Virus record (IMG/VR): IMGVR_UViG_3300036853_000446
Span: 1-64,000 of that record
Length of the DNA stretch: 64,000 nt
Strand: one strand, 5' to 3'
How positions within the stretch are numbered: position 1 is the stretch's first letter; the number at the start of each line of letters is the position of its first letter. The notes below the pieces were generated by a model, which was not told the origin of the DNA, searched no databases, and saw nothing but the letters and a program-made list of their open reading frames with translations. Positions 1 to 64,000 of the stretch are shown one piece after another. Made by a program: the position numbers and the translations under genes.

Positions 1-1031
1 GCGGCCGAGAAAACATGATCGAAGCTCAGGTCAATCGCCCGTGTCCAAAAGAGCGGCGATCCTGTTGGAAACGTCTGAGCGGAATTGTCGACGACGACAA
101 GTGAGCCCGCCGCGACGACAGGTGCCTCCAAGCCCTTGCGTACCCAACGGCTCGGCGCAGCCTCCGGAAGCGTCGTGGCCTCGTAGAAAACCGCTTCCTC
201 GTGTAGGGCGCGGCGCGCCGCGGGAAACGCGATCCGGTGAGTTGGCGTATTGAACAAAAGTTTGGTCGGGTCATTGAAGACCGCCGTATAGGCCCGCTCG
301 TACGCTCGGTATTTCAGGTCCCGAAAGAGCGGCTGCTCCAGCGTTGCGCTGAGATCGCCCGGGTCGTAGCTCCCCGGCGTGATCAGCACGTTATTGTACC
401 GATAATGATGACCCGACGGCGATGGCCCGCCCGGGTCTCGATTCCAAGCGTTGAATCGAAACTCGGTTGAATTGAGCCGACGGATCTCGACCCGCGGATT
501 GTCGAGCCACGAGTAATCGACCTCTACATCTCCCGTGGGAACTGGGTTGTTGGGTAGGACGATTTGCCCCCTGAGTCCGACGACCGCGACGGGGACCACG
601 GGCACGCCACCGACACGCACGACGACGTCGGCCGGGTCGTCCGCAATCTGGCCCGTCCGTGGATCGAAGAGCTGCCAATCGATGGTGCCACTATTCGCAT
701 CTGGCAAAATAAACCGTGCGCGGACCTTGACCTCGTTGATACTGATGATCGAGAGCACCTCGTAAACGCTGTCGTTTGAGACGCTGCCCGTCAGTCGAAG
801 CCTCTTGCCTATATCGCTCAAGGTCAAGGCTGCCCCGGGCAATGTGACGCACTCGTAAGTATCGAGCGATCCCGCCGTGCCCGCCTGCAGCGTGAGGGGA
901 GGCTTGGCTATCGGACCCCTGTCGGTGAATATGCTCTGGCTCGCGAGCGCCGAGACGCCCTCGACGAAATCAGAGTCCTCGGCTCCGCCGAAACCGCCCC
1001 TGCCGTATTTACCCCCGCCGAAGCCCGCCAC
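1..1031 (-). CDS. Partial (3' end beyond window start) putative virion/baseplate structural protein, >343 aa
   Basis: Not in the ORF track because it has no stop in the window. Manual translation from GTG at 1031 (GAGGT SD-like upstream) is open to base 1: MAGFGGGKYGRGGFGGAEDSDF...TLPGAALTLSDIGKRLRLTGS...RAYERAYTAVFNDP... Confidence 0.75.
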   Translation of the reverse strand, partial: MAGFGGGKYGRGGFGGAEDSDFVEGVSALASQSIFTDRGPIAKPPLTLQAGTAGSLDTYECVTLPGAALTLSDIGKRLRLTGSVSNDSVYEVLSIISINEVKVRARFILPDANSGTIDWQLFDPRTGQIADDPADVVVRVGGVPVVPVAVVGLRGQIVLPNNPVPTGDVEVDYSWLDNPRVEIRRLNSTEFRFNAWNRDPGGPSPSGHHYRYNNVLITPGSYDPGDLSATLEQPLFRDLKYRAYERAYTAVFNDPTKLLFNTPTHRIAFPAARRALHEEAVFYEATTLPEAAPSRWVRKGLEAPVVAAGSLVVVDNSAQTFPTGSPLFWTRAIDLSFDHVFSA

Positions 1032-1130
1032 TTATGGACCTCGTCTCATCTTGCCCGCGTCCTCGGGACCCTCGGTCGCACTTATGCCTTGGGTGAAGTC
1101 GTCAAGCACCAGGGTGTCGAGGTTGGTCAT
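1032..1130 (-). CDS. Possible 32-aa mini-ORF (MTNLDTLVLDDFTQGISATEGPEDAGKMRRGP)
   Basis: ATG 3 nt after the upstream TGA; its TAA abuts the next GTG; shares GPEDAGK with the upstream 517-aa protein. Confidence 0.35.
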   Translation of the reverse strand: MTNLDTLVLDDFTQGISATEGPEDAGKMRRGP

Positions 1131-1133
1131 GTG

Positions 1134-2687
1134 TCAGCGATTGTCGGCGACGAGCCCGAGCGCAGCGAGGGCGGCAACGAGTGAATCGATCTGATCCTGG
1201 AGGTCCACGCCCGTGATGGACTGGCGCGGGACGGGTGGACCGTCGTCGCCCAAGAAACGGATCGTCGCAGTCGTGTCCCCGTCCGCGCCCATCAGCAGAT
1301 TGGTAACAAAGCTGCCGAGCGGGCCATTGCCCTCGGTGCTGAACCGATGCCCGCCGTTCAACGGAACGCCTTCAGTCGTGGTGCTGCGCTCTTGTTGGTA
1401 GAGTCCGCCGCCCTCACATTGGATGTTCGTGGTCCCGAGCGCGCTCGAAACGAGGAAGGTAGAGGCTCCGCTCATCGATAGGAAGCCGGTTCCTTCGCCC
1501 AATGCTTGGATGTCTATGCCTCCCAGCGAGCGCAGAATGATATTGCTTGCCGTGCCGAGCGTGGCCAGTTCGATCACGGAATTGTTGGCCGTGGTGTGAA
1601 GAACTAGATGCGACTCATCGCCTTCGCCCGCACTCTCTATCAGGTTGACCTTTAGCGCCTCCTCGAGTGTGAGCCCGAGCCAAGCGGTGCCGTCAAACGT
1701 GAGGGGCTGCCCGATGTATGAGCCCGGCGCGAGCGTGGTGCCGCCGCCCCCGCCGACAACGTCCTCCGCTGCGACATATTCGATGTTGTCCCCCGCGGTA
1801 TTGACGCGCGCGAGCTTGCCTGCGTCCTCGGGCCCCTGGGGCGTGCTGAGTTCCGCCGAAGTCGCCGTTGTCGCTCGAGAGAGCACGATCCAGGTATTAC
1901 CCCCTTGGTGGGCCACCATGAGGCTTGCACCGCCTCGTAGCTCAACCGTCGGCTCGCTTCCGATGAATCCTCCACCCGCTGGCATCACCGTTGCCAGGTT
2001 TTCATCCGACCCCAGAGCTGCAATCCGCACTACGAAGCCCGAACGAGGCGCATCAGGCAATAGGAACTCCGCGGAGCCTCCGATCGTCGGGAGGTCCACC
2101 ACGTGCAAGGGTGCATCGGTGACCCCTGCTTGGAAAGGAGTCGTATCGACGACCTGAAACGGTAAGTCTGAGTACGTCCGGAGGAACTCATCGATTTGCC
2201 CGGCGTTTCCGTTCCCAGCCCAGCCGCGGACGTTGTCCCGGTAGTTCTGCTCGTCCGGCTTCACCGGCCGAGGACCGTCTGAGATGATCGCCAGGGCGAT
2301 CAGTGGCAACGGTGGCGGGTTTCCCTGGAACGGTGGAAGCACAAAACCGCGGGCGTTTGGTATCCCAAAACACCTGATGTCCCGGTCCACGTGACCTGAG
2401 ACGTCGCTGACCTCGAGCATCACGCGGTATGTCCCCGCCACATCCGGAATGAAGTCCGCCGTAGGACTTCCGTCCACCGCTTGAGCGATAATTTGAGGCG
2501 AACCTGCCGGGGGAAAGGTTGCGCTGTCCGAAGGTGCGTCGAGCATGTAGAGCCTCCAACTGACGACGCCCGTGTCATTGCCGTTCGAGATGGTGACCTT
2601 TGAGAAATCACCGTGAACTCCGAACACAGCCTTTCCAGCCGCGTCAGTGTTGGCGCCCTGAACGAACTGAATGAGAGCTGTAGCCAT
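1134..2687 (-). CDS. Putative tail fibre/virion appendage protein, 517 aa
   Basis: Beta-rich, Gly/Thr-rich; fibre-like motif GQPLTFDGTAWLG; AGGGG SD-like sequence upstream; lies downstream of the wedge genes. Confidence 0.5.
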   Translation of the reverse strand: MATALIQFVQGANTDAAGKAVFGVHGDFSKVTISNGNDTGVVSWRLYMLDAPSDSATFPPAGSPQIIAQAVDGSPTADFIPDVAGTYRVMLEVSDVSGHVDRDIRCFGIPNARGFVLPPFQGNPPPLPLIALAIISDGPRPVKPDEQNYRDNVRGWAGNGNAGQIDEFLRTYSDLPFQVVDTTPFQAGVTDAPLHVVDLPTIGGSAEFLLPDAPRSGFVVRIAALGSDENLATVMPAGGGFIGSEPTVELRGGASLMVAHQGGNTWIVLSRATTATSAELSTPQGPEDAGKLARVNTAGDNIEYVAAEDVVGGGGGTTLAPGSYIGQPLTFDGTAWLGLTLEEALKVNLIESAGEGDESHLVLHTTANNSVIELATLGTASNIILRSLGGIDIQALGEGTGFLSMSGASTFLVSSALGTTNIQCEGGGLYQQERSTTTEGVPLNGGHRFSTEGNGPLGSFVTNLLMGADGDTTATIRFLGDDGPPVPRQSITGVDLQDQIDSLVAALAALGLVADNR

Positions 2688-2701
2688 CGCGCGATCCCCT
2701 T

Positions 2702-2818
2702 TCAGGTGACGCTTCGCGCCTCGCCGTAGCCATACGGCCTGTCGTCACGAACTTCCAATGTGGCGGTGTGCATAATTTTTGAGGGCATGCGGAGTTCTCT
2801 GTCACTTAGGCCCGGCAT
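2702..2818 (-). CDS. Possible 38-aa mini-ORF (MPGLSDRELRMPSKIMHTATLEVRDDRPYGYGEARSVT)
   Basis: ATG overlaps the upstream stop as TGATG at 2816-2820 and fills the intergenic gap. Confidence 0.3.
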   Translation of the reverse strand: MPGLSDRELRMPSKIMHTATLEVRDDRPYGYGEARSVT

Positions 2819-3660
2819 CAAAGGACTAGATGTGACCGGATGTTACCGTGCGCCTCCCCGACCACCGCCTGATTCTCCTTCTTGCCCAGGCGATCGATGT
2901 CCCGGAGACCCGCCCAGTAGCTCCGGAAGTCCTCGTAGAAGTAGCTCTGCAGCTTCCACCGCATCTCGTCGAAAATGTGACCAAGGGTGTCGTCCGTGTG
3001 ATTCGGGTCGTTCGGGTCATAGACGTCCGTGAAGATGAACCGGATCTGAAAGATCGTGTGCGCCGGACGGATGATGTCCAGAATGACCCGAATGGACGAT
3101 TGCAGGTCGAAGATGCCCTGGGGAAACTTGTTGTGCGTGGCAATATCGATCTGGAACCCGAACTGATCCGAGATGTCCAAGCCCGCTGATCCCTGTCGAA
3201 TCAGCAGAAAGTTCTCGAGGACTCTAAAGTCAGTCTTCAGAAACAGCCCGACGGCGTCCTTGATCGCTGAGGGAACCGACCCCTGGAAATAGACTCGGAT
3301 CAGATTGAGGAGGAACTGCCGAAACTCATCGTCGTCGAATTCCAGGCTCGGCAACCTGTTATTGAGGAAACAGAGGTAGCCAACGACGCCATAGAGAAAC
3401 TCGCTCCGCGTCCGGGTGAAATCGACGTCTGAGCTGACGTCCTCGAGCGCCAGCTCGATCTTGGCCAACTCGACGGCGACCGCTTTGCATTCGACGGTGT
3501 AGTGCGGGCCCTGCACCGTCGACGTGTAGTTCGACGGCAACAGTCGAAGCAATGTCGAGAAGATCGCCTGCGCGCGCTGAAGTATCCTGAGGTTGTATTC
3601 TTTCCCGCGCCGCTCGACGCTAAAGTTTAGCCGGGAAGAATCGATGATGAAGCGCGCCAT
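2818..3660 (-). CDS. Putative baseplate wedge subunit (P2 gpI / T4 gp7-like), 280 aa
   Basis: Directly follows the J-like gene with a TGATG overlap; LLRLLPSNY near the N-terminus and ILDIIRPAHTIFQIRF near the C-terminus resemble the gpI-type LL-P-(S/G) and KPAH motifs. Confidence 0.6.
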   Translation of the reverse strand: MARFIIDSSRLNFSVERRGKEYNLRILQRAQAIFSTLLRLLPSNYTSTVQGPHYTVECKAVAVELAKIELALEDVSSDVDFTRTRSEFLYGVVGYLCFLNNRLPSLEFDDDEFRQFLLNLIRVYFQGSVPSAIKDAVGLFLKTDFRVLENFLLIRQGSAGLDISDQFGFQIDIATHNKFPQGIFDLQSSIRVILDIIRPAHTIFQIRFIFTDVYDPNDPNHTDDTLGHIFDEMRWKLQSYFYEDFRSYWAGLRDIDRLGKKENQAVVGEAHGNIRSHLVL

Positions 3661-6600
3661 CAGGCTGCCTCCACCGCTTTTATCGTGAGCGTGAAGTTGC
3701 CCAAGTCGATAAACTCGACTTGCGTCGGTACAATGTCGTGTGGGCCACGATCACCCCGGATCACGTAGCTGGCGGCGTAGCGGTGTTGATCGGGATTGTC
3801 GACAGGGCTTCCCGCGCCGCTCAAGGAGACCACGATATGGTTCGCCGTGAGGCGCAACCGCTCGGCAGCGATGTCGTCGGCGTCCGTGAAGCCGTCGGCG
3901 ATCAGAGTCGCGTCGTCCGAGAACCCCGCGATCGAAGCGCCGTCCCGACCGATAATATAAGCCTGCCCAGCTGCCGCGCCGACGTTTAACAGCGACGCAG
4001 CCAGGGTCAGTGGTTCATCGTCCTCGAAGACCCCCTTATGCTCCGTGAGTAGCCCTCCCCCGTCGGTCGTTGGATAGTTCAAAGGGTTTGAGAGAATGAA
4101 TACGACGCTGCTGCCAATGTCGAGCGAGGACAACCGGCTATTCGTCGAGAGGAGCGTGACCCTCAACTTTCTCGAACCGTCCGCGTAGCCCATTCGCGCA
4201 AGCGGCAACACCTGGAAATCAACGCCCTCTGTCGAATCGATCGCGTTGATCATATCCGATTGCGCGGTGCCCTGACCGATCAACTTCGAATTGAGTTCGA
4301 TGGAGACATTGGTCCGGATCGCCGGGTCAGCGGAGTCTTTCGAAGCGCCCTGCTTGAGCTGTACCGTCGTATCGACGACGACCGAGTTCTGGACCGCTTG
4401 TTTGACGATCACATCCGCGGTCACATGGCGACGCGCATCGACCTTTTGTTGGAGTTGCTGCAGGAGGTCGTTGATGACGTAGGTCACCGTAAAGTTCTCA
4501 TCATGTTGATAGTCGACGAGGACCGTTTCACCGCTCGAGATTCGGGAGGCGTTGGTCCGCACGATCTTGACCGGTGTCGTTGCCGTCCCCGCGACGATCT
4601 CATAGTCGGGCGCAACACTCCCTACCCTTACCAACTCCGCAGCCGCCGTCGGCCCGAAATACTCCACCAGTCGGTCCTGGCTGAACATCTTCAAGGTCGC
4701 CGTGTTGATGCCGACGTTTCTCAGGGGCTCCTCGAAGAAGCCGATGAGAATATGACTCTCGGCCGTCACCGGGATCGCGTCGCCGGTCGGAATTCCGCCC
4801 ACCTGGTTGATGACCAGAAAGTCCTTGGCGATGGTGCTCTCGCCGGTGAGCAGTGGGTCGTCGGTCTTGTAAAGATTGAAGCCATCGTCGAGGTCGAGGG
4901 GCCCCGACGATTGACCGGCAACGGAGACAACGCGACGAACCGGCTGAAGCGAGAACGTGAAGCGGTTGATGCTCCGGAAGCGGTAATCGGCGGTGATGAT
5001 ATCGTTGATGTGTGTCGAGGGCTGCACGACGGACGCATTGAGCCGGAAGGTCTCAAAATCGATGATGATGACGCCGGTCAGATCAAAGTTGCTGCCCGTG
5101 GTTGCGTTCCGAACGCCTAACCCTTCGGCAAGATCGTCGAGAATCTCGCCCACCGGCGTGCCCACGGTGACCCGCGCGTCGAGCACCCGGAAGGTGAGCG
5201 TCGCGAGGTCGACAATCTCGCAGCGAATGTCGCGGGCAACCTGGAACGAGAAGGCGAATTTCTCCGCCACTGTCCGCTCGCGGAGGCCCTGCACCCAGAT
5301 GTCGACTTTGCCACCGATGTGCTTCTTCCGCAGCTCGTCGTAGTCCCGCATCATGAGCGGGTCACCACTCTTGACGATCTTGCTCTTTACGATACCGATG
5401 CTCTCTGCCGCCGTCGCGGCGTACCCCCCTTCAGTGCCGGCATCGACGCCAACGAAGCCGAGTTGCGCTCGAGTTGCCAGATCGGCATTGCTCTCGCGCA
5501 GCGTTCCGAATCTCGTTGCCTCTCGATTGACGACCTGCAAGCCCGACACTCCAGAGACGAGGTTCTTGATCTGGCCCGCGGAGCGGTTGCCATTGGTCCC
5601 GATGAACTCGGCGGTGACGTCGACGGTGATCTCGTACTGCTGAGTATCGAAATTGAAGAATGCGTCAGCGGCGTCTGCCGTCATCACGAATGTGCCACCG
5701 ACGACATACCGGACCGCGGGCAATCCGTTATCGGAATCGGCGTCCGTGGAGACAACGGAGCCGGAAGGGATGATGACGTCGCGCCTCGGTCGCGTGCCGC
5801 TGAAATAAACCACCTGCCCTACCGCCGGGCGACCCGGAAGCCGCGTCTTGTTGTAGTTCCCCGCGATCTTGTCGAACTGGGTATCGATCAGGCTTTGGAC
5901 CGACGGATCGGATTGAAGACCCAGGGCAGCCTTCAGCGCCTGCTTGTACGAGTTGCCTGCCACGGAATCAGAAACGCCGTCACCATTGGCGTCGTCGATC
6001 TGAAGGAGGGTCAGGAAACTCCCGCTCCGGTGCACGAAATCGATGATGAACCAGACACGCTCGACCTCCGAGGCGAATGGATCAATGCTGACGTCCCGCG
6101 ACGTGGATCCCGGGATGAGGCTGATCTCCTGGTCAAGTCTTTGGATCGCCGAAACGTAGTCTCGTACGACCTCGATCTGGGTCCGACCTGGCAAGTCTCG
6201 GATTGTCGTATCGATGACGAGCGGTGAACCGAGCACCTCTTGCGAGTGCGGCGTCTCAAATTCGAGATTTTGCGCCCGGTCGAAGAAGATGGCCGTTATC
6301 GTATAGTAGAGAGGCTCGGCCCCATCCACGTCCACGAACTGGTCAGAGTTGATGATCCCGTCCGCCTCAGTTCCGCTCCGGACATGGGTGAACCCGACAA
6401 AGTCCTCGAGTTCATACGCCGACAGAGACCCGTTGAACCTCATGTCAGTGAAGACACCCGAGACGTCGACGGTCGTATCGGACACCGTGCTCAACACTTG
6501 CCCAAACTCGTCTTCCAGCGTGACGACGGTGCGCGCGATGTTGCCTTGCGGGGTAAAGACGGCTTGTGACGAGACGATCTCCGTGATGTCCTCCTCTTGT

Positions 6601-7139
6601 GTCGTCACTTCGCTGATGGGGCTTGCGTTGATTCGGAAGCGCCCTGATGACCCGCCGGGACTCGTGCTCGCGTAGAAATTGAAACCGCGGAACACCAGCG
6701 GGTCGGTGAACCCGGGGTTGTCCGTTGGCAGGCGGCTCGACACGAGCAGGGTGACCGAGCCCCGCCTCCGTCGAACACGGATCCCTGTGGGGATGACGGC
6801 GTCCGATTGGGTCGACGATTGGACCCTCGTGATCTGCGCCGTCGAGGACGGGCTAACGCCTCCCACGATGTCGATCGCGCGGAGCAGAATCGTGTTCTGT
6901 CCGAAATCCAGATCCAGGCCGTCAGGGAAGGAGGCAAGATTCGGAATCGCGAATGCCGGACCGTCCAACCGGATCATGGCCGAGTCGGAAACGAACGGAC
7001 CACCGTTGATCGACACCTGAATGTCGATGGTATTTGCCGCAGCAAGGCCCGACAAGAAGACCGCCCTCTGGTTCGTCGAGAGGGTCAGACTCGTCGCGCG
7101 TGAGCCATCGGGGGCATCGATCTGCGGGGCACTCGCCAT
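3660..7139 (-). CDS. Baseplate J-like (T4 gp6-like) wedge protein, ~1159 aa, with long N-terminal and internal extensions
   Basis: J-family motifs: IPGSTSRDV, RLPGRPAVGQVVYF, IPSGSVVST, AEFIGTNGN, G-x-x-x-ESNADLATR, GTEGGY. Alternative TTG start at 7145. Confidence 0.85.
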   Translation of the reverse strand: MASAPQIDAPDGSRATSLTLSTNQRAVFLSGLAAANTIDIQVSINGGPFVSDSAMIRLDGPAFAIPNLASFPDGLDLDFGQNTILLRAIDIVGGVSPSSTAQITRVQSSTQSDAVIPTGIRVRRRRGSVTLLVSSRLPTDNPGFTDPLVFRGFNFYASTSPGGSSGRFRINASPISEVTTQEEDITEIVSSQAVFTPQGNIARTVVTLEDEFGQVLSTVSDTTVDVSGVFTDMRFNGSLSAYELEDFVGFTHVRSGTEADGIINSDQFVDVDGAEPLYYTITAIFFDRAQNLEFETPHSQEVLGSPLVIDTTIRDLPGRTQIEVVRDYVSAIQRLDQEISLIPGSTSRDVSIDPFASEVERVWFIIDFVHRSGSFLTLLQIDDANGDGVSDSVAGNSYKQALKAALGLQSDPSVQSLIDTQFDKIAGNYNKTRLPGRPAVGQVVYFSGTRPRRDVIIPSGSVVSTDADSDNGLPAVRYVVGGTFVMTADAADAFFNFDTQQYEITVDVTAEFIGTNGNRSAGQIKNLVSGVSGLQVVNREATRFGTLRESNADLATRAQLGFVGVDAGTEGGYAATAAESIGIVKSKIVKSGDPLMMRDYDELRKKHIGGKVDIWVQGLRERTVAEKFAFSFQVARDIRCEIVDLATLTFRVLDARVTVGTPVGEILDDLAEGLGVRNATTGSNFDLTGVIIIDFETFRLNASVVQPSTHINDIITADYRFRSINRFTFSLQPVRRVVSVAGQSSGPLDLDDGFNLYKTDDPLLTGESTIAKDFLVINQVGGIPTGDAIPVTAESHILIGFFEEPLRNVGINTATLKMFSQDRLVEYFGPTAAAELVRVGSVAPDYEIVAGTATTPVKIVRTNASRISSGETVLVDYQHDENFTVTYVINDLLQQLQQKVDARRHVTADVIVKQAVQNSVVVDTTVQLKQGASKDSADPAIRTNVSIELNSKLIGQGTAQSDMINAIDSTEGVDFQVLPLARMGYADGSRKLRVTLLSTNSRLSSLDIGSSVVFILSNPLNYPTTDGGGLLTEHKGVFEDDEPLTLAASLLNVGAAAGQAYIIGRDGASIAGFSDDATLIADGFTDADDIAAERLRLTANHIVVSLSGAGSPVDNPDQHRYAASYVIRGDRGPHDIVPTQVEFIDLGNFTLTIKAVEAA

Positions 7140-7175
7140 ATACAAGGCAGCGCGAAAAAGAGAATACTTAGTGCT

Positions 7176-8339
7176 CTACCGGCCGAGGGCGGGGACATCG
7201 TTTTGCCTCCGCAATGAATCCTGAACGGAAGAGCCCAGAAGATCGATGGGGAGCGGTAGCTGGAGGCCGCGCGAGATCTGAATGGGGGAACTCGACCGAT
7301 TTTGCACGAAAGCGTTGACATAGACCACGGTCGGATTGACAGGGTCCTGCTCGAGATTCACGACGAGCAGGCGGAAGGGGTATTCCTCGTCCGAGACGAA
7401 TTGCACCCGGTCCTCCTGCTCACTCTTGATCGCCTGCCATCGGCGGAACGCCTCCTGCAGGTCGCTGAGAATCAGATTCTGCATCAGCCCGTGGTCGGAA
7501 ATCTTCTTCCCGATGGCCTCGAGCAGCCCCGTCCCATACCACGGATGAAAGGGGTTACTGCCCTTCTCCGTATAGGTGATCTTGAGCACTTCCTGGCTGA
7601 GCAGCTCGGCGTTGCGCACCTTGATGACGTTACCGGCCGCTGTATATTGCCAATCGTTCTCGATGCCGACGCCGCCACAGCGCCGGCACTCTTGCCGCAC
7701 CGTCGTGTAGTTGATCTCGACGAAATCTGTCGCGCTCTCGATGCGGCGGTCGAAGACGATCAGCCGGGTTGGTCTGTCGCTGAGTGTGTTTGGATCGTTG
7801 ATGAGGGACCACGGCGGGAAGACCTCTTGCCCGCGGTATACGCGACCCACGGTGAAGCCCAGCGTCCGAGCGAGGCTGCCCGTCGGGACGCCCGATTCCG
7901 AATGCGGTAACGCCTTGAAGACGATCCGGGCAGACGGCCCCCGGGTCGCCGTGAGCGCTTGAACCTGGAGCCGTCGCGACACCCTAAAGACCAGCCCGAC
8001 CACGGCTGAAGACAGCGCCTTCGTCAAGGCCTTCGCCGTGATACCTAGACCCGTCGGAGCTACGAAGTTCTGGTCAGGACCGCCGTTGACACTGACGATG
8101 AGGCGGTCATTCACGCCGGCTCGAATGTCAAAAGGTCCGGGACTCGAGCCTTTGGCCACTGCCGGAATCAAATGTCCGACGGACGTGATCTCCTGCTCTC
8201 CGTTGAATCGCACGCGAACCGAGGCCGCACTCGCAATGGGTCGGAGGGGGCGGACCGTCCTTCGGTCGGCGTTTAGAAAGAGCGCCTCCTCCACGACCAG
8301 ATGGGGGCAGACCTGCTCGATTCTTCGATCGTAGCTCAT
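7176..8339 (-). CDS. Baseplate wedge gp25/GPW-like protein with N-terminal extra domain, 387 aa
   Basis: C-terminal KGSNPFHPWYGTGLLEAIGK is typical of gp25/GPW (GxxPFxPxYGxxL); sits immediately upstream of the J-like gene; contains CRRCGGVG. Confidence 0.75.
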   Translation of the reverse strand: MSYDRRIEQVCPHLVVEEALFLNADRRTVRPLRPIASAASVRVRFNGEQEITSVGHLIPAVAKGSSPGPFDIRAGVNDRLIVSVNGGPDQNFVAPTGLGITAKALTKALSSAVVGLVFRVSRRLQVQALTATRGPSARIVFKALPHSESGVPTGSLARTLGFTVGRVYRGQEVFPPWSLINDPNTLSDRPTRLIVFDRRIESATDFVEINYTTVRQECRRCGGVGIENDWQYTAAGNVIKVRNAELLSQEVLKITYTEKGSNPFHPWYGTGLLEAIGKKISDHGLMQNLILSDLQEAFRRWQAIKSEQEDRVQFVSDEEYPFRLLVVNLEQDPVNPTVVYVNAFVQNRSSSPIQISRGLQLPLPIDLLGSSVQDSLRRQNDVPALGR

Positions 8340-9106
8340 TTCGTCCTTCCCACATCGCCAGGTCCGACGAATCCCGTGCCTTGCCGTTGAGGCCTTTCGA
8401 CCACTCGATTGGGCCCGCCCGCCGCTGGGTCAACCGGCATCTCGACGTCGTACTGACTGAAGGGCGCGTGAGTGTTGAGCCCGAGGGGGTCAGAGCCGTG
8501 GTCATCGTAAATGGCCCGATAGTTCCGATTACCGATGAGCTGCTCGAGCTGATTAGCGACGAATTCGAGAGAGCCATCGGTCGTTGCCGCCGCCGCCGTC
8601 GCCTCGAGTTCGCGAATCTCCTCCGTGAGCTGGTCGGTGTAGTCGATGGCCCTGCGGATCTTTCGCTCGAGCAGGGTGAAGCGGTAATCGAGCACGTCCT
8701 GCACCGGTCGTCGCATCTTTCGCATCAGCTCGGAGCTGAAGGCGTCCTGCTGACCTCGGGTCCCGAGGACCTCACCGCTCGACATGGCGGTCGCTGGAAC
8801 CGCGGCGCTCCCTTGCAGAACGAAGACGGCCTGATTCTTGTTACGCGACCGCAAATCGAGAAAGGGATTTCCCCCAAGGACCTGGTACGCCGCGAGGAGC
8901 TTCCCGAGGTATGAGTCCGATGGATTGGCGGTCACTGCCTCTGGGACGTGGTTGCTATCGAAGCGGAAGACGAGGGTCCCCGTGCGTCCGATCTCGGCCT
9001 TCAGATGAGCGATTCGCGCTCTGAGCTGCCCTTGCTGCGCCCTGGCGAACACCAGGAAGCGCTCGAGCTGACTCTTGTTGAAGGTACCACTAAAGTCGAA
9101 CGCCAA
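8336..9106 (-). CDS. Hypothetical virion-associated protein, 256 aa
   Basis: Long ORF with an ATGA overlap to the next gene; helical/coiled-coil segments; TTG start. Confidence 0.7.
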   Translation of the reverse strand: MAFDFSGTFNKSQLERFLVFARAQQGQLRARIAHLKAEIGRTGTLVFRFDSNHVPEAVTANPSDSYLGKLLAAYQVLGGNPFLDLRSRNKNQAVFVLQGSAAVPATAMSSGEVLGTRGQQDAFSSELMRKMRRPVQDVLDYRFTLLERKIRRAIDYTDQLTEEIRELEATAAAATTDGSLEFVANQLEQLIGNRNYRAIYDDHGSDPLGLNTHAPFSQYDVEMPVDPAAGGPNRVVERPQRQGTGFVGPGDVGRTK

Positions 9107-9135
9107 CTCAAACCGCCTTTTGGATCCTGCTCACA

Positions 9136-11268
9136 CTACCCGCCGAATATGAGTGAAAACGCAGTGGCAATGCCCGTCACGTCGGGCGCCACGTACGCCA
9201 GGGCAACACCCGCCGAATACCCGCCGGGTCCCGTGGGCGGAATTGTACCTTTCGCGGTGTCGACTTCCCGGACCCATTCGTCGACCGTCCCATTGACCGC
9301 AGGCACGAAGAGGATAAACGCTCCGATCTCGAGCGATTCGACGAAATCCAATACGGAAATCAGCTGCTCGAGAAGCCGCTCGAGCGTGTCGATCTTGCGC
9401 TGCAGCAGACTGATGAAATCCCTCAGCTCTGCGACGACACCACCGAAGGCATCGACGAGGGCCTGGATCTTGTCGAGCAGGCTGTACAGGATCTCTCCCG
9501 ACCACGGCACGATGTCTCGAAGCGGCGAGACCGAGATCCAGTCCGGCGAGACACCACCCCCCGTGAAGGCCCGGAGAAGCGTCACGACCTCGAGAAGAGC
9601 TTGTCTAAAACGCTCGTCGTCATAGGCCTTGACGAAATTCAGCCCCTGCCGCAGGTCGTCGAGATCGGTGCTGGTGAGTTCCGTCAAAGCCTGCTCCAGC
9701 GTCGGCTTCGACAGAAGGGGGTTTGGCTGCTGCAAGAACGTTCGGAAGGAATCGAGGGCAGTACCGCCAACCTCCAGGAATGCAGACCCGATGGCGTCGG
9801 CGAGACGCGCTGACTGTCTACGGACGCCGCGATTCTCCCACGGGAACTCGATAACGGACAGGGTCGCAAGTAGAGCAGCGACCTGCTCTTTCGTCGTGTT
9901 GCGATGGGTCTGCAGGATCTGCACGTACAGATCCTCCGCCGAGAAAGCCGCAACGGGTCCCGCGAGCTTGGTCATCGAGCCCAAGCCGACGGGATCGGTG
10001 GTCTCTTTTACATCGGATAGATCGGAGAGATTTCGATGAAAGTCGCACGTAAAGGCGGCCTGAAAGACGCGCCGGAGATTCCCCATGACGTCGAACGTCG
10101 CGGCATCCCCCGTGCGCAGAGGTGGCAGCCTGACGGCGACGATTGCCGAAGCCCGGCCCACTACGCAAACGGCGCCAGGCTCCTTGGAAGTCGATGGCCA
10201 GTCGACCTTGGGTTCGGAACGACCGCCCTGGGCTTTGGGGTACGCGAAATTGATCTGGCCGTTGCGATTGATGTCGAGGTCCCCGCTGAACGCGCGAACG
10301 CGGTAGTAATAAGTCACGTCGCGCTCGACGTCGGCGTCAACGTAGCGCATGCGACCGAAATAGCCCGTAACGGCGAAGAACACCGTCGGATCGACCACGA
10401 TGCACTCGGTGAACTTGATCACCAGGTCCTCGTACGTGTCTCGAACGAGCGAGCGCTGCAAAACCTTCGAAGTCGTGCCGGCGACCAGCCGCTCGACACT
10501 CTGCTCGACCTTACCCGCCACGGTGGGATCGAGAAGGTTCGACACGTCGATCAAGCCCGCCGCCGGATCGATACCCTCGGATTTTTCGATGAGGTATTTG
10601 GCGGGGACGAACTCGTTCGCGACCCGGCTGATCACGTCGTGAAAGCCTATGTCCGGCGTCTCGGACGAGGTCGGCAAATCCCAGGTAAGGCCGATCCGGT
10701 CCGGGCTGGTCGTGAAGACGTCGAGCAGCGAGAGCAGCGGATCTCCACCGGGCCCCAGAGGCGCGGCCTTCATATTCTGCGGGGGCTCGTAGCGCGGCGA
10801 GATAAAACCTCGCTGGAAGAACAGCATCAGCTGTCTGACTTTCGATAGCAACGTAAACGGGGCGTCGGCGGTCACGAGCATCAACAGGAAACCCCCCTCG
10901 GTCGAGCCCGGCCGTGGCTGCGGACGGCTCGAATCCTTCATGTCGTAGAGGCTCTGCTTGAAGACATTCGTGAAGGCGTCGAAACCCTTGTGGTTGTCGA
11001 AATTCGTGTCCTCGACCGGGTTGGGCACATGGAAGAGCGCGAAGACACCCGTTACTTTGAGGGCAAGGAAGATCTCTTGAATCATTCCGATCAAGGCCTC
11101 GACCAGGGCTCGGACGGGATTCCCGAAGTCGACGAGGAACACCTTGACGGTGTCGAGCAGTGCTTTGAGAACGTCCAAGAGCAACAGAAGCTCCTCGAGA
11201 ACTCTCCGCGCCGGATCTAGTAGGTTCTTGCCCGGAACCTCGATCTGAAGGGACTTCCAATCTGCCAT
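9136..11268 (-). CDS. Hypothetical baseplate-region protein with an FN3-like segment, 710 aa
   Basis: IGLTWDLP...YLIEKS...YVDADVERDVTYYYRVRAF resembles a fibronectin type III pattern; helical termini. Confidence 0.65.
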   Translation of the reverse strand: MADWKSLQIEVPGKNLLDPARRVLEELLLLLDVLKALLDTVKVFLVDFGNPVRALVEALIGMIQEIFLALKVTGVFALFHVPNPVEDTNFDNHKGFDAFTNVFKQSLYDMKDSSRPQPRPGSTEGGFLLMLVTADAPFTLLSKVRQLMLFFQRGFISPRYEPPQNMKAAPLGPGGDPLLSLLDVFTTSPDRIGLTWDLPTSSETPDIGFHDVISRVANEFVPAKYLIEKSEGIDPAAGLIDVSNLLDPTVAGKVEQSVERLVAGTTSKVLQRSLVRDTYEDLVIKFTECIVVDPTVFFAVTGYFGRMRYVDADVERDVTYYYRVRAFSGDLDINRNGQINFAYPKAQGGRSEPKVDWPSTSKEPGAVCVVGRASAIVAVRLPPLRTGDAATFDVMGNLRRVFQAAFTCDFHRNLSDLSDVKETTDPVGLGSMTKLAGPVAAFSAEDLYVQILQTHRNTTKEQVAALLATLSVIEFPWENRGVRRQSARLADAIGSAFLEVGGTALDSFRTFLQQPNPLLSKPTLEQALTELTSTDLDDLRQGLNFVKAYDDERFRQALLEVVTLLRAFTGGGVSPDWISVSPLRDIVPWSGEILYSLLDKIQALVDAFGGVVAELRDFISLLQRKIDTLERLLEQLISVLDFVESLEIGAFILFVPAVNGTVDEWVREVDTAKGTIPPTGPGGYSAGVALAYVAPDVTGIATAFSLIFGG

Positions 11269-11272
11269 GCCG

Positions 11273-11413
11273 TCAACTTCCGTACTTGAGCTTCTCTAGT
11301 TTCCTGCGCTCGCTCTCGAGCTGTTGCCCCGTCGCCTTGATTGCCAACCTGAGGACGTCTGCCGTACGCCGTTGGATTCCGAGCTGTTTGGCGTAACGCC
11401 AGCCAGGCTTCAA
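11273..11413 (-). CDS. Small hypothetical protein, 46 aa (MKPGWRYAKQ...KLEKLKYGS)
   Basis: TTG start overlaps the upstream stop as TTGA (11410-11413). This is the coding-like tail of track ORF 11273..12115, whose 5' part overlaps the 2149-aa gene. Confidence 0.55.
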   Translation of the reverse strand: MKPGWRYAKQLGIQRRTADVLRLAIKATGQQLESERRKLEKLKYGS

Positions 11414-14400
11414 AGGCTCAGCAGCTTGGTCAGGTTCTTTACCGTCGTCTCGAGCGCCTTCTGACGGTTGGCCACCGCCCGGTCCTTCTTCGGGAGGATT
11501 CCCGTCTCCAAGTTGATCCTGCTGTCGATCCATACAAATCTCCCGTCGTAGAGTCGTCCCGAGGACAAGATGTTCTGAAGGGCCTCTATCGAGTTGGCTG
11601 TCCGAACAGCGAGCGCCGCTTCGCGAGTGGTCAGGCTCGAAATGGCCCTCGCATACGCGCCGCCGAGAACGAGCCGCCCCGCTGTTCGCGTAAACGACGA
11701 GTCCACCGTGCTCGCGTTCCGATAGACGAGAATTGGGCATTCGTGCAGCAACCGCTGGTTGCCCGCGCTGACGATGGCCGCCTCCACGTTCTCGAGTGCC
11801 ACCCGTGCCTCGTCGATGGCGGCTGCGGGAATGAGTTCCGGCGTCGCGTCGACCAGAAACCGCTGCAAGGCTACCCGCTCGGGAACGGCGCGACCCGGTA
11901 TCATGTCGGCGCTCGGGTCTTTCGTGAGAACCACGGTCGCGATGCGCGTCGTGCCAGTCGTCCCGACGACCCTGAACTGCTTGGAAAGCGCCTGTTGAGC
12001 GGACGACGCGCGCGTCGCGGTGAGGAGGGCGCTCGTCCCGTTTGCGTTGAAGAGCGGAATCAAAGTCTCGTCGCCGTCCAACGAGTAGAAGCGACTGCCC
12101 GGCGATGATGAGCACAAGAAATTCAAGACGAGATCGCCCGCGTCGACGGACGACAGCCCGGATGCTCCCAACGTCGTCGGTGCCGTCAATACGCTTGCTG
12201 TCCCCACCGAGATGCTCTTCATTGCGCTCAGCTTGAGGGCAAAGACCTTCATGTTGGGTGCCGTGGCCGTAGCCGTCACGACGAGGTTCCCACTGCCCGC
12301 GAGCCCTTCGCCCGCGTAGACGTGTAGGCCAAAGGCCTGCGCGCTTGGCGTCGCGAACTGGGCCGTCAGGGGGCTCCCTGCGAAGGTCAAGCTGGACAAA
12401 CCGCTGTCGACAGCTTCCACGACGACGAAGACGAGCAGCGTCTGGAAAGCGCCCATATCGATCCCGCTCACGGTAATCGTGTGGGCCGTCGCCTGCTCGA
12501 CGATGCGTTCAGAGAAATCGATCAGGTCCTGTCCTTCGAGAGCGCGCAGTTGTTCGCTGAGTGCCAAGACCCACTCATCTTGCAGCGACGACGCCGTGCC
12601 GCCGTAGGTCGCGAGGCTATTGACGACCTGATAACCGATGACCCCGGTGCTAGAGAAAGGACTCACCACCGTGAGCTGCGTGGCCGTTACCGCCGTCACT
12701 TGACGGCGCTCCCCGACCAGTGCCCCGGAGACGGCGACGACGGTGAAACCCGGCTGCACGCCGTTGACAATGAAATTGCCCCCCGCGCTGAAGATGACGT
12801 TCGTCGGAGAGACGGTCCCCGAGCCCGAGGCGACGACCGGCCCCGTCGTGATCTCGAACGTCACCGCCCCCGCTGAGAAATCGAGCGCTGGCTCGAGCGT
12901 GAGGGTCGACCCGCCCACCGCGGAGGCCCGATGGTAGTCGGACATGCCCGCCGTGCCTCCCGTCAGAATGCGGACGAGATCCCCGACCTTTGGCGCAGGG
13001 GCGAGCCAGGCCGCCCCGTGGTCGATGGTCGTCGAGGATGTCACCGTCCCAGCACCGACGAACGACGACGTGACGACCGCCTCGAGCCTTCCTGTCGCTG
13101 CATCGATGAGCGACAGCTCATCCTCGATAGCACCAAGTTCGGCCCCTCCCACCCCCAACGCGGGGAACTGCCGATTGCCGTCGTCATCCGTAGTGCCTCC
13201 ATCCAACGCAGGGAAACGTGCGGGCGAGGTCGTCGTGCCGCATTGAAAGGTCACGTCCAATGCAGCGCCCGCAGCCGGGCTCGAGTTGGGCAAGAAGAAG
13301 ACAGGCACGTCGTCGCTGCGAACATGAGTCAAAAATCCCCCGTCAGTGTCGACACCGACGTCGATGCCGAGATTGAATATCTGGCGGTAGACGTCGTCTA
13401 ACAAGGCCATCCGGATCGTCGCTCCCTCGGGAACCTCGACGCCGACCGGGGCCAAAAGAGTGACGCTGTTCGGCGTAGTCGACACGACCGTAGCCGGGGA
13501 GCCGTCGGCTACGAGCACGGCGCCCTCGCGCGTCGTCATCGCCACCTTGAGGCCCGGCACGACGTTCAGACCGGGCCGTAACAGATAGGCGTCACCTTCT
13601 GCATGGTCAACCTGAAACTCTGTCGAACCGGCGGGCGCAGCCGCCGTGGTTACCGCCCACGGGGAGCGCGTCCTGACAGACGTGACCGACCTGAGGGCAG
13701 TCTCCTGCAGGTCGAAAATCGGATCGCCGGTGGCAAGCCCTGTCGGGTCCGTTGCTTCTCCGAATCGTGTCTTCTGCGTCGGATAAAACCTGCTGTAATT
13801 GGCCGCTTCGAAAGCCCGTCGCGGCGTCGAGCCAAACACCTGGATCAAATCGTCAATTTGATTGGTTGCGTGCGCGAAATGGGTCCGGACGGGATTATCG
13901 AGGTTGCCATCGAACATGAAGCGTCCATCATGATCGCCTACCACTCGCCCGTCCCAACCCTGAAAGTACGACTCGAGGGCATTGATGGCGTTGTTGTAAA
14001 ACTGCAACGTCCGGCGCGCGATCAGGTCTTGGTTCGAGAGGTCGCCTTCTGCAAAGAAGAGACTCGGGTTCCCCTGCTCGTAGAGGGGAGTGCTGCCCGA
14101 GTTCTCGAGAACAGGTCCCTGAGAGGGACTCGCAGCTTTGGCCTCGTCGGCAATCTCGTCCGCCACCTCAGCTCTGAAGTTTGTGAAAGTCTCGACCCGA
14201 TAGAAGAACGTATCCGGAAGATATGCCGTGTAGTCCATCTCCAGGACTTGGTTCAGCATGCCGTTGTCGAGGGATGGGACGATGGTGAATGTCCACGACG
14301 CCTTCGTTCGGCGCCCGGCCTCGATCCGACTCGCTCCCGTGTATAGGATGCCGATTTCTTCATCGAGCCCCAGGCTATCGGTAAGCACGACGCGGCCCGA

Positions 14401-17400
14401 GTCGTCGATCGCGTAATCGCGGTCCAGCACCAGAATCCTGCCCGCCTGTCCTTCCACCTGCCGATAGACAACATGAGGCAAAGCCAACATGGGCGGTCGA
14501 CTCGTTAGAGCCGTCGCGACCGAAGAACCCAGGATCGGTCGGAGGGACTTCAACAGAGTCGTGGGCATGGCATATTGACGGAGCGCCCCATTCGCGAGAA
14601 CGAGCGTCGTTCGAAGATTTGCGGAGTCGAAGAGCGCAGCCTCGACCGAATAGTAGTCTTGAAAGGTCAAAGAGTCAGAGAAGCCAACGACGCTGCCTTG
14701 CGCGTAAATTCGGGAATAGTCTCCGACGAGCTGCAGCTTCTTGGCACCGCGTGCAACGGTGTCATACGCGGCCTCTTCGATGACGAGATACGCGGGGAAC
14801 ACGTCCGGGAAGCGTCGCACCGCTCCCGATGTCACCCTCAGCGGCGGATTGACCAGGTCAGAACGGAAGCACTGGGGACTCGTTTGATCGAGGCTGACCG
14901 TTGTCACCCCGGCTTCGAAGGTCGATCCCGAGGTGAGGTACACCTCCGAACGATCCACTTCGAGTAGGCCGGGTTGAAAGTCTGCCGTACGATCGCCTTC
15001 AATCGTGAACGCGGTAGCGCCTGCATCGACGACGACGCGCACCGTTGCCATGGGGGTGCGGGAAATGGTGAGGTTTCGCTCACCGCCGAGCGCCTCGTGG
15101 ACCTGGTAGTCAATGTGGATATTTTCGAAAGGGATACCGTCGGCCACAAAGGACGGAAGAACGGATGATCCGTGCGGCAGCGCATCCGTGACTTGAGAAT
15201 CCGGCAAGAACGTGACGGTTGAATCCGTCAGATTGAACGTTACTCGATCGCTGCCCTGCTTGCGCCCGCCTCGATAGGCTATCGGTGTAGAAGCGCTGGC
15301 CAATTCACGCCCTGTAGGATTAAAATGCAACGTGGATGTGGGCGTCAGGTGAGGCTGCACCAACTCCTTGGAGACGAGGAACGTCCCGCGCTCCTCGATC
15401 GGAATCTTCGTCGCCCCATCTTCGGAAAAGGTCGTGTAATGAACGAGGACCTCTTCGCGTTCGAGCATACGATCCGCAAGATCGATGAACCCGAGCACTG
15501 GCTGCAGGTTGTACTCGGTACCGGGCCGCAAAGTCAGCGAGACATAGATCGCAGTCCCTGCTGCGATGTCGGCCTCGCTGAAATTGATCGCCCCCGTTGT
15601 AGGATCCACCTCGACGTGCCCTTGGTCCAAGCTCCCGGGCGTCGTAAAGAAGGTCTCGAGAGGCGGCGGCGATAGAAGAACGACTGCCGTCGAGAACCTC
15701 GTCTTACCGAAGCGAAAGCGCACTCGGGACGCAAACGCCGGGTTGATACTCAACCGCGGCTCATTGGTGATGGTGCCGAGCGAGTTAATGCGCTCGACGC
15801 GGGTATTCGGATCGAATGGAAGGACCTCCCTGAAGAAGCGGTCCGCGAGAATCTCTCTGCCACGCCGTATCTCGTATGAGACATCGTTGGGCGTATCGAG
15901 CGGTTTCTCCGGGAAGCTTGGCCGGACCGTAACCGTGGGCGTCGCTACTTCAGTCAGCTCGTAGACGCCCTCTGCGTAGCCGGACTGAATGATGACGAGG
16001 TCGCCCGTCTCGGGCCCGGTCAAATTTCCAGCGACCGTTAGCGTCGGGCCAGACAAGGTGGCCGTGCCCGTCAAGATCGTAAAGCCTTCTGTCTCGACGT
16101 ACGTGACGACACCCGAGCCACGATCGATGATAAAATCCCGATTCTCGACCCGAGCCACGAAGTTGCCGTTGCCCCGAGCACTCTCGAGTGCGAGCGTCAA
16201 TCCCGTCGCGTGGACCGGAGACCCGGGTAACTGTACCATGTTAGGTACGTTGGATATCTCCAAAACCTGATCGTGCCTGTGCTCGGCATACGCAAGCTGA
16301 CGAGCGCCGAAGTCGAGCGTGTAGCCTTTACCGTCTGGAGGGTCCGCCACATCGAGGCGCTGAAGCTCACCAAGGAATGATCCGGTCCCCTGGGTCACCG
16401 TGACCTTCAGGACGCCGATGTCTTCTTCCTCGTCCTCTCCTTCTCGAGGCAGAGCCGGCAGGAATACAAATGGTTGTCCAACCATCGGTTCCGCGAGCGT
16501 CGCCGCTGTCTGCGTATAGAACGCAGTTACGTCCTTGACCCCTGCCGTCCCGTCCGGATTGACGGGACTCCTAAAGAGACGAACGGATATGCCGCGCTCG
16601 ATGAGCACGTCGGGCAACACGGCTTCGACGGTCGCAGCTGCATAAGCAGCCCGGTCGGCTGCCGACAGCTGCACAGCACCCCTGTTACCGCGCTCACTAT
16701 CGAATCTCTGGATCTGCACGTGTCCTTGCTTGCCCGTGGGATCGAAGTCGTCTACGAAATCCGTCTTGGGGAACTGAACGAGCCCAGGAATCCGAAAGTG
16801 GACGTCGCTCGACTCCGAAGGAAGCTCCGATAGGGCCCCGCACGGCGTCGATTGTGCTGCGCCTACCAGCACGGTCGGGACTTGAAAGGTCCCAAAAAAC
16901 ACCCCGTCATAAACCACGGGTTGGCCGCTGTGGGTCGCGAGATCAGCGGCACTGAAGTTTAGCCGACCGGTGTCGAGAGCCCACTCGACCGTGTGCTCCG
17001 AAGGGTCCGAAAAGGCTGCCTCCGTCGCACACTCGACCGTCGTCAGATAGCGCCGGGACCCGATCTGGATCGCGGGACACTGCCCGGTCGCTGGCAACGG
17101 GTTGAGCAGCAACGCCGTCCCGAGCACCCCAAGGATGCCCGTCGTCTCATTCAGCTGATAGAACGACTGTCGTTGATAGTAGACGGGCGCGCCCAAATTT
17201 GTGTCGAGGTCGTCGGCATTCCAGTTCAGGGCGCCGGTCGCATCCATCTCGACGGTGAGCGGCGGCGGCGAACCAAACGAGCTGACCCGTTCCAAGACGA
17301 AGGTCGTGCCGCTACCCGTCGCCCCCACCGAGATACGGACCGGGAACGCCGCCAAGTCGGTCAAAAGCGGGACCGCGGATACCACGAGCCGGGCGGAATT

Positions 17401-17859
17401 GGACTCGCCCGAGAGAGTGCCCACAGCCTCACGGGGAGCCCCCTGGAAAGGCTTGAAGCGTTGGTCCTGCCCAGCGTAGCCGAAACGTTGGAAGGGCACG
17501 TGTATGCCCTCCTGGACGGCCCCCTCGTTCTTAGTCCACCCGAACGTCGCGTCCGGGAGTACGGCGACACCCCCAGGCCCCGTCCCGGTCGCCGGGCCTT
17601 CGCGCAGAGCCTGAACCATGTATTCGGTACGCGGAACAGACTCGTCCGCGGGATAAGCGGCGTCGAATGCGTCTTGATTCGTTATGACGACGTTGGGGCT
17701 GAGCGTGAAGGGTGAGTTGGATCCACCCACCCGCGGGGGCTCGAGGACGTACCCCTTCAGTTGCATGGGCACAGACACGTAGTTCTCCTCTGCCGACACG
17801 ATCGGTAACGGAAGCGGCGGCAAAGGATCCAAGATCCACGTGAGGCTTTGAGAAGTCAT
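11410..17859 (-). CDS. Giant virion structural protein (baseplate/appendage), 2149 aa
   Basis: Longest ORF; beta-rich with internal ~65-aa repeats; located among baseplate genes; no enzymatic motif recognised. Confidence 0.7.
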   Translation of the reverse strand: MTSQSLTWILDPLPPLPLPIVSAEENYVSVPMQLKGYVLEPPRVGGSNSPFTLSPNVVITNQDAFDAAYPADESVPRTEYMVQALREGPATGTGPGGVAVLPDATFGWTKNEGAVQEGIHVPFQRFGYAGQDQRFKPFQGAPREAVGTLSGESNSARLVVSAVPLLTDLAAFPVRISVGATGSGTTFVLERVSSFGSPPPLTVEMDATGALNWNADDLDTNLGAPVYYQRQSFYQLNETTGILGVLGTALLLNPLPATGQCPAIQIGSRRYLTTVECATEAAFSDPSEHTVEWALDTGRLNFSAADLATHSGQPVVYDGVFFGTFQVPTVLVGAAQSTPCGALSELPSESSDVHFRIPGLVQFPKTDFVDDFDPTGKQGHVQIQRFDSERGNRGAVQLSAADRAAYAAATVEAVLPDVLIERGISVRLFRSPVNPDGTAGVKDVTAFYTQTAATLAEPMVGQPFVFLPALPREGEDEEEDIGVLKVTVTQGTGSFLGELQRLDVADPPDGKGYTLDFGARQLAYAEHRHDQVLEISNVPNMVQLPGSPVHATGLTLALESARGNGNFVARVENRDFIIDRGSGVVTYVETEGFTILTGTATLSGPTLTVAGNLTGPETGDLVIIQSGYAEGVYELTEVATPTVTVRPSFPEKPLDTPNDVSYEIRRGREILADRFFREVLPFDPNTRVERINSLGTITNEPRLSINPAFASRVRFRFGKTRFSTAVVLLSPPPLETFFTTPGSLDQGHVEVDPTTGAINFSEADIAAGTAIYVSLTLRPGTEYNLQPVLGFIDLADRMLEREEVLVHYTTFSEDGATKIPIEERGTFLVSKELVQPHLTPTSTLHFNPTGRELASASTPIAYRGGRKQGSDRVTFNLTDSTVTFLPDSQVTDALPHGSSVLPSFVADGIPFENIHIDYQVHEALGGERNLTISRTPMATVRVVVDAGATAFTIEGDRTADFQPGLLEVDRSEVYLTSGSTFEAGVTTVSLDQTSPQCFRSDLVNPPLRVTSGAVRRFPDVFPAYLVIEEAAYDTVARGAKKLQLVGDYSRIYAQGSVVGFSDSLTFQDYYSVEAALFDSANLRTTLVLANGALRQYAMPTTLLKSLRPILGSSVATALTSRPPMLALPHVVYRQVEGQAGRILVLDRDYAIDDSGRVVLTDSLGLDEEIGILYTGASRIEAGRRTKASWTFTIVPSLDNGMLNQVLEMDYTAYLPDTFFYRVETFTNFRAEVADEIADEAKAASPSQGPVLENSGSTPLYEQGNPSLFFAEGDLSNQDLIARRTLQFYNNAINALESYFQGWDGRVVGDHDGRFMFDGNLDNPVRTHFAHATNQIDDLIQVFGSTPRRAFEAANYSRFYPTQKTRFGEATDPTGLATGDPIFDLQETALRSVTSVRTRSPWAVTTAAAPAGSTEFQVDHAEGDAYLLRPGLNVVPGLKVAMTTREGAVLVADGSPATVVSTTPNSVTLLAPVGVEVPEGATIRMALLDDVYRQIFNLGIDVGVDTDGGFLTHVRSDDVPVFFLPNSSPAAGAALDVTFQCGTTTSPARFPALDGGTTDDDGNRQFPALGVGGAELGAIEDELSLIDAATGRLEAVVTSSFVGAGTVTSSTTIDHGAAWLAPAPKVGDLVRILTGGTAGMSDYHRASAVGGSTLTLEPALDFSAGAVTFEITTGPVVASGSGTVSPTNVIFSAGGNFIVNGVQPGFTVVAVSGALVGERRQVTAVTATQLTVVSPFSSTGVIGYQVVNSLATYGGTASSLQDEWVLALSEQLRALEGQDLIDFSERIVEQATAHTITVSGIDMGAFQTLLVFVVVEAVDSGLSSLTFAGSPLTAQFATPSAQAFGLHVYAGEGLAGSGNLVVTATATAPNMKVFALKLSAMKSISVGTASVLTAPTTLGASGLSSVDAGDLVLNFLCSSSPGSRFYSLDGDETLIPLFNANGTSALLTATRASSAQQALSKQFRVVGTTGTTRIATVVLTKDPSADMIPGRAVPERVALQRFLVDATPELIPAAAIDEARVALENVEAAIVSAGNQRLLHECPILVYRNASTVDSSFTRTAGRLVLGGAYARAISSLTTREAALAVRTANSIEALQNILSSGRLYDGRFVWIDSRINLETGILPKKDRAVANRQKALETTVKNLTKLLSL

Positions 17860-17938
17860 GTCTCACTGCAGAGGATTTCGATAAGACACCTAACCGCATA
17901 CTTTTCCTTACCGGCACCCTTCGGCCGGGTTGCCTCGA

Positions 17939-18301
17939 TCATACGAGCGTATCGTCGGCGTAGATGACCGTGAGCGTGAGACCGAGCCCCGAGCCGAATG
18001 CCATGACCTCGTTGAGCGAGCCGACCCCGAGCGCGCGGCGACCTTGACCGCCGTACTGGGCGACGGGAAATGACGCGGCGTTGGCGGGAACGGAAAACCC
18101 AAATGCGACGTCGCTATTGGCGGCGGTGAGGATGGCCGCGACTCCGATGGCGACGTTGAGCGTGATGATGGCGCCCGTCGTGTTGGTCACATAGATGCCG
18201 CGAAAGAAGCGGTTGATGAGCGCCGATGGCGCGAGGATGCGGTTTGTCGGCGTCGTATTGGTAGCGGTGACGGCGAGAGTAATCGAGTTCGGAATGAGCA
18301 T
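17939..18301 (-). CDS. Small beta-rich hypothetical (fibre-associated) protein, 120 aa
   Basis: ATG at 18301 preceded by GGGGAGGAG SD, so preferred to the track start at 18319. Confidence 0.7.
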   Translation of the reverse strand: MLIPNSITLAVTATNTTPTNRILAPSALINRFFRGIYVTNTTGAIITLNVAIGVAAILTAANSDVAFGFSVPANAASFPVAQYGGQGRRALGVGSLNEVMAFGSGLGLTLTVIYADDTLV

Positions 18302-18419
18302 GGAAGGTCTCCTCCCCATGCTCGACGATAAAAGGAACCTCGTTCCGGGCAGTCACGAACTTCTGCTCTTCTTTAGGAAATCTTGTCGACGGTGATGCAT
18401 GCGCCGCTTTGTCTTCTAG

Positions 18420-22250
<3,831 letters not shown>

Positions 22251-22271
22251 CCAATAATCCGAACGATCCGA

Positions 22272-23063
22272 TTATCCAATCACGACACATCTGAACTGAT
22301 TTGTGGTCGGTGCTATCGCGAAGTTGAGACGCACGGCGTTGACCGTGGGACGCGACGTGTCGCAGATGATCTCATCGAGTGCCCCCGAGTTCCTGTACAC
22401 CACAACTTGCACATCATTGGTATTTAGATTGTGTGTGATGTCATACTGAGTCGCGCTTCCATCCCCGAAGTTCGCGGTGACCTTGTGCAGGAGCCCGACA
22501 AAAGTCTTGAGTTTGAGCGGCGTGACAAACTTCGTGTCATCTGTGCCGGTGTCTGTCTCCGCCTGCGTCGCAATTGCGGCGATGCCCGGAGTTGACGTGG
22601 TTGCCGCTGGAGCGACGGTGCCAAACGAGACGAATGCGACGGCGCCGGTACCGAGTACGAAATTGATCGAGGTTTGCCGAAAGGTTGAATTGGCGCTGGT
22701 TCCTTCCTCGATCGTCGTGATCGCCTGCTCGAGTTCATCGCTGGTATTAGCGTCGAGCGCGCGACTTGCCGCAATGGCCGCGCCGTTCCATAGATAGATA
22801 CCGTTTTCGGCGGGCAGCGTCTGCGCACGGACGAGGACGCGGTCGCCAACCACCATTGTCACGCCGTCGATGGTCGCGCCGGGTGCCGAGAGATTTAAAT
22901 TCGCCTGCGTTGCGACTCGGCTGGAGTCCTTCCAGGCGAGCCCCTCGACGGAGCTGTCAACGTAGGCCTTGGTGGCTGCCTCTTGCGCTGCCGCCGGGTT
23001 TGGTAAATTGACGATCTTCGTCGAGTTTAGGAAATCGAGATTACTATGAATTGCTTTGGCCAC
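22272..23063 (-). CDS. Phage fibre/collar-type protein, 263 aa
   Basis: AATKAYVD...WKDSSRVATQANLNL...GDRVLVRAQT...ENGIY is a common phage fibre module; IATQAETDTGTDDTKFVTPLKL is a fibre repeat; C-terminal THNLN domain. Confidence 0.75.
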   Translation of the reverse strand: MAKAIHSNLDFLNSTKIVNLPNPAAAQEAATKAYVDSSVEGLAWKDSSRVATQANLNLSAPGATIDGVTMVVGDRVLVRAQTLPAENGIYLWNGAAIAASRALDANTSDELEQAITTIEEGTSANSTFRQTSINFVLGTGAVAFVSFGTVAPAATTSTPGIAAIATQAETDTGTDDTKFVTPLKLKTFVGLLHKVTANFGDGSATQYDITHNLNTNDVQVVVYRNSGALDEIICDTSRPTVNAVRLNFAIAPTTNQFRCVVIG

Positions 23064-23134
23064 GATGGCGCCCCCAGGTGCTGAGCTGTGTCAGCTGCCT
23101 GGCAATCAAAAGAATCTCGCAAACCTCTCGGAAA

Positions 23135-23731
23135 TCAGGTGAATCGCGCTGTGCCGGCCGTCTGTACGTCAAACATGACGATGGATTGATTGAGGCTCAC
23201 GTGCTGCACGGCGACCTCGATCTCGAGACCTCCGAGCGTCTCGACCGCCCACGAATATGGATGCCGACCAAAGTTGTGGTTGACGATCCATGTCGCCGTC
23301 GCCGGGAACGTTTCGCTGTATGACTCGCCGGCTCCGGCGGGACCCGTAGCTCCTGTCGCTCCGGCGGGACCCGCAGGTCCTGTCGCCCCCGTAGCTCCTG
23401 CGGGACCTGCAACCATGACTACCTCCTCGGAATACAAAACGAGAGTTGGGTTTCCGGGCCACTTAAAGCCGCGCCTCAGCTCAAAGTGCCAGCGTTCGAA
23501 GCCCGGATCGACAACCAGTGAAACGGTGGACCCTGTGTACGGCGCCAGGAAGTCGGTCGCGACGAGTGGATCGCTAGCGAACGCAAGCTCCGAGTGAGCG
23601 ACCCGGGGAAACTTGATCCCTAGGGTAATTTGCCCAAAGTTTGCCTCTGAACGAACGTCGAAGCTGAGGACGTCATCGGGTTCGATATCGGTTCCCGCCG
23701 AGGGAACGACATTCAGGAACTCGAACGCCAC
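23135..23731 (-). CDS. Short collagen-containing fibre-associated protein, 198 aa
   Basis: [13 protein letters not shown] stretch followed by a TWIVNHNFGRHP domain. Confidence 0.7.
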   Translation of the reverse strand: MAFEFLNVVPSAGTDIEPDDVLSFDVRSEANFGQITLGIKFPRVAHSELAFASDPLVATDFLAPYTGSTVSLVVDPGFERWHFELRRGFKWPGNPTLVLYSEEVVMVAGPAGATGATGPAGPAGATGATGPAGAGESYSETFPATATWIVNHNFGRHPYSWAVETLGGLEIEVAVQHVSLNQSIVMFDVQTAGTARFT

Positions 23732-23873
23732 TCGCCGGGCCTTTCGAGTGAGGGGGTCATGACGGCGTTAACTCGTCAGACGGTGTCGTGTTCTTTCAGG
23801 CAGTGACTTTATTACATCTTGCATTTGCATCCTCGCAGATGCTGAGGACGGTGCATCAATGCTTTCTTGCGAT

Positions 23874-24446
23874 TCAGATGATGTTGCCGAAGCCGCGCCC
23901 CGAACCCGCAAACGGGGCCGAAGGGCCTACGATGGGCTGCGGTAGAACGAGCGACATGAACGTGCTCTCGAGGCCTCGTCCGAGCGCCCGTGCTAGCCGA
24001 GTGCCCACGTCGTTGGTCATGCCAACTGCGGCGAATCCCGCTCGAATTGGCGGAAACGCAGGCGGAGGCTTAAACGTCGCGACCCCTGCCCCTGTTCCTA
24101 CACCGGCGTGCACCGTGTTCGTGAAGCCCTGCGCGTAAAGCGCCACGAGACCGTTCGTCAGGCCCAAGATGAAGGCGGGGGCGAGCACGCCGATGAGCTT
24201 CTGCGCGTGCATCCCTGCCATCAGATTGGCGTAGAGCAGGGGCTGCGCGAGGATGATCGGCACGGGCAGCCCCTTTCCCGTCCCGACCGTCCCCACGTCG
24301 GTCGTGTTGATCGAGATGGTCGGCGTCCAAACGCTCAGACCGATCCCGAGCCCCCTCGCGAGCTTCGGTACCCCGACACCTAACATGGCCGTTGCCACCA
24401 GGTTCGGAATGAGGGTCGCCATCGCTTGCGGAGTCGTGACGGGCAC
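23874..24446 (-). CDS. Hydrophobic Gly/Ala-rich hypothetical protein (spike-tip position), 190 aa
   Basis: GTG start; immediately downstream of the spike gene. Confidence 0.65.
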   Translation of the reverse strand: MPVTTPQAMATLIPNLVATAMLGVGVPKLARGLGIGLSVWTPTISINTTDVGTVGTGKGLPVPIILAQPLLYANLMAGMHAQKLIGVLAPAFILGLTNGLVALYAQGFTNTVHAGVGTGAGVATFKPPPAFPPIRAGFAAVGMTNDVGTRLARALGRGLESTFMSLVLPQPIVGPSAPFAGSGRGFGNII

Positions 24447-24473
24447 GACCCAAACGGCCTATTGAAAGAACCT

Positions 24474-26648
24474 TCACATCGCCCGAACCACGGCGCTGCC
24501 TTGAAGGGGGAGATTGGTGATGTAATCGAGACTCGGCGCCCCGGGCGGAAGGATCGGTAAGCCTCGGACCACGCCCAAGACTGCCACCACGCCCCCGAGC
24601 AGAATTTGCGGGGAAGTAATGCTCACCGCAATCGCGGCGGTCATGTTGATGGCCAGTCCCGCGGTCAGCGAAATGGCTCCCGCAGCGGCGCTCAAAGACA
24701 TCGCGCCCGCTGCCGTCGAGAGGGACACTGCCCCGGCGCCCACGGAGGCAGAAAAGCTCCCCGTGCCCACCACGACAGAGAAGGCTCCCGCCGGGTTATT
24801 GAAGGTCGTTGCTCCCGCCGCCGTCGTATAGGTCGTGGCCCCCGCCGCGACGGTTTGGGTCACCCCACCCGCGAGCACGGTCAGGAGCTTCCCGCCCAAG
24901 GCGACCGTCTCTTGGTACTGCAGGGCGTAGTTGATCTGGGTCTTCCCCGCGATCATCTGATTCATTTCGCCAGCATTGATGCTGACGCCACTGATCGCAT
25001 TGAGATTGTACCGGTCGGCCTCCGTCTTGTAGAGACCGCTGGCCGTGGTAACCCGCGAACCTTCGATCAGAGTCTCTTGTCGTCCGGTTATGGTCGAGCG
25101 CTTGACCCCTCGGATTTCCTCGTCCGAGGCGACGTCATTCTCGTTCGGATTACCGTCGTAGATCGTCTTCACGCCCGAGTGATACTGGACCGTGACGGCA
25201 TTCCCTTTGGCGTCGCGACCGATATCGAGATGCACGCCCCCCTCCAGAGTAATGTGCGCCGAAATGCGGTCGGGCGTCGAGGCCCCGAGGAAAGCCTTGA
25301 GCGCTCCGCCTAAACTCACTTCGGCAGAGATGTTCTTCGATCCGCTCGGATACTCTTCGTTCGTAGAGCCCGGAGCGCTCAGGAACATCTTGCCCTGTTT
25401 GCTCACCGCGAACGTGAAGGCGTTGGCTTCGCCGCGGGTGCCCTCGGGCGGACGGATCCGCAGCATGTAGGCGCCGGCCTGAGTATTGACCTCCGAGTCC
25501 GGACTCGTCGGACGACGGTCGACCGCCTCGAGAGTGAGCTTTCCGAGCCGGTGCGATCTAAAATCGTCGAAGAGCTTCGGCTTCAAGACTTGGGCGTATT
25601 TGCGCTGGCCATCGGTCGAATTGAGGGTGTTGCCGACGAGGGTCCCGTAGACGCGCTCGATATAGGGGAGCCGGCGATCCATCGAGAAGCCGTCGATTTC
25701 CTCCTGCACCTCCTGCGTCAGGTCTGTCGTATGGCTGATTTCCAGCCGGTCCTCGACGAAGGCGTCGGCGCCGCTGTCCGGATCGTCGATGCTTCCGCCG
25801 CGAATCGTGGGCGGGTAGTGAGCCTTGCGACCGTTGGCGAAGGCGACCGCAGGGAAGTTCACCTCATCGTTGAACAGCTCGAGAACCTGCCCGTCCGCGT
25901 TGGCAAACCTAGGTTCTGCGCCCTTGGTCGCCCCGGGCCCTGCCTCCTGCAGCTCGTCGCGCCCATAGTACGGGTGGCTCGATTCCTCGGATCGAAGCGT
26001 TCCGTCACTTTCGAAGATGTCCTCCGGGAGGAAAAACGCGCTACGCCGGAGAGGCCCCGAGATGCGGCGAATCCCCGCTTCGTTCTCCACCCGATGAATC
26101 GACGAGAGGACGCGCGTTCGGTCGATCGCACGCAGCTCGAGCGCGTCTCCCGCCCGGTTCATCGCCCGCACGTCGCTCGTCAAAGTAAATTCGGCGCCCG
26201 CCGACGACATGCCGCCAACCTCTCCCTGCTTCAGATAGAGCCGCTTGAAGCGGGTCGTCTTGCCGAACAGGGCTTCGAATTCCGGCCGCGTGCTTTCGTC
26301 TATCTTGGCTGGATCGTCGGGGGCGATCGGGTCGAATCGCCAGCTGCTTCGGATTGCCGCCGGGAGGTATCCGAGGATGGTTGCCTCGTGCAGCTTGCTC
26401 TGGATGCGACGGTACCCGATAATCGCGAGGGAGTTGACCTCGGGCACGCCACCCCAGAAGCTTCGCGGCCCGTACAAGCCTTGGCTCAGAGGGATCTCGA
26501 ATCGCTCCGACGGGGCGCCCGTCAGGATCTTGAGATCGGCCTTCATGTTGACCTCGTCCACTCGCTGGACGATCGCGATCTTGATGCTGTAATCGTCCCC
26601 GGAGAACTGCGCGCCGGGGGTCTTTCCGATGAGGTCCTTGTTGCTCAT
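24474..26648 (-). CDS. Baseplate central spike (gpV/gp5/VgrG-C-like), 724 aa
   Basis: N-terminal OB-fold-like KIAIVQRVDEVNMKADLK...GVPEVNSLAIIGY; C-terminal Ala/Gly/Ser beta-helix repeats (AGAVSLSTAAGAMSLSAAAGAISLTA); ATGA overlap with the hub gene. Confidence 0.7.
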   Translation of the reverse strand: MSNKDLIGKTPGAQFSGDDYSIKIAIVQRVDEVNMKADLKILTGAPSERFEIPLSQGLYGPRSFWGGVPEVNSLAIIGYRRIQSKLHEATILGYLPAAIRSSWRFDPIAPDDPAKIDESTRPEFEALFGKTTRFKRLYLKQGEVGGMSSAGAEFTLTSDVRAMNRAGDALELRAIDRTRVLSSIHRVENEAGIRRISGPLRRSAFFLPEDIFESDGTLRSEESSHPYYGRDELQEAGPGATKGAEPRFANADGQVLELFNDEVNFPAVAFANGRKAHYPPTIRGGSIDDPDSGADAFVEDRLEISHTTDLTQEVQEEIDGFSMDRRLPYIERVYGTLVGNTLNSTDGQRKYAQVLKPKLFDDFRSHRLGKLTLEAVDRRPTSPDSEVNTQAGAYMLRIRPPEGTRGEANAFTFAVSKQGKMFLSAPGSTNEEYPSGSKNISAEVSLGGALKAFLGASTPDRISAHITLEGGVHLDIGRDAKGNAVTVQYHSGVKTIYDGNPNENDVASDEEIRGVKRSTITGRQETLIEGSRVTTASGLYKTEADRYNLNAISGVSINAGEMNQMIAGKTQINYALQYQETVALGGKLLTVLAGGVTQTVAAGATTYTTAAGATTFNNPAGAFSVVVGTGSFSASVGAGAVSLSTAAGAMSLSAAAGAISLTAGLAINMTAAIAVSITSPQILLGGVVAVLGVVRGLPILPPGAPSLDYITNLPLQGSAVVRAM

Positions 26649-29600
26649 GGCGTCCGCTCGAGCTGCCGAAGCTTGGCGTTGGCATTGTCCCGCTGCTGGG
26701 CAGTTTTGACCCGCTCGGCCTGCAGGTTAGCGAGGCTCTCGCCGACGTCGATTTTGCCGTGCACTCCTACGACAAGGCTCTTCGAGTCGCGAGCGGCGAT
26801 GAGGCGCCGCTCCTCGGCGTCCAGACTGCGAATCTTTTCGTTTGCCTGGTCGATCTGACGGTTCAGCGCCGCGCGCTTCGGCTCGCGCCGAAGATTGTCG
26901 CCAAAGGCCTTCCAGGACCGTGGGATATCGCTGACGGCCGTGCTCCCCTGCAAAGCCAAGGCTCTGGGGTCCCCGCCTATGGCGCGACTGGAGACCGAAA
27001 ACGGCGGACTGAACGGGCTCGGCGGAGTCTGGTTCTCGTCGCTGGAAATTATTGTCGCACGGTCTGGCCCGCGAATGAGCTGACCGCGGAGAGCCTTCTC
27101 GTACTCCTGGTGGGGGGCATCGAGCACCTCGTACAAGTTCGCGAGAAAGGTTTCGACCTTCGAGATGGTCTGCCCCAGATTTAGCGTCGTTGAGTGTGAG
27201 ACCGGCGAGTTGAGGTCGAGACTCGACAGGCTCGCGAATGGGTCATCGTCCCCCGTGACCTTTACCTTCTGAGCTTTGAAAAGCTCAATCTGAGCGAGAA
27301 TCTCCACCTCCTCCTTGGCCAAAGGCGCGTCTATTCCTTGGGCAACAACCAACGGATCATTCGCCGTGAGGGCTGCCAGCCTCCGCACTTCGACGAGCTG
27401 CTCGTTCAGTTCGACGAGTTGTCGACCCACCACCGTCGAGGCATTGCTCGACCGGTCAGCGGCCGTGCCCTTCAAGAATTCGACCTGGTAGCCCACGTTC
27501 ATGAACGCAAGCTCGGCTCTGCCAAGCAAACAAGCGCATTGCTGGTCCGCCCCGCCATCGTCCTTCAACTTCATGCCCATCTCGGCAATGGTGAGCGCTC
27601 GCGAGAGCTGAGAAACCTCGACGCTGGCGGGACGCCCCCGATTGACCGGTGAGTTGAGCGGTGCCGTATCGATAAAATTGAGCCCCGTACCCATGAAAGT
27701 CGGCGTTGGCGTTTCGGGATTGATAGCCGTTTCGAGATCCCCCGGCGCCATCCCCGCCACCGCATCGGCAATGTTCCCATAGGCAGAAGCGGTCAAGGTC
27801 GTCAGCCCATGTGACTGGGCCTGAAGCATGGGAAATAGGCCACCAGCGAGCGCAAGCTGCGTGTCGATGACCGATTTAGTGTTCCCCTGGTCGCCATTCA
27901 AAACGAGGGACCCGTCTCGCAGCGCGATGCCTCGCCCATAGAGGTGGTGTCCGACGACCTCAAAACCGCGTTCGTCAGAGACCGGTCGGATTGTTGCCGT
28001 GCCGTGCGCGTTGGACAAAGCCGCACCGGTGTCGGACGAGACCTCGATGCTGGTGATGGGCAGCTGGACGATTTCCTGGAGAACCCGCGTCTTGTTCCCG
28101 CCCGCCTTATCGCCACTCAACATCTCGTAAACGTACGTGTAGACGCCCGCGGAGGTCATGCCGTAGATGTATCGACCGTCGAGGTGCCGGTCGATCAGAT
28201 CGCGGGTCTGGTTCTGGACGAGTCCCGCCTCGAGGTTCTTGCGATTCTCATTAGCTGCGGTCACGTCCCGAGTCTTTGAAGGTTTACTTGGCGAAGTCTT
28301 CTCACCCGCATTCAATTTGAAAGTCGCGGTGTCCGGCTTGTAAGGCCGCGTGTAGACCATGTTCACGTTGGGGTAACCGACGATACGCCCTGTCTTCGGA
28401 TGCCGCAGGACGAGGGGCTCGTAGGGGTCTTGGGTAAACGTTCCAGCCTGTTGGTTCGTCGGCGGAGTTTCCGCCGCTAGACCGATGTGCACATTGAAAT
28501 GGCCGAATTGCGAGAGTTCGTTTGCCGTCGGCTTCGACCGCAAAACGAGAGGCACGGACGACTCCACAGAGGTTGCTTTGCCAGAGTTTGCCTTGTCAAC
28601 CGCGGCACTTGCGGTCTTCGGCGGTTTCGGTCTTTCGACCTTGGTGAGCTGGATGCTGCCGATTCCCTTGGGCGCTATGAACTTGCCACGTCGTGCCGTC
28701 AGGGTGAGCTGCGTCTGGGCACGGCCGCCGAACGACAAGCTGTGGCTGATGCCGCTCAGGTACCAGATCTGATCCTTCGGAGCGAGATAGACCGGAAACC
28801 CGAGCCGTAGCTCAGGTCGCATGGGAATGGTCACCGTAGCCCGGTGCCTGTGGGCGTTGATTCTGTCGAGCATGTCCAAGCCGGCATAAAACATCGCCTC
28901 GCCGTTGCTGAGATACTCGGCGTTCATGCTCTGCACGCGCCAGCCGTATTGCCGAAGCAGGTGGTAGTCCGTCACCTGACTGACCGGCGTGTTAAAATCC
29001 GACGTTACCGAGTGGTCCATCGCACCGCCGTCGTACGTCCCGCTCATTTGGAGCTGTGTGATAACCTCTGCTTCCGACTCGGAGATGTTCCAATCGATGA
29101 TGTCGATGTCTTGAATCCACGACACAGGCTTATTGCTCAACGTGTCGAGGTTGTAAAATGGTGGCTTGAAGACGATGTCTCCCGTCGCGTCCATAAAGAA
29201 CTCGAAGCCCACCGCCTCTTTTGCAACGTTGGCAAGCTCGAGTTTGGTCTGAAACTCGCTTTGCCACATGTTCGGGGGGCCGGCATTCGAGATGTTTGAG
29301 CGGAACGCATACACACTCGAAGCAGGATCGAAGAAGGCTTGACTCGAAGCCTCGCCGCCATTGGCATTCCGCACAGCCGTCGACGCGACTTTATTCCCAC
29401 CCGGCTTCGTGCCCGACGGTTGACTCGCGAAGATGGCATCGCCCCGCACGGCAGCGCCCTCCATTCCATAGAGCAGGAGGTTACTGCGCATCTGGCCGAA
29501 CCGTGCGTTCCAATAGGCCGTTATGTCGCCACGAAGGGCATTGAAGGTCCCAGGGGATTGCGCCTCCCGAGTCGTGCTCACGAGCGAGCCTTGTGCTTGA

Positions 29601-30175
29601 ACGACGTCGCCCATCGACTGTTGCGCCAGGCTCCAGATGATGTCGTAAACATTGGCACCATGGAAGACGTTACCCGTATTGGTGTCCCTCCCCATCTGTC
29701 CCCCAGTCTGCGTGAATGCGGGATTAATGTTCATCTTGGAGAGTTCCCACCACTTTAGGATATCAGCACAGCTGATGCTGACGGTATGCTCGCCCGAAGA
29801 ATAGTTGTCCGAGACCTCGGTGATGAGCCCCCAAAAGATGGGATAATACTGAGGCATCCCACCAACGAGATAGTAGCCCTTGGCATAAATCTCGATTTCC
29901 ATCATGGGAATGACCACTGCGACGCCATCAACGAAGAAATCATCAACGGAATGCTGCGGGATGCTCAGGTTAATACTGGCCGAACCCGGAGCACTGTCGA
30001 CGTTCAAGTCGACTTGAACGCTCGTGACGTATTTGTTGAAATCGAAGCGCCGCCGACAGTTGGAACACGCGGTGAGGTCAGGACGCCCGTTGATGTAGAC
30101 GAGCGCGTCTGGCGCCGTGACCACCGTCGGTCGGCTACCTTGCTGCCAGGTTCCTTGAAAGGGCCCGCGAGCCAT
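26645..30175 (-). CDS. Baseplate hub protein (gp27/gp44/VgrG-N-like), 1176 aa
   Basis: VTSVQVDLNVDSAPGSASINL; FEFFMDATGDIVFKPPFYN; ATVTIPMRPELRLGFPVY; WYLSGISHSLSFGG...TQLTL are hub-type elements; position fits. Confidence 0.75.
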   Translation of the reverse strand: MARGPFQGTWQQGSRPTVVTAPDALVYINGRPDLTACSNCRRRFDFNKYVTSVQVDLNVDSAPGSASINLSIPQHSVDDFFVDGVAVVIPMMEIEIYAKGYYLVGGMPQYYPIFWGLITEVSDNYSSGEHTVSISCADILKWWELSKMNINPAFTQTGGQMGRDTNTGNVFHGANVYDIIWSLAQQSMGDVVQAQGSLVSTTREAQSPGTFNALRGDITAYWNARFGQMRSNLLLYGMEGAAVRGDAIFASQPSGTKPGGNKVASTAVRNANGGEASSQAFFDPASSVYAFRSNISNAGPPNMWQSEFQTKLELANVAKEAVGFEFFMDATGDIVFKPPFYNLDTLSNKPVSWIQDIDIIDWNISESEAEVITQLQMSGTYDGGAMDHSVTSDFNTPVSQVTDYHLLRQYGWRVQSMNAEYLSNGEAMFYAGLDMLDRINAHRHRATVTIPMRPELRLGFPVYLAPKDQIWYLSGISHSLSFGGRAQTQLTLTARRGKFIAPKGIGSIQLTKVERPKPPKTASAAVDKANSGKATSVESSVPLVLRSKPTANELSQFGHFNVHIGLAAETPPTNQQAGTFTQDPYEPLVLRHPKTGRIVGYPNVNMVYTRPYKPDTATFKLNAGEKTSPSKPSKTRDVTAANENRKNLEAGLVQNQTRDLIDRHLDGRYIYGMTSAGVYTYVYEMLSGDKAGGNKTRVLQEIVQLPITSIEVSSDTGAALSNAHGTATIRPVSDERGFEVVGHHLYGRGIALRDGSLVLNGDQGNTKSVIDTQLALAGGLFPMLQAQSHGLTTLTASAYGNIADAVAGMAPGDLETAINPETPTPTFMGTGLNFIDTAPLNSPVNRGRPASVEVSQLSRALTIAEMGMKLKDDGGADQQCACLLGRAELAFMNVGYQVEFLKGTAADRSSNASTVVGRQLVELNEQLVEVRRLAALTANDPLVVAQGIDAPLAKEEVEILAQIELFKAQKVKVTGDDDPFASLSSLDLNSPVSHSTTLNLGQTISKVETFLANLYEVLDAPHQEYEKALRGQLIRGPDRATIISSDENQTPPSPFSPPFSVSSRAIGGDPRALALQGSTAVSDIPRSWKAFGDNLRREPKRAALNRQIDQANEKIRSLDAEERRLIAARDSKSLVVGVHGKIDVGESLANLQAERVKTAQQRDNANAKLRQLERTP

Positions 30176-30176
30176 T

Positions 30177-31964
30177 CTACGGATTCCTCGTGCCCGCTGC
30201 CGCTAACACGAAATCCGCGGCGGCATTCAGCGTCGCTTGGACAGCGTTCGCGTTTACGACGCTGCCGCCAAAAGCCGCGACATCGGCAGAGGCCGCGACA
30301 TCGACAATGCTGGCTATCGAAGTGTCCTGTGACTGCGTGGGCAACCCGGCCCGGCCGCCTTTGAATGCGACCGCGTCGCCGTAGGTGAAATCAGGCGGCA
30401 AGTCGAGAAGGAATGCCGCACGCACCGTAAACTCGAAATCGTACTCGACCGTGAACGGCTTCATATCGGTCTCTCGCACATTGAGCGAGTCGAAGCTTCC
30501 GATGTAGAGAATGTTGTCATAGAACAAATAGACCGACCCGACCGTCGTGAGCAGGAGGTCGCGGTCCGTTTGGCTCACGTCCGACAGGTACATCCCGCCG
30601 TTGTTGCGATAGAGCAGGTAAAGCGATTGGAAATTCTGCCAGCCCATGCTGACGTTGCGCGCGTGCCGGGTAAGCCCAGGCCCTCCGCGGCCGAGCCCCG
30701 GGGCGGCATCAATGGCGTAGAAAGCCGCCACCTGTCCGGAGCCGGAGATCTTGTCCTGGTCATCGCCCCAGTATTCGATGATGGGCCCCTTCCGACCCCA
30801 GTTGCCATCGCTCGCGATCTTCTGCGATTTGACGCTGAAGCTGTTGGGATTGACGAGCAGACGCAACGGCGGTGTGTTCTGCATGTCCTGCAATGCGGCC
30901 TTAATGGCCTTGCGGTAACTGAACTGGCTGGCCGAGTAGTCGAGCTGTGTGAGGTCGGCTTGGCGCGCGAGTCCTCGTCTGAATGCGTTTGCATTCTGCG
31001 AGCCATAACCTGCAAAACCGGATGAATCGGCATCGGCGGCTAACGGAACGGGCTGAGCAGGATCCAGGACCCGGCGATCGAAACTCTGTCTCTCGATTGA
31101 ACGTCGAGCGACCTGCCAAGCCGATACGACCTTTCCCTCCTTGCCTTTGACGCGGACCTTGTTGAAGGCATCAAATTCGGCGCTGGCACCGCCGAAATCT
31201 CCCGCGTTGAGCTTCTTGGCGAGTGTACTCCGGGCGAATGCTCCACCACCGATGTTGAAGGCGAGGCTGACCATGGCGTCGAACTGTCCCTGGGTAACAG
31301 GCACCTTAATTGTGTTGGCCACAGCCCTCTCGAACGTATCAACGTCGGCACGAAACGCCGCATCTACCTGCTCTTGCGTCCAGACTAGATCTTCCGTGAC
31401 CTCAGGCCCTGTGTGACCGATGCCGATCGTCAGCACGCCCCCAGAATCCTGGTAGGCCTTCAGCCTGTTACCTTCAAATTTCGCAATGAGTCCCTTCCCA
31501 ACTGAAGAGATCTGACGTGGGACGATGAACTCTTCTGTATCCGCGCGGGCGATCGCTGCCTCAGCTTCGGCGGTTTGGGCGTCGCCCGTCAGATTGGAGA
31601 TTACGCCCGACCTGTCGAGACGTTGGCTCTCATCCATCTGGATGTTCGGAGGAAGAATCCCGATCGCGAAGAGCGTCGGGTTGCGCCCCCTCGAGGGGAT
31701 GGCTGACATCGGAATGAAGCCTGCGGCAGCAGGGTCAGCCGTCAGCGAGAGGTCACGATAGAAAGTGAGCAGTCCCGGCACGTCGTTCCCGCCCTTCGAG
31801 CTGAAGGCGTAGACGGCAGGCTCATAATAGTTCGCCGAAGTCGAGATCTGCTGGCTGATTGACGCCGGAACCGCCTCGCTCGCAGTGCCTTGGCTGGGCG
31901 TGGGCGCCATGAGGGCACTGAAGCCCTGCCCCACCAACTTCGCTCGCTGTCTCGGCGTGCTCAT
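30177..31964 (-). CDS. Tube-initiator-like baseplate protein fused to a GH24 (T4/P21-type) lysozyme, 595 aa
   Basis: FEGNRLKAYQDSGGVLTIGIGH gives E-x8-D-x5-T (codons at 31473, 31446, 31428); TQGQFDAMVSLAFNIG follows; C-terminal half is paralogous to the neighbouring 213-aa gene. Confidence 0.85.
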   Translation of the reverse strand: MSTPRQRAKLVGQGFSALMAPTPSQGTASEAVPASISQQISTSANYYEPAVYAFSSKGGNDVPGLLTFYRDLSLTADPAAAGFIPMSAIPSRGRNPTLFAIGILPPNIQMDESQRLDRSGVISNLTGDAQTAEAEAAIARADTEEFIVPRQISSVGKGLIAKFEGNRLKAYQDSGGVLTIGIGHTGPEVTEDLVWTQEQVDAAFRADVDTFERAVANTIKVPVTQGQFDAMVSLAFNIGGGAFARSTLAKKLNAGDFGGASAEFDAFNKVRVKGKEGKVVSAWQVARRSIERQSFDRRVLDPAQPVPLAADADSSGFAGYGSQNANAFRRGLARQADLTQLDYSASQFSYRKAIKAALQDMQNTPPLRLLVNPNSFSVKSQKIASDGNWGRKGPIIEYWGDDQDKISGSGQVAAFYAIDAAPGLGRGGPGLTRHARNVSMGWQNFQSLYLLYRNNGGMYLSDVSQTDRDLLLTTVGSVYLFYDNILYIGSFDSLNVRETDMKPFTVEYDFEFTVRAAFLLDLPPDFTYGDAVAFKGGRAGLPTQSQDTSIASIVDVAASADVAAFGGSVVNANAVQATLNAAADFVLAAAGTRNP

Positions 31965-31967
31965 GCG

Positions 31968-32609
31968 TCAGGGTGATGTAACGTTGAGACCCTGAAAGCT
32001 GGGACTTGGGCTAGCAGGGCGCTGACCGTTTGCCATCTGAAGGATCGTGTTCTCGATTTTGAAACTCCAGTTGAGCGTAAAGGCGAACGGGCTCGAGTCT
32101 GTCTCTGCCATCTCGAAAGACCGAAATCCACCGATGTACGTGCCTCGATCGTACATGAGGAGGACGTGTCCGCTCAGCACGATCTTGCCGAACGGATCGT
32201 ACACGGCGCCGTTGTTGTGGTAGAGATCATGAAGATCCCGGTAGCGGTCCCAGGCGATTGTCCTTTGCCGTAGGACCGAGCTGAGCCCGGTGTATAGATT
32301 GACAAACGCGCCCGTAGAACCGTCGGCGGACACTTCGACCAGTTCATCGCCCCAGTGCTGCTCGACCCAGCCGCCTCTTGTCTGAAAGCGCTCGACCTTC
32401 TTCGTGTTGGTCTCGCTCAGATTCGCCGGGTTGACGTGCATCACGAGAGCGTGCGGCAAGAGCACCTTCTGTTTGTCGAACGGGCTCGTGATCTGAAAGG
32501 CGAGCGGAATAGCGCCCTTCTTACGCTCAAGCGGATGGAGGTATCCCGTCTCGCTGCCGAACCGTGGCACCGCCTGGAAATCTGGGTTGGCTGAAGGGAT
32601 TGTCGGCAT
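31968..32609 (-). CDS. Tube-initiator / gp54-gp48-like baseplate protein, 213 aa
   Basis: VNPANLSETNTKKVERFQTRGGWVEQHWGDELVEVSADG; directly after the tape measure gene (TGATG overlap). Confidence 0.6.
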   Translation of the reverse strand: MPTIPSANPDFQAVPRFGSETGYLHPLERKKGAIPLAFQITSPFDKQKVLLPHALVMHVNPANLSETNTKKVERFQTRGGWVEQHWGDELVEVSADGSTGAFVNLYTGLSSVLRQRTIAWDRYRDLHDLYHNNGAVYDPFGKIVLSGHVLLMYDRGTYIGGFRSFEMAETDSSPFAFTLNWSFKIENTILQMANGQRPASPSPSFQGLNVTSP

Positions 32610-35600
32610 CAGTTGAACTTCTCTCGCCGCCTGTATTCACGGACGCCTTCGATGACCTTGCCCTCGATCAGCCGCACGAGATCGGGGCCACCGATACCGT
32701 TGACCATAACGTTTATGCCCGCTGCGGACCCACCGCCCGCGGGCATGATGCGCTCCCCTCTCCCCACCGACGCGAGGCCCTCCCCCTGCGCCGCGACAAC
32801 GGCTAGCCCCCGGGCAATGCCCGTCACCATACCCCCCCTTGCCTTTGCGCCGAGCACTTCTGGGGGCGGCGTGGCCACGTTATTGACACCACCCGACGGA
32901 CCGCCCTCAGCCAAGGCCCCTTCTAAGAATTTCGGTCCCACCTGCCCTGGGGCGACTTTACCGGCCTTCATCGCCGCGATCATCGTTCCGCGATCGGTGT
33001 CGCTGTACATGTAGTACTCGAACAGCGCCGTGCGAAGCGCCGAGAGCATTGAGGCTTCCATACCCTTGGCTTCCGCCTTGAGTGTTGCCGGGGCGATCTT
33101 GACGCCCTGCTGCTTCAGGGTCGTCTCTGTCTTCTTGTTATCCTCGATAACCGTGTCCAACTGCTCGTTGGCATGCTCTCCGGCGGATGCCGCAACAGCG
33201 GTTGGTGCCGTCGGTGAAGTAGCCAATGTTGGCGCAACACCTCCACCAGCACCAACCTCATAGTCGCCACTATCGATGTCGTGAGCAAGCCCTGACAAAC
33301 TCTCCAAGCTCCCCGAAGCCCACCCTGCCTTTCGCAATAAATCGGCCTGCTCTTCAGAAGACAAACCTATATCCTTGAGGATAGCGAGAATGTCTCCCAC
33401 TTCACCGGTCTGAGCGAGACCGCTGGTTGCCTGATGCGTCATGATCATGCCGCCAGCACCACCATCCGTCGGCATGAGAGAGGTTCGTGTGCGTTGCAAC
33501 CGGTCCTGGAGCTTGGCCTTCCGCTCTTGATCGAGGCCCATGTTCGACGCCATATCCAGCACTTCTTTTCCCGAGAAGTTTTTTCCAACAGACGATGCGA
33601 CCTGCGTCTTGCCGGCGTCCGTATTCACGAGAGCGTCCAACTTCTTGCCGAAGGCTCCCCCGGCCATGCTGCCCTTAACCTTCCCGAAGTCAGCCGTGCC
33701 ACTATTCTTGTCGAGGGCCTTTTCGAACGCTTGAATGAGTTCGGAGCTACCAGACTTGTAGACCGCCCTCTTCTTGCCCGCAGTGCCGGACCCAAACCGA
33801 TCGGCAAGGTCCATCACCGCCTCGAAGATGCCCTTCATCAGATTATAGAGCTTGTTGGTAAACCACTTGACAAAGTTGTCGAACTTGTCGATGAAACTCT
33901 GCGTCAACTGGCCCTGCTTCTTACTCATCTCTTTGACTGCGTCCTGAACGGATTGTGCAGCGTCCTCCTGACTCTTCTTCAACGCCTCCGCGTCGGCCTG
34001 CAATGACGGGTCCTCATCCGTGATCTGCTGAGCACTCAAGCCCTGGATGCGGGACACCTCGGCAGCAATCGCTTCTGGTGTTTTGAACGTACCCTGTGCG
34101 TTCTTCTTGGTCAGTTCCGTTCTGCGATGGCGTTCCGAATCCACTGCGAGTGCGAAATCCCGCAATTGTTCGACCAATTCCTGACTCTGGCCACTGGCTT
34201 CAGCGACCGCCCCGATATTGACCTTGGTCACGTTTAAGAGTGAACCACCCAGACTCTCGGCAACCCGCGCCATGGTCTCCATCTGACGAGGAATCGATTG
34301 AATTTCTCGTGAACCTTGCGATACGCTATACTCATCACCCTCAGAACCCTGCGTCAGGGTCTGTAGGCCAGCGGCCTTGTGGCGCAGAGTGCCCATCTTG
34401 CTCTTGTCGGTGATGCCCCGAATGGCTTCGTCCGCGCCTCGATAGCCATGCTCCTTTATGAGCGCGACAATATCGTCAATCTTGAGAGGTGAACCCGCTT
34501 CGGAAATTTGCTTGGCAACCTCTTGTCGCTGCTCGGCAATCTCAGACACCATCTCCTTTCGCATCCACTTCGGACCAACCATCAACGTCTGCCTCAGCAG
34601 ATCCTGTCGACTCATGTTCTTGAATCCAGACGCGATTGTCTGAAAGAAGCTCGCAGCTGAGCGCGGATTCATGATCTTTCCGAGTTTGCTGAGCAGGTCG
34701 ACAGCGCCGTCCAGTCTCAAGTTCCATAGACTCAGATCCGCGCTGGATCCTTTTATGATGTTGAAGAACTTGATCCCAGCGATCCCAGATCCCGCTGCGG
34801 CGCGTGTTATGTTCGCAAACGATTCCGCGGTGCTGTCAATACTCTGCCCCATCTCGACGGCCATCTCGGCCTGTAACGAAACGATTTCCTGCAAGGGCAC
34901 ACCGAGCGAACGAGAATAGCCGACACCCATCGTGACAATGCTCTGAGTCAGCTTCTTCATACCCTCTTCGGTGTTGCCAGCCTGCTTGGCCAAATTGCCG
35001 AAAGCGACGCCTTCTTGATTGAGGGTATTTAGGATCGCCGTGTGCGTGTCTGCGGTGATTCCGAGAGCGCTATTGAATGACTGATCTAAAGCAGCCTCCC
35101 GGACACCGTCGAGTGCCTTCCCCATATTCATTATCGCAAGCGACGCCGAACCGCCCGCCTGATTGAGGAACTCGACGTTCGATGTCGACTCCATGATGCC
35201 GCGGTTGAAATCCTTCACCGTGGCGTCTGCGTCGAGGAAGAATTGAATGACACCGATTATGCTCGATTGCAAAAGAGGAGCGAGGGCTGCGAGCGGACGC
35301 ATAATCTTACCGAAGCCGCTCAACAGACTTCCGAGCATTTTCAGGCTCCCGCCGCCCAATTGAGTCATGGCTCCGCCGACGCCCCCAGCGGCTTTCCCGG
35401 CGATCAACTTTTTCTCGCCTTCTCTTTTGAGATGCAGCCGGGAGACCCTGGAGAGTAACTGCATGGGCTTGTACGCGCGTTTGATACCCGCGCCAAAGAT
35501 GTCGGCAGACTTCTCTATGAAGTTCTTAGCGTCCTTTTGGAGAAATGCCGCAAGAGGCGCTTTCAACTCTTCTCCGGCGTCGGCCATCGCTGCTTTCAAA

Positions 35601-36046
35601 CCCTTGGGCGCGATCAGCGTCAGTGCCATTTTGCCGACGCCACCCCTGGCTTTGTTTCCCCGGGCAGCTTTGCCGAGCGTGACTTGACGCTTATAGGCCT
35701 TCTCCAAAGCGTCGATCTGAACCACCAGGCCGGCCTTCTTCTTGCCCGCGGCAGCGTCATGAAGCTTTCTCAGGTCCCTGAGCGAGTCACCTTGCGTCTT
35801 AAGCCGGTCGTCTTGCCTTTCGTATTCCTTGTTGAGGTTCTCGACGGACTTCCTCCACTTGTCGGTGTCGTCCTTCCCCGCCTTTGCCGCCTTCTTGGTC
35901 TGTTTGCTCACTTTCTGACCGCTTTCCGCGATCCCTTTCATGGACTTCTTCATCTCGCGCGCGAACTTCTCCATGGCCTTGACCGAGGCCCGGATGTCCA
36001 CGAGGACGTCAAATGTAAGGACGTCGTCTTTTGATGGTGTCGCCAT
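32609..36046 (-). CDS. Tail tape measure protein, 1145 aa
   Basis: Long Ala/Lys/Gly/Met-rich helical protein; C-terminal ARGGMVTG...GRGERIMPA motif typical of tape measures; lies between chaperones and baseplate genes. Confidence 0.85.
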   Translation of the reverse strand: MATPSKDDVLTFDVLVDIRASVKAMEKFAREMKKSMKGIAESGQKVSKQTKKAAKAGKDDTDKWRKSVENLNKEYERQDDRLKTQGDSLRDLRKLHDAAAGKKKAGLVVQIDALEKAYKRQVTLGKAARGNKARGGVGKMALTLIAPKGLKAAMADAGEELKAPLAAFLQKDAKNFIEKSADIFGAGIKRAYKPMQLLSRVSRLHLKREGEKKLIAGKAAGGVGGAMTQLGGGSLKMLGSLLSGFGKIMRPLAALAPLLQSSIIGVIQFFLDADATVKDFNRGIMESTSNVEFLNQAGGSASLAIMNMGKALDGVREAALDQSFNSALGITADTHTAILNTLNQEGVAFGNLAKQAGNTEEGMKKLTQSIVTMGVGYSRSLGVPLQEIVSLQAEMAVEMGQSIDSTAESFANITRAAAGSGIAGIKFFNIIKGSSADLSLWNLRLDGAVDLLSKLGKIMNPRSAASFFQTIASGFKNMSRQDLLRQTLMVGPKWMRKEMVSEIAEQRQEVAKQISEAGSPLKIDDIVALIKEHGYRGADEAIRGITDKSKMGTLRHKAAGLQTLTQGSEGDEYSVSQGSREIQSIPRQMETMARVAESLGGSLLNVTKVNIGAVAEASGQSQELVEQLRDFALAVDSERHRRTELTKKNAQGTFKTPEAIAAEVSRIQGLSAQQITDEDPSLQADAEALKKSQEDAAQSVQDAVKEMSKKQGQLTQSFIDKFDNFVKWFTNKLYNLMKGIFEAVMDLADRFGSGTAGKKRAVYKSGSSELIQAFEKALDKNSGTADFGKVKGSMAGGAFGKKLDALVNTDAGKTQVASSVGKNFSGKEVLDMASNMGLDQERKAKLQDRLQRTRTSLMPTDGGAGGMIMTHQATSGLAQTGEVGDILAILKDIGLSSEEQADLLRKAGWASGSLESLSGLAHDIDSGDYEVGAGGGVAPTLATSPTAPTAVAASAGEHANEQLDTVIEDNKKTETTLKQQGVKIAPATLKAEAKGMEASMLSALRTALFEYYMYSDTDRGTMIAAMKAGKVAPGQVGPKFLEGALAEGGPSGGVNNVATPPPEVLGAKARGGMVTGIARGLAVVAAQGEGLASVGRGERIMPAGGGSAAGINVMVNGIGGPDLVRLIEGKVIEGVREYRRREKFN

Positions 36047-36049
36047 GAA

Positions 36050-37309
36050 TCAACCCCTGCGGAAAGGCGTTCCTGTGGAGCGCGGTCGCGCTTTAGCCGG
36101 CATCACGCTAGGTGAATTCCTAACAATGGGTTGTTGCAGCCACTTCTGCGAGAACTCGTCGTACTTGGGATCGCTGTACTCGGGATGCGCCGCTTGTGCC
36201 GCGAGACTCCGCGCGATCTCGACCCGCCTCTCGGCGATTCGCTTCTGAACCTCGGAGCGAGAGAGGCCGGACATATCCGTTCCGGCAATGATTGGCCGGT
36301 CGCCGAACTCCCGAATGTGAGCCGCCCTTGCCTCGTTGATGGCCTGCGCTCGCTGGTCGAGGTTCGCGCGGACTCGATTCTCGTGATCCTCGATGACGCG
36401 ATCGTGCCAGTCCTTCTCGCCCGTCAAGTCGCGCTCGAGCTGCTTCGTCAACTCGGCAACGGAGCGGGCGACGAGGACGGTCCCCGTTTGCTTCTGCTCG
36501 TCCATTGGCTCGTTCAACAGGGCGAACCGGAGGATCTTCTCACGACGCTCGATCTGCTCGGTGCGGGCCTCTTGTCTCCGTCTTTTGTCCGCGTTGTAGA
36601 TGCGTTGCATCCCTTTGCCGGCCATGGAAGAGGCCACAAATTTGGCATTCTCCCACTCGCGCTCGGCATTCTCTCGCAGGTCCTCCAGGTTGTTGAGAGC
36701 GCGCCAACTGAGTTGGCCCCAGTTGAGGCCCAGCGATTGGGTGCCTTCAAACCCAGTTATGGCTGTGGCCGACAGATCCAAACCCTTCACTTGGACCCAT
36801 CGCATTCGCGAACGATTCTCCAGCATGTAGGGCTCCACGAGGAGCACGGCACGGTTAGCGCGACGGTTGATCTCGCTCAGGTGACGGACGACCTTCTGTT
36901 GGGCTTCCTTCGGCAGCGAGCCAAAAAATTCGGCAAGTTCGTGAAGCCGCTCGTCGCGAGCCTTGAGGACGTTGACGCCGTCCACCAAGGCCACACCGTA
37001 CGCCAGGAACATGCTGTAGTAGCGCTGAACCGCGGCCACGTCTCGCGTGTGGAGCTGCTGCGTCAATGCCAGCCACTCGAATTCATGGTGGTTCAGGGAC
37101 TTGAACACAAACGGCACGCCGTTGATGGTCGCCGCCACCGTCAGGAACCCCCGAAAGAGAATGGGGTCGACGTCCTTGTAGATCTCCGGGTTGACCTCGG
37201 GGACTTGGAAGTCTTCGGGGTTTATCTCTAGGTCAGTTTCGTCTTCGAGACCTTCTTGTTGGCGTAGACGCTGTTGCTCTGTCTCGTAGTCCCCCGAGGC
37301 GTTGACCAT
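36050..37309 (-). CDS. Putative tail assembly chaperone (second), 419 aa
   Basis: Immediately upstream of the tape measure; N-terminal TINGVPFVFKSL...AYGVALVDG is similar to the upstream paralog. Confidence 0.55.
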   Translation of the reverse strand: MVNASGDYETEQQRLRQQEGLEDETDLEINPEDFQVPEVNPEIYKDVDPILFRGFLTVAATINGVPFVFKSLNHHEFEWLALTQQLHTRDVAAVQRYYSMFLAYGVALVDGVNVLKARDERLHELAEFFGSLPKEAQQKVVRHLSEINRRANRAVLLVEPYMLENRSRMRWVQVKGLDLSATAITGFEGTQSLGLNWGQLSWRALNNLEDLRENAEREWENAKFVASSMAGKGMQRIYNADKRRRQEARTEQIERREKILRFALLNEPMDEQKQTGTVLVARSVAELTKQLERDLTGEKDWHDRVIEDHENRVRANLDQRAQAINEARAAHIREFGDRPIIAGTDMSGLSRSEVQKRIAERRVEIARSLAAQAAHPEYSDPKYDEFSQKWLQQPIVRNSPSVMPAKARPRSTGTPFRRG

Positions 37310-37315
37310 GAGGGG

Positions 37316-38434
37316 TCACCGCTTGGCGGCCGCTCTCGGGTTTAAGCCGCCCCTACTGAGCGGATTGACATATTTTGAATTGATTCCCGCCACAGGCGGC
37401 TTATCGACGATGCTCTGTGCACCGATCGGATCGACCTTCGGCTCCGATTGCAGCACGACCACATCGGAATCGTCCATGGCCTCCGTGGCCGCGAACCGTG
37501 CCGCTTTCGTGGTCATGTCATAGACCTGGTCGGCCGGAGGCGCGCCCGAACGTCGGTTGGCCGTGGCAACGTTTTGGTCGGGAAGATTGACGGGCACGGG
37601 GTCGCGTATCGGTGTCTGGTTGAGGGGTACTCTGCGAACGGGAGCCTCTGTCGAGTCCGGCGAATCTGCCGCCTCCGAGGCCGCCTGCTGACTCGTGGCC
37701 CCCGGAGCCACAGCTCCCTGGGCCACAGCCTGCACGAGCTGCTGCGGCGCACGGGGAGGCGGAGCCGCCGGGGACTCCTCCGCGGGTTCCTCCTGGATGG
37801 CTTTGACGTCCTCCTGCGAGGTCGGGGGCTTCGCCCACGTCTTGGCGCGCTCGCCCAAGTCTGCCAGCTCGGTTTTGGAAGTGGCGACGAGCAGACCATC
37901 TTCCTTTAGAATTGACTCTCGCATGTCGCTCGGCAGCTCGGCCCCCGCTTCGCTCAGCTCGCCGAGAATGCGACGGAATTTCTCCTCATCCGTCTCGGCT
38001 TCGACCTTGAACTGAACGCCCGCATTGGCCAACTGGGTCGCGATCGCCATGACGTCCAGGACCTTACGAAAGGCGACCTGCACCATGTCGCTGCTCCAGG
38101 TCGAGACGACGTTATCGCGCAGCCATTGTTGACGCTCGACCTTTATCGGCGGTGCGCCGGACTCGTCTGCGTCGACTTCGATGAAACTCACGTCGCGAAA
38201 GCTCTGGCCCTCGACTTGAACGATCGAGTGACAGACGTGCTCCAGCTGGTACTCGATCGCGTACGAAACCTCAGGAACGTCCTTCAGCTGCTCGAGGATG
38301 CGCGTAACGCCTTCTGCGGGAAGGCTGCTCATAACCAGCTCTATGCCGGCAATCGTGACGGACTCTTCGACCTGACCCGCGTTGCGGGCCTTCTCCAGCA
38401 CCGCCTTGAGGCGACTGGCTTTCAAAACCGGCAT
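37316..38434 (-). CDS. Putative tail assembly chaperone (first), 372 aa
   Basis: Between tube and tape measure; VTIAGIELVMSSL...CHSIVQVEG; Pro/Ala/Glu-rich disordered C-terminal half; strong GGAGA SD. Confidence 0.55.
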   Translation of the reverse strand: MPVLKASRLKAVLEKARNAGQVEESVTIAGIELVMSSLPAEGVTRILEQLKDVPEVSYAIEYQLEHVCHSIVQVEGQSFRDVSFIEVDADESGAPPIKVERQQWLRDNVVSTWSSDMVQVAFRKVLDVMAIATQLANAGVQFKVEAETDEEKFRRILGELSEAGAELPSDMRESILKEDGLLVATSKTELADLGERAKTWAKPPTSQEDVKAIQEEPAEESPAAPPPRAPQQLVQAVAQGAVAPGATSQQAASEAADSPDSTEAPVRRVPLNQTPIRDPVPVNLPDQNVATANRRSGAPPADQVYDMTTKAARFAATEAMDDSDVVVLQSEPKVDPIGAQSIVDKPPVAGINSKYVNPLSRGGLNPRAAAKR

Positions 38435-38463
38435 AATTTATCTCCATGTTTTCATCTGAGCGC

Positions 38464-38496
38464 CGAGGGCAGCTCGGCCGGAGCCGAGTGCCCTCG
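38464..38496 (-). promoter_or_regulatory. Stable RNA hairpin (8 bp + 6 bp, one bulge) with a C(UCCG)G tetraloop on the mRNA strand
   Basis: Arms CGAGGGCA/TGCCCTCG and CTCGGC/GCCGAG; no U-tract follows. Confidence 0.75.
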
Positions 38497-38500
38497 AACC

Positions 38501-38526
38501 GTCTTCATCTATTGTCTTCGTCTATT
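38501..38526. repeat. Tandem 13-nt direct repeat AATAGAYGAAGAC (minus-strand reading)
   Basis: Plus strand GTCTTCATCTATT GTCTTCGTCTATT. Confidence 0.85.
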
Positions 38527-38541
38527 GGGCGACGCGAGCAA

Positions 38542-39285
38542 CTACCCGTTGAAGCCGGCGAGACCTTGTGAGGCATTCGCCGAGTTGCCGGCAAAACGGA
38601 TCGAAGTTCCCGCACCCGCTGCACCGCCATGTTCAGTCAACGGCGCGAGGCCCGAATCGATGTATTCACCATACGTAGAGAACCCGTCGATCACGTCCGT
38701 CGCCACGACGGTGCTCCCCTCTGCGACAATTGCTGCATCCGCCGTGTATGAAGCATTATAGGACTGCATCCAGCACCCCTCGTAGATTGTGATGAGCGCC
38801 TTCACGGCGTTTGTTGTAAACTCCCCGGGGCCTCGCACCACCGATGCAGCCCTCACGCCGGGTGCATTATCGACGTCACCAATCTGGTTGGAAGAAACCA
38901 ACTCGGAGAACACGAGTTCTTGCTTGATGTCGAAGGGCCACCGGTGGTGCCGTAACGACCTCACGAGCCCCTCGACGCCGCCCTTGTAACCAAAGACTTG
39001 GAAGAGGTTCACCGCGTAGAGCAGCGTCTTATTGACGGTGATATTGATCGGCTCCGTGACGCCAGGAACCATCTCCGCGATCTGATCCCCGTAGCCCACC
39101 CCTCGGACCGGATCAATTTGACGGCTTTCATCATGCCCAAATTCGGTGAGCACACCAATCTGTTGGAACTTCCGGGCCCCCGCCATATAGGAGAAGACCT
39201 TGTTCTTCTGAGAGACAGCCGCGCGAGTATTCGGCGCTGTCCCCTGGCGGTACAAATAGTTAGACGTGTCCGATGGTTTTCCCAT
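38542..39285 (-). CDS. Tail tube protein, 247 aa
   Basis: QQIGVLTEFGHDESRQIDPVRGVGYGDQIAEMVPGVTEPINITVNKTLLY...YEGCWMQSYNASY resembles myophage tube proteins; TAAGGA SD; position upstream of chaperones and tape measure. Confidence 0.75.
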   Translation of the reverse strand: MGKPSDTSNYLYRQGTAPNTRAAVSQKNKVFSYMAGARKFQQIGVLTEFGHDESRQIDPVRGVGYGDQIAEMVPGVTEPINITVNKTLLYAVNLFQVFGYKGGVEGLVRSLRHHRWPFDIKQELVFSELVSSNQIGDVDNAPGVRAASVVRGPGEFTTNAVKALITIYEGCWMQSYNASYTADAAIVAEGSTVVATDVIDGFSTYGEYIDSGLAPLTEHGGAAGAGTSIRFAGNSANASQGLAGFNG

Positions 39286-39335
39286 GATGTGTTCCTTACA
39301 TATTCAAGGTCACCCACACAGGGCGACTTGACTCT

Positions 39336-39428
39336 TTAGCGTTGGACAATCTGCAAGCGAGGCACGACATTATCGACTGTATGGGTGCCACTCTTCGACA
39401 GAACCAGGCAATCTTCGCAGACCTTCAT
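39336..39428 (-). CDS. Possible 30-aa mini-ORF with CxxC (MKVCEDCLVLSK...)
   Basis: ATG 8 nt after the upstream stop; fills the spacer; no other support. Confidence 0.25.
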   Translation of the reverse strand: MKVCEDCLVLSKSGTHTVDNVVPRLQIVQR

Positions 39429-39436
39429 GTGGCGCC

Positions 39437-40288
39437 TTATACCGACGACCGGTGAAACAAGCCGTGGAGTCTGTCGTTGCGTGCCGCGAGCTTCGCGAGA
39501 TCGTCCCGCACCCAGCCCTCCGTGAGTTCGGTCTGGCTGCAGATGCTCGCGACCTTTGTCGTGACCCGGGCGATGTCAGCTCGAGCCCGCGCCGCGTCGA
39601 ACTTTTTGCCCGTGGACGCGAGGCGGTTGATCGTGGCGACCGTTTGCTGCGCCTTGGTGAGAATGCCCCGCGCAACCTTCATGTTCGACTCGTACGAGTC
39701 GAACGCGAGCGCGGCGCTCTTCGGGTTGATGAAGTCCTCGTCTAGGAAACTCGCTCCGCCCCACGCGAGCGTTTCGTTTCTAAAGTTGATCAGGTGTTTG
39801 AGGAAGCCATCGATGTCCCGTAGATCGAGACCCTGCCCGACGGAAGGAGATGGTCTCCGCATCGCCTTGGCGAGGTTGCCCAACGTTGCCTGCAACGAAT
39901 CACACAACCTCCCTGCACTCATCGTCAAAGCATTGAGGTTATGGACCTCCCGACTGTCTTCTCTGGCTTCGACTCGTTTGGGGTCCATGCAGATCGTTCT
40001 CCCCTGATCGGAGGGCATAAAAGGACCCGCGGCCCATCGAGCGCGAATCGGGGCGAGAAGCGACCAGAGACGGTCGTCGTCGACCGCCATCAAGACCTCC
40101 CCCGTCTTCAGAAATTCATCGAGCGCGCGCCGCGCCGTCTTCGAATTGCGGCTCAGACGCGAGACGAGCGTGAGAACACTGACGGGACCGAGCGCGAATT
40201 TCTGCCCCTCGGGCGTACGGACCCAGTCCTTCGATCCGTCTGTGCCGAACGTGACGAGCAGAGATGGCATGCCTCCTGGAGGCAGCAC
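39437..40288 (-). CDS. Hypothetical protein, 283 aa (alternative ATG at 40270)
   Basis: Long ORF on the coding strand; helical C-terminus; no family recognised. Confidence 0.7.
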   Translation of the reverse strand: MLPPGGMPSLLVTFGTDGSKDWVRTPEGQKFALGPVSVLTLVSRLSRNSKTARRALDEFLKTGEVLMAVDDDRLWSLLAPIRARWAAGPFMPSDQGRTICMDPKRVEAREDSREVHNLNALTMSAGRLCDSLQATLGNLAKAMRRPSPSVGQGLDLRDIDGFLKHLINFRNETLAWGGASFLDEDFINPKSAALAFDSYESNMKVARGILTKAQQTVATINRLASTGKKFDAARARADIARVTTKVASICSQTELTEGWVRDDLAKLAARNDRLHGLFHRSSV

Positions 40289-40315
40289 GCAAAAGGATTC
40301 GCGACGCGCCCAGGC

Positions 40316-40347
40316 ACAAAAGACGAACGGCCCTGTGTGGGGGCCGT
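40316..40347 (-). terminator. Rho-independent terminator after the antitoxin-like gene
   Basis: Minus strand ACGGCCC-CCACACA-GGGCCGT followed by TCGTCTTTTGTG. Confidence 0.7.
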
Positions 40348-40442
40348 CACTACTTCGGAGATTTCCCGGAGGACCTGACTACGGGCTACGACGCTTTCTT
40401 TGCGATCTCCCGCTGCATTTGGGAAAGCGGCGTGATCGGCAA

Positions 40443-40853
40443 TCAAGCCGCTACGGTCAGCGTCAGTCCCGAGGGCACCACTGCCTCCAGAGTACCGGTG
40501 GAACGAAACCGATCGAGCAGGTGTAAGACGGCTAGGCGTACTACGGCTGAGATTTCGCCGTCTGCCGTTTCCCAGCGGCAAACCGTCTCGAGCGCAACGC
40601 CCAAAAGCGCACCGAGATCGCCCTGTGATAGGCCGAGTGCCTTACGGGCAAACCGAAGTTCGAGACCGCCGACGCCCTCAGACCGAGATAGCACGACTGC
40701 CGCGGCTTGAAGCTCGAGCCGCTCCCATTCATCAGACGTGAGCCCTGACGCCGCCCCCGTGGGAAGGTCGAGAGGTACCGCCTCGTAGGGTGCTTTCACC
40801 TCGTAGTGCCCGACCCGAATAACCGCTTCTCCCCGATCGATTGACTGACTCAT
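40443..40853 (-). CDS. MqsA/HigA-like XRE-HTH antitoxin, 136 aa
   Basis: C-terminal HTH LRFARKALGLSQGDLGALLGVALETVCRWETAD; N-terminal domain lacks CxxC; GAGGT SD 10 nt upstream of ATG 40853 (track start TTG 40859). Confidence 0.75.
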   Translation of the reverse strand: MSQSIDRGEAVIRVGHYEVKAPYEAVPLDLPTGAASGLTSDEWERLELQAAAVVLSRSEGVGGLELRFARKALGLSQGDLGALLGVALETVCRWETADGEISAVVRLAVLHLLDRFRSTGTLEAVVPSGLTLTVAA

Positions 40854-40865
40854 TTGCAAAACACC

Positions 40866-41147
40866 TCAAAAGACCGTGACGACAATCAGCCCACTCGTCA
40901 CCACGACGGCGAGCCCGACCTCTACGCCCTCTGCGTCCACACCGCCTGTGGCGAGCCACGTGCCCTCGTCCTCCTGAAAGACTACGGTCCCAACGCCCGA
41001 GAGCGCGTGGCGAATGTCCCGACGAGTCAGGTTCCGTTCCAAAGCACGATCGAAAGCGTGATCCCTCATGAGGAAGATGCCCGTCTGCCCCGCCCGATGG
41101 CACTCGGCCAGGATGAGACCTGGACTGTGGGTGGGGACGAATCGCAC
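40866..41147 (-). CDS. DUF4258-like (RelE/BrnT-fold) toxin candidate, 93 aa
   Basis: RDHAFDRALERNLTRRDIRHAL...LIVVTVF matches the DUF4258 pattern H-A-x-x-R-x-x-E-R-x-I...V-V-T-V-[FY]; upstream of an HTH gene. Confidence 0.7.
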   Translation of the reverse strand: MRFVPTHSPGLILAECHRAGQTGIFLMRDHAFDRALERNLTRRDIRHALSGVGTVVFQEDEGTWLATGGVDAEGVEVGLAVVVTSGLIVVTVF

Positions 41148-41148
41148 T

Positions 41149-41181
41149 CAATATATTGCCAAAGTTTGATGAATTGTCAAA
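41149..41181 (-). promoter_or_regulatory. Sigma70-type promoter with overlapping operator-like palindromes
   Basis: Perfect -35 TTGACA (41180-41175); -10 either TG-g-CAATAT (16-nt spacer) or TATATT (19 nt); palindrome CAATATATTG 41149-41158; inverted repeat TTTGA-N7-TCAAA 41165-41181. Confidence 0.7.
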
Positions 41182-41312
41182 TAACCAGCGACGACCCACT
41201 GAACGGAAGAGGGCCCAACCGCCCCGCTGTAAAGCGACGTAGGGGGATAAGCGACGTTCGTCGGGCGTCGATCTTCTTAGAACCGGCTTTCGGGCCGCCC
41301 ACACAGATTGAG

Positions 41313-42134
41313 CTAAACCCGCAAGAACGTCTGGATCACGTCTTCTCTCGAGACGGCAGTTCCGGTCTCGGGACCCGCGAGGAGGAAACGATTCAGCTTC
41401 CAGCCCCCTGGGTGCCCCAGAGACGCTTCGGCGGCGTTCAAGTGGACCTCCGCCGCCTGGAGATCAAAACGCACGTAAGGGCTCTTTCTGAACGCCAGAA
41501 CCATCTCCCGACCGCTCTCGAGTCGGTGAAAAACCACTCCGCGGAGGTGCCCCTGTCGGTACAGCTCGATGACCGCGTCAACGAGACGCCCCGTCCCGGT
41601 CGCGAGCACGAAGCCGTTGGTCCCTCGATCGATAATTGTCGGGGGCTCGGCCGGGCGCGGGAGCGCGGGAAGCGTCCCGTGCAGCACGTAGCCCCGCAAC
41701 CACTCGACCACTTGCCCTAGCCGCCGGCCCTGCTCCTCCCGATTCATCGGCGCCGCGCAGAAATAGCCGTCAACCAGCAGGAACAAGCGCGCGAGGTCCC
41801 GATCGACGTGCGCCAGGCCACCCTCTTGAAGCTGGGTGGCAAGTTCGACCGCCGACACCAGCGCCGCAGCCATGGGATGAAGGCACAGCTCCCTGTCGAG
41901 AAACAAGCTCGCGGCAACGACCGTTGCGAGGTTCTGGGCCGAGCGAGCGACGAACGTCAACGGCAACGAGCGCCCACAGATCAGGTCGACGTAGAGCCGC
42001 GACAGCGGGGACCCCGGGCCACCGGGCGCGTAGACGGTGAGCCCAGCGCATGATCCCGTGAACGAGCCGAACGCTACGACTGGCTCGTTCAGCAGTTCAG
42101 GGAGGTCGGGGTCGACGGTGACGCGGAGGTCCAC
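41313..42134 (-). CDS. Hypothetical protein, 273 aa (possibly a degenerate DHH/DHHA1-like fold)
   Basis: ORF is clear; C-terminal DL...LNAAE...GGW...LAGPETGTAVSREDV loosely resembles DHH-associated domains, but no DHH triad is present. Confidence 0.55.
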   Translation of the reverse strand: MDLRVTVDPDLPELLNEPVVAFGSFTGSCAGLTVYAPGGPGSPLSRLYVDLICGRSLPLTFVARSAQNLATVVAASLFLDRELCLHPMAAALVSAVELATQLQEGGLAHVDRDLARLFLLVDGYFCAAPMNREEQGRRLGQVVEWLRGYVLHGTLPALPRPAEPPTIIDRGTNGFVLATGTGRLVDAVIELYRQGHLRGVVFHRLESGREMVLAFRKSPYVRFDLQAAEVHLNAAEASLGHPGGWKLNRFLLAGPETGTAVSREDVIQTFLRV

Positions 42135-42150
42135 GCCGATAGGTTACACC

Positions 42151-43014
42151 TCAACCATTCAGATATCGGGCGGCCACACTCTCGACGAGCGGGTCGGCGG
42201 CAAATCGACCGTACTGCTGGCGCGGCTTGCCGCTGAGATCCTCAAACGTCCACAGTTCAACCTCGGCATCGCTCTTGTAAGCTCTGGTCTTCTGCTTCAG
42301 CTCCAAGAGACGCACCCTCTTTCGCTGGTTGCCCTTGCTGACGGCCATACCCTCGTCGCCCGGCTCACCTGGCCCCGCAATCTGAAGCCCCCAAGCTCCG
42401 CCGGGCAGCGCGCGATAGACACCCTCGAAAGCCGGAGTCGGCTTGGTCTTCTTGAGACCCGGCATCTTGGGTGCGGGCACTGAGGGAACACGTGCGGGCT
42501 CTTCGCGGGAGTTCTCCCTCTCCTCGCGAATCTCTGCCTCCTCCGCATCCTCGATCTCATGGTGCTCTCTAGGCGTCAGATCAGGCAGCGACTCCTTGAC
42601 CGCCTCATCCAAGGCATCCTCTCTGTCAGAGCCACCCCCGCCCGTGTTGAGCCGGCGCTCCTTCCAATACCCGACCTTGGATTCATAAATCTCCAACAGA
42701 TCCTCGATACGTTCCTGCAGAGCGTTGCGCCAGTTGGTCGTACGCATCACCAACTTGCTCGGTGGCATGAGCGCCTTGTTCTTGTCGGTCAGCATCACGA
42801 CCCTGATCGAATCTGAGCCCTTTTTCCGTACTATGCCGTCTCTAAAAATCGACGAATAGACACGGATGAAAATCTGGTGATTGTCACTGAGGCTCAGATG
42901 AAAGACCACCTGACCCTTGTAAATCTCCTTCTTTGGATGCAAGGCACGATAAGCCCTCTTGAGGAAAGCCTCCATATCCTCGAGCGTGATTTCGACGAAG
43001 CGACTACCAGCCAT
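42151..43014 (-). CDS. Hypothetical protein, 287 aa
   Basis: ATG at 43014 overlaps the helicase stop (preferred to track start 43095); globular N-terminus, acidic linker, C-terminal SVAARYL. Confidence 0.7.
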   Translation of the reverse strand: MAGSRFVEITLEDMEAFLKRAYRALHPKKEIYKGQVVFHLSLSDNHQIFIRVYSSIFRDGIVRKKGSDSIRVVMLTDKNKALMPPSKLVMRTTNWRNALQERIEDLLEIYESKVGYWKERRLNTGGGGSDREDALDEAVKESLPDLTPREHHEIEDAEEAEIREERENSREEPARVPSVPAPKMPGLKKTKPTPAFEGVYRALPGGAWGLQIAGPGEPGDEGMAVSKGNQRKRVRLLELKQKTRAYKSDAEVELWTFEDLSGKPRQQYGRFAADPLVESVAARYLNG

Positions 43015-46000
43015 TGTTGCCCCCGACGAACGGCAAATCATTGACGGTGTCGCGTCTATAGTCTTCGACGAAAACCGCGGCGGTCTTGGGTGCATTCTCC
43101 GCTTCTGCGCCGGGCACCGGTACGTTCTCTCCGAGAGTCAGACCAGCCTCGCCCAAGAACGGGCTCATTCCAGCTGGCTTTCCCCCGTACTCGCCAGGAG
43201 CCACCACCCTCAAATCCTTCGAGGCTCGGGTCAGCGCCACGTAGGCCAAGCGCCGGAACCCCTCGAGTTCACCATCCATCTCCGCCAAACGCTCGGGGGT
43301 CAACTCCTCATCCGGATCAACTCTCGGTATCATCGGAAACTTACCCTTGGTCATCTGCACCGTGACATAAGGCCATTGCGCGCCTTTGACGCTATGGACA
43401 GTCCCTAGAAATACCGCTGGTGGCGGCGTACCACCCTTCCACTTGTCCAGGTCGTAACTCAGCTCTTTCGAGCGCGCCCGCAGACGATTCATCTTTGCAA
43501 CGAAGCCTTGCGGCGTCTCAGGCGGGAAAGCCGAGTCCAACGGATCGTCGGGGTTCGGCTTTGCCAACTCGAAAAGAAATGACACGTTGCCGAGCCCGCT
43601 CGTAGCTACCGCCTGGTCGTCAACATCGCCCTCTTCGTCGTCTGCATCGTCGCTCTCCTCTCCACCAATGTCCTTAGCCGAAGCGGACAGTGACTCCCGA
43701 AAGGTCGTTGGGTTCTGGAGGAGCTTCCCCGTCTTCGGGTTGTTCTTCCACTCCATTCCCGGAACAGCCAGAACGGCGTCGAACAGCACCTTGGTGTTGG
43801 TATCCTCTTGCGTCGCAAGCATCCCGAGATCAGTCAAAGCAGAGGACAGGATCTCGAGCTGGTCGAATACGTAGTCTGGCGCCCCGGGACCCTTGAGTGC
43901 TTTGCCCAACTCAGTCCGAAACCGTGAATCCCGCATTGCGGCCACGGGGTTGACTTCCTTCATTGAAAGGCCAAAACGTCGTGCGTAGCTGTTTACAGCA
44001 GTATCCGTCGCAGCCTTAAGCTTCTCTGCATCGTTGATGTAAAAACGGTTGGGATTGTTGAGGATCTTTACGAACGCTTCCTGTGCCTTCTCAGCGTCGG
44101 TGTCCATCGCGAGTGTCACGTACCCCAAAAATGCCTCGGTCTCTCGCGATGATAGGAAGCTCGAGCTTCCCTTCCGGGCGTAGGGAACCCCCTTGATCAA
44201 AAGGGCAGTCTCGTAGGAATGCAGTTCGGCATTGGTGGCAGCCAAGATGGCATTGGATTCGGCAGGTACCCCCTCACCCCCCTCCCACCGGCCTGCGATC
44301 TCTCGCGCTACGGCGAGCGCGGTCGCGGCCTCATCCACATAAACCGAAGCGTTGACGCTAGCCTCGCCCTTAACCCTCTGAGGGGAAGCAATGGCTTCCT
44401 TATTCATTCGATTCTTGTTGTGCGCGATGAGCTTGTTGGCTGCCTCGATAACTTCAGGCGGACAGCGGTAATTGGTCCTTATGAGCCGCGTCTTCCAACC
44501 TGCGGCACCATCCAACGCGACGAAGTCTTCGGGGCGTGCACCGCGGAACGCATATATACTCTGGTCGGGGTCCCCGACCATCCAGAAGGACTTTCCATCG
44601 CTCCCGTCGGTGACCTGCTCGGTCATCAATCGAAGCGCGCGACTTTGGGACTTATTTAAGTCCTGACATTCGTCGACCATCACATGATCGTAGGCCTTCT
44701 GAGCGCGGCCACGAATGTCGGGGCTTCTTTCGAGGATGTCACCGAAGACCGCAATCATGTCGTCGTAGTCGCCGATGCGTCGAACCGACTTCCGACCCCC
44801 TTGGGTGATCGTTCGCATGTCGGTGATGAACTTATCGTACTGGTACTTGACGCCCTTGGCATCAGCACAATCCTGCGGGCGCCACGCGATCGACCCTTTG
44901 AGCCCCTCGTACATTTCGTACCATCGAGCGGCTTCCTTCTCCTTATCCGAAACGGCCCCCGCCAAGGCTTCCGCTGGGCTGATCCCGTTGGCGCTCCACT
45001 TCGTTTTGGCAAGCTTCATTGCCTTCGCAGGCGGAGCCTCAGCGTCATTGACCTTTCCCGTCAACTCGTCGACCGTCGCGTAACATTTACGCCAAATACG
45101 ATTGACGGCAGTCGCGGTCGGACCCCCAGCTAACTGTGGCTTGGTGAGCCCTACAAAGAGGGTCTTCTCTTGGGCATCCCCGTACTTGAGAATGGACCGC
45201 TGATAGAGGCTGTGCATCGTACCCACCTGCATCGCTTGGGCTCGATCCTTTCCCACGGCCTCAGAAATCTTGTGTTTCAGTTCGGCCGCCGCCTTCGCAT
45301 TGAAGCTCGTCACGAGAATGCGTGCTGGGTTGACCTTCCGCTCATCGACCAGGTATTTCACCCGGGCTACCAAGGTCGTGGACTTCCCCGCGCCGGCACC
45401 GGCCGCAACGAGAACGCGACCATCCGTCATGGCCGCGGCACGCTGCTCGAGGTCCAAGCCACGCAGCGACTCAGGAACATCGGCGTCACTAAGACTAGTT
45501 TTTGCGGCCGCCGCTGCAGCCGTGGCGATGCCGATAACCTCACTCCGGGTCGGAGGTGCGTCGTCCTCACCAGAGGTCTCGAGCACAGCACGGGCCGCTT
45601 CAGTAGCGTCGTTCTGAAGCTGCTCGAGAGCACCCGTTCTCTCATCCTTGGCTTCCTGAATGTCCTCTGCTTCTGTCCTGGTCTCCTCGGCTGCTTGTTG
45701 CGTCTTGAGCGTTTGAGTCTGGTCCACGACAGCGACGGCGGCCATTTCGACCGGGTTCTGAATGACACTCCCCGAGCCGATCGTTTCCTGAGCCGTCTTT
45801 ATCCAGTTCTTAATCCGGACGTTTCTGAGAGGCACCGTAACGTAATCCGCAAAAGCCTCTGCGGGTTCACTCAATACGTTCGCGGCGACACTGATCTTGA
45901 TAGCCCGGCGTGCACGAGGTTCCTTGAAGATGTCTGGCAAGTCCGTCGAACGATGGAGCGCCACCCGTAAAGCTAGTGCACGACGTCCGAGCTGCTCAAT

Positions 46001-46291
46001 ATTCGAGATTCGGACCCGAAAAGTCCGCGCCACCGTTGCCTTTGAGACTGGGCGTGTGAGCTTCTCGGCAAAGAAGTCACGAAGGCCGTCGCCATAGTTC
46101 GCGTCCGTGAGACGGACCAGATTGATTCCCTTGTGAATATGGCCGTCTTTGGCGTCTGGGTCGCCCATCTGCTGTTCGACGTAGAGCTTATATGAAGTGA
46201 TCGAGAGAAGCAGCACGACGTACTCGGCGACCTCGACGTCTCCGATCAAGTCATCGTCATCATCTTCATCAGCTAAAACTGGTTCGGCCAT
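43004..46291 (-). CDS. uvrD: UvrD/Rep/PcrA-family SF1 DNA helicase with ~275-aa N-terminal extension, 1095 aa
   Basis: All SF1 motifs seen: AGAGAGKSTTL, TSFNAKAA, GTMHS, DECQD, GDPDQSIYAFRGA, TNYR, TVHSVKG, RRLAYVALTRA. Symbol indicates family only. Confidence 0.92.
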   Translation of the reverse strand: MAEPVLADEDDDDDLIGDVEVAEYVVLLLSITSYKLYVEQQMGDPDAKDGHIHKGINLVRLTDANYGDGLRDFFAEKLTRPVSKATVARTFRVRISNIEQLGRRALALRVALHRSTDLPDIFKEPRARRAIKISVAANVLSEPAEAFADYVTVPLRNVRIKNWIKTAQETIGSGSVIQNPVEMAAVAVVDQTQTLKTQQAAEETRTEAEDIQEAKDERTGALEQLQNDATEAARAVLETSGEDDAPPTRSEVIGIATAAAAAAKTSLSDADVPESLRGLDLEQRAAAMTDGRVLVAAGAGAGKSTTLVARVKYLVDERKVNPARILVTSFNAKAAAELKHKISEAVGKDRAQAMQVGTMHSLYQRSILKYGDAQEKTLFVGLTKPQLAGGPTATAVNRIWRKCYATVDELTGKVNDAEAPPAKAMKLAKTKWSANGISPAEALAGAVSDKEKEAARWYEMYEGLKGSIAWRPQDCADAKGVKYQYDKFITDMRTITQGGRKSVRRIGDYDDMIAVFGDILERSPDIRGRAQKAYDHVMVDECQDLNKSQSRALRLMTEQVTDGSDGKSFWMVGDPDQSIYAFRGARPEDFVALDGAAGWKTRLIRTNYRCPPEVIEAANKLIAHNKNRMNKEAIASPQRVKGEASVNASVYVDEAATALAVAREIAGRWEGGEGVPAESNAILAATNAELHSYETALLIKGVPYARKGSSSFLSSRETEAFLGYVTLAMDTDAEKAQEAFVKILNNPNRFYINDAEKLKAATDTAVNSYARRFGLSMKEVNPVAAMRDSRFRTELGKALKGPGAPDYVFDQLEILSSALTDLGMLATQEDTNTKVLFDAVLAVPGMEWKNNPKTGKLLQNPTTFRESLSASAKDIGGEESDDADDEEGDVDDQAVATSGLGNVSFLFELAKPNPDDPLDSAFPPETPQGFVAKMNRLRARSKELSYDLDKWKGGTPPPAVFLGTVHSVKGAQWPYVTVQMTKGKFPMIPRVDPDEELTPERLAEMDGELEGFRRLAYVALTRASKDLRVVAPGEYGGKPAGMSPFLGEAGLTLGENVPVPGAEAENAPKTAAVFVEDYRRDTVNDLPFVGGNNGW

Positions 46292-46400
46292 GTGTTCCCG
46301 TACACCGCCACCGATAAACAGAATCGCTGCTACGGGTTGCGCCCCTCACCCAACAGCCTGCAGCCGCGCGAAGATGACAAGGGGGTTGGCACTAAACTCA

Positions 46401-46442
46401 TCCCCAGAACGTCGAAGCCTTTGCTTCCTGACGTTCTGGGGA
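46401..46442 (-). promoter_or_regulatory. Long hairpin directly 3' of the sheath gene (terminator-like or mRNA-stabilising)
   Basis: Perfect 13-bp arms TCCCCAGAACGTC/GACGTTCTGGGGA plus inner GAAGC/GCTTC; only a weak U-tract. Confidence 0.75.
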
Positions 46443-46456
46443 ACAAGTCAACAATA

Positions 46457-49400
46457 TCAAAGCTTTGATCTGAGGTTGAAAGTGCAGACGATATATAGAA
46501 GCGGATATATAGGCATAAAAAATGCCTCGATCCTGAGTATCGTCGGATCGTCCGGATCCACGATCGCTGAGATACCGGTGAAGGCCCCGACGATCTCCGC
46601 TTGGACGAGCGAATTGAACATCGCGGTCAAGCTGATCTCCACGTCATTGGTGCGGCTCGCGAGGAACTTCGTGCCGATGTAGACGTCGAGAGTCGAACGC
46701 GCCGATTGCTGCACGAGGTCCGCGATCTGAGTCACGGTCGGGAGGCGACTCAAGATCGTACTCATGTCCGTCGTGAGCCCGTGTCGAATCCGCATTACGG
46801 GGGCGAGGTCCTCGAGCAGCGTCACACCGCTCGTCGCTGTCAGATTGGCCTCGACGGCGTCCAGGATGCGCGGCAGCCGCGTGAAGCCCTGGATGCGTCG
46901 CCGGGTGAACGGCGTCGCCACGTCGAACGCGGGGCTCACCGCAGACCCCGCCACGGCGGCAGCGAGGAACGTCCCGTCAACGAGCGTCTCGAAATTGTTC
47001 CCGAGTTCGTCCGTGAGAGTCACCACGGCCGAATCCGGGTAGATGGCGATGACGCGGTTTGACTCGATGCTGCGAGCCACGGTCTGGGCCGTCGTCGGTC
47101 CCGTCCCCGATGCGAACCCAATATAGGCCATCCGTTCCGACTGGTTGCGGATGGTCGACATGACTTCGACGTGCTGGAGCGTCGCCGAATAGATGGCCGT
47201 GCTGGTCGAGAGCGGCACGATGACGTCGGGCTTGACGTTGCCAGGCAACGGCTTTTCGAGGTCCTTGAGGGCCGTGAGAAAGGCGCGATCCGAGCCCTGG
47301 TTACTGCTCGCGGCCTTGAGGACCTGCTTGATGCCCACGAGAACGGCCCCGTTGAGGATCATGAGGAACGCGGCCAGCGTGACGCGATTCTCGCCGCTCA
47401 AAACGCCGAAATTCGCTTCGATCGTCTTGAACTGCGCGAAGAGGCGCGTCCCGAAATCCTGCTTCATGTAGTGGTAGGTAATGAAATAACTGTCGCCGAC
47501 CGCCGGCTCGAGTCCGCCCGGGTTGAATGTCTGGATGCTGGCGGTGTCGTTCAGGCCGACCCCGACCGTGTCTGTGACGATCAACTCGAGACCCGGCACG
47601 CTGAGGTACGCGATCGACGGACTCACTTTCCACGTCTGGGAAACGTCGAGCGTGAACGCTCCCGTGTCCGTGTAGGTGCCCACGGCGCTCGGGAGAACCG
47701 TGAAGCAGAGCCCTGTGCGGGCGTCCGTATAGGTCTGACCCGGGAAGCCCGTACCGGCGGACCCCGCGGGATTCGTCGAGGTGACGATGAAATCGTCCTT
47801 TGCCGCCTCCCCGTTGTCTCCGTCGCCCGGGGTAATCCCGATCCCCGTGGTCACGTTGAACGCCGAATTGCTGCCGTCGGCGAGCACGACGGTCGACCCT
47901 ACCCCCGTGTGGAGCGATTCGATCGTGATGAACTCGCGGTCGTCGATCTCATGAACCCAAGCGAAGGCTTCTGTCGTGAAGGCCGCAGGGTTCGACGTGT
48001 TCATGAGGATGTCGACGATCTCTTGCGCCGTGACGCGCGTTTCAGACACCTGAGAGCCCGTCGAAAAACCCAGCCTCGTGTTGGCCGAGCCCGCCTTGAT
48101 GAGCAAACGGCTATTCGAACCCGTAGTGGGGCTCGTCAGCCGTATGTGGTTCAGGTTTGATAGGGTGCCGACGGAGGCAAGACCCCCGACGACCGCGTTG
48201 ATGTCGGTCACGATCTGAGCCGCGGTCCTGCCGATACCAGCCGTCAGCGGAATGACGTACTCGACGCCGTCGACCTGCAGATTCAGCTGGTCGTTGACGC
48301 TCGCCGTAATGTCGATCGGCTCCGCCAAGCTGCCCACCAGAGTCGCGGGCTTGTTCGTGGCCGACGCCGTGCCCGAGGCCGACTGGAACGCTTTGAATCC
48401 GAGAACGGCTTCAACGGTGCCTGGACGAACCGAGACGACCGCGCCGTGGTCGAAACCGCCCGGCAACGCTTCGGGCGTCGTGACGGATTTGACGATGAAC
48501 ACGGCATGGCTCGAGCCGATCGAGACCGTCGATGCCAGGGTGGTCGCCCCGAAAACGGTATCGAACACGGCGTCCATTTCCGCCACGATCTCGGACGGGG
48601 TGCGCTCGCCCGGCGTCAGCGGGATGCTCACCTCTCCGTTGCCGCCCGTCATGCCGTGGACGATGAATCCAGAGTTGACGACCGTATCCGTGACGGCTTC
48701 GTTGCTGCCCTCTGCATCGGACGAGTCATTGATCAGAGGGACGAGGGCGCCCACCGGAGCCGACGCCGTGATGAGTAGCCCGTCCCCGACCCCATTGATG
48801 GCCGCCTCGATGGAGGCTGCGACAACGGCCTCCGAATCGCCACCCGTGAACGTGACCGTCACGTGCCCGGAACCAACGCCGGCTCCGCTGTCGAATTCGA
48901 AGACGGTGGGATCGTTGACCCCGTCGTCCAACGTGAAGGTCTCGCCCTCGATGAGCGACGCGCCGCCCACCGCCGTGATCGAGCCTTTGGAGGCGGATAC
49001 CGCGTCGCCAATGGTCAGCTCGAGGACGTTGCCCGGGGCGTCCGGGATCGTAATGTTGCCGCCCGAGAGTGCGACCTTTCTACTCACGAGATAGGCGGGC
49101 GAAGCCGTGCCCAGGTTGGCCACGAAGGCCGTCCCGTTGACCGTCACCCGGAACTGATCGGAGCTTCCCGAGTAGAGATCGTAGGGAGCTTGACCGTCGT
49201 TGGTGAATCGAGCGTTCGTGGTGGTCGTCGACCCAAAGGTCACCGTCACCGTCTCGTTGACGGGCGATCCGGCGCCCGTATGGAAGGCGTCTGGCACCTG
49301 CTCGGCGCCGCGCGGCCACTGGACGACTTCGGGCAGCCCCGCCTTGTTACCGAACCGCACCTGGAAGAGGTTCGTGCCCAATACCGAGCTGCGGACCTCG

Positions 49401-51058
49401 TACTCGCCGGACCCGAGGGCGCCTGACACCTTGTTCGTGAGCGTGCAGACGTCGTCCGTGATCCGGCTGTAGTTGTAGGTTGCGAAGACCGTCTGGTCCG
49501 GCGGCACGACCTCACGCACCTTGAACCGGAGCGTGGTCGAGTCGACCTCCACAACCGTCAGAGCCGAACGGCTGAGAGCGTCGTTGACGTTGCGCCCCGC
49601 CCAAGCCTGGACCAGGTCCGGGCGGTTGCTCGGGAGCGAAATGCGGCTATTGGAAACCGCCGCGTACAGCGTCTGCCCGAGAGGCGTATCCCGGCCATTG
49701 CCCGTTGTCGGGACTTGGGTCAGCACGAACTCGCTGTCGGCGATGAGCGCCGGCACGACGCCCGTATCCACATAGCGCTCGGTCGGAGCCATGAAAATCT
49801 TCTCGTCGACGAGCGTCGAGAGGATCTGAGTCGAGTTGAGGACGGTCGTGCCCGCGGTGTGGCCCGTATTTGCCACGCTGACCGACGTGCCCCAATGGAT
49901 GACCGAGACGTCGGCGCTCGGATTCTCGACGACGAAATCCTGTCCCTGAATGAAATCGCTACGTCCAGAGGCAAACCCGCACCGGACGACGTCCGTGACC
50001 AGAGTGTTGGGTAGGTAGTCGAAGGTGTCTTGCCACGTGTTGGCAAAATACTGGACGCTCACCGTTGCGCCCTGTGGCGGCGGTAGCGCGAGGGTCACGG
50101 TGCCGTTCGTGCCGTCAACGGCGATCGGGACCTTCTGCACGCCGTTGACGAGGACCGTCACCTTGGTCGTGTCGTTCGTCGTGATGCCGCCGTCAGAGCC
50201 ATCCACGATCGGGCGCTGGAAGACTCGGAAACTCTTGGCTCGGCTCGTCTTCTTGCCTTGGGTAAAACCGAAGACGCCGTTGGCTGAGCCGTTACCGATC
50301 TCGACTTCGGAGGCCGCGATCAAAGTCAGGTGGTCGAGCCCGCGGTTGTCGGTAAAGACGAGCGTGGCAAGGCCGGAAATGAGATTCGAATCGATCTCGA
50401 CCTTGAGCGCCGCCGCCGTGTAGGTCGCCGCGGCGAGCGAAAAGATGCGCTCCGTGCCGTCGATGATGACCGAAAGAATCGACGCGCTCGACGAGATCAC
50501 GAACGGCGCCGCCGCTGGCGACGTCAATTCCGCCCGAGTCGCCGTCACCTGGTCGGAGACCGTGTCGGTGAAGGCCGTGTCCGTCCGTCGGAAAAAATAC
50601 GTGACCCGGATGTCGTCGCCAGCCTGCGGAGGCACCTGCAGCGTGACGTAGCCGCCCACCCCCTGCACTGCCCCGACCGCTACCTGCAGGCCGTTGATGG
50701 AGACGCTGACCGCGCGCACGTCGTTCACGACGCGGCCGTAGCCATTGCCGTCGACAATGGGGAAATTCCGAACCCGGAGCTTCGTCACCAGGCCATTCGC
50801 GGCGCCCAAGGTGGGGTTGTTCGGATTCCTCTCAGCGAGGACAAATCGAACCGAAGCATTCTCGCTCAGGATCTGCTGGTCGAGATTCGCGCTCGAGCCA
50901 CGGATGTTCTCGAGGTTGGACTGGATGAGCTGCTCCTGTCCGACGCCAAGGATCACGGGGATGCGCAATCCCGCGACGAGATTTGCAGCGTTTGCCTCCG
51001 TCAGTGTGCGCGTGTACACGCCGGGAGGAACGTACGTCACCATCGGTCCGATAGCCAT
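46457..51058 (-). CDS. Contractile tail sheath protein, 1533 aa, with multiple inserted domains
   Basis: N-terminal YVPPGVYTR; C-terminal sheath core KPDVIVPL, QSERMAYIG, RVIAIYPD, TRRRIQGF, GVTLLE, IRHGLTTD, TVTQIADLV, EAFFMPIYPLLYI; strong AGGAG SD. Confidence 0.9.
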   Translation of the reverse strand: MAIGPMVTYVPPGVYTRTLTEANAANLVAGLRIPVILGVGQEQLIQSNLENIRGSSANLDQQILSENASVRFVLAERNPNNPTLGAANGLVTKLRVRNFPIVDGNGYGRVVNDVRAVSVSINGLQVAVGAVQGVGGYVTLQVPPQAGDDIRVTYFFRRTDTAFTDTVSDQVTATRAELTSPAAAPFVISSSASILSVIIDGTERIFSLAAATYTAAALKVEIDSNLISGLATLVFTDNRGLDHLTLIAASEVEIGNGSANGVFGFTQGKKTSRAKSFRVFQRPIVDGSDGGITTNDTTKVTVLVNGVQKVPIAVDGTNGTVTLALPPPQGATVSVQYFANTWQDTFDYLPNTLVTDVVRCGFASGRSDFIQGQDFVVENPSADVSVIHWGTSVSVANTGHTAGTTVLNSTQILSTLVDEKIFMAPTERYVDTGVVPALIADSEFVLTQVPTTGNGRDTPLGQTLYAAVSNSRISLPSNRPDLVQAWAGRNVNDALSRSALTVVEVDSTTLRFKVREVVPPDQTVFATYNYSRITDDVCTLTNKVSGALGSGEYEVRSSVLGTNLFQVRFGNKAGLPEVVQWPRGAEQVPDAFHTGAGSPVNETVTVTFGSTTTTNARFTNDGQAPYDLYSGSSDQFRVTVNGTAFVANLGTASPAYLVSRKVALSGGNITIPDAPGNVLELTIGDAVSASKGSITAVGGASLIEGETFTLDDGVNDPTVFEFDSGAGVGSGHVTVTFTGGDSEAVVAASIEAAINGVGDGLLITASAPVGALVPLINDSSDAEGSNEAVTDTVVNSGFIVHGMTGGNGEVSIPLTPGERTPSEIVAEMDAVFDTVFGATTLASTVSIGSSHAVFIVKSVTTPEALPGGFDHGAVVSVRPGTVEAVLGFKAFQSASGTASATNKPATLVGSLAEPIDITASVNDQLNLQVDGVEYVIPLTAGIGRTAAQIVTDINAVVGGLASVGTLSNLNHIRLTSPTTGSNSRLLIKAGSANTRLGFSTGSQVSETRVTAQEIVDILMNTSNPAAFTTEAFAWVHEIDDREFITIESLHTGVGSTVVLADGSNSAFNVTTGIGITPGDGDNGEAAKDDFIVTSTNPAGSAGTGFPGQTYTDARTGLCFTVLPSAVGTYTDTGAFTLDVSQTWKVSPSIAYLSVPGLELIVTDTVGVGLNDTASIQTFNPGGLEPAVGDSYFITYHYMKQDFGTRLFAQFKTIEANFGVLSGENRVTLAAFLMILNGAVLVGIKQVLKAASSNQGSDRAFLTALKDLEKPLPGNVKPDVIVPLSTSTAIYSATLQHVEVMSTIRNQSERMAYIGFASGTGPTTAQTVARSIESNRVIAIYPDSAVVTLTDELGNNFETLVDGTFLAAAVAGSAVSPAFDVATPFTRRRIQGFTRLPRILDAVEANLTATSGVTLLEDLAPVMRIRHGLTTDMSTILSRLPTVTQIADLVQQSARSTLDVYIGTKFLASRTNDVEISLTAMFNSLVQAEIVGAFTGISAIVDPDDPTILRIEAFFMPIYPLLYIVCTFNLRSKL

Positions 51059-51094
51059 AACTACTTGTATCTCCTAGGTTTTTTGTTGCTCTAA

Positions 51095-51155
51095 CATCTG
51101 TGTCTCATCTGGGTGTTGCATCTGGATCTGGGTATGGGTGGGATTCGCCGGTCTG
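51095..51155 (-). repeat. Cluster of CAGA(T/C) motifs in the sheath 5' leader
   Basis: Minus strand GCAGACC...CCCAGATCCAGATG...CCCAGATGAGACACAGATG. Confidence 0.7.
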
Positions 51156-51162
51156 CTAATTC

Positions 51163-51633
51163 TCAGCCGCGGAAAAGAAGGTGTTGGAGAACGATCTTGG
51201 CGGCCATATCGGTAGTGAAGGCCCCAATCTTGAAAACCTTCTCCTCCTGGACTTTCCCGTTCACGGTATCGAGGTCCAGGTCGAACCTCACCTCGAAGTG
51301 TCCGGTGTGAATGATGGTTGCATAGCCATCGATCGGCATATCGCTCATGTCTTCGCCCGTGAGCGTCAAGAATATTGCAGAACCGCCCGACGAATCACTG
51401 ACTTTGGCCTGACAATGGCCCTGCTCAGAGGTTATCTGCTTTGCCACCTCACGAAGAAAGTCGCGGTCGGCTTCCTTCAAGTAATCGTTGTAAGACTTGC
51501 CCCCCGCGATGCGCGCTTTGAGTGTTTGCAGCTCTGACGCCATGCGTGAACGAGACGGGCGCGCGCTCTGAGAGTATGTAAGGAGGCGGCGCAGCTCTCG
51601 TTCAACTTCGTTAGCTTTGACAATCTTGCGCAT
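51163..51633 (-). CDS. Hypothetical protein, 156 aa
   Basis: ATG 51633 (MRKIVKANEVE) preferred to track TTG 51696. Confidence 0.65.
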   Translation of the reverse strand: MRKIVKANEVERELRRLLTYSQSARPSRSRMASELQTLKARIAGGKSYNDYLKEADRDFLREVAKQITSEQGHCQAKVSDSSGGSAIFLTLTGEDMSDMPIDGYATIIHTGHFEVRFDLDLDTVNGKVQEEKVFKIGAFTTDMAAKIVLQHLLFRG

Positions 51634-51711
51634 CGGTCGGGACCCTTGTGTTGAACGAGAAGCCTGGCGGTGTCTGCCAAACAACAGGCCGAACAACGCT
51701 TTATTGACGGG

Positions 51712-52194
51712 CTAGGTCTCTTTCTTCATCGAAGCCGTCGAGATGCCCTTCAGCGGGGCTTCGATGCCATCTCGGACGGCCTTCTCTTTGAAGGTGACCT
51801 CGAGCTTCTTACGCGCGGCGAAGCTTCCCTGCGACAGCGTCGTGTATTCCGTGACGACCTGACCCTGCTCGACCTGGTCACGCCGCGCGAGGCCTACGCC
51901 AAGGCCACGGATCTTGTCTTTCGCTGCGTTGCGCTCGTGGATGATGTGCCACTGCGCCTCTGCCGAACGCCCCACGACGTTGTCCGCTGTCGGATAGTCG
52001 TGCTTGGCCACTCCCGAGTTCGCCCGCGCCGTCGCCGCCGTCTCGCAAAAGCCAAAGCCGAAACCCTGGCCTTCCCATTCTCGAGGGGCCCCCTTCTTAC
52101 AGCTCGGGCACTGACACGTCGCGTTTATGCCCATGGCGAGCCGCCGCTTGAACTGGAGATTGCAGGCGCCGCATCGAAACGTGTACTGAGGCAC
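51712..52194 (-). CDS. FmdB-family zinc-ribbon protein, 160 aa
   Basis: MPQYTFRCGACNLQF...CPSCKK matches MPxYxxxCxxC...CPxC. Confidence 0.8.
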   Translation of the reverse strand: MPQYTFRCGACNLQFKRRLAMGINATCQCPSCKKGAPREWEGQGFGFGFCETAATARANSGVAKHDYPTADNVVGRSAEAQWHIIHERNAAKDKIRGLGVGLARRDQVEQGQVVTEYTTLSQGSFAARKKLEVTFKEKAVRDGIEAPLKGISTASMKKET

Positions 52195-52214
52195 CTTTTA
52201 GCCGATTCCTTCGC

Positions 52215-52514
52215 TCATGTGCCCACCCGGGATCCGTCCTCCCATGTGAACTCGCCGTCTGGGCCCACGGGCAGATGCGTCCGACAGTTGGCGCAGAAGG
52301 TCCCGCTGTAGAAATGCGGTGCGCGCGCATAAGTCTCCGCAAGATGCTCCGCCATGGTGGTCGCGACACCACATTTCTCGTGAATGTACGTGCGGCGCAC
52401 GGGGCGCACGAAGCCTTTTGCTCGTTCTTCCTCGGACAGCACCAGATAGTTCTTTTGCATGCCGTCTGCGCCAATAGTCGTATCGAGCTTTGCTCGGTCG
52501 TCAACGATGCCCAT
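52215..52514 (-). CDS. Small putative Zn-binding hypothetical protein, 99 aa
   Basis: HEKCG...FCANC ligand pattern; GAAGGGAG SD. Confidence 0.7.
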   Translation of the reverse strand: MGIVDDRAKLDTTIGADGMQKNYLVLSEEERAKGFVRPVRRTYIHEKCGVATTMAEHLAETYARAPHFYSGTFCANCRTHLPVGPDGEFTWEDGSRVGT

Positions 52515-52558
52515 TAGTTGCTCCCTTCACGTTTCATGCCCTTTATTTCATGCCTCAA

Positions 52559-53701
52559 TCAGCCGATCCTCTCGAAGTCCGGGTTTCGCCCGGCGAGGAC
52601 GCCATAGGTGTCGTAGAAGGCCTGAGGCGCAACGGTCGCGATGCCCTCGGGTTCGATGTTGCTGATCGTGAGCGGCAGCGGGACGTGAATCTCCCAATCC
52701 GCCTGCAGCTGCACGGTCATCGTGGTCATGAACTGAAAGTCTTGACCCGTCTCGTCGATCGGCTCCTCGGATTCTCCACCCATCGATACGTCCGTTATCT
52801 CGATCCCCTCCCACGCGAGCACGGGACGCTTCTCGCCCCAGAGATACATGCTCACGAGGTCCGTAATTTCTTCGATCTGGGTCGAGTCCCTCGCGATGAT
52901 CTCTAGGTCGAAGGAAACCTCATGCTTTCCGCCGTAGGCTTGCGCCGCCTCGATTCGCTCGGCGTAGACGACGACGGCGGTCTTTTGCCCAGCCTCCGAG
53001 CGCTTCCCGAAGGCCAGGACGACGCCCGGGAGAGTCGTTGCGTCTGCCGTATTCCAGCGAAACGGAACGGGCCCTATCGACTCGATCGGGTATCGGTAGT
53101 CCGCCGTGATGTAGCTATCGGCGGCGAACGGATGCAGAAAGCGAATGCTGCCGTGTGTTCCGACTTCATAGTCGACACCGGCGTGGAGCATCATCGATCG
53201 GTCTTCGTAAAGTCGTAGGGTCCGCTCGAGCGGCACGTTCTGCAGCTGCCCTTCTGGCTCAAATCCGGTCTGGAATCGAAAAACCGGTTCGTTCGTCACC
53301 GTCCGCAAGGGGTCGATGATGAACGAGCCCGCCTCGCCCGGCGTCGTTGGCGCGCTCAGGATCTCGAGATAATAGACCCCCGGGGGCGTCTCGATGACCC
53401 CGCCATGGGCACGCACGGCCGCCAGGTCCTCTCGTACCCATTCGAGGGGGAATACCGACTCCGCGCCGATCTTCGCCAGCATGACGTGGCTCTGCACGGC
53501 GCCGATGAAATTCGAAGCGTCGAGCTGAATCTTGTTCGCGCTGCTGCCCTGCACGACGATCCCAAATTGCGGCCGCTCGTCGAAGGCGAACCGATTCTGA
53601 ATGAACGGGACGAGCTTCCGGTAAATCGGGTGCCGGCTGAAGCTGTCCTTCAGCTCGAGGATGAGCCGCCGCTTCAACGCGCCGATTAAATAATAGTACG
53701 T
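52559..53701 (-). CDS. Putative tail-completion/terminator-like virion protein, 372-380 aa
   Basis: C-terminal VSFDLEIIARDSTQIEEITDLVSMYLW resembles tail terminator folds. Track start is TTG 53677, but coding-like TYYYLIGA extends to an ACG at 53701. Confidence 0.5.
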   Translation of the reverse strand, partial: TYYYLIGALKRRLILELKDSFSRHPIYRKLVPFIQNRFAFDERPQFGIVVQGSSANKIQLDASNFIGAVQSHVMLAKIGAESVFPLEWVREDLAAVRAHGGVIETPPGVYYLEILSAPTTPGEAGSFIIDPLRTVTNEPVFRFQTGFEPEGQLQNVPLERTLRLYEDRSMMLHAGVDYEVGTHGSIRFLHPFAADSYITADYRYPIESIGPVPFRWNTADATTLPGVVLAFGKRSEAGQKTAVVVYAERIEAAQAYGGKHEVSFDLEIIARDSTQIEEITDLVSMYLWGEKRPVLAWEGIEITDVSMGGESEEPIDETGQDFQFMTTMTVQLQADWEIHVPLPLTISNIEPEGIATVAPQAFYDTYGVLAGRNPDFERIG

Positions 53702-53734
53702 CTTGCTAGCCCGCCTTCCTCTGGAGCACCGCCT

Positions 53735-54772
53735 TCAGCGGCTCGCGTGCTCATCCTGGGCGAGCACCAGCAATCCTTCGGCAACGGCCGTAAGCGGGTT
53801 CGGGGCTTGCCGAACCTCGCTGATCTGGATCGGAAACTTCTTACGAACCCGATCAAATTCCTCTTCGAAGATTTCCATGAACCCGCCCGCCTTGCTGGTC
53901 CCCCCGCTCACGATGAAGGGGATCGGCTCAGGCAAATCGACATTGTTGGCGACCCTCTTGAACTCGCTCGTAATGGCCTTGAAGCAATAATCGATGACGT
54001 TTCGGTAATACATGGCGAGCGCCTGCTGCTCTCGACCCTCGGGATTCTTTAGATCGATTCCACGCTCCTTGATGGCGCACATTTGCGAGGCCGTCTTGCC
54101 GATGGCTCGCCCCGCCTGCTGATCGATCCAATCACCGCCGGCCCTCGAAAGGGCGAATTCCATCCCAGAACTAGCCTGATACGCGAGCGCGATGTTGACC
54201 ATACCAGAACCAAAGCTCACGGCGAGGCCGCTGAATTTCTCCTGAGCGCATTGCGAAAAGATGATGGCCATACCCTCGTTCGTCGGTTGGCCCGAGTATC
54301 CGTGCTCGTCGAGAATCTTCCTGAAGACCTCGGTGTGATAAACGATGTCTTGGCCCGGGTTGTCGATCGGCTCTGCCGGCACGCTGTAGAAGCAGAACTC
54401 CCGGGAAACGCGCGGCACGCCAACTACTCTCTTGATCAACTGGCTGATAATCCACTGCGCGTCCAATTCGCCCGCGGAAATGACCCCTCGACTCAGAGGG
54501 CGCCGCACCTCCCGCTTGAAGAGGTTCGCCATCGTCAAGGCGCCCTCGCCAATGACGATGATATCGTCCGAGCCCTCCTTCTTGATGTAATCCACGTTGC
54601 TCATCCGGAGCGATCGTTTGGCGTCCGCCTCCAGATCCAGGAAGGCATCTCGGATCGAGATGGTCACAGTCTTCGCCTCCGATTTGCGTGCCGAAACAAG
54701 GTTGCCAGTGCCGATGTCTAACCCAACACCCAGGGGTTCTCGTATATCGTCGTTCTTCATCTTCATTTCCAT
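53735..54772 (-). CDS. Actin-fold ATPase (MreB/MamK/ParM-like), 341-345 aa
   Basis: Phosphate-1 GLDIGTGNLV; RPLSRGVI; YSVPA; connect-1 NEGMAII; phosphate-2 VSFGSGMVNIA; AGGDWID; adenosine IVSGGTSKAGG; connect-2 PLTAVAEG. Confidence 0.85.
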   Translation of the reverse strand: MEMKMKNDDIREPLGVGLDIGTGNLVSARKSEAKTVTISIRDAFLDLEADAKRSLRMSNVDYIKKEGSDDIIVIGEGALTMANLFKREVRRPLSRGVISAGELDAQWIISQLIKRVVGVPRVSREFCFYSVPAEPIDNPGQDIVYHTEVFRKILDEHGYSGQPTNEGMAIIFSQCAQEKFSGLAVSFGSGMVNIALAYQASSGMEFALSRAGGDWIDQQAGRAIGKTASQMCAIKERGIDLKNPEGREQQALAMYYRNVIDYCFKAITSEFKRVANNVDLPEPIPFIVSGGTSKAGGFMEIFEEEFDRVRKKFPIQISEVRQAPNPLTAVAEGLLVLAQDEHASR

Positions 54773-54794
54773 CTTGAGTCATACGGCGTTCAAA

Positions 54795-55490
54795 TCAACG
54801 CGCGTACTCGTACACCGCAGACTCTCTCTGCTGGAGCAGGTAGACGAAGGTCTCGTGGAGGTCTGCAACGCCCTGCAAGAGGTTGTCTGCGCCCGGCGTG
54901 AGGCTTTCGGTGGATGATAGAACGGAGAGCGTCTCATCAACGATCGCGAGCACGAGGGACTCCACCCTGAGGCTCGCCTTGACCAGATTTGCCGCGGAGG
55001 CGTCCGGGCTGGCGACGGCCCCAACCATCTGCGCAATCTGCTCGGCCTGACGCGACGGGGTGACCAAATCGGCCGACCCGAGCCCAACGGCCTTCTCCGC
55101 GACTTGATCGATGAATGACTGAGAATCTTTATAGAGGCGATCAAAAAGCAGGTGGTCGGCGTAATAGCTCGGCCCCGATGTCTGCCAATGATGGGTCTGG
55201 TGAAGGAACGAGGCCGCGCGAAGCACGGACAGCACGGCACTCAAGGGGCTCCCCTCTATGCCGCTCCCGAGGCCGCTCCCGATAAAACGTCGAGCCACCC
55301 GCGGGCTCACGTGAGCGCTGGCGACTCGTCGGACGACGGCCTTCGCCTCTCGTGCCATCCGGACGGGCATGTACGGAGGTCCGTGGCGGAGCGGGTCGTA
55401 TTTCGTCGGATCGTGCCAGACGACTTCGGTTCCCTCTTCTCGAGGGTTCGGAGCGGCGCTCTCACAGCCGCACGCCTTCTTCGGGGTCAT
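54795..55490 (-). CDS. Dps/ferritin-like protein with ~85-aa N-terminal extension, 231 aa
   Basis: HQTHHWQTSGPSYYADHLLFDRLY...IDQVAEK matches the Dps ferroxidase pattern H-W-x3-G...H-x2-F-x3-Y...D-x2-A-E. Confidence 0.8.
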   Translation of the reverse strand: MTPKKACGCESAAPNPREEGTEVVWHDPTKYDPLRHGPPYMPVRMAREAKAVVRRVASAHVSPRVARRFIGSGLGSGIEGSPLSAVLSVLRAASFLHQTHHWQTSGPSYYADHLLFDRLYKDSQSFIDQVAEKAVGLGSADLVTPSRQAEQIAQMVGAVASPDASAANLVKASLRVESLVLAIVDETLSVLSSTESLTPGADNLLQGVADLHETFVYLLQQRESAVYEYAR

Positions 55491-55513
55491 GCCCCGGGCG
55501 GTCCATCAAAACA

Positions 55514-56179
55514 TCAGGCGGATTTGCCGCGCAGAGATCGCAGCGCCGCGACGGCTTCGTCGAGGTTGCTGATCGACGTGCCTTCCCTGGGATTGATCCG
55601 CACTTCGGCAGCCTCTAAAGTCGTCGGCGGAATGAAATGCGGAACGGCTGCGGCCGTCCGTGCCGGACCGCCGATCCAGGGTGCACGGAACTGTGGGGGC
55701 TGAGGGACCGGGCCCTGGCGAAGAGTCAGCGTTTCGACGGCCCGCTGAATGTTCCAGAGCTGCTCGGTCATGGTGGTCAGAGTCCCCTGCAGCGCCTCGT
55801 TCAGAGCCTGCAGACGCCGGCACTCCTCCCGGCTCGCCTCTAGCTCGACGACCAGGGCCTCCCTCTCCCCCCAGGAGGCCGTCGAAGGCACCACGTCGGC
55901 CTTTGGCGCGGGGACGAAGGGGGCAATCCCTCGACCTCGAAGACTCGGGTTCAGCTGAGGGACTGACTCCTGCTTCATGACCATACCACCCGTGCCACTC
56001 CCCATAACGCTACCGAGTCGCATGACCCGTCGCTGCTGCAGCGCCTCGACGAGGTCCTGCGACCGTTCGGCAAGATGCGCCGGGATCTGGATTGGCACCC
56101 GCTGCGGAACGGTCGTTCGAATGTCCTCGAGATGGCACCCCCCTTGGACCAATCCAATGACGGTGACACCGCCCGTCAC
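55514..56179 (-). CDS. Hypothetical coiled-coil protein, 221 aa
   Basis: GTG 56179 overlaps the upstream TGA (GTGA), preferred to track start 56311; heptad-like ELEASREECRRLQALNEALQGTL. Confidence 0.65.
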   Translation of the reverse strand: MTGGVTVIGLVQGGCHLEDIRTTVPQRVPIQIPAHLAERSQDLVEALQQRRVMRLGSVMGSGTGGMVMKQESVPQLNPSLRGRGIAPFVPAPKADVVPSTASWGEREALVVELEASREECRRLQALNEALQGTLTTMTEQLWNIQRAVETLTLRQGPVPQPPQFRAPWIGGPARTAAAVPHFIPPTTLEAAEVRINPREGTSISNLDEAVAALRSLRGKSA

Positions 56180-56691
56180 CGCTGCGCCTTTGCCAGCCCA
56201 ATGCGAATTTCTCGACGGAACTCCTTCGCCAGTCGCGCCATGATCACCTTGCGTGTCTCCACTCGCGCCTTCTCGAGGATGGTGGTTGGCTTCCTCTGAG
56301 GATGGTACCACGAGCCGTTTTCCATCGATCTCGGGGTGGCGTTGCGAAAGATGAGTTTACCCTCGTGCGTGATGATGGGGATGGGACGCTGCGCCTTCAC
56401 GAGCCAGCGCATCTGTTGGTGCTTGCGGCCCTCGAGAAGGGGCCGAAACGCCGGGTGCTTGGCGACGACCGTGATGCTGTGAGGGCCACGCCGGATCTCG
56501 AAACCGTTGCACAGGGCGGTCTTCGCTCGATGTGAGAAGGTACTCTGAAGGATCCGGCTCTGAAGTTGTTTGACGATCTGACGTTGAACGGACTTCAAAA
56601 GTCTCGGGACGTTGACCTTCTCGAGAGCCCCCGGTGGGAGAAGGGGCTTCAGGTTGATGCGCGCGACTTTGACGTTGGGTTGCTGGTACAT
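56176..56691 (-). CDS. Basic putative neck/tail-completion protein (HK97 gp10-like), 171 aa
   Basis: Very basic; SWYHPQRKPTTILEKARVE resembles the gp10-type HPG-x-P-x-x-F/L motif; position fits. Confidence 0.45.
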   Translation of the reverse strand: MYQQPNVKVARINLKPLLPPGALEKVNVPRLLKSVQRQIVKQLQSRILQSTFSHRAKTALCNGFEIRRGPHSITVVAKHPAFRPLLEGRKHQQMRWLVKAQRPIPIITHEGKLIFRNATPRSMENGSWYHPQRKPTTILEKARVETRKVIMARLAKEFRREIRIGLAKAQR

Positions 56692-56695
56692 AGGC

Positions 56696-58048
56696 TCAGT
56701 AGGTCAGATTCTCCCAGGTCTTCGTACGCCCGCGGAGTTCCCGCTCGTTCGGGATATTCGGTTTCGACGTCTCGACGACCGGCGACAGGCCGGGTGGCAA
56801 CACCTGCTCGACGGTGAGCCCCTGCAAGTTGTCGATGGGAAGCCTGTACCGGATGTCCTTCTCGTCGATGTAGCCGATGTTGAAATGCTGTTGAAGAATC
56901 ATCCCGCGGTTCGTCGGCATGCGCACCGGCCCTATCGAGTACCGCTCTCCGTTGATGCGAACGATGAAATCCCGTTGGCTCAAGAGAGGCGCTGGCCCCG
57001 TCCAAACGTCCATGACGTGCTCCAGGTTTCGCCCTCGCGCCGTTTGGTTGATGCGGCGCTCGGCGTCGTCAGGAGCGAACACGATCGCGTAAGGCCCCTC
57101 GTAGCCCCGCAGAATTCCTGTCCCATAACAGTCGGGGCAGTCATTGAGTGGCTGCTTGTGCGTCTCGTATCGCACGCACGAGCACGGCTCGCCCACGGTC
57201 TTCCGGATGTAAACCAGACCGCGTTCGCCCCCCTGTTGCAAGATCCATTGGTTACGACGGACCGCCTCGCGCCAGATCCAGTCGACCTTCTCGATCTCTT
57301 TGGAATTCGTCATGGCCGCCCGCTCGAGCGGCGTCTCGCGAATCTCTTCGACTCGAATCACGTCAAGGTCCGCCCGTATGGGCACCCCAACCGTGGTCAC
57401 GCGGTAGAAGACCCGCGTGCTCAGGTCCGTTCGAACGAGGGTGTTGTTGTACCGATAGCTGACTCGGACAACGGTCGACTCCGCGGGGACCGGCGACGGG
57501 ATCATCTTCTGAGTCGCCACGTCCGGAAACTGGCGCGTTTCGATCTCGATTTCACCCGTCTCGCCGACGACCCTCTTGATGTGCGCGGGCTCCCCATCGA
57601 TGGTGACCCGCACCTCGGCAATGTTCGCCTCCGCAAACGCCTGTGAACCTGCGATGACGATCGGCGATCGCAGCGTCCGGAACACGTAGCGAGGGGGATT
57701 CGTCTCGCTGCCCGCGGCTTCTCCCCGCAAGACCCATTGCGAGTCTTCCACCACTTCGTCGACCACGATGACGTTGTCCGTGCGGTCGCGGTAGAAGCGC
57801 GCGCCGACGGGCAGCTCAGTCAGACGGTAGTAGGGGCCAAACTCGCTGTCGAAGCTCTGGTAGACATTGACCCCCAAGATGACGAACCTCGAATTCGCCG
57901 TCAAAGACGCCGGGTCATCCCAACAGAGGTCGAAAATCCCTGGCTGGTACCCGCTCGTCAGGAACAGGTTCAACGGCGGCACGGGGTACGCCGGGTTTTC
58001 CAGCTCTAGGTCGTGGGGGCTTCGATCCCGTTGCGAGGCGTATGGCAC
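56696..58048 (-). CDS. Putative head-closure/neck protein with FN3-like N-terminus and Zn finger, 450 aa
   Basis: GEPCSC...NDCPDCYGTG; C-terminal DFIVRINGERYSIGPV resembles head-closure beta-barrels. Confidence 0.5.
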   Translation of the reverse strand: MPYASQRDRSPHDLELENPAYPVPPLNLFLTSGYQPGIFDLCWDDPASLTANSRFVILGVNVYQSFDSEFGPYYRLTELPVGARFYRDRTDNVIVVDEVVEDSQWVLRGEAAGSETNPPRYVFRTLRSPIVIAGSQAFAEANIAEVRVTIDGEPAHIKRVVGETGEIEIETRQFPDVATQKMIPSPVPAESTVVRVSYRYNNTLVRTDLSTRVFYRVTTVGVPIRADLDVIRVEEIRETPLERAAMTNSKEIEKVDWIWREAVRRNQWILQQGGERGLVYIRKTVGEPCSCVRYETHKQPLNDCPDCYGTGILRGYEGPYAIVFAPDDAERRINQTARGRNLEHVMDVWTGPAPLLSQRDFIVRINGERYSIGPVRMPTNRGMILQQHFNIGYIDEKDIRYRLPIDNLQGLTVEQVLPPGLSPVVETSKPNIPNERELRGRTKTWENLTY

Positions 58049-58087
58049 GGCTCATGGAGCTGCGTCACAAATGGAATCGTCTCGTTG

Positions 58088-58399
58088 TCAGGTCTCCGCA
58101 GAAGGCGCCGGCTGGATGGGCGCTGGCTGGGTATCGCCAGCCCTCAGCCTAGCCCGAACCATAACCTCGCCCGTTCGCAGGTGAATATTCATGTCGGCGT
58201 CCTCCGGAATCCCCCGCTCCTTGGCAACGCGCCGGTAGAGGGCCGCCTTGTCCTCCCTGAGTCGTTTCCCCGCGGCAAGAAACGAGATCTTCTCCATCTC
58301 CAGATTATAGATCTGGTCGGCAAGGCCTTCCTCCGCCGAAGTCAACTCGTGCAGGTGAGCGAGTTCTTCGGCACTGACGGGCTCAAAAGGGGCGGGCAT
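58088..58399 (-). CDS. Hypothetical coiled-coil protein, 103 aa
   Basis: ORF on the coding strand; CAGGGA SD-like. Confidence 0.65.
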   Translation of the reverse strand: MPAPFEPVSAEELAHLHELTSAEEGLADQIYNLEMEKISFLAAGKRLREDKAALYRRVAKERGIPEDADMNIHLRTGEVMVRARLRAGDTQPAPIQPAPSAET

Positions 58400-58553
58400 T
58401 GTCCCTGGGCTTTACACCGCGCCGCCGGGATCGTTGAAAGCGTAGCCCCGAACGTGAACGACTAGGCTCTAGCCAAGCTCGCGCAGCTTGGCGATCACAC
58501 GGTCACGCCCCATGCATCTGCCGCAGGAGAACGACACGTCGAACGTTATGGCG

Positions 58554-59798
58554 TCATCCCACCAGCTTACACCAATTTGCCACACAGCTGACGATGGCAG
58601 CAGGGTCCCGTACAAATTCTGATTCCCAGATCACTAGACACTCAATTCCAACCTCCAAAAATGCGTCGATGACCTCTTGCTCGTGCTCCCAGATATCTTT
58701 CCCTGTAAATGCCTCCGAATGCCAGTAGTCGCCGAAGACTTCCACTACCTTCCTAATACCCCGATTGGCTAGCACGACTTCTGGCCCCGGCAGAACGAAG
58801 TCAGGGTTCTTGTGACATTTCAGCTTAGGAAGCCATACCCAATAGCTTCCATCACCGGTATATAGAAGCTGCGTCAAACACTCGGCGAAACGACGTTCCA
58901 GCCCGTTTGGACCCGGACGCCTGAAGTCCTTCCAAGCCGCTCGTGCCACCTCTGCATTTTGCATGGCATATGGGACACCGTATCGCGCAATCGAAGTCTT
59001 CTTAGCCTTATCATGAATGACTGGATTCTGCAGCGGGTGAGTCACCCCGTAACGCACCAAACACGTCTGCTCTCGACGTTGCTGCACCTGCAGGTTTTGA
59101 AGGGGACTACAAACGCCATATACCTTCAAACAGGTCGTGCGCATCTTGTCGACAATTTCAGCAGAAGCTGACGGCGCGGGACCGCCAAATCGTAAGATGC
59201 ACGTTGCCCTTCTCTTACTAATAGCACCCGGGATTGCACCCGTAGCTTCCACTCCGTACCTAAGTAAGCACGTTCCTCTCAGCCGGACACGGATCTCTTC
59301 CGATTGCAACGGGCTCGACACACCGTAGTTGATTTTTAGCGTGGCTACCTGACGTGCCTTTGTCTCCGATACTCGCATCGGATTTGCATCTCCTTTAGGG
59401 AATCTTCCTCGTTTCGGAGCGCGCTTCCTTTCAATGCTCTCGTACAATGGTGACTCCTTACAGAAGACATTTTCAACGCCATACTTCGTTTTTAGAGTCA
59501 ACTTACGCCGCTCTTCCAATCCCGGAATTTTTCGAAAAGATTCAGTGCCGTACCGCTCTAAGAGCGTTGCTTTCTGCCGAACACTCTGGACATCCCTACT
59601 GCGCGATAGCCATACCGAGCAACACTTGTGATGGCTCGCCATCCGACTTTCGTTAATAGCCGCGAACCCACACAGGCAATCCCTTGGGGTCAAATCCCCG
59701 AGAACAAGCTTCCAACCGCTACAGACGGCTTTGTGGCGTGAGTTTATACTGTCGGAGTTTGGGAAGTGCTTTCGACAGTGTGGACAGGTAACCGGCAT
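58554..59798 (-). mobile_element. Free-standing homing-endonuclease-like gene (Zn fingers + KxTxLxRYG repeats + Vsr/DUF559-like PD-(D/E)xK nuclease), 414 aa
   Basis: N-terminal CPHC/CLCG; about 7 repeats such as KATLLERYG, KLTLKTKYG, RGTCLLRYG, EQTCLVRYG; C-terminal NPDFVL...VVEVFGDYWH...IWESE; GC about 47% in a counted 60-nt sample, well below the flanks. Confidence 0.8.
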
Positions 59799-59815
59799 TT
59801 ATTGAGATACACCGG

Positions 59816-60700
59816 TCATCCCATGAACTTCTGTGGTGTGAGGACACCTCGGCCGCTATAGGGTCCAAAGGAACTACGGATCCCAATTCCGAAGCGGGGC
59901 TGTTGTAAACCCTTGATTACACGGACAGTTTGTTTGGCTTTCTCGAGTTGGCCTTCGAAGAGATCTTTGAAATTGTTGGCGGCGGCCTCGTACTTGCTCG
60001 ACTTGTCCAGATTGAGACTCACGCCACCAATCGAATAATCGAACTCTTCGGAAATCCAGTTGATCATGAGAGCAAGCAGCGCGTAGTTTGCAGCGCCCGT
60101 CAGCAGCAGCGTTCGCCACTCGGGCTTCCATTGACTCATGACGCTCATGTTCTGAAACGGCGTCCGAGGTGGCGATGCGATGACCGCGTCGAGCGCACGC
60201 TCCAGGAACTCTTTCAGCTCGACATCCTCCCAGATGTAGCCGAACACGCGGTTGAACTGGCTGACGGTCTCCTCGTGCGCAGGAGGCCTAAACCTATAAT
60301 TTCTATCAGGATTTGAATCTCTGAGCATGATCCTGAGTCGACGCACGAGGTCAGCCTCGCAATCGTTCATGTTCAAGCTCATGACCGTCTTGTCGATGAC
60401 CTCGAACTCCTGGATGGCCTGATGGACGGGCCCGCCAACGGTCTCGCGGAACGTCCAGCGAGCCCGATAGACCCCGATGTTGGCGTCGAGCGGGATGATG
60501 ATGCTCGCGTAATACTTGCCAACCTCCGGGCTCGCCGGTGAGCGCCGCGGCGCGCCCAAGAGAACCTCCCGCCCCGTCGTGAAGTCGTAGAGGGTGTAGT
60601 AGACCTCGGCCGCATTCGAGGGCGTCCCCGAACTGTTTTCCAAGAAGATGTTGAGGTCCTCTGGACCTAGCTGCTGACCTTTAAAGAATGCGACAGACAT
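59816..60700 (-). CDS. Putative head-tail adaptor (neck) protein, 294 aa
   Basis: LVRRLRIMLRD...WEDVELKEFL...LLLTGA...FDYSIGGVSLNL pattern resembles gp15/gp6-type adaptors. Confidence 0.55.
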   Translation of the reverse strand: MSVAFFKGQQLGPEDLNIFLENSSGTPSNAAEVYYTLYDFTTGREVLLGAPRRSPASPEVGKYYASIIIPLDANIGVYRARWTFRETVGGPVHQAIQEFEVIDKTVMSLNMNDCEADLVRRLRIMLRDSNPDRNYRFRPPAHEETVSQFNRVFGYIWEDVELKEFLERALDAVIASPPRTPFQNMSVMSQWKPEWRTLLLTGAANYALLALMINWISEEFDYSIGGVSLNLDKSSKYEAAANNFKDLFEGQLEKAKQTVRVIKGLQQPRFGIGIRSSFGPYSGRGVLTPQKFMG

Positions 60701-60703
60701 GAT

Positions 60704-60976
60704 TCAACGCTCGCTCCGCCAGCCCTTGCCTTCGAGGCGGTCCTTCGCTGCGGCGCAAAACGCGCCGGGGTCATCGATATTACCGGTCATCTGCTCAATG
60801 CAGCGCGTGACCTCGTGTTCGCCGCCTCCGCTCAGATTGTCCCAGAATTTCTTCAGGCTCTTCTCGGTCCATCCCTTCGGGAGCGATTTCCAGCGGTCCG
60901 CGGTGCGCGAGACCTCTCGGCGCGCGAGATAACGACCGAGGTAGCGGCTGACGACTCTTCGTGAGGTGTCGTCCAC
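60704..60976 (-). CDS. Small hypothetical protein, 90 aa
   Basis: GTG start 3 nt after the upstream stop; RVVSRYL motif; Cys pair TRCI...AFCA. Confidence 0.65.
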   Translation of the reverse strand: MDDTSRRVVSRYLGRYLARREVSRTADRWKSLPKGWTEKSLKKFWDNLSGGGEHEVTRCIEQMTGNIDDPGAFCAAAKDRLEGKGWRSER

Positions 60977-60979
60977 GTC

Positions 60980-61729
60980 TCAGCTCCACCCGAACTTGAT
61001 TTTGCGATCGAGAAGGTCCCGTGGGTCACCGACCGCGGCAGCGTCGAGGACCTGAAACCGCATCTCCGTCACCTCCGGTATCGACTGCGAGGTGCGCTGA
61101 ACGCTCCACTCGATGAACCACTGCCCCGACTGTCCCGTTTCCCCGGCGCGCCCCGTGGCGTAGAATTCGCCAACCTCGCCCGCCACCGGCAGGCGGTGAC
61201 GAGGCCCGACATATTTCCGCGATCCATCGCTTCTGATCTGCGCGAGGCTGTACGTGACGCGAAAAGGGACCATCGGCCTGTGACGGTCGCTGAGGAATAC
61301 CGGCAGGTCCCCTCGCTGCAGGGTCTGGAGCCAGCGGAAGGTCTTTGGACCCAACGTGATGGCGCGCAGCGGGGGCGGATGATGATCGATGACGGGGAGG
61401 ATCGAAAGATGGGAGTCCCCCTGGATGACGAGCGGCGCGTTGTAGAGAAAGAGGCTGGTTCCGACTACGACTCCTCTCGCCCCCACTCGGACATTGCCGT
61501 TGGCGGAAGCGTCCGAGGACCCCGCCACGACCGCTGAAGTGTCGACGAAATAGTTCCACTCGAACGTGCTGTCTCCCAGAAAGGTCCCGCTCGCTAGCTG
61601 TCCGACGCTCGCCACACCCGTAAAGGACGCGGTCCCCTGGAACGTGAGGGCGATGGCAATGCAGACAATCGCGGCCGCCGAGGCCGGGCTTGTCCCATTA
61701 ACCGTTGCGGAGCTATCGACGGTCGCCAA
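60980..61729 (-). CDS. Hypothetical virion protein, 249 aa
   Basis: C-terminal half (DLPVFL...VTYSL...VGEFYA...WFIEW) resembles the N-terminal half of the 294-aa adaptor gene (DLNIFL...VYYTL...VGKYYA...YRARW). Confidence 0.6.
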   Translation of the reverse strand: MATVDSSATVNGTSPASAAAIVCIAIALTFQGTASFTGVASVGQLASGTFLGDSTFEWNYFVDTSAVVAGSSDASANGNVRVGARGVVVGTSLFLYNAPLVIQGDSHLSILPVIDHHPPPLRAITLGPKTFRWLQTLQRGDLPVFLSDRHRPMVPFRVTYSLAQIRSDGSRKYVGPRHRLPVAGEVGEFYATGRAGETGQSGQWFIEWSVQRTSQSIPEVTEMRFQVLDAAAVGDPRDLLDRKIKFGWS

Positions 61730-61744
61730 GATTCCGCTTTCAGA

Positions 61745-62128
61745 TCAGGATTCGGACAAAATGAGCTGATTTGCGGGCACTCGAAGCTGGTCGCCTATCG
61801 CGATCGTGCGCGGCGCGGACAGGGCCGTGTGGTAGAGGAGATTCCCCGACGCGGGCGCGTCAAAGATTCCGAAATGAACGACGGTGCCCCAGGAAGCCGT
61901 AGCCATCGGGAACAGGACGTCTCCAACGTTTGCCACTTGATTCGCCGCGGGAGATCCGAGCGTCAGGGTCTGCCTCGTATACGCTCCGCCCGAGACTTCG
62001 GCGCCACCGCCAGCGTTCGTAGGCGCCGTCGTATACGCAGCGAGGTAAACTGCTGCCGGGGCGGCGAACGAAGTAGCTCTCAACACGTGGTTGAGTAGAT
62101 TGACCGCTAGGTAGTCGGACTTTGCCAT
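61745..62128 (-). CDS. Conserved small phage virion/fibre-associated protein, 127 aa
   Basis: SDYLAVNLLNHVL...VYLAAYTTAP...EVSGGAYTRQ...FPMATASWGTVVHFGIFDA..SGNLL is a widespread phage structural pattern. Confidence 0.75.
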   Translation of the reverse strand: MAKSDYLAVNLLNHVLRATSFAAPAAVYLAAYTTAPTNAGGGAEVSGGAYTRQTLTLGSPAANQVANVGDVLFPMATASWGTVVHFGIFDAPASGNLLYHTALSAPRTIAIGDQLRVPANQLILSES

Positions 62129-62183
62129 GATGCCTCAACATCAGGCGGTTGATAAAAGCTGTCTCAGCCTTCATCGAACGGGA

Positions 62184-62570
62184 TCAGCGGTTGTTGAACG
62201 ACGCAGTCAATCCTCCCGATGTCTGAATGGGCTCCGACACGTCGTAATCTTGAGCCACAATCTGCTGACCGGCCGCGTACGTGAGACGGACTCTCCAAAA
62301 GCCCGCGGCATTGGGCCGAAATCGAAGGCTGTAACTACCTGGCGCTCCGGGGATTTCGTGGAAATAGAGACTGCCTGCGTTCACTTGGCTGTCAGAGACC
62401 GGAGCCCCGTTCATGACGGGCCAAGGCTGCGGCACGTTGTTGCAAAACGTGTGTGACGTCAGGTCGACGAGCGTCAGCCCTTTAATGGGCGTGAACCCAT
62501 CGACCTCAAAGAAATCCGCCTGATCAATCACCGTCTGATTGATCCGACCGACGCGACCTACCGACGCCAA
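62184..62570 (-). CDS. Hypothetical beta-sandwich protein, 128 aa
   Basis: TTG start with AAAGGG SD-like; EIPGAPGSYSLRFRPNAAGFWRVRLTY is Ig-like. Confidence 0.6.
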   Translation of the reverse strand: MASVGRVGRINQTVIDQADFFEVDGFTPIKGLTLVDLTSHTFCNNVPQPWPVMNGAPVSDSQVNAGSLYFHEIPGAPGSYSLRFRPNAAGFWRVRLTYAAGQQIVAQDYDVSEPIQTSGGLTASFNNR

Positions 62571-62601
62571 ACGCTAACCCTTTCTCGCATGTGGTTCTTG
62601 C

Positions 62602-62850
62602 TCAAGGCATGTGGCAGAGGTGCTTCAGATTCTTGACCGTGTTGGCATAGAGAAGCGCGGGCACCTTGCCCGTTTGGTTGAACCACGCGGTCCGCAGCTC
62701 CCCAATGTTCACGACCGTGCAATCGAAGACGAAGCTGATTCTCGTGCCATTCTTCGACGTGTTCTGCATCGGCGCCCCCGCGACCTGCAGGTAGGCAGCA
62801 AAATACAGATCCGTGGTTTCGAATACGCTATCTCTTGTCTCGTCATTCAT
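62602..62850 (-). CDS. DUF5659-like small protein, 82 aa
   Basis: FETTDLYFAAYLQVAG...ISFVFD pattern. Confidence 0.6.
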   Translation of the reverse strand: MNDETRDSVFETTDLYFAAYLQVAGAPMQNTSKNGTRISFVFDCTVVNIGELRTAWFNQTGKVPALLYANTVKNLKHLCHMP

Positions 62851-62902
62851 ATGGGGTCTCGTCTTCAGAGGACTTCATCTTCGGTCTGGGGCTGATTTTT
62901 CA

Positions 62903-62932
62903 GGGTCTGGGTCTGGGTCTGAATCTGGATCT
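62903..62932 (-). repeat. Five tandem AGAYYC hexamers
   Basis: Minus strand AGATCC AGATTC AGACCC AGACCC AGACCC. Confidence 0.9.
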
Positions 62933-62959
62933 AAAATCGAGGGGCTGGCGAAACCCCTC
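62933..62959 (-). terminator. Possible terminator hairpin after the last gene
   Basis: GAGGGG-TTTCGCCAG-CCCCTC followed by GATTTT. Confidence 0.5.
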
Positions 62960-62967
62960 CCAAGGCT

Positions 62968-64000
62968 TTACGAAAGCGCGACAGCGTTCGACACGCGATG
63001 CCGGACTTGGACCCGCACGCTGGTCGTGGACACGGCGACACCGGGAATGAGTGCCGCGGGGATCACGATGGCGGTCGGAAGGACGCTCCCGCCAGCTCTG
63101 ATGATCGCTTGCTGTTCCAACCGCGCGGCACCCACCCCGGTGAATTTGACGACGATGCCATAATCCCCCGTCCCGCCCCCGCTCTCGGTGCCGAGGCCAG
63201 TGCCGCTGAGCGTTACCATCCCCTCTGCAGGTGTCCCGCGAACCCCGGTCGCAATCGTTGGCAGGGTGTTCGCCGTGGCAAATGGCGTAGACCCATCGTC
63301 CTCGAAAACCGCCACAGCCGCCCCGGTGGGCACCGATGGCCGGCGCGGGTCCGGGTCATAAGTCGCGCCGCTGTATTTGGCGATATTGCCGACGAGAAAG
63401 CTTTCGACGGCTACGTCGGTGTCCGCGAGCAGAGGCGCCACGGCATCGGCCACCACGAATGCACGAGCGTCGCCCGCGTCGTAGAACGGCTCGAGCGCCC
63501 TCGCGTTGGTCGTGTCGCCAACGGCCTCCAGTTGCGCCTGGCCGATGGTGAGGGGGCCATTCGGGAGGCCCACTGAGGCGTAGAAGGCCGAAGCGGCAGG
63601 AAAGGTCCGCACACCATCGGTGAGATTTAGGTTGGCATTGGCCGTCGACCCATTGCCGGTGGTGTCGAGTTCGAGGAAGCTACTCGAGCCGTGCGTCCGA
63701 GACTCGAGCGACACGGCCGAGCCCGCTTTGAAAGCGCGGATGCCAGAGCTTCCGAAGGCCGTATTGATGGCAGCCACGAGCGCCTCAGTCGAGGCGTAGG
63801 CTGCCTCGCCAATCGTATAGACGCCGAACGAGGCCGTCGACGACGTCCTCAGGCGGAGCACCTTGTTGGCAGCCCCAATCGTGAGACTCGTCGGGGCGGC
63901 AGAGCCCGTGACCGTTGCGCCCACGCCCGTGCTCGAGTCCGCCAATGCCGCCGCGAGGAAAGCGACGGTGGGAGGCCCCAGGTATCTCTCTTGGCCAGGC
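62968..64000 (-). CDS. Partial (5' end beyond window) putative virion structural protein, >343 aa
   Basis: Frame stays open upstream of track start 63945 to the window edge (PGQERYLGPPTVAFLAAAL...); carries a domain like the sheath insertions; C-terminal IPT/Ig-like segment. Confidence 0.7.
   Translation of the reverse strand, partial: PGQERYLGPPTVAFLAAALADSSTGVGATVTGSAAPTSLTIGAANKVLRLRTSSTASFGVYTIGEAAYASTEALVAAINTAFGSSGIRAFKAGSAVSLESRTHGSSSFLELDTTGNGSTANANLNLTDGVRTFPAASAFYASVGLPNGPLTIGQAQLEAVGDTTNARALEPFYDAGDARAFVVADAVAPLLADTDVAVESFLVGNIAKYSGATYDPDPRRPSVPTGAAVAVFEDDGSTPFATANTLPTIATGVRGTPAEGMVTLSGTGLGTESGGGTGDYGIVVKFTGVGAARLEQQAIIRAGGSVLPTAIVIPAALIPGVAVSTTSVRVQVRHRVSNAVALS

What the first reader, a model, noticed from the sequence alone, without database searches (positions are those of the whole stretch)
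1..64000. Supersized contractile-tail module of a probable jumbo phage
Seen: about 50 co-oriented genes in myophage/CIS order with greatly enlarged components: sheath 1533 aa, J-like ~1159 aa, hub 1176 aa, gp25-like 387 aa, plus a 2149-aa protein. Established T4 sizes: gp18 659, gp6 660, gp27 391, gp25 132 aa. Inference: a heavily decorated tail of a GC-rich jumbo phage lineage, with a tail of roughly 170 nm (1145-aa tape measure x ~0.15 nm). Neck-like genes and the absence of an Afp15-type AAA+ ATPase favour a phage over a headless injection system.
Basis: partly seen in the sequence, partly recalled or inferred. Interest (0 to 1): 0.6.

Follow-up and report, generated by a model that had tools for sequence, protein, structure and literature searches.

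The report
Oversized tail genes of a 407-kb phage
The window holds the neck, contractile-tail and baseplate genes of a closed ~407-kb uncultured "huge" phage whose sheath protein (1,533 aa) carries about 1,050 extra residues; it is a real and extreme, but not isolated, example of the known rule that tail parts grow with phage genome size.

Summary
All ~45 genes in the window lie on the minus strand, and the stated sizes are correct: sheath 1533 aa, J-like 1161, hub 1176, gp25-like 387, tape measure 1145, and a 2149-aa protein.

- **Identities.** The sheath and J-like calls rest on sequence homology. The hub call rests on a confident fold (Mu gp44 / T4 gp27 / VgrG type). The gp25-like call rests on weak but concordant hits. 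The tube (247 aa) rests only on transitive homology to the phage G tube candidates.
- **Phage, not a headless system.** The window is bases 1-64000 of a 407,634-bp virus contig whose ends overlap by 139 nt. Terminase, portal, prohead protease and major capsid genes follow on the same strand at 85-101 kb.
- **Relatives.** The lineage is large and uncultured: at least 476 sheath homologs of 1400-1550 aa, on contigs up to 529 kb. Its distant cultured relatives are Tunturiibacter phage Tunturi 5 and Bacillus phage G.
- **Corrections.** Four genes in the block are not tail parts: a UvrD helicase, a volactin-type actin, a Dps-like protein and a homing endonuclease. The tail module also continues across the contig junction.
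- **New detail.** The sheath insertion is built from repeated modules, and one of these also occurs in the gp25-like protein.

The parts
46457..51058 (-). Tail sheath, 1533 aa (1528 aa by the public gene call). The conserved N- and C-terminal core is split by a ~1,050-aa insertion. The insertion holds module A (76-157, 255-340) and module B (165-260, 802-897, 900-994).
   Evidence: tblastn to annotated sheaths of Tunturi_5 (35% identity), phage G gp178 and cluster-C mycobacteriophages. Core alignment to G gp178. At least 476 homologs of 1400-1550 aa. Internal repeats by hhalign and hmmsearch. No Pfam sheath hit.
38542..39285 (-). Probable tail tube protein, 247 aa.
   Evidence: 42-45% identical to Tunturi_5 gp329, a virion structural protein. 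blastp to phage G gp180 (56 bits) and gp179 (31 bits); PMC8570332 names these two as the tube candidates (HHpred >95%). It is among the best-conserved genes of the block, median 64% identity in 32 loci. The AF2 model failed (pLDDT 33), so the fold is untested.
36050..38434 (-). Two genes (372 aa and 419 aa) between tube and tape measure, in the position of tail assembly chaperones.
   Evidence: Position only. No family hits. Conserved in 23-27 related loci. Tunturi_5 has an annotated chaperone in the same place.
32609..36046 (-). Tape measure protein, 1145 aa.
   Evidence: Ala/Gly/Leu/Lys-rich, pI 9.3, with a Gly-rich hydrophobic stretch near residue 250. Sits between the chaperone position and the lysozyme/hub genes, as does the 1106-aa TMP of Tunturi_5. 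No family or homology hit, so this is inferred.
31968..32609 (-). 213-aa baseplate-proximal structural protein.
   Evidence: tblastn to Tunturi_5 gp255, a virion structural protein, E 4e-7.
30177..31964 (-). Tail-associated lysozyme, 595 aa.
   Evidence: Pfam Phage_lysozyme E 1.2e-36 at residues 162-289. phrog_7 endolysin E 3.9e-50.
26645..30175 (-). Baseplate hub, 1176 aa. The hub fold occupies residues ~1-500; a conserved middle region and a coiled-coil-like C-terminus follow.
   Evidence: AF2 on a 60-sequence alignment gave pLDDT 85.5 and pTM 0.83. Foldseek top hits are MuSo2 43-kDa tail protein (E 3e-18), Mu gp44, CIS hubs, VgrG and T4 gp27. Profile and tblastn hits to Tunturi_5 gp254. 1,114 representative homologs.
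24474..26648 (-). Central spike, 724 aa, with a gp5-like C-terminal beta-helix.
   Evidence: phrog_694 'baseplate hub and tail lysozyme', E 1.8e-8, residues 506-684 against the C-terminal end of the profile. tblastn to Tunturi_5 gp253.
22272..24446 (-). Three small genes (263, 198 and 190 aa). The first two are fibre-like or decoration-like.
   Evidence: 263 aa: phrog_2647 E 7e-59 plus many tail-fibre PHROGs. 198 aa: a short collagen-like stretch and fibre PHROGs. 190 aa: no hits.
18420..22250 (-). Collagen-like tail fibre, 1276 aa.
   Evidence: Pfam Collagen E 3.9e-92 in 7 stretches. phrog_6320 tail fibre E 2e-154.
11410..17859 (-). Conserved giant protein of the baseplate block, 2149 aa, role unknown.
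   Evidence: No Pfam, PHROG or Atlas hit. Conserved at 40-48% identity as 1950-2090-aa frames in 5 of 5 large relatives.
8336..11268 (-). Two unassigned genes (710 aa and 256 aa) just upstream of the gp25-like gene.
   Evidence: No significant family hits. Assigned to the module by position only.
7176..8339 (-). gp25/gpW-like sheath initiator, 387 aa, with an N-terminal copy of sheath module B (residues 55-142).
   Evidence: Pfam Sheath_initiator E 0.003 at residues 228-312; phrog_43 and phrog_120 baseplate wedge at E ~7e-4 on the same region. Two homologs are named 'phage baseplate assembly protein W' by JGI. Module B: hhalign 97.7%, E 1e-12, with reciprocal hmmsearch.
3660..7145 (-). Baseplate J / gp6-like wedge protein, 1161 aa.
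   Evidence: Pfam Baseplate_J E 2e-10, above the curated cut-off. phrog_6 baseplate wedge subunit E 7.9e-21.
1..3660 (-). Distal genes: 280 aa, 517 aa, and the first 343 residues of a 1328-aa protein that runs across the contig junction.
   Evidence: No family hits. The junction-spanning ORF is intact. It contains a weak module-A match at residues 127-173.
51712..53677 (-). Genes just upstream of the sheath: a 372-aa tail-terminator-like protein and a 160-aa zinc-ribbon protein, with a small unassigned ORF (~99 aa) between them.
   Evidence: 372 aa: homologous to Tunturi_5 gp324 'tail terminator' and to phage G gp177, the gene just before G's sheath. 160 aa: Zn_ribbon_8 and Tunturi_5 gp325.
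56696..58048 (-). 450-aa neck or tail protein.
   Evidence: Homologous to Tunturi_5 gp322 'minor tail protein' (E 2e-33) and phage G gp175.
59816..60700 (-). 294-aa head-tail connector.
   Evidence: 29% identical over 290 aa to Tunturi_5 gp319 'head-tail connector protein'. Median 65% identity in 38 related loci.
61745..62128 (-). 127-aa Gp80-family virion fibre protein.
   Evidence: Pfam PF23140 (podophage GP4 fiber I protein gp80) E 1.9e-43.
43004..46291 (-). UvrD-type helicase, 1095 aa. Not a tail part, but embedded in the block directly after the sheath.
   Evidence: Pfam UvrD-helicase E 4e-49 and UvrD_C. phrog_1967 E 2e-74. Same position in relatives L024 and L025; hits in 48 loci.
53735..55490 (-). 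Volactin-family actin-like protein (345 aa) and Dps/ferritin-like DNA-binding protein (231 aa). Neither is a recognisable tail part.
   Evidence: Volactin PF25216 E 3.6e-69, full length. Dps-like: phrog_3636 E 4e-8, with sub-threshold Ferritin/DUF5856 hits. Conserved in 63 and 51 related loci respectively.
58554..59798 (-). Homing endonuclease, 414 aa, in a low-GC patch. Probably a mobile insertion.
   Evidence: phrog_3339 E 9e-27. GC is 54.6% in 58-60 kb. Found in only 9 related loci.

Best explanation
The window is the neck, tail, baseplate and fibre gene block of a complete or nearly complete ~407.5-kb uncultured huge myophage.

Expression and gene order. The genes lie in one orientation, from 64000 towards 1. 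Downstream of the head genes (terminase, portal, protease and capsid, at 101-85 kb) the order is:
- connector and neck proteins
- a tail-terminator-like protein
- the sheath
- the tube candidate
- two chaperone-position genes
- a 1145-aa tape measure
- a lysozyme-domain protein
- a gp27/gp44-fold hub extended to 1176 aa
- a beta-helix spike
- fibre genes, one of them collagen-like
- a conserved 2149-aa protein
- a gp25-like sheath initiator
- a J/gp6-like wedge protein
- more fibre genes across the contig junction

Mechanism, inferred from the established contractile-tail paradigm. The hub, spike and wedge proteins form the baseplate. The tape measure sets a tube length of about 170 nm. The sheath polymerises on the gp25-like initiator through its conserved N- and C-terminal core. 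Contraction then drives the tube and spike through the envelope, with the lysozyme domain cutting peptidoglycan.

What is unusual is size. About 1,050 residues per sheath subunit lie outside the core. They are built from duplicated ~80-90-aa modules, and one of these modules is also present on the sheath initiator. The outer surface of the tail is therefore probably covered from the baseplate upward by an extra layer of the same domains. I infer that this layer serves stabilisation and/or adhesion.
For: Shown by tools:
- Genome size, virus classification and closure.
- Head and packaging genes.
- Sheath homology and insertion map.
- Abundance and length conservation of the sheath family.
- Repeated modules, and module sharing with the gp25-like protein.
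- Hub fold.
- J-like, lysozyme, spike and collagen fibre.
- gp25-like, weak but concordant.
- Synteny with the Tunturi_5 tail block of chaperone, TMP, lytic protein, hub and fibres.
- 30 tRNA genes.

From papers:
- Tunturi 5 is a myovirus with a contractile 167-nm tail (PMC11924767).
- Phage G gp179 and gp180 are the tube candidates (PMC8570332).
- Sheath size and domain number scale with genome size, with extra domains placed between the N- and C-terminal core (PMC9230969).
Against: - The tube assignment is transitive only, because the model failed.
- The tape measure has no homology support.
- gp25-like hits are below the curated thresholds.
- The fold of the sheath insertion is unknown. The protein exceeds the 1200-aa folding limit, and PDB profile searches gave nothing significant.
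- IMG/VR labels the contig 'linear', and CheckV estimates 86% completeness.
- There is no virion proteomics or imaging for this phage, and the host is unknown.
- The function of the outer domains is pure inference.
Confidence: 0.88

Rival explanations
1. A headless, domesticated contractile injection system or tailocin locus in a bacterial chromosome or megaplasmid.
For: The sheath, hub, gp25-like and J-like set is shared with eCIS and tailocins, and Foldseek hits for the hub include Anabaena, Algoriphagus, Streptomyces and PVC/Afp baseplates.
Against: Terminase, portal, prohead protease and capsid genes lie on the same strand within 40 kb. The contig is a closed 407-kb virus record with 30 tRNAs. 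No AAA+ ATPase lies in the block. Cultured relatives are bona fide myoviruses.
Confidence: 0.02
2. The 1533-aa ORF is not one functional sheath. It is a gene fusion or assembly artefact that joins a sheath to a fibre or decoration gene.
For: No Pfam sheath domain is detected. The middle 1,000 residues resemble no known sheath.
Against: At least 476 independent homologs keep the same length and architecture on separate contigs, and 132 are in IMG/VR. The sheath core is split, with the N-terminus at residues 9-99 and the C-terminus at 1154-1529; that is the normal topology for inserted domains (PMC9230969) and is not what an end-to-end fusion would give. Tunturi_5, a cultured myovirus, has a 1204-aa homolog.
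Confidence: 0.03
3. The element is a very large phage-plasmid or provirus-like replicon rather than a strictly lytic huge phage. The tail module is the same, but the lifestyle differs.
For: One 529-kb relative is classed 'provirus' by IMG/VR. Four sheath homologs sit on contigs binned into bacterial MAGs. A phage-encoded actin-like protein could in principle act in plasmid-type segregation.
Against: I searched for no integrase or partition genes. The MAG taxa are mutually inconsistent (Lysinibacter, Methylobacter, Actinomycetota, unclassified), as expected for mis-binning. The junction ORF shows a closed or terminally redundant genome with no host flanks.
Confidence: 0.07

Closest known systems
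Tunturiibacter phage Tunturi 5 (PP885688; PMC11924767)
   Same: A jumbo myovirus of 309 kb and 58% GC, with many tRNAs. Homologous proteins are terminase (28% identity), portal, protease, MCP (49%), connector, terminator, sheath, tube candidate (42-45%), hub and spike. The block TMP, lytic protein, hub, fibres is in the same order. Its sheath is already enlarged (1204 aa), and its 1106-aa TMP goes with a measured 167-nm tail.
   Different: It is only a distant relative. Its sheath lacks about 330 residues of the insertion, since only residues 8-119, 265-555 and 1103-1530 align. It has no volactin gene. Its tail genes are split between two genome regions. Its genome is 100 kb smaller.
Bacillus phage G (NC_023719; PMC8570332)
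   Same: The MCP is 40% identical. The sheath core, tube candidates gp179/gp180, gp177 and gp175 are homologous and in the same local order.
   Different: Its sheath is only 579 aa, with a ~100-aa outer domain where this phage has ~1,050 aa. Its TMP is 2893 aa. It has no volactin gene. Its host is a Firmicute and its GC content is low (own knowledge).
Uncultured huge phage LR745208.1 (485 kb)
   Same: It is the closest deposited record: MCP 83% identical, terminase 45%, and sheath N-terminal 640 residues 38%.
   Different: It is unannotated, and only the N-terminal 41% of the sheath aligns. It is not the same subclade as the 1400-1550-aa sheath group found.
Multi-domain ('type 3') sheaths of large phages (PMC9230969)
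   Same: A conserved N- and C-terminal core with extra domains inserted between them. Size grows with genome size, and jumbo phages have five or more domains.
   Different: The longest of the 153 sheaths tabulated there is 1283 aa, from the metagenomic phage LacPavin_0818_WC45. This family reaches 1528-1552 aa. Its extra modules are not shown to be Ig-like, and one is shared with the sheath initiator.
Mu gp44 / T4 gp27 / VgrG baseplate hubs
   Same: The fold of residues ~20-500 matches at Foldseek E 3e-18 to 4e-11, probability 1.00.
   Different: Sequence identity is only 8-12%. About 680 further residues follow the hub fold. Spike and lysozyme are separate genes, whereas in T4 gp5 they are fused.

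Membership tests
Tailed dsDNA phage (Caudoviricetes) | Terminase large subunit | tested here: met
   99143-101152: phrog_2 E 2.5e-24. 28% identical to Tunturi_5 TerL and 45% to LR745208. Pfam Terminase_6N found nothing.
Tailed dsDNA phage (Caudoviricetes) | Portal protein and prohead protease | tested here: met
   Portal 93672-95525: phrog_16240 E 1.3e-24. Protease 88287-89876: phrog_18299 E 1.3e-9. Both have Tunturi_5 homologs.
Tailed dsDNA phage (Caudoviricetes) | HK97-type major capsid protein | tested here: met
   84874-85752 (292 aa) is 40% identical to phage G gp27 'major head protein' and 49% to the Tunturi_5 major head protein. The fold itself was not modelled.
Jumbo / huge phage (genome over 200 kb) | Genome length over 200 kb on a single phage replicon | tested here: met
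   407,634 bp in one contig, classed as a virus record. 139-nt end overlap with one mismatch, and an intact ORF across the junction. CheckV estimates 86% completeness.
Contractile tail (myovirus-type) | Sheath protein with a conserved N- and C-terminal core | tested here: met
   Homology to annotated sheaths. Core alignment to phage G gp178.
Contractile tail (myovirus-type) | Tube protein of the gp19/XkdM/Hcp fold | tested here: inconclusive
   The 247-aa protein is homologous to the phage G gp180/gp179 tube candidates. The AF2 model was unusable (pLDDT 33), and there were no PDB profile hits.
Contractile tail (myovirus-type) | gp27/gp44-fold baseplate hub | tested here: met
   Model pLDDT 85.5. 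Foldseek E 3e-18 to the MuSo2/Mu gp44 hub and E ~1e-11 to T4 gp27.
Contractile tail (myovirus-type) | gp25/gpW sheath initiator | tested here: inconclusive
   Sheath_initiator E 0.003 (17.9 bits against a cut-off of 32.9) and two PHROG wedge hits on the same residues. JGI names two homologs gpW. The PDB profile hit to the phi812 wedge subunit has E of only 0.7. The position directly upstream of J fits.
Contractile tail (myovirus-type) | Baseplate J / gp6 wedge protein | tested here: met
   Baseplate_J 40.9 bits against a cut-off of 21.1. phrog_6 E 7.9e-21.
Contractile tail (myovirus-type) | Contraction observed | not testable with these tools
   Observed only for the distant relative Tunturi 5 (PMC11924767).
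Extracellular CIS / tailocin (Afp, PVC, R-pyocin) | No capsid or packaging genes; host genes on both sides | tested here: not met
   Head and packaging genes are adjacent. The replicon is closed and viral.
Extracellular CIS / tailocin (Afp, PVC, R-pyocin) | Afp15-type AAA+ ATPase in the cluster | tested here: not met
   PF00004 matches lie only at 111, 366 and 371 kb, and none is in the window.
Volactin family (PF25216) - for the 345-aa gene only | Full-length match above Pfam's gathering score | tested here: met
   234 bits against a cut-off of 35, profile positions 3-321 of 321. Polymerisation and cellular role are not testable here.

The most novel reading that the evidence does not exclude
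The ~1,050-residue sheath insertion and the matching module on the gp25-like initiator assemble into a continuous second, outer layer around the contractile sheath: an 'exo-sheath' that starts at the baseplate. This layer is a clade-defining structure with its own function, such as host-surface or matrix adhesion, or mechanical locking of the extended state. Alongside it, the clade's late gene block has permanently recruited a volactin-type actin and a UvrD helicase. That would point to a phage-encoded actin cytoskeleton acting during virion assembly or genome handling, analogous in role to PhuZ tubulin of nucleus-forming jumbo phages.
Probability: 0.2. Interest if true: 0.65.

Novelty: new member of a known kind. 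Interest (0 to 1): 0.42.

Why it matters
It documents one extreme of contractile-tail evolution. This family of sheath proteins is about 250 residues longer than the longest in a published 153-protein survey, and it is conserved in hundreds of uncultured 300-530-kb phages. The hub, the initiator and the wedge protein are all enlarged in parallel.

Two aspects are open to direct test because a cultivable, if distant, relative exists (Tunturi 5 on Tunturiibacter). The first is the sharing of a decoration module between sheath and sheath initiator. The second is the conserved actin-like and UvrD genes inside the structural block.

Otherwise the finding fits the known rule that tail-protein size scales with genome size. 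It does not change how contractile tails are thought to work.

Tried and rejected
- **Pfam searches for sheath and terminase:** Phage_sheath_1 and Terminase_6N searches of the whole genome found nothing. The proteins are too divergent, and PHROGs or tblastn were needed instead.
- **Tube model:** AF2 on a 31-sequence alignment gave pLDDT 33.
- **PDB searches:** sequence and profile searches with the sheath, tube, hub, gp25-like protein and modules A and B gave nothing significant. The best leads only were Flagellin D (E 0.13) for module B, RcGTA distal tail protein (E 0.78) for module A, and the phi812 wedge subunit (E 0.7) for the gp25-like protein.
- **Hub family scans:** Pfam scans of 40 and 60 hub-family members gave only 5 weak YQBQ-like hits.
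- **Tape measure:** a single-protein scan of IMG/VR found nothing, and there was no match in Tunturi_5.
- **ESM Atlas:** only low-overlap leads for the hub and nothing for the 2149-aa protein. One search was a size slip, which I corrected.
- **Host assignment:** MAG contigs carrying the sheath gave four contigs in mutually inconsistent taxa, so I reject any host call.
- **Haloarchaeal origin:** I briefly considered it because of the volactin hit and 60% GC. I rejected it because the lysozyme, the bacterial-phage relatives and the Acidobacteriota-phage homology point to a bacterial host.
- **ORF 40732-41304:** I rejected it as a gene (GC3 0.49, no homologs).
- **Complex prediction:** not attempted, since no claim here rests on a specific protein pair.

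Full report
**1. What is in the window**

The window is bases 1-64000 of a single 407,634-bp contig (GC 60.5%) that the genome tool classes as an IMG/VR virus record, with CheckV completeness of 86%. Every credible gene in the window is on the minus strand, so transcription runs from 64000 towards 1. I count about 45 genes.

- 1533 aa at 46457-51058. The public gene call starts five codons later, giving 1528 aa.
- 1161 aa at 3660-7145.
- 1176 aa at 26645-30175.
- 387 aa at 7176-8339.
- 2149 aa at 11410-17859.
- 1145 aa at 32609-36046.

**2. Phage or headless system**

On the same strand, just beyond the window, lie four head and packaging genes:
- A large terminase at 99143-101152 (phrog_2, E 2.5e-24).
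- A portal at 93672-95525 (phrog_16240, E 1.3e-24).
- A prohead protease at 88287-89876.
- A 292-aa major capsid protein at 84874-85752. It is 83% identical to that of the uncultured 485-kb phage LR745208, 49% to Tunturiibacter phage Tunturi_5 and 40% to the Bacillus phage G major head protein gp27.

The first 139 nt of the contig recur at its very end with one mismatch, and a 1328-aa ORF reads through that junction without a stop. The assembly is therefore closed or terminally redundant at about 407.5 kb, although IMG/VR labels it 'linear'. Thirty tRNA genes cluster at 140-165 kb. No AAA+ domain lies in the window.

**3. The sheath**

Pfam sees no sheath domain. tblastn, however, matches the 1533-aa protein to several annotated tail sheaths: Tunturi_5 (gp326, 1204 aa), phage G (gp178, 579 aa) and about 200 cluster-C mycobacteriophages.

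Against phage G, only residues 9-99 and 1154-1529 align, to G residues 3-92 and 195-575. G's small outer domain occupies residues 120-218 (PMC8570332). This phage therefore has roughly 1,050 residues inserted at the usual site for sheath outer domains, which is the topology described for multi-domain sheaths (PMC9230969).

Profile-profile comparison of alignment segments shows that the insertion is partly built from repeats:
- Module A, about 80 aa, at 76-157 and 255-340 (hhalign 98.6%, E 8e-16).
- Module B, about 90 aa, at 165-260, 802-897 and 900-994.

I could not determine the fold of either module.

The family is large and length-conserved. At least 476 homologs of mostly 1400-1550 aa were found. 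IMG/VR holds 132, on contigs up to 529 kb, one of them with direct terminal repeats and 100% estimated completeness. In a published table of 153 sheaths the longest is 1283 aa.

**4. Other tail parts**

- **J-like protein.** Baseplate_J scores above Pfam's cut-off, and phrog_6 gives E 8e-21.
- **Hub.** No family scan recognised it. An exhaustive profile search showed that only the N-terminal ~500 residues are widely conserved, across 1,114 representatives. A 60-sequence alignment of that region folded with pLDDT 85.5 and pTM 0.83. Foldseek returned baseplate hubs throughout: MuSo2 43-kDa tail protein E 3e-18, Mu gp44, eCIS hubs, VgrG and T4 gp27. So the 'hub 1176 aa' call is right, with about 680 extra residues.
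- **Spike and lysozyme.** The next gene (724 aa) matches the C-terminal beta-helix part of the T4 gp5 PHROG. A separate 595-aa gene carries a phage lysozyme domain (E 1e-36).
- **gp25-like protein.** It has only sub-threshold hits, but they are concordant. Sheath_initiator, phrog_43 and phrog_120 all fall on residues ~228-312. Two homologs are named gpW by JGI. The gene also sits directly upstream of J. Its N-terminal residues 55-142 are a copy of sheath module B (hhalign 97.7%, E 1e-12, with reciprocal HMM hits).
- **Tube.** The 247-aa protein at 38542-39285 is the best candidate. It is 42-45% identical to a Tunturi_5 virion protein and homologous to phage G gp180 and gp179. The phage G tail paper names those two as the tube candidates, on HHpred evidence. 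My own model failed, so this remains an inference.
- **Tape measure.** The 1145-aa protein has typical composition and the right position, but no detectable homologs outside the clade.
- **Fibres and the giant protein.** A 1276-aa collagen-repeat protein and neighbouring small genes look like fibres. The 2149-aa protein has no recognisable domain but is conserved at 1950-2090 aa in all five large relatives tested.
- **Beyond the junction.** 897-aa and 1398-aa proteins share an N-terminus with a Tunturi_5 tail fibre, and a 604-aa protein hits a T4 gp34-like PHROG. The tail module therefore extends beyond the window to about 388.6 kb.

**5. Neck**

Four upstream genes have homologs in Tunturi_5, annotated as follows, and in part in phage G genes next to its sheath:
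- 294 aa: head-tail connector.
- 450 aa: 'minor tail protein'.
- 372 aa: tail terminator.
- 160 aa (a zinc-ribbon protein): hypothetical protein.

A 127-aa protein belongs to the Gp80 fibre family.

**6. Tail length**

Tunturi_5 has the same gene order of chaperone, tape measure, lytic protein, hub and fibres. Its annotated tape measure is 1106 aa and its measured tail is 167 nm, which gives 0.151 nm per residue. By the same ratio this phage's tail would be about 173 nm.

**7. What is not a tail gene**

Four genes in the block are not tail parts:
- A UvrD-type helicase (1095 aa) follows the sheath directly.
- A full-length volactin-family actin homolog lies between the terminator and the neck genes (Pfam, 234 bits).
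- A Dps-like protein lies beside it.
- A homing endonuclease sits in a low-GC patch.

The helicase and the actin homolog keep their positions in relatives whose sheaths are only ~60% identical. The actin homolog is present in three large relatives but absent from Tunturi_5 and phage G.

**8. Relatives, host and novelty**

The phage belongs to a broad lineage that includes phage G, Tunturi_5 and LR745208. Within that lineage it falls in a populous uncultured subclade of 300-530-kb genomes.

The host is unknown. Four sheath-bearing contigs binned into MAGs belong to inconsistent taxa. The only cultured relative infects Acidobacteriota, but at 27-49% identity in core proteins that is not a host call.

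The finding is a new, extreme member of a known kind. Enlargement of sheaths with genome size is already described. The points I did not find described in the papers read are:
- The 1.5-kaa size class.
- The module shared between sheath and initiator.
- The clade-conserved actin and UvrD genes in the structural block.

**9. Limits**

- No alternative genetic code was applied.
- Nothing resembling human sequence, or a toxin or effector of animals or crops, was encountered.

Noticed in passing
window 53735-54772 (-): A full-length volactin-family (PF25216) actin homolog: 234 bits against a cut-off of 35, with recognisable phosphate and adenosine motifs. It is conserved in 63 of 82 related loci and in three 437-529-kb relatives, but absent from Tunturi_5 and phage G. 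The volactin paper and a jumbo-phage genomics review that I searched do not mention phage actins of this family.
   Followed up: partly
window 43004-46291 (-): A 1095-aa UvrD-type helicase with a ~280-residue N-terminal extension sits directly downstream of the sheath gene. It keeps that position in relatives whose sheaths are only 60% identical (L024, L025). Why a repair-type helicase is fixed inside a late structural block is unexplained.
   Followed up: partly
window 7176-8339 (residues 55-142) and 46457-51058 (residues 165-260, 802-897, 900-994): The same ~90-aa module (motif PF.I..G.ND.L...VDG......L.AG...TA......IN) occurs in the gp25-like initiator and at least three times in the sheath. 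The weak, non-significant best PDB lead is an outer domain of 'Flagellin D' (E 0.13).
   Followed up: yes
window 58554-59798 (-): A 414-aa homing endonuclease in the lowest-GC patch of the window (54.6%). It is present in only 9 related loci, so it is probably a recent mobile insertion among the neck genes.
   Followed up: partly
window 40289-41312: About 1 kb between the 283-aa and 273-aa genes has no convincing gene (the ORFs there have poor GC3), apart from a possible 63-aa ORF conserved in 3 loci. The close relative L024 has only a 73-nt gap here. There are no Rfam hits in the window.
   Followed up: partly
window 1-139 and genome 407496-407634: The contig ends overlap by 139 nt with a single mismatch at position 127. 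That mismatch probably explains why IMG/VR classes the record as 'linear' rather than as having terminal repeats.
   Followed up: yes
genome 69873-75101 (-), L002:9873-15101: Another giant ORF (1742 aa, high second-position GC) lies between the neck genes and the head genes, just outside the window. It was not characterised.
   Followed up: no
genome 140248-164650 (-): Thirty tRNA genes, all on the minus strand, covering most amino acids.
   Followed up: partly
genome 388600-392796 and 397257-399950 (-), L020: Two large proteins (1398 aa and 897 aa) share a ~300-350-residue N-terminus that is homologous to the N-terminus of Tunturi_5 tail fibre gp247. They look like paralogous fibres with a common attachment domain and different distal parts.
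   Followed up: partly
relative IMGVR_UViG_3300035182_002586 (L097; 528,957 bp): This relative carries the same sheath, volactin and 2-kaa protein, yet IMG/VR labels it 'provirus' at 100% completeness. That label is odd for a 529-kb element and was not examined.
   Followed up: no
window 54795-55490 (-): A 231-aa Dps/ferritin-like DNA-binding protein (phrog_3636 E 4e-8; Pfam hits below cut-off) lies next to the actin homolog. It is conserved in 51 related loci.
   Followed up: no

What the first reader, a model, noticed from the sequence alone, without database searches (positions are those of the whole stretch)
38452..62932. Recurrent AGAY-repeat motif in the leaders of several genes
Seen on the mRNA strand in four spacers: 62870-62932 (five tandem AGAYYC plus AGACCG and AGATGAAG); the sheath leader 51095-51155 (CAGAT x4, sharing the exact 10-mer AGATCCAGAT with 62923-62932); the tube-chaperone spacer (AATAGAYGAAGAC x2 at 38501-38526 and CAGATGAAAAC near 38452); and the actin gene 5' end (AAGATG GAAATG AAGATG AAGAAC, 54752-54775). 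Inference: multi-site binding boxes for a phage RNA- or DNA-binding regulator (analogous to CsrA GGA boxes or TRAP repeats) coordinating late gene stoichiometry or antitermination. Nearby small proteins (82-aa DUF5659-like, FmdB-like) are candidates for the binder.
Basis: partly seen in the sequence, partly recalled or inferred. Interest (0 to 1): 0.6.

Follow-up and report, generated by a model that had tools for sequence, protein, structure and literature searches.

The report
AGAY-repeat leaders of jumbo-phage tail genes
Runs of a short AGAT-like motif spaced six bases apart lie just upstream of the same few tail and late genes in about a hundred related soil jumbo-phage contigs, so they are a real, conserved and undescribed control element whose binding partner is unknown.

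Summary
All four sites are at the stated coordinates on the mRNA (minus) strand. The window is the first 64 kb of a 407-kb soil jumbo-phage contig.

Within that genome, the sheath, DUF5659 and post-tube leaders are the top three of 299 leaders by AGAT count.

Comparative data are decisive:
- Sheath leaders of 23 relatives (53-75% protein identity): AGAT 59 seen, 10 expected.
- 50 DUF5659-gene leaders: AGAT 130 seen, 14 expected.
- 68 spacers after the tube-like gene: 42 hold three or more AGAT.

The reverse complement is not enriched. The commonest spacing between units is 6 nt. The units are predicted to be unpaired. One unit usually abuts the Shine-Dalgarno site or the start codon. The actin (volactin) 5' end is coding, but relatives partly support it as a fourth site.

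No Rfam family matches. The most likely function is a single-stranded mRNA platform for a multimeric regulator of translation initiation of a small late-gene set. The binder is unknown. Nothing supports the DUF5659 or FmdB-like proteins as binder, and the phage's own CsrA gene does not track the motif. Rival readings are a factor-free ribosome-loading enhancer and DNA-level sites.

Verdict: new variant of a known kind, moderately interesting.

The parts
62903..62932 (-). Five tandem hexamer units (AGATCC, AGATTC, AGACCC x3): distal cluster of the DUF5659-gene leader
   Evidence: Top matrix cluster of the whole genome. Orthologous clusters in 51 of 66 relatives.
62856..62887 (-). Proximal units of the same leader (AGACCG, AGATGAAG, AGAC x2), running up to the start codon at 62850
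   Evidence: Relatives carry AGATGAGGAT and AGATG at this position.
62939..62959 (-). GC-rich terminator-like hairpin after the upstream 374-aa gene, followed by GATTTTAG and then the first unit
   Evidence: The same order (stop, hairpin, first unit) is seen in relatives.
62602..62850 (-). 82-aa DUF5659-family gene served by the leader
   Evidence: Pfam PF18903 E 7e-5, 23.0 bits, just under the 23.6-bit cut-off; 62 homologues; Atlas DUF5659 clusters.
51096..51130 (-). Four CAGAT units (spacing 6, 13, 11) in the tail-sheath leader
   Evidence: All 23 relatives carry ARAY runs here (minimum 3 per leader).
51069..51074 (-). GGAGAT: Shine-Dalgarno site of the sheath gene that itself ends in an AGAT unit
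   Evidence: GGAGAT or GAGGAT recurs at the ribosome site of the relatives' leaders.
46457..51058 (-). Tail sheath gene (1533 aa)
   Evidence: tblastn to annotated sheaths of Tunturiibacter phage Tunturi_5 and Bacillus phage G. Pfam gave only weak DUF hits.
38501..38526 (-). Two AATAGAYGAAGAC 13-mers (four AGAY units) in the spacer after the tube-like gene
   Evidence: Orthologous spacers in 68 relatives average 3.25 AGAT in the first 150 nt; 42 of 68 hold three or more.
38464..38496 (-). Strong hairpin between the distal and proximal units of that leader
   Evidence: MFE -40.5 kcal/mol for the leader, z -3.07.
38440..38458 (-). Proximal units CAGATGAAAAC and GGAGAT (ribosome site) before the ATG at 38434
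37316..38434 (-). 372-aa gene of unknown function served by that leader
   Evidence: Orthologues at 29-38% identity in the same position in five relatives. No Pfam, PHROG or phage-record match.
38542..39285 (-). Conserved 247-aa virion structural protein (tube-like position) upstream of that spacer
   Evidence: 63-68% identity in relatives; 42% identity to Tunturi_5 'virion structural protein'.
54752..54775 (-). AGATGG, AAATGA, AGATGA, AGAACG: four in-phase units across the start codon of the volactin-family gene (coding); a possible fourth member
   Evidence: The orthologue's start region is the top matrix cluster of relative G003. Unit runs plus AGATGAGGATC precede the gene in L195, L196 and L201, but not in L192-L194.
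53735..54772 (-). Actin-like gene, volactin family
   Evidence: Pfam PF25216 E 3.6e-69.

Best explanation
The AGAY runs are a conserved cis-regulatory element of a clade of soil jumbo phages. Units of A-R-A-Y (mostly AGAU, often preceded by CC) sit at a 6-nt period, 3 to 7 per cluster. They lie on the mRNA strand of the 5' leaders of a small fixed gene set: the tail sheath, the gene after the tube-like gene, the DUF5659 gene and probably the volactin-family actin.

I infer that they act in the RNA. They would form a single-stranded, multi-site platform between hairpins, bound cooperatively by an oligomeric trans-acting factor (phage- or host-encoded, not identified). The last unit overlaps the Shine-Dalgarno site or the start codon, so binding would set translation initiation of these late genes together.

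Shown: the motif, its period, its strand bias, its positions and its conservation. Inferred: that it is transcribed, that a protein binds it, and that the output is translational.
For: Conservation at orthologous leaders while the surrounding sequence has diverged:
- Sheath leaders of 23 relatives: AGAT 59 against 10.3 expected (in 21 of 23 leaders), CAGAT 39 against 3.7, CCAGAT 21 against 1.2.
- 50 DUF5659 leaders: AGAT 130 against 13.8, in 44 of 50. The matrix maximum of a 2.6-kb locus falls in the 300 nt before the gene in 51 of 66 loci, against 11.5% expected.
- 68 spacers after the tube-like gene: about 1.0-1.3 AGAT per 50 nt over 150 nt, against 0.1-0.3 in most other bins (up to 0.66); 42 of 68 hold three or more.

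The same orthologous leaders top genome-wide rankings in three genomes (G000, G001, G003).

Other features:
- Strand bias: the reverse complements are far rarer (ATCT 20 against AGAT 130; CAGAT complement 0 against 39).
- Period: the commonest spacing of successive units is 6 nt (51 and 65 cases), then 5 and 11-12. Autocorrelation peaks at lags 6 and 12.
- Single-strandedness: unpaired probability is 0.62 in units against 0.42 elsewhere (p 4e-13), and 0.58 against 0.47 (p 0.003).
- Link to the ribosome site: ATGAGG occurs 31 times against 1.0 expected, in 30 of 50 leaders, as AGATGAGGA. Start codons often read AGATG. The window has GGAGAT.
- Fluid copy number among the closest relatives, 2-5 units, as expected of redundant sites.
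- No Rfam family matches.
Against: - No transcription start or expression data exist. No RNA run holds the phage, so it is not shown that the distal units are transcribed.
- No binder was found. The genome encodes no TRAP, Hfq, ProQ, KH, S1 or bS21.
- The one known RNA regulator it encodes, CsrA, is absent from relatives G001 and G003, which carry the motif, and the units lack GGA.
- Covariation of unit flavour between leaders of one phage is not significant (n = 11). Only the G002 lineage, with CCGAT units in all three leaders, hints at a shared factor.
- Direct repeats in one orientation also fit a DNA-binding protein.
Confidence: 0.45

Rival explanations
1. A factor-free translational enhancer or standby site. 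The C/A-rich, G-poor repeats keep the leader open or dock the 30S subunit. For example, GAUCC in AGAUCC units is complementary to GGAUC in the single-stranded 3' tail of 16S rRNA, just 5' of the anti-Shine-Dalgarno core (from my own knowledge of the E. coli-type 3' end). This would raise the output of a few highly expressed late genes.
For: - The window's sheath leader is unusually unstructured (MFE -3.7 kcal/mol, z +2.5; 199 of 200 shuffles fold at least as well).
- The units are preferentially unpaired.
- AGATCC and GATCC are enriched in sheath leaders.
- The G002 lineage keeps GATCC while losing the first A.
- The served genes are structural.
Against: - Across relatives the leaders are not less structured than shuffles (mean z -0.04 for sheath, -0.53 for DUF5659).
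- The best-kept part is AGAU, not GAUCC. AGATG (61) outnumbers AGATC (31) in DUF5659 leaders, and AAAU and AGAC units cannot pair with the tail.
- Only three or four genes carry it, not the late genes in general.
- The host's 16S sequence is unknown.
Confidence: 0.2
2. DNA-level element: direct-repeat sites for a late transcription factor, or promoter-proximal copies of a -10-like element. The first unit is often TAGATGTA, which resembles the genome's dominant promoter-like heptamer CGGTGTA in its GRTGTA core. Such copies could recruit or pause the polymerase, as -10-like sequences do downstream of lambda PR'.
For: - The first unit follows a terminator-like hairpin directly and is often TAGATGT(A/G) (GATGTA in 25 of 50 DUF5659 leaders).
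- CGGTGTA is strongly intergenic and in about 30 cases sits 16-18 nt before a start codon.
- A fixed orientation fits promoter-linked sites.
Against: - AGATGTA and TAGATGTA are not enriched genome-wide (15 and 2 copies in G000), so they are not a promoter class.
- A 6-bp period does not keep sites on one face of duplex DNA.
- Units overlapping the ribosome site and the start codon, and their placement in predicted single-stranded stretches between hairpins, have no meaning for duplex DNA.
Confidence: 0.2
3. No function: slippage-prone microsatellites, composition, or disguised coding sequence. One frame of the 62903-62932 repeat reads Asp-Pro repeats in frame with the upstream stop codon, and the sheath leader holds a 15-codon upstream ORF at 51121-51074.
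For: - The 62903-62932 run is a perfect tandem array.
- GAY codons give similar runs inside genes.
- The frame coincidences can be read directly.
Against: - The motif is conserved at three orthologous leaders over about 100 contigs at 50-75% protein identity, and is strand-specific.
- The unit phase shifts by 5- and 7-nt steps, which breaks any reading frame.
- The upstream ORF is already lost in the closest relative, L001.
- Simulated genomes almost never give such clusters.
Confidence: 0.04

Closest known systems
TRAP binding sites (9-11 GAG/UAG triplets with 2-3 nt spacers in the Bacillus trp leader and at the trpG and trpP ribosome sites)
   Same: Short core repeated at a 5-6 nt period on single-stranded RNA. 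Many copies, variable spacers, and sites that reach the ribosome-binding region. A small regulon of leaders.
   Different: The core is ARAY (AGAU), not (G/U)AG. There are 3-7 units per cluster rather than 9-11. No TrpBP-family gene is in the phage. No terminator/antiterminator pair was shown.
CsrA/RsmA GGA sites
   Same: Several short sites per leader with one overlapping the Shine-Dalgarno site (AGATGAGGAT contains GGA). The phage itself encodes a CsrA homologue.
   Different: The repeated units lack GGA and are not presented in hairpin loops. The phage CsrA gene is missing from relatives that have the motif.
Hfq distal-face (ARN)n motifs and HutP UAG repeats
   Same: Ring oligomers reading a periodic purine-rich motif in mRNA leaders.
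   Different: ARN triplets are contiguous (period 3) and HutP sites have period 7; here the period is 6. No Hfq gene is in the phage. HutP was not searched.
Lambda PR' promoter-proximal -10-like pause element (model for the DNA-level rival)
   Same: Promoter-like words repeated just downstream of a late promoter.
   Different: No promoter or start site is mapped here, and there are many copies extending to the start codon.

Membership tests
TRAP-regulated leader | Nine to eleven GAG/UAG triplets separated by 2-3 nt | tested here: not met
   The units are A-R-A-Y with 2-nt spacers, 3-7 per cluster.
TRAP-regulated leader | TRAP (TrpBP, PF02081) protein available | tested here: not met
   No match in the phage genome. 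The host is unknown, so host supply could not be tested.
CsrA/Rsm target | GGA core in each site, often in a hairpin loop, with one site over the Shine-Dalgarno site | tested here: not met
   GGA occurs only at the ribosome site (AGATGAGGAT, GGAGAT). The repeated units are AGAT, AGAC or AAAT and are predicted unpaired between hairpins, not in loops.
CsrA/Rsm target | Co-occurrence with a CsrA gene | tested here: not met
   Phage CsrA (PF02599, 68 bits) is present in G000 and G002. It is absent from G001 (94% complete) and G003 (100% complete), which carry the motif. Host CsrA could not be tested.
Hfq (ARN)n site | Three or more contiguous A-R-N triplets | tested here: not met
   Only every second triplet fits ARN, because the period is 6. 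No Hfq gene is in the phage.
Any Rfam cis-regulatory family | Covariance-model match | tested here: not met
   Permissive scan of 36000-64000: one chance-level hit elsewhere (E 0.54) and none in the leaders.
Intrinsic-terminator attenuator | Hairpin plus U-tract between the element and the gene, with an alternative pairing | tested here: inconclusive
   Second hairpins occur in many leaders, but AGATGAGGAT follows them, not a U-run. Some post-tube leaders can pair an AGAY-rich arm with a downstream TCTTCGTCGCCGTCT-like arm. This was not analysed further.
DUF5659 protein as the binder | Nucleic-acid-binding fold or basic surface | tested here: not met
   Model pLDDT 88, topology beta-alpha-beta-beta-alpha-alpha. 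Best Foldseek E 0.19 and best VIA-align Z 3.7, to unrelated alpha/beta domains. Acidic and basic residues roughly balance (sequence). Binding itself cannot be tested with these tools.

The most novel reading that the evidence does not exclude
The AGAU hexamer repeats are the operator of an undescribed oligomeric RNA-binding regulator. It could be phage-encoded, possibly one of the conserved proteins of unknown function next to the targets, or a host factor of Acidobacteriota-like soil bacteria. It would jointly gate translation of the tail sheath, a tail-assembly gene, the DUF5659 protein and a phage actin. That would be a TRAP- or CsrA-like post-transcriptional circuit for tail morphogenesis in jumbo phages.
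Probability: 0.3. Interest if true: 0.7.

Novelty: new variant of a known kind. Interest (0 to 1): 0.6.

Why it matters
Gene regulation in uncultivated jumbo phages is almost unknown. Here a short, easily recognised motif marks the same three or four late-gene leaders in about a hundred metagenomic contigs. That gives a defined, testable post-transcriptional (or late-transcriptional) regulon and a bait sequence for finding its factor. It also links tail genes with a phage actin and with a widespread domain of unknown function (DUF5659), which gives a first functional handle on both.

Tried and rejected
1. Genome-wide enrichment of single AGAY or CAGAT words in intergenic DNA: absent. Only clusters are special.
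2. Phage CsrA as binder: does not co-occur with the motif.
3. TRAP, Hfq, cold-shock domain, S1, bS21, ProQ and KH genes in the phage: none.
4. DUF5659 fold search: no informative match. The Atlas only confirms the family. No paper mentions DUF5659.
5. FmdB-like protein: below the Pfam cut-off, and it has a weak homologue beside the sheath gene of a phage whose sheath leader lacks the repeats.
6. 'Unstructured leader' as the conserved trait: rejected, since z-scores across relatives are about 0.
7. Covariation of unit flavour between leaders of one phage: not significant.
8. TAGATGTA as a general late promoter: not enriched.
9. Coding readings (Asp-Pro frame, 15-codon upstream ORF): phase shifts and loss in L001 argue against them.
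10. Expression evidence: no RNA run holds the phage. Laying the two DNA runs showed one identical source contig and no copy-number variant of the tandem array.
11. The search for related loci with the 372-aa protein found nothing. Its orthologues were reached through the genome search and through the tube-like gene instead.
12. Tunturi_5, the nearest isolate (35% sheath identity), lacks the repeats in its sheath leader.

Full report
**Context.** The window is the first 64 kb of a single 407,634-bp virus contig. Its ends overlap by about 140 nt, it carries 30 tRNA genes, and it is about 60% G+C. All genes between 36 and 64 kb lie on the minus strand. The only DNA runs that hold the contig are soil metagenomes. 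The 1533-aa protein at 46457-51058 is a tail sheath by tblastn: 35% identity to the annotated sheath of Tunturiibacter phage Tunturi_5, a 309-kb phage of an Acidobacteriota host, with a C-terminal match to the Bacillus phage G sheath. The 345-aa protein is a volactin-family actin (PF25216, E 3.6e-69). The 82-aa protein is DUF5659-like. The 247-aa 'tube' protein matches a Tunturi_5 virion structural protein.

**Observation.** The fourth site (54775-54752) is not a leader. It begins at the volactin start codon.

**Significance within the genome.** Clusters behave differently.
- Only three places in 407 kb hold four CAGAY with gaps of 15 nt or less: the two leaders and one coding tandem repeat. 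Simulated Markov-3 genomes give 0.017 such clusters each.
- I built a 6-column matrix (consensus C-C-A-R-A-Y) from 126 units in the sheath leaders of relatives only. It ranks 62883-62935 first in the genome, on either strand, at 47.0. The maxima of 60 simulated genomes averaged 32.4 and peaked at 39.6.
- The same matrix ranks the sheath leader second at 32.5. That value alone equals a typical null maximum.
- Ranking all 299 leaders by AGAT count puts the sheath, DUF5659 and 372-aa-gene leaders at ranks 1-3.

**Comparative evidence.**
- *Sheath.* The sheath protein retrieved 29 IMG/VR loci (53-75% identity), 23 non-redundant with an upstream region. Every one has runs of ARAY units 40-110 nt before the ATG. 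Unbiased k-mer counts against the rest of the same loci give AGAT 59 against 10.3 expected (21 of 23 leaders), CAGAT 39 against 3.7 with zero reverse complements, and CCAGAT 21 against 1.2.
- *DUF5659.* A DUF5659 alignment retrieved 80 loci, 66 non-redundant. The sheath-trained matrix peaks within the 300 nt before the gene in 51 of 66 loci, against 11.5% expected. In the 50 leaders of the 49-64% identity clade, AGAT occurs 130 times against 13.8 expected, in 44 leaders. Its complement occurs 20 times. Four closer relatives (70-83% identity) show the same layout with 2-5 units.
- *Post-tube gene.* The tube-like protein retrieved 80 loci, 68 non-redundant. AGAT density is 1.0-1.3 per 50 nt over the 150 nt after its stop codon, against 0.1-0.3 in most other bins (up to 0.66), and ATCT is about 0.15. 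Three or more AGAT occur in 42 of 68.
- *Whole genomes.* In the fully fetched relative G001 (452 kb), the two best matrix clusters are again the sheath and DUF5659 leaders. In G003 the post-tube leader ranks first by AGAT count. The other high-ranking leaders in these genomes are not orthologous to one another.
- *Volactin.* The G003 orthologue's start region is that genome's top cluster, and L195, L196 and L201 carry unit runs plus AGATGAGGATC before the gene. L192-L194 have none. This fourth member is only partly supported.
- *Limits of the clade.* Tunturi_5 and distant DUF5659 loci (47% identity or less) lack the repeats. Some of the latter still bracket the ribosome site with CAGAC.

**Anatomy.**
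- Successive units are most often 6 nt apart (51 and 65 cases), then 5 and 11-12. Autocorrelation peaks at lags 6 and 12.
- Leaders hold 4.6-6.2 units per 117-150 nt, against 1.4 expected per 117 nt.
- The typical order is: upstream stop codon; GC-rich hairpin; a first unit, often TAGATGT(A/G); a run of CCAGAT- or CCAAAT-type units; often a second hairpin; AGATGAGGAT (the ribosome site); then a start codon that often reads AGATG.
- The window shows this with the hairpin at 62959-62939 and with GGAGAT ribosome sites at 51074-51069 and 38445-38440.
- Units are predicted unpaired more often than the rest of the leader: 0.62 against 0.42 (p 4e-13) and 0.58 against 0.47 (p 0.003).

**Mechanism.** Five features point to function in the mRNA as a multi-site single-stranded platform that controls translation initiation: strand specificity, a period unsuited to duplex DNA, single-stranded display, overlap with the ribosome site and start codon, and restriction to a fixed small gene set. 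The working model is binding by an oligomeric factor, in the manner of TRAP, CsrA or Hfq. This step is inferred. There are no expression data and no binder.

Candidate binders tested:
- The phage encodes no TRAP, Hfq, cold-shock domain, S1, bS21, ProQ or KH protein.
- Its CsrA homologue is absent from G001 and G003, which carry the motif.
- The DUF5659 model is confident but matches no known nucleic-acid-binding fold.
- The FmdB-like protein is below the Pfam cut-off and has a weak homologue beside the sheath gene of Tunturi_5, whose sheath leader lacks the repeats.

One hint of a shared factor is that the G002 lineage uses CCGAT-type units in all three leaders. Across 11 phages, however, unit flavour does not covary significantly.

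**Rivals.**
- *Factor-free enhancer or standby site.* This fits the window's unusually open sheath leader (z +2.5) and the GAUCC complementarity to the 16S 3' tail. But leaders of relatives are not less structured than shuffles, and AGAU, not GAUCC, is the conserved core.
- *DNA-level reading.* This draws on the resemblance of the first unit to CGGTGTA, the genome's dominant promoter-like word. But AGATGTA is not enriched genome-wide.
- *Neutral slippage or hidden coding.* Conservation and phase shifts exclude these.

**Comparison and novelty.** The element works like TRAP, CsrA or Hfq target sites but meets the defining features of none, and no Rfam family matches. I rate it a new variant of a known kind: a periodic short-motif leader element with a new core, a new regulon and an unknown factor.

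Noticed in passing
Whole genome; in the window at 58419, 46307, 59814 and 54817 (minus strand): CGGTGTA is the strongest intergenic word (36 in co-directional spacers against 1.6 expected; 101 copies in all). In about 30 cases the start codon lies 16-18 nt after the start of the motif, with no Shine-Dalgarno site between. It looks like a promoter element driving leaderless mRNAs, mostly in the non-structural 120-380 kb part. It is equally abundant in relatives G001 (92) and G003 (86).
   Followed up: partly
Genome 215578-215724, minus strand (L174), outside the window: A phage-encoded CsrA homologue (PF02599, 68 bits, above the cut-off; the arginine matching E. coli CsrA R44 is kept). It is also present in G002 and absent from G001, G003, G004 and Tunturi_5.
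   Followed up: partly
Window 53735-54772, minus strand: A volactin-family actin (a Pfam family named after a Haloferax protein) encoded by a bacterial-type jumbo phage and conserved at about 60% identity in relatives. No paper in the library links volactin with phages.
   Followed up: partly
L211, L229, L233 (spacers after the tube-like gene): An AGAY-rich 5' arm (such as AGACGACGATGAAGA) can pair with a TCTTCGTCGCCGTCT-like arm about 60 nt downstream. This may be a long-range stem or a structural switch involving the units.
   Followed up: no
Genome 107820-107871, minus strand: Three GCGAGATCC direct repeats about 16 nt apart, immediately upstream of a CGGTGTA motif. This is a different, operator-like arrangement.
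   Followed up: no
Window 51074-51121, minus strand: A 15-codon upstream ORF in the sheath leader whose TAG overlaps the sheath ribosome site. It is not kept in the closest relative, L001.
   Followed up: partly
Window 40443-41147, minus strand: Adjacent small genes with weak Xre-type HTH and DUF4258 hits, resembling a toxin-antitoxin-like pair inside the tail-gene region.
   Followed up: no
Genome 65183-66025, minus strand (L168:3184-4026): A patatin-like phospholipase (PF01734, E 1.5e-27) among the structural genes. Also a Laminin_G_3 lectin-fold protein at 68564-69871 and a Gp80 fibre-like 'head protein' at window 61745-62128.
   Followed up: no
Sheath loci of relatives (L003, L004, L008, L012, L019 and others): A T-rich word (TTTCCTCTTGT-like) followed within about 10-20 nt by TAGG lies upstream of the repeats in many sheath leaders. 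It is a candidate late promoter. In the window a similar word precedes the small ORF 51163-51543, which sits between that word and the sheath leader and is not apparent in relatives where the word lies just upstream of the sheath leader.
   Followed up: no
Genome 140-165 kb and the contig ends: A cluster of 30 tRNA genes on one strand. A terminal overlap of about 140 nt indicates a circular or circularly permuted genome of about 407.5 kb, although IMG/VR classes the record as linear.
   Followed up: no

Follow-up and report, generated by a model that had tools for sequence, protein, structure and literature searches.

A volactin-family actin-like ATPase with a candidate adaptor gene at a conserved position in huge soil phages

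Gene composition of the locus

The analysed window is a stretch of 64,000 nucleotides from a 407-kb IMG/VR phage contig from soil. Three tightly packed genes lie on the minus strand at positions 53735–56179. The first encodes an actin-like ATPase of 345 aa (53735–54772), the second a Dps-like protein of 231 aa (54795–55490), and the third a protein of 221 aa with a long central helix (55514–56179). The gaps between the three genes are 22 and 23 bp. The 221-aa gene has a GTG start that overlaps the stop of the preceding gene in a GTGA. Hence, the observation made in the sequence-only reading, that is, an actin-fold ATPase gene co-oriented and tightly linked with a Dps-like gene and a gene for a presumed coiled-coil protein, holds.

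The gene preceding the cassette (56176–56691, minus strand) encodes a conserved 171-aa protein, which had no hit in Pfam, PHROGs, NCBIfam or the PDB. Next to it lies a gene for a 450-aa protein (56696–58048, minus strand). ESM-Atlas structural neighbours of its cluster include T4_neck-protein, Phage_HCP and Phage_H_T_join_2, and weak PHROG virion-protein hits were obtained at E 0.001–0.007; thus a neck or head-completion function is only a lead. Directly downstream of the actin gene lies a gene for a 372-aa protein (52559–53677, minus strand), whose ESM-Atlas look-alikes are SP10_terminator, Phage_tail_terminator_9, E217_gp29 and T4-gp15. Its assignment as a tail terminator or sheath stabiliser is likewise only a lead. 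Profile searches against the PDB gave nothing significant for the 372-, 450- and 171-aa proteins, and Pfam searches with their divergent orthologues gave nothing useful. Further downstream are a 160-aa zinc-ribbon protein (51712–52194, minus strand; Pfam Zn_ribbon_8, E 2.6e-6, below the curated cut-off) and a 1533-aa sheath-like protein with large insertions (46457–51058, minus strand). The sheath call is weak: the C-terminal 400 aa of 4 of 8 orthologues hit Phage_sheath_1C with the best E of 5e-4, no PDB sequence match was found in profile searches, and the N-terminal PGVY-type start and the sheath-like C-terminus are our own reading of the sequence. The tail-module context as such is solid, as genes for a baseplate wedge, a tail fibre and a baseplate hub lie in the same window. 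The earlier placement of the cassette among neck and tail-completion genes is therefore well supported for the tail module, whereas the neck and terminator labels of the immediate neighbours rest only on the ESM-Atlas look-alikes.

The actin-like ATPase

The 345-aa protein is a full-length member of the Pfam Volactin family (PF25216; E 3.6e-69, 234.2 bits against a 35-bit cut-off, model positions 3–321 of 321). The search for homologues returned 1159 proteins at E<=1e-5, of which the 120 best all carry PF25216, and 985 clusters at 50% identity with E<=1e-3. No hit to the Pfam MreB/Mbl model (PF06723) was obtained at E<=0.1, and only faint sub-threshold hits were seen in a few relatives. There was no Pfam HSP70 hit. 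A phmmer search against PDB sequences gave no hit at E<=1, including MreB chains, and PHROGs and NCBIfam gave nothing. A scan of genome contigs with an alignment of closer homologues found only MAG contigs and no haloarchaeal volactin.

The motifs noticed in the sequence-only reading are present, RRPLSRGVISAG at residues 90–101 and FYSVPAEP at 128–135. So are the phosphate-1 motif GLDIGTGN (17–24), the phosphate-2 motif SFGSGMVN (186–193), GGDWID (212–217), the adenosine motif VSGGTSKAGGF (288–298), and PLTAVAEG (326–333). The ATPase motifs are invariant across 29 homologues, with D19, G21, T22, G188, G190, D214, D217, G290 and G291 kept in all of them. The AlphaFold2 model is confident (pLDDT 89.9, pTM 0.88) and has the two-lobed fold of actin/Hsp70/sugar-kinase (ASKHA) ATPases. 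Foldseek gave 670 PDB matches at E<=0.001, led by actin-like proteins. The best matches are the filament formers MreB, MamK and BeeR at TM 0.62–0.66, with DnaK-NBD lower down the list. In a viral structure library the nearest models are Hsp70 homologues, including closterovirus HSP70h and p65.

Among 150 representative clusters of the wider family, 21 have inteins in the phosphate-2 motif, and about 10 have a ParB-type HTH fused to the volactin domain. Three representative clusters are tandem double-volactin proteins. Inteins at this site are a sign of a constrained active site, and the tandem proteins are a sign of self-association.

The Dps-like protein

Matches of the single Dps-like sequence are weak: Pfam Ferritin (22 bits against 24.5) and NCBIfam DpsA (29 bits against 300) are below the curated cut-offs, and the PHROG hits (phrog_3636, phrog_858) are also weak. 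In contrast, a profile of 8 orthologues matched Dps chains of the PDB at E 1.8e-11 over profile positions 61–218, that is, across the whole four-helix bundle. All five ferroxidase positions, H101, H113, D/E117, D128 and E132, are kept with the 12/4/11/4 spacing, and four of them are invariant in the 8 orthologues. The protein has an N-terminal extension of about 60–85 aa with a conserved W-x-DPT-x-YDPLRHGPPYLP, which is not covered by the match to the PDB chains. The extension contains the motif PPYMP (55365–55379, minus strand; residues 38–42), in which P38, P39 and P42 are invariant in 8 orthologues.

The candidate adaptor

The AlphaFold2 model of the 221-aa protein consists of a small N-terminal domain (residues 1–56, pLDDT about 90), a disordered linker, one 52-residue helix (103–154, pLDDT above 90), and a C-terminal helix (206–218). 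A coiled coil, as proposed in the sequence-only reading, is plausible on the basis of the long helix alone. No known family or fold matched the protein: Foldseek against the PDB gave the best E of 0.32, and ESM Atlas the best score of 0.79 with no named family. The N-terminal domain is modelled with four short strands and two short helices, and no DNA-binding fold was found among these weak matches.

The N-terminal head of this family is variable, whereas the C-terminal module is conserved. The module comprises a P-x-[FY]-I-P peptide, PHFIP in the window (55628–55642, minus strand; residues 180–184), followed about 25 residues later by an amphipathic basic helix LDEAVAALRSLRG (55526–55564, minus strand; residues 206–218). 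I183 is invariant, F182, P180 and P184 are nearly invariant, L213 is invariant, and R217 is invariant within the close clade. Loci carrying homologues of the actin gene are designated by L numbers. An HMM of the module recovered the 207-aa and 211-aa partners of loci L001 and L016 at E 1e-6 and 1e-7. Its first hit outside the clade, at E 0.022 among 2534 ORFs, is the gene immediately upstream of a volactin gene in an unrelated bacterial (Anaerolineae) MAG (L021). The partners in L036 and L038 also carry the module. An HMM of the N-terminal domain did not reach L001 or L016 and reached L025 only at E 0.61. A profile search with the mixed partner alignment added almost nothing beyond the close clade.

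The pattern P-x-[FY]-[ILM]-P occurs twice in the 44 genes (20,119 aa) of the window, and both matches, PHFIP and PPYMP, are in the two genes next to the actin gene, where the expected number is 0.012. This value is inflated, as the motif was defined after it had been seen. The motif is conserved in the orthologues of both proteins.

Conservation of the gene order and phylogeny

The block of the 450-aa gene, 171-aa gene, partner, Dps, actin, 372-aa gene, zinc ribbon and sheath-like gene is kept in 8 full loci at 56–63% actin identity. At 43–50% identity the order is the same without Dps. The Dps-like gene is present only in the subclade with 56–63% identity (L004–L010, L015 and L023) and is not part of the conserved core. 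The 171-aa gene is syntenic in all clade loci, the 372-aa gene is syntenic down to 43% actin identity, and the same zinc-ribbon family is called in L035 and L038. A partner with the conserved C-terminal module lies just upstream of the actin gene, directly or with Dps between, in every clade locus that reaches that far. More distant viral relatives (L014, L002) carry the actin in other contexts, not next to recognisable virion genes.

In a quick tree the phage proteins form their own supported clade, distant from the sampled cellular volactins, rather than falling inside a host housekeeping clade, a placement that, with no conserved linkage to virion genes, had been named in the sequence-only reading as weakening the cytoskeleton model. 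Repeat searches found no iteron, tandem or centromere-like array in or beside the cassette, only short two- or three-copy repeats at chance level inside coding sequence, and the intergenic gaps are only 22–57 bp. A promoter and terminator scan was at chance level.

Interpretation

The interpretation offered in the sequence-only reading, an actin-based phage cytoskeleton or assembly scaffold with the 221-aa protein as adaptor, is partly supported. The complete actin-fold ATPase of a huge phage, the similarity of its fold to MreB and MamK, and the conserved linkage to the 221-aa gene and to the terminator-like and sheath-like genes are supported, and the adaptor idea gains real support from the conserved C-terminal module. 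However, the protein belongs to the already named Volactin family rather than to MreB or MamK, Dps is not part of the conserved core, and phage-encoded actins with an upstream adaptor are already known (AlpAC of prophage CGP3, PMC4446434).

We tentatively suggest that the 345-aa protein is an ATP-dependent, filament-forming volactin made together with the neck and tail genes. In this view the 221-aa protein would be its adaptor: the C-terminal module would dock on the actin, the long helix would pair two adaptor chains, and the fast-evolving N-terminal domain would hold a phage-specific cargo. Because the pair has stayed between the neck-like genes and the terminator-like and sheath-like genes over deep divergence, we take the cargo to be a virion assembly intermediate, such as filled heads or necks, which the filaments would gather or move late in infection. 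Since the N-terminal domain matches no known fold, the cargo is a guess. In one subclade the Dps-like protein, whose family assembles as dodecamers, would be a second, multivalent client or an anchor of the filaments. Family membership, fold, intact ATPase motifs, conserved gene order and the conserved partner module are established by the analysis, whereas polymerisation, docking of the partner, the cargo, the cytoskeletal function, and the shell formation and DNA binding of the Dps-like protein are inferred. Filament formation is suggested by the nearest solved structures, by the tandem members, and by the founding volactin, which forms dynamic filaments in vivo (PMC10869688). The AlpA/AlpC pair of prophage CGP3 is a precedent with the same logic, an upstream, co-transcribed adaptor and an actin. 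Position in a structural module is weak evidence of function: all genes in the 64 kb share one strand, and a UvrD helicase and a homing endonuclease sit in the same run.

Other explanations were considered less likely. The same filament and adaptor could have DNA as the cargo, in a ParMRC- or AlpAC-like system that positions or segregates replicating phage genomes or maintains the phage as a plasmid-like episome. Volactin dynamics resemble ParM, the related haloarchaeal salactin helps partition DNA (PMC10869688), ParB-type HTH fusions occur in the family, AlpAC ties phage DNA to filaments through an upstream adaptor, and Dps proteins bind DNA. Still, this is unlikely given that no repeat array was found, that the pair sits in the virion module and not with replication or lysogeny genes, and that the ParB-HTH fusion whose context was read is in a cellular genome in a different branch; the adaptor's N-terminal domain is modelled as beta-rich and matched no ribbon-helix-helix or HTH fold, though its best Foldseek match was only E 0.32. 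Somewhat more doubtful is a non-polymerising ATPase that acts as a chaperone for neck or tail joining, as the Hsp70 homologue of closteroviruses does for virion tails, with the 221-aa protein as a co-chaperone or substrate. The fixed position between neck-like and terminator-like genes, the closterovirus look-alikes and the fold shared with Hsp70 nucleotide-binding domains are consistent with it. However, the protein has only 345 aa and no substrate-binding domain, the Pfam HSP70 model was not hit, the best solved-structure matches are filament formers, the family founder polymerises, and the tandem members suggest self-association.

Two further possibilities seem very unlikely. A host-takeover factor that co-assembles with, or poisons, the host actin-like cytoskeleton to change cell shape or size for a very large virion would agree with the fold similarity to MreB, with the effect of volactin on cell shape in Haloferax (PMC10869688), and with the existence of bacterial members of the family. 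Against it are the 15–18% identity to MreB structures without a Pfam MreB match, the distance of the phage clade from the sampled cellular volactins, and the dedicated partner with a phage-specific head, which argues for a self-contained system. A structural component of the virion, such as part of a collar or an internal body packaged with the Dps-like protein, would agree with the position in the virion gene block, and the motif shared by the two neighbours could equally be a targeting signal for a capsid or neck site. But the fully conserved ATPase motifs and the inteins in the active site point to an enzyme that cycles nucleotide, no virion protein family matched, and more distant viral relatives carry the gene outside virion modules. 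Membership in MreB, MamK, Hsp70 or the tubulin/PhuZ family and an adjacent parC-type centromere were rejected on the evidence given above.

A broader reading, which remains possible but unlikely, is that huge soil phages run their own actin cytoskeleton as part of the virion morphogenesis programme, and that the volactin filament is read by a family of adaptors through one short docking module, P-x-[FY]-I-[PD] plus a terminal amphipathic basic helix. The same module may then be the missing volactin-binding factor in bacteria and archaea, and the Dps-like protein, with the motif on the N-terminal tail of each subunit, would serve as a multivalent organiser or anchor.

Literature searches found no description of an actin in huge or jumbo phages, and the only characterised phage actin they turned up is AlpC of a small prophage. 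The only phage cytoskeleton studied in depth is the PhuZ tubulin spindle of nucleus-forming jumbo phages. An actin that is a fixed late-module gene of a widespread clade of roughly 400–530 kb phages, for which we know of no cultured relative, would be a second, independent way for very large phages to organise the infected cell. Volactin was named only in 2024 and no partners are known; the C-terminal module offers a short candidate volactin-binding peptide. The inteins mark this gene as a frequent intein target, which may be of practical interest.

Comparison with known systems

MreB, MamK and BeeR are the nearest solved folds, and the MreB-like motifs RPLxxGVI and GGDxxD are present; however, the identity is only 15–18%, and the gene is not a housekeeping one. 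PhuZ is also a phage-encoded cytoskeletal NTPase proposed to organise infection in a large phage (PMC7950403), but it has the tubulin fold, and no evidence of a phage nucleus was seen in the 64 kb of the 407-kb genome analysed here. ParMRC type II partition systems (also Alp7AR and AlfAB) share the logic of an actin-like filament plus an adaptor whose C-terminal tail binds the actin, to which the conserved C-terminal module of the partner may correspond. Here the adaptor gene lies upstream rather than downstream, no adjacent centromere repeats were found, no ribbon-helix-helix domain was detected among weak structural matches, and the actin family is different.

The AlpC/AlpA pair of Corynebacterium glutamicum prophage CGP3 comprises a phage-encoded actin-like protein and a small adaptor encoded upstream in the same operon (PMC4446434). 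The partner gene described here is also upstream and co-oriented, separated by a 23-bp gap plus Dps or directly adjacent to the actin gene in the Dps-less relatives. AlpAC are early genes that tie phage DNA to filaments and aid replication. The present pair lies in the neck/tail block of a roughly 400-kb phage, no DNA site was found nearby, and no DNA-binding fold was recognised in the adaptor among weak structural matches.

Volactin (VolA, HVO_2015) of Haloferax volcanii belongs to the same Pfam family of actin-fold ATPases of about 330–345 aa. It forms dynamic cytoplasmic filaments, and its authors expected as-yet unknown binding factors (PMC10869688). The protein studied here is encoded by a huge soil phage in a virion gene block, falls in a separate phage clade, and has a dedicated upstream partner gene; no cell-shape role is implied. 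The Dps-like protein shares with Dps proteins, including phage Dps-like genes, the four-helix-bundle ferritin fold and all five ferroxidase positions, and differs in the conserved N-terminal extension and in being fixed next to an actin gene.

Gene content of the locus

The window matches an IMG/VR contig of 407,634 bp at 100% identity, and this DNA occurs in soil metagenome runs. Every long ORF in the window lies on the minus strand. The cassette picked out in the sequence-only reading is indeed present and is formed by three close-packed genes: the 221-aa gene at 55514–56179, which has a GTG start overlapping the stop of the preceding gene, the 231-aa gene at 54795–55490 and the 345-aa gene at 53735–54772. 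The gaps between them are 23 and 22 bp. The three products are further referred to as the partner, the Dps-like protein and the actin, respectively.

The actin-like ATPase

The 345-aa protein matches the Pfam family Volactin (PF25216) over the whole model (234 bits, E 3.6e-69, cut-off 35). No match to MreB_Mbl or HSP70 was found at E<=0.1, and phmmer produced no hit to any PDB chain at E<=1. The phosphate-1, phosphate-2, GGDxxD, adenosine and C-terminal PLTAVAEG motifs are invariant or nearly so in 29 homologues. The AlphaFold2 model, built using 27 sequences, is confident (pLDDT 89.9, pTM 0.88). Its best solved structural neighbors are MreB, MamK and BeeR, with TM of 0.62–0.66 and 15–18% identity, whereas crenactin, actin, DnaK-NBD, EutJ, ParM and FtsA rank lower. 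Hence the interpretation in the sequence-only reading is supported in part: the MreB/MamK-like actin fold proposed there is right at the level of fold, but the family is volactin. The founding member of this family, HVO_2015 from Haloferax volcanii, forms dynamic filaments that span the cytoplasm and behaves more like ParM than like MreB; its authors expected unknown binding factors (PMC10869688).

Distribution and domain architecture of the family

A word-indexed search yielded 1159 proteins at E<=1e-5. The best 120 of them all carry PF25216, and many are encoded on contigs of 200–470 kb. An exhaustive search yielded 985 clusters at 50% identity with E<=1e-3, of which 301 have E<=1e-30. Among GenBank phages only two records match, both being uncultured phage genomes, of 485 and 595 kb. 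The viral structure library contains no close model and offers only Hsp70 homologues and phage G gp506.

The 150 best representative clusters were examined for inserts and fusions. Twenty-one of them (P0121, P0124, P0128 and 18 other representatives) have an insert of 141–450 aa at query residues 186–211, in the phosphate-2 motif; the homologous site in the window is 54140–54217. All three inserts that were scanned contain an intein splicing domain with a LAGLIDADG or HNH endonuclease. The gene in the window has no intein. Three representatives (P0125, P0140 and P0142) are proteins of about 730 aa consisting of two volactin domains in tandem. About 10 carry an N-terminal ParB-type HTH, and one is fused to a Wzz/GNVR/ParA-like module.

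Cellular members of the family exist as well. They were found in Hyphomicrobiales MAGs, where the neighbors are metabolic genes, and in an Anaerolineae MAG (locus L021, 5396–8215), where the volactin gene is flanked upstream by a 185-aa protein ending in the same C-terminal module as the phage partner (see below) and downstream by a GvpL/GvpF-DnaJ fusion, which hints at a link between volactin and gas vesicles. In locus L033 (5555–10676; a 247-kb contig from JGI 3300022554 with cellular context) a bacterium carries, in a row, a 403-aa coiled-coil gene, a plain volactin of 336 aa and an 891-aa ParB-HTH-volactin fusion.

Conservation of the gene neighborhood

We compared the gene order around the actin gene in the loci of its homologues. 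In loci with 56–63% actin identity (L004, L005, L006, L008, L010, L015 and L023), and in the partial loci, the order is as follows: the genes for a 450-aa and a 171-aa protein (g450 and g171), the partner, Dps, actin, the gene for a 372-aa protein (g372), a Zn ribbon, and a protein of 1400–1500 aa. In loci with 43–50% identity (L001, L016, L035 and L038) the order is the same, but Dps is missing. In a quick maximum-likelihood tree the syntenic group (12 rows) is supported at SH-aLRT 99, and together with the L001 group it forms a 19-row clade supported at 97. The cellular proteins from Hyphomicrobiales lie far away from this clade. Contigs of the clade with the full neck, actin and sheath synteny (L016, L017 and L023, from genome assemblies) are binned into MAGs labelled uncultured bacterium, Betaproteobacteria and Lysinibacter sp., which is either mis-binning or a hint at the hosts.

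More distant viral relatives show other neighbors. In L014 (36% identity; an IMG/VR contig of 210 kb) these are an amidase and, directly following the volactin gene, a protein with a mitochondrial-carrier repeat (8982–9593; PF00153, E 2.9e-10). The latter is unusual for a phage, and so this contig may be from a virus of eukaryotes. In L002 (27% identity) the neighbors are PKD-domain proteins and a nuclease.

The window is clearly a tail module, as it contains a baseplate wedge (E 8e-21), a collagen-like tail fiber and a baseplate hub. The tail-fiber protein (18420–22250, minus strand, 1276 aa) has many PHROG tail-fiber hits, and its gene coincides with the GC peak of 0.68. The 1533-aa protein (46457–51058, minus strand) is probably the sheath, given that four of eight orthologues hit Phage_sheath_1C, although the best E is only 5e-4. 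By eye, its N-terminal start and C-terminal domain are sheath-like, in which case the middle would consist of large insertions; the relatives range from 1414 to 1665 aa. In the ESM Atlas, g372 has tail-terminator look-alikes and g450 has neck or head-completion look-alikes, but neither label was confirmed by Pfam or PDB profiles. Other genes are interleaved with these. A UvrD/Rep-type helicase (43004–46291, minus strand, 1095 aa) lies directly downstream of the sheath-like gene, so that DNA-metabolism genes are interleaved with virion genes, and a 414-aa homing-endonuclease-like gene (58554–59798, minus strand; DUF7487, phrog_3339) lies in a low-GC patch (0.546) inside the run of neck-like genes. 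The latter is absent at that spot from most related loci, whereas L004 has a related copy directly upstream of its actin gene. Therefore position alone is not proof of function.

The 221-aa partner

The partner family evolves fast. The word-indexed search found only 26 proteins, and identity falls to 25–30% where the actin is still about 60% identical. The AlphaFold2 model comprises a small N-terminal domain (residues 1–56, pLDDT about 90), a disordered linker, one long helix (103–154), a disordered stretch, and a C-terminal helix (206–218). No fold or family matched. The conserved part is the C-terminus, which consists of V-P-x-[FY]-I-P (180–184 in the window protein) and, about 25 residues later, [DE]-A-x-x-A-L-[RK]-x-[LVM]-[RK].

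An HMM built for this module recovered the 207-aa and 211-aa proteins of L001 and L016 at E 1e-6 and 1e-7. These are therefore true homologues, even though BLAST detected no similarity. The first hit outside the clade, at E 0.022 among 2534 ORFs, is the ORF immediately upstream of the volactin gene in the Anaerolineae MAG. The partial ORF upstream of the actin gene in L036 (45% identity) hits the module at E 1.5e-5. The 196-aa partner in L038 (43% identity) hits only at E 0.023 with the original HMM, and at 2e-8 with the iterated one. By eye, the genes upstream of volactin in loci L022, L024, L025 and L033 have the same layout (variable head, coiled coil, [FY]-I-[PD]-P, terminal basic helix), but this similarity could not be made statistically firm. 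A variable head combined with a conserved tail is what one expects of an adaptor whose tail binds the conserved actin.

The Dps-like protein

A profile of eight orthologues of the 231-aa protein matches Dps chains of the PDB at E 1.8e-11 across the bundle, and the five ferroxidase positions are kept. The protein has a conserved N-terminal extension, W-x-DPT-x-YDPLRHGPPYLP, and this extension contains P-P-[FY]-[LM]-P. The pattern P-x-[FY]-[ILM]-P occurs only twice in the 44 genes (20,119 aa) of the window, one match being in the Dps-like protein and the other in the partner, whereas about 0.55 matches are expected window-wide and 0.012 in these two genes. In related loci the pattern is again almost confined to these two families. 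However, the pattern was defined after it had been seen, and hence this is a lead rather than a test. If it is real, the two proteins share a docking site.

Possible mechanism

In our best reading, the locus encodes a volactin filament with an adaptor, made together with the neck and tail genes. In this view the adaptor tail would bind the filament, whereas its head would bind a phage-specific cargo, which we take to be a virion intermediate from the deep conservation of position. Dps would be a later-added multivalent client. The family assignment, the predicted fold, the conserved gene order and the conserved module of the partner follow from the analysis itself, while polymerization, binding, the nature of the cargo and the timing of expression are inferred.

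The same machine might instead have DNA as the cargo. This is favored by the ParB-HTH fusions elsewhere in the family, the AlpAC precedent and salactin, but repeat searches revealed no repeat array nearby, and the structural search with the partner model yielded no DNA-binding fold. Other possibilities considered are a non-polymerizing assembly chaperone, a modifier of the host cytoskeleton, and a component of the virion.

Comparison with known systems

In the literature searched, which was incomplete, we found no paper mentioning an actin homologue in huge or jumbo phages. The 345-aa protein is a new, phage-borne branch of a family that has already been named, and the logic of a filament plus an adaptor, inferred here, is known from ParMRC and from AlpAC. 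What seems to be new is threefold: a volactin as a fixed gene of the virion block in a widespread clade of huge phages, the conserved module of its partner, and the Dps-like protein with a matching motif.
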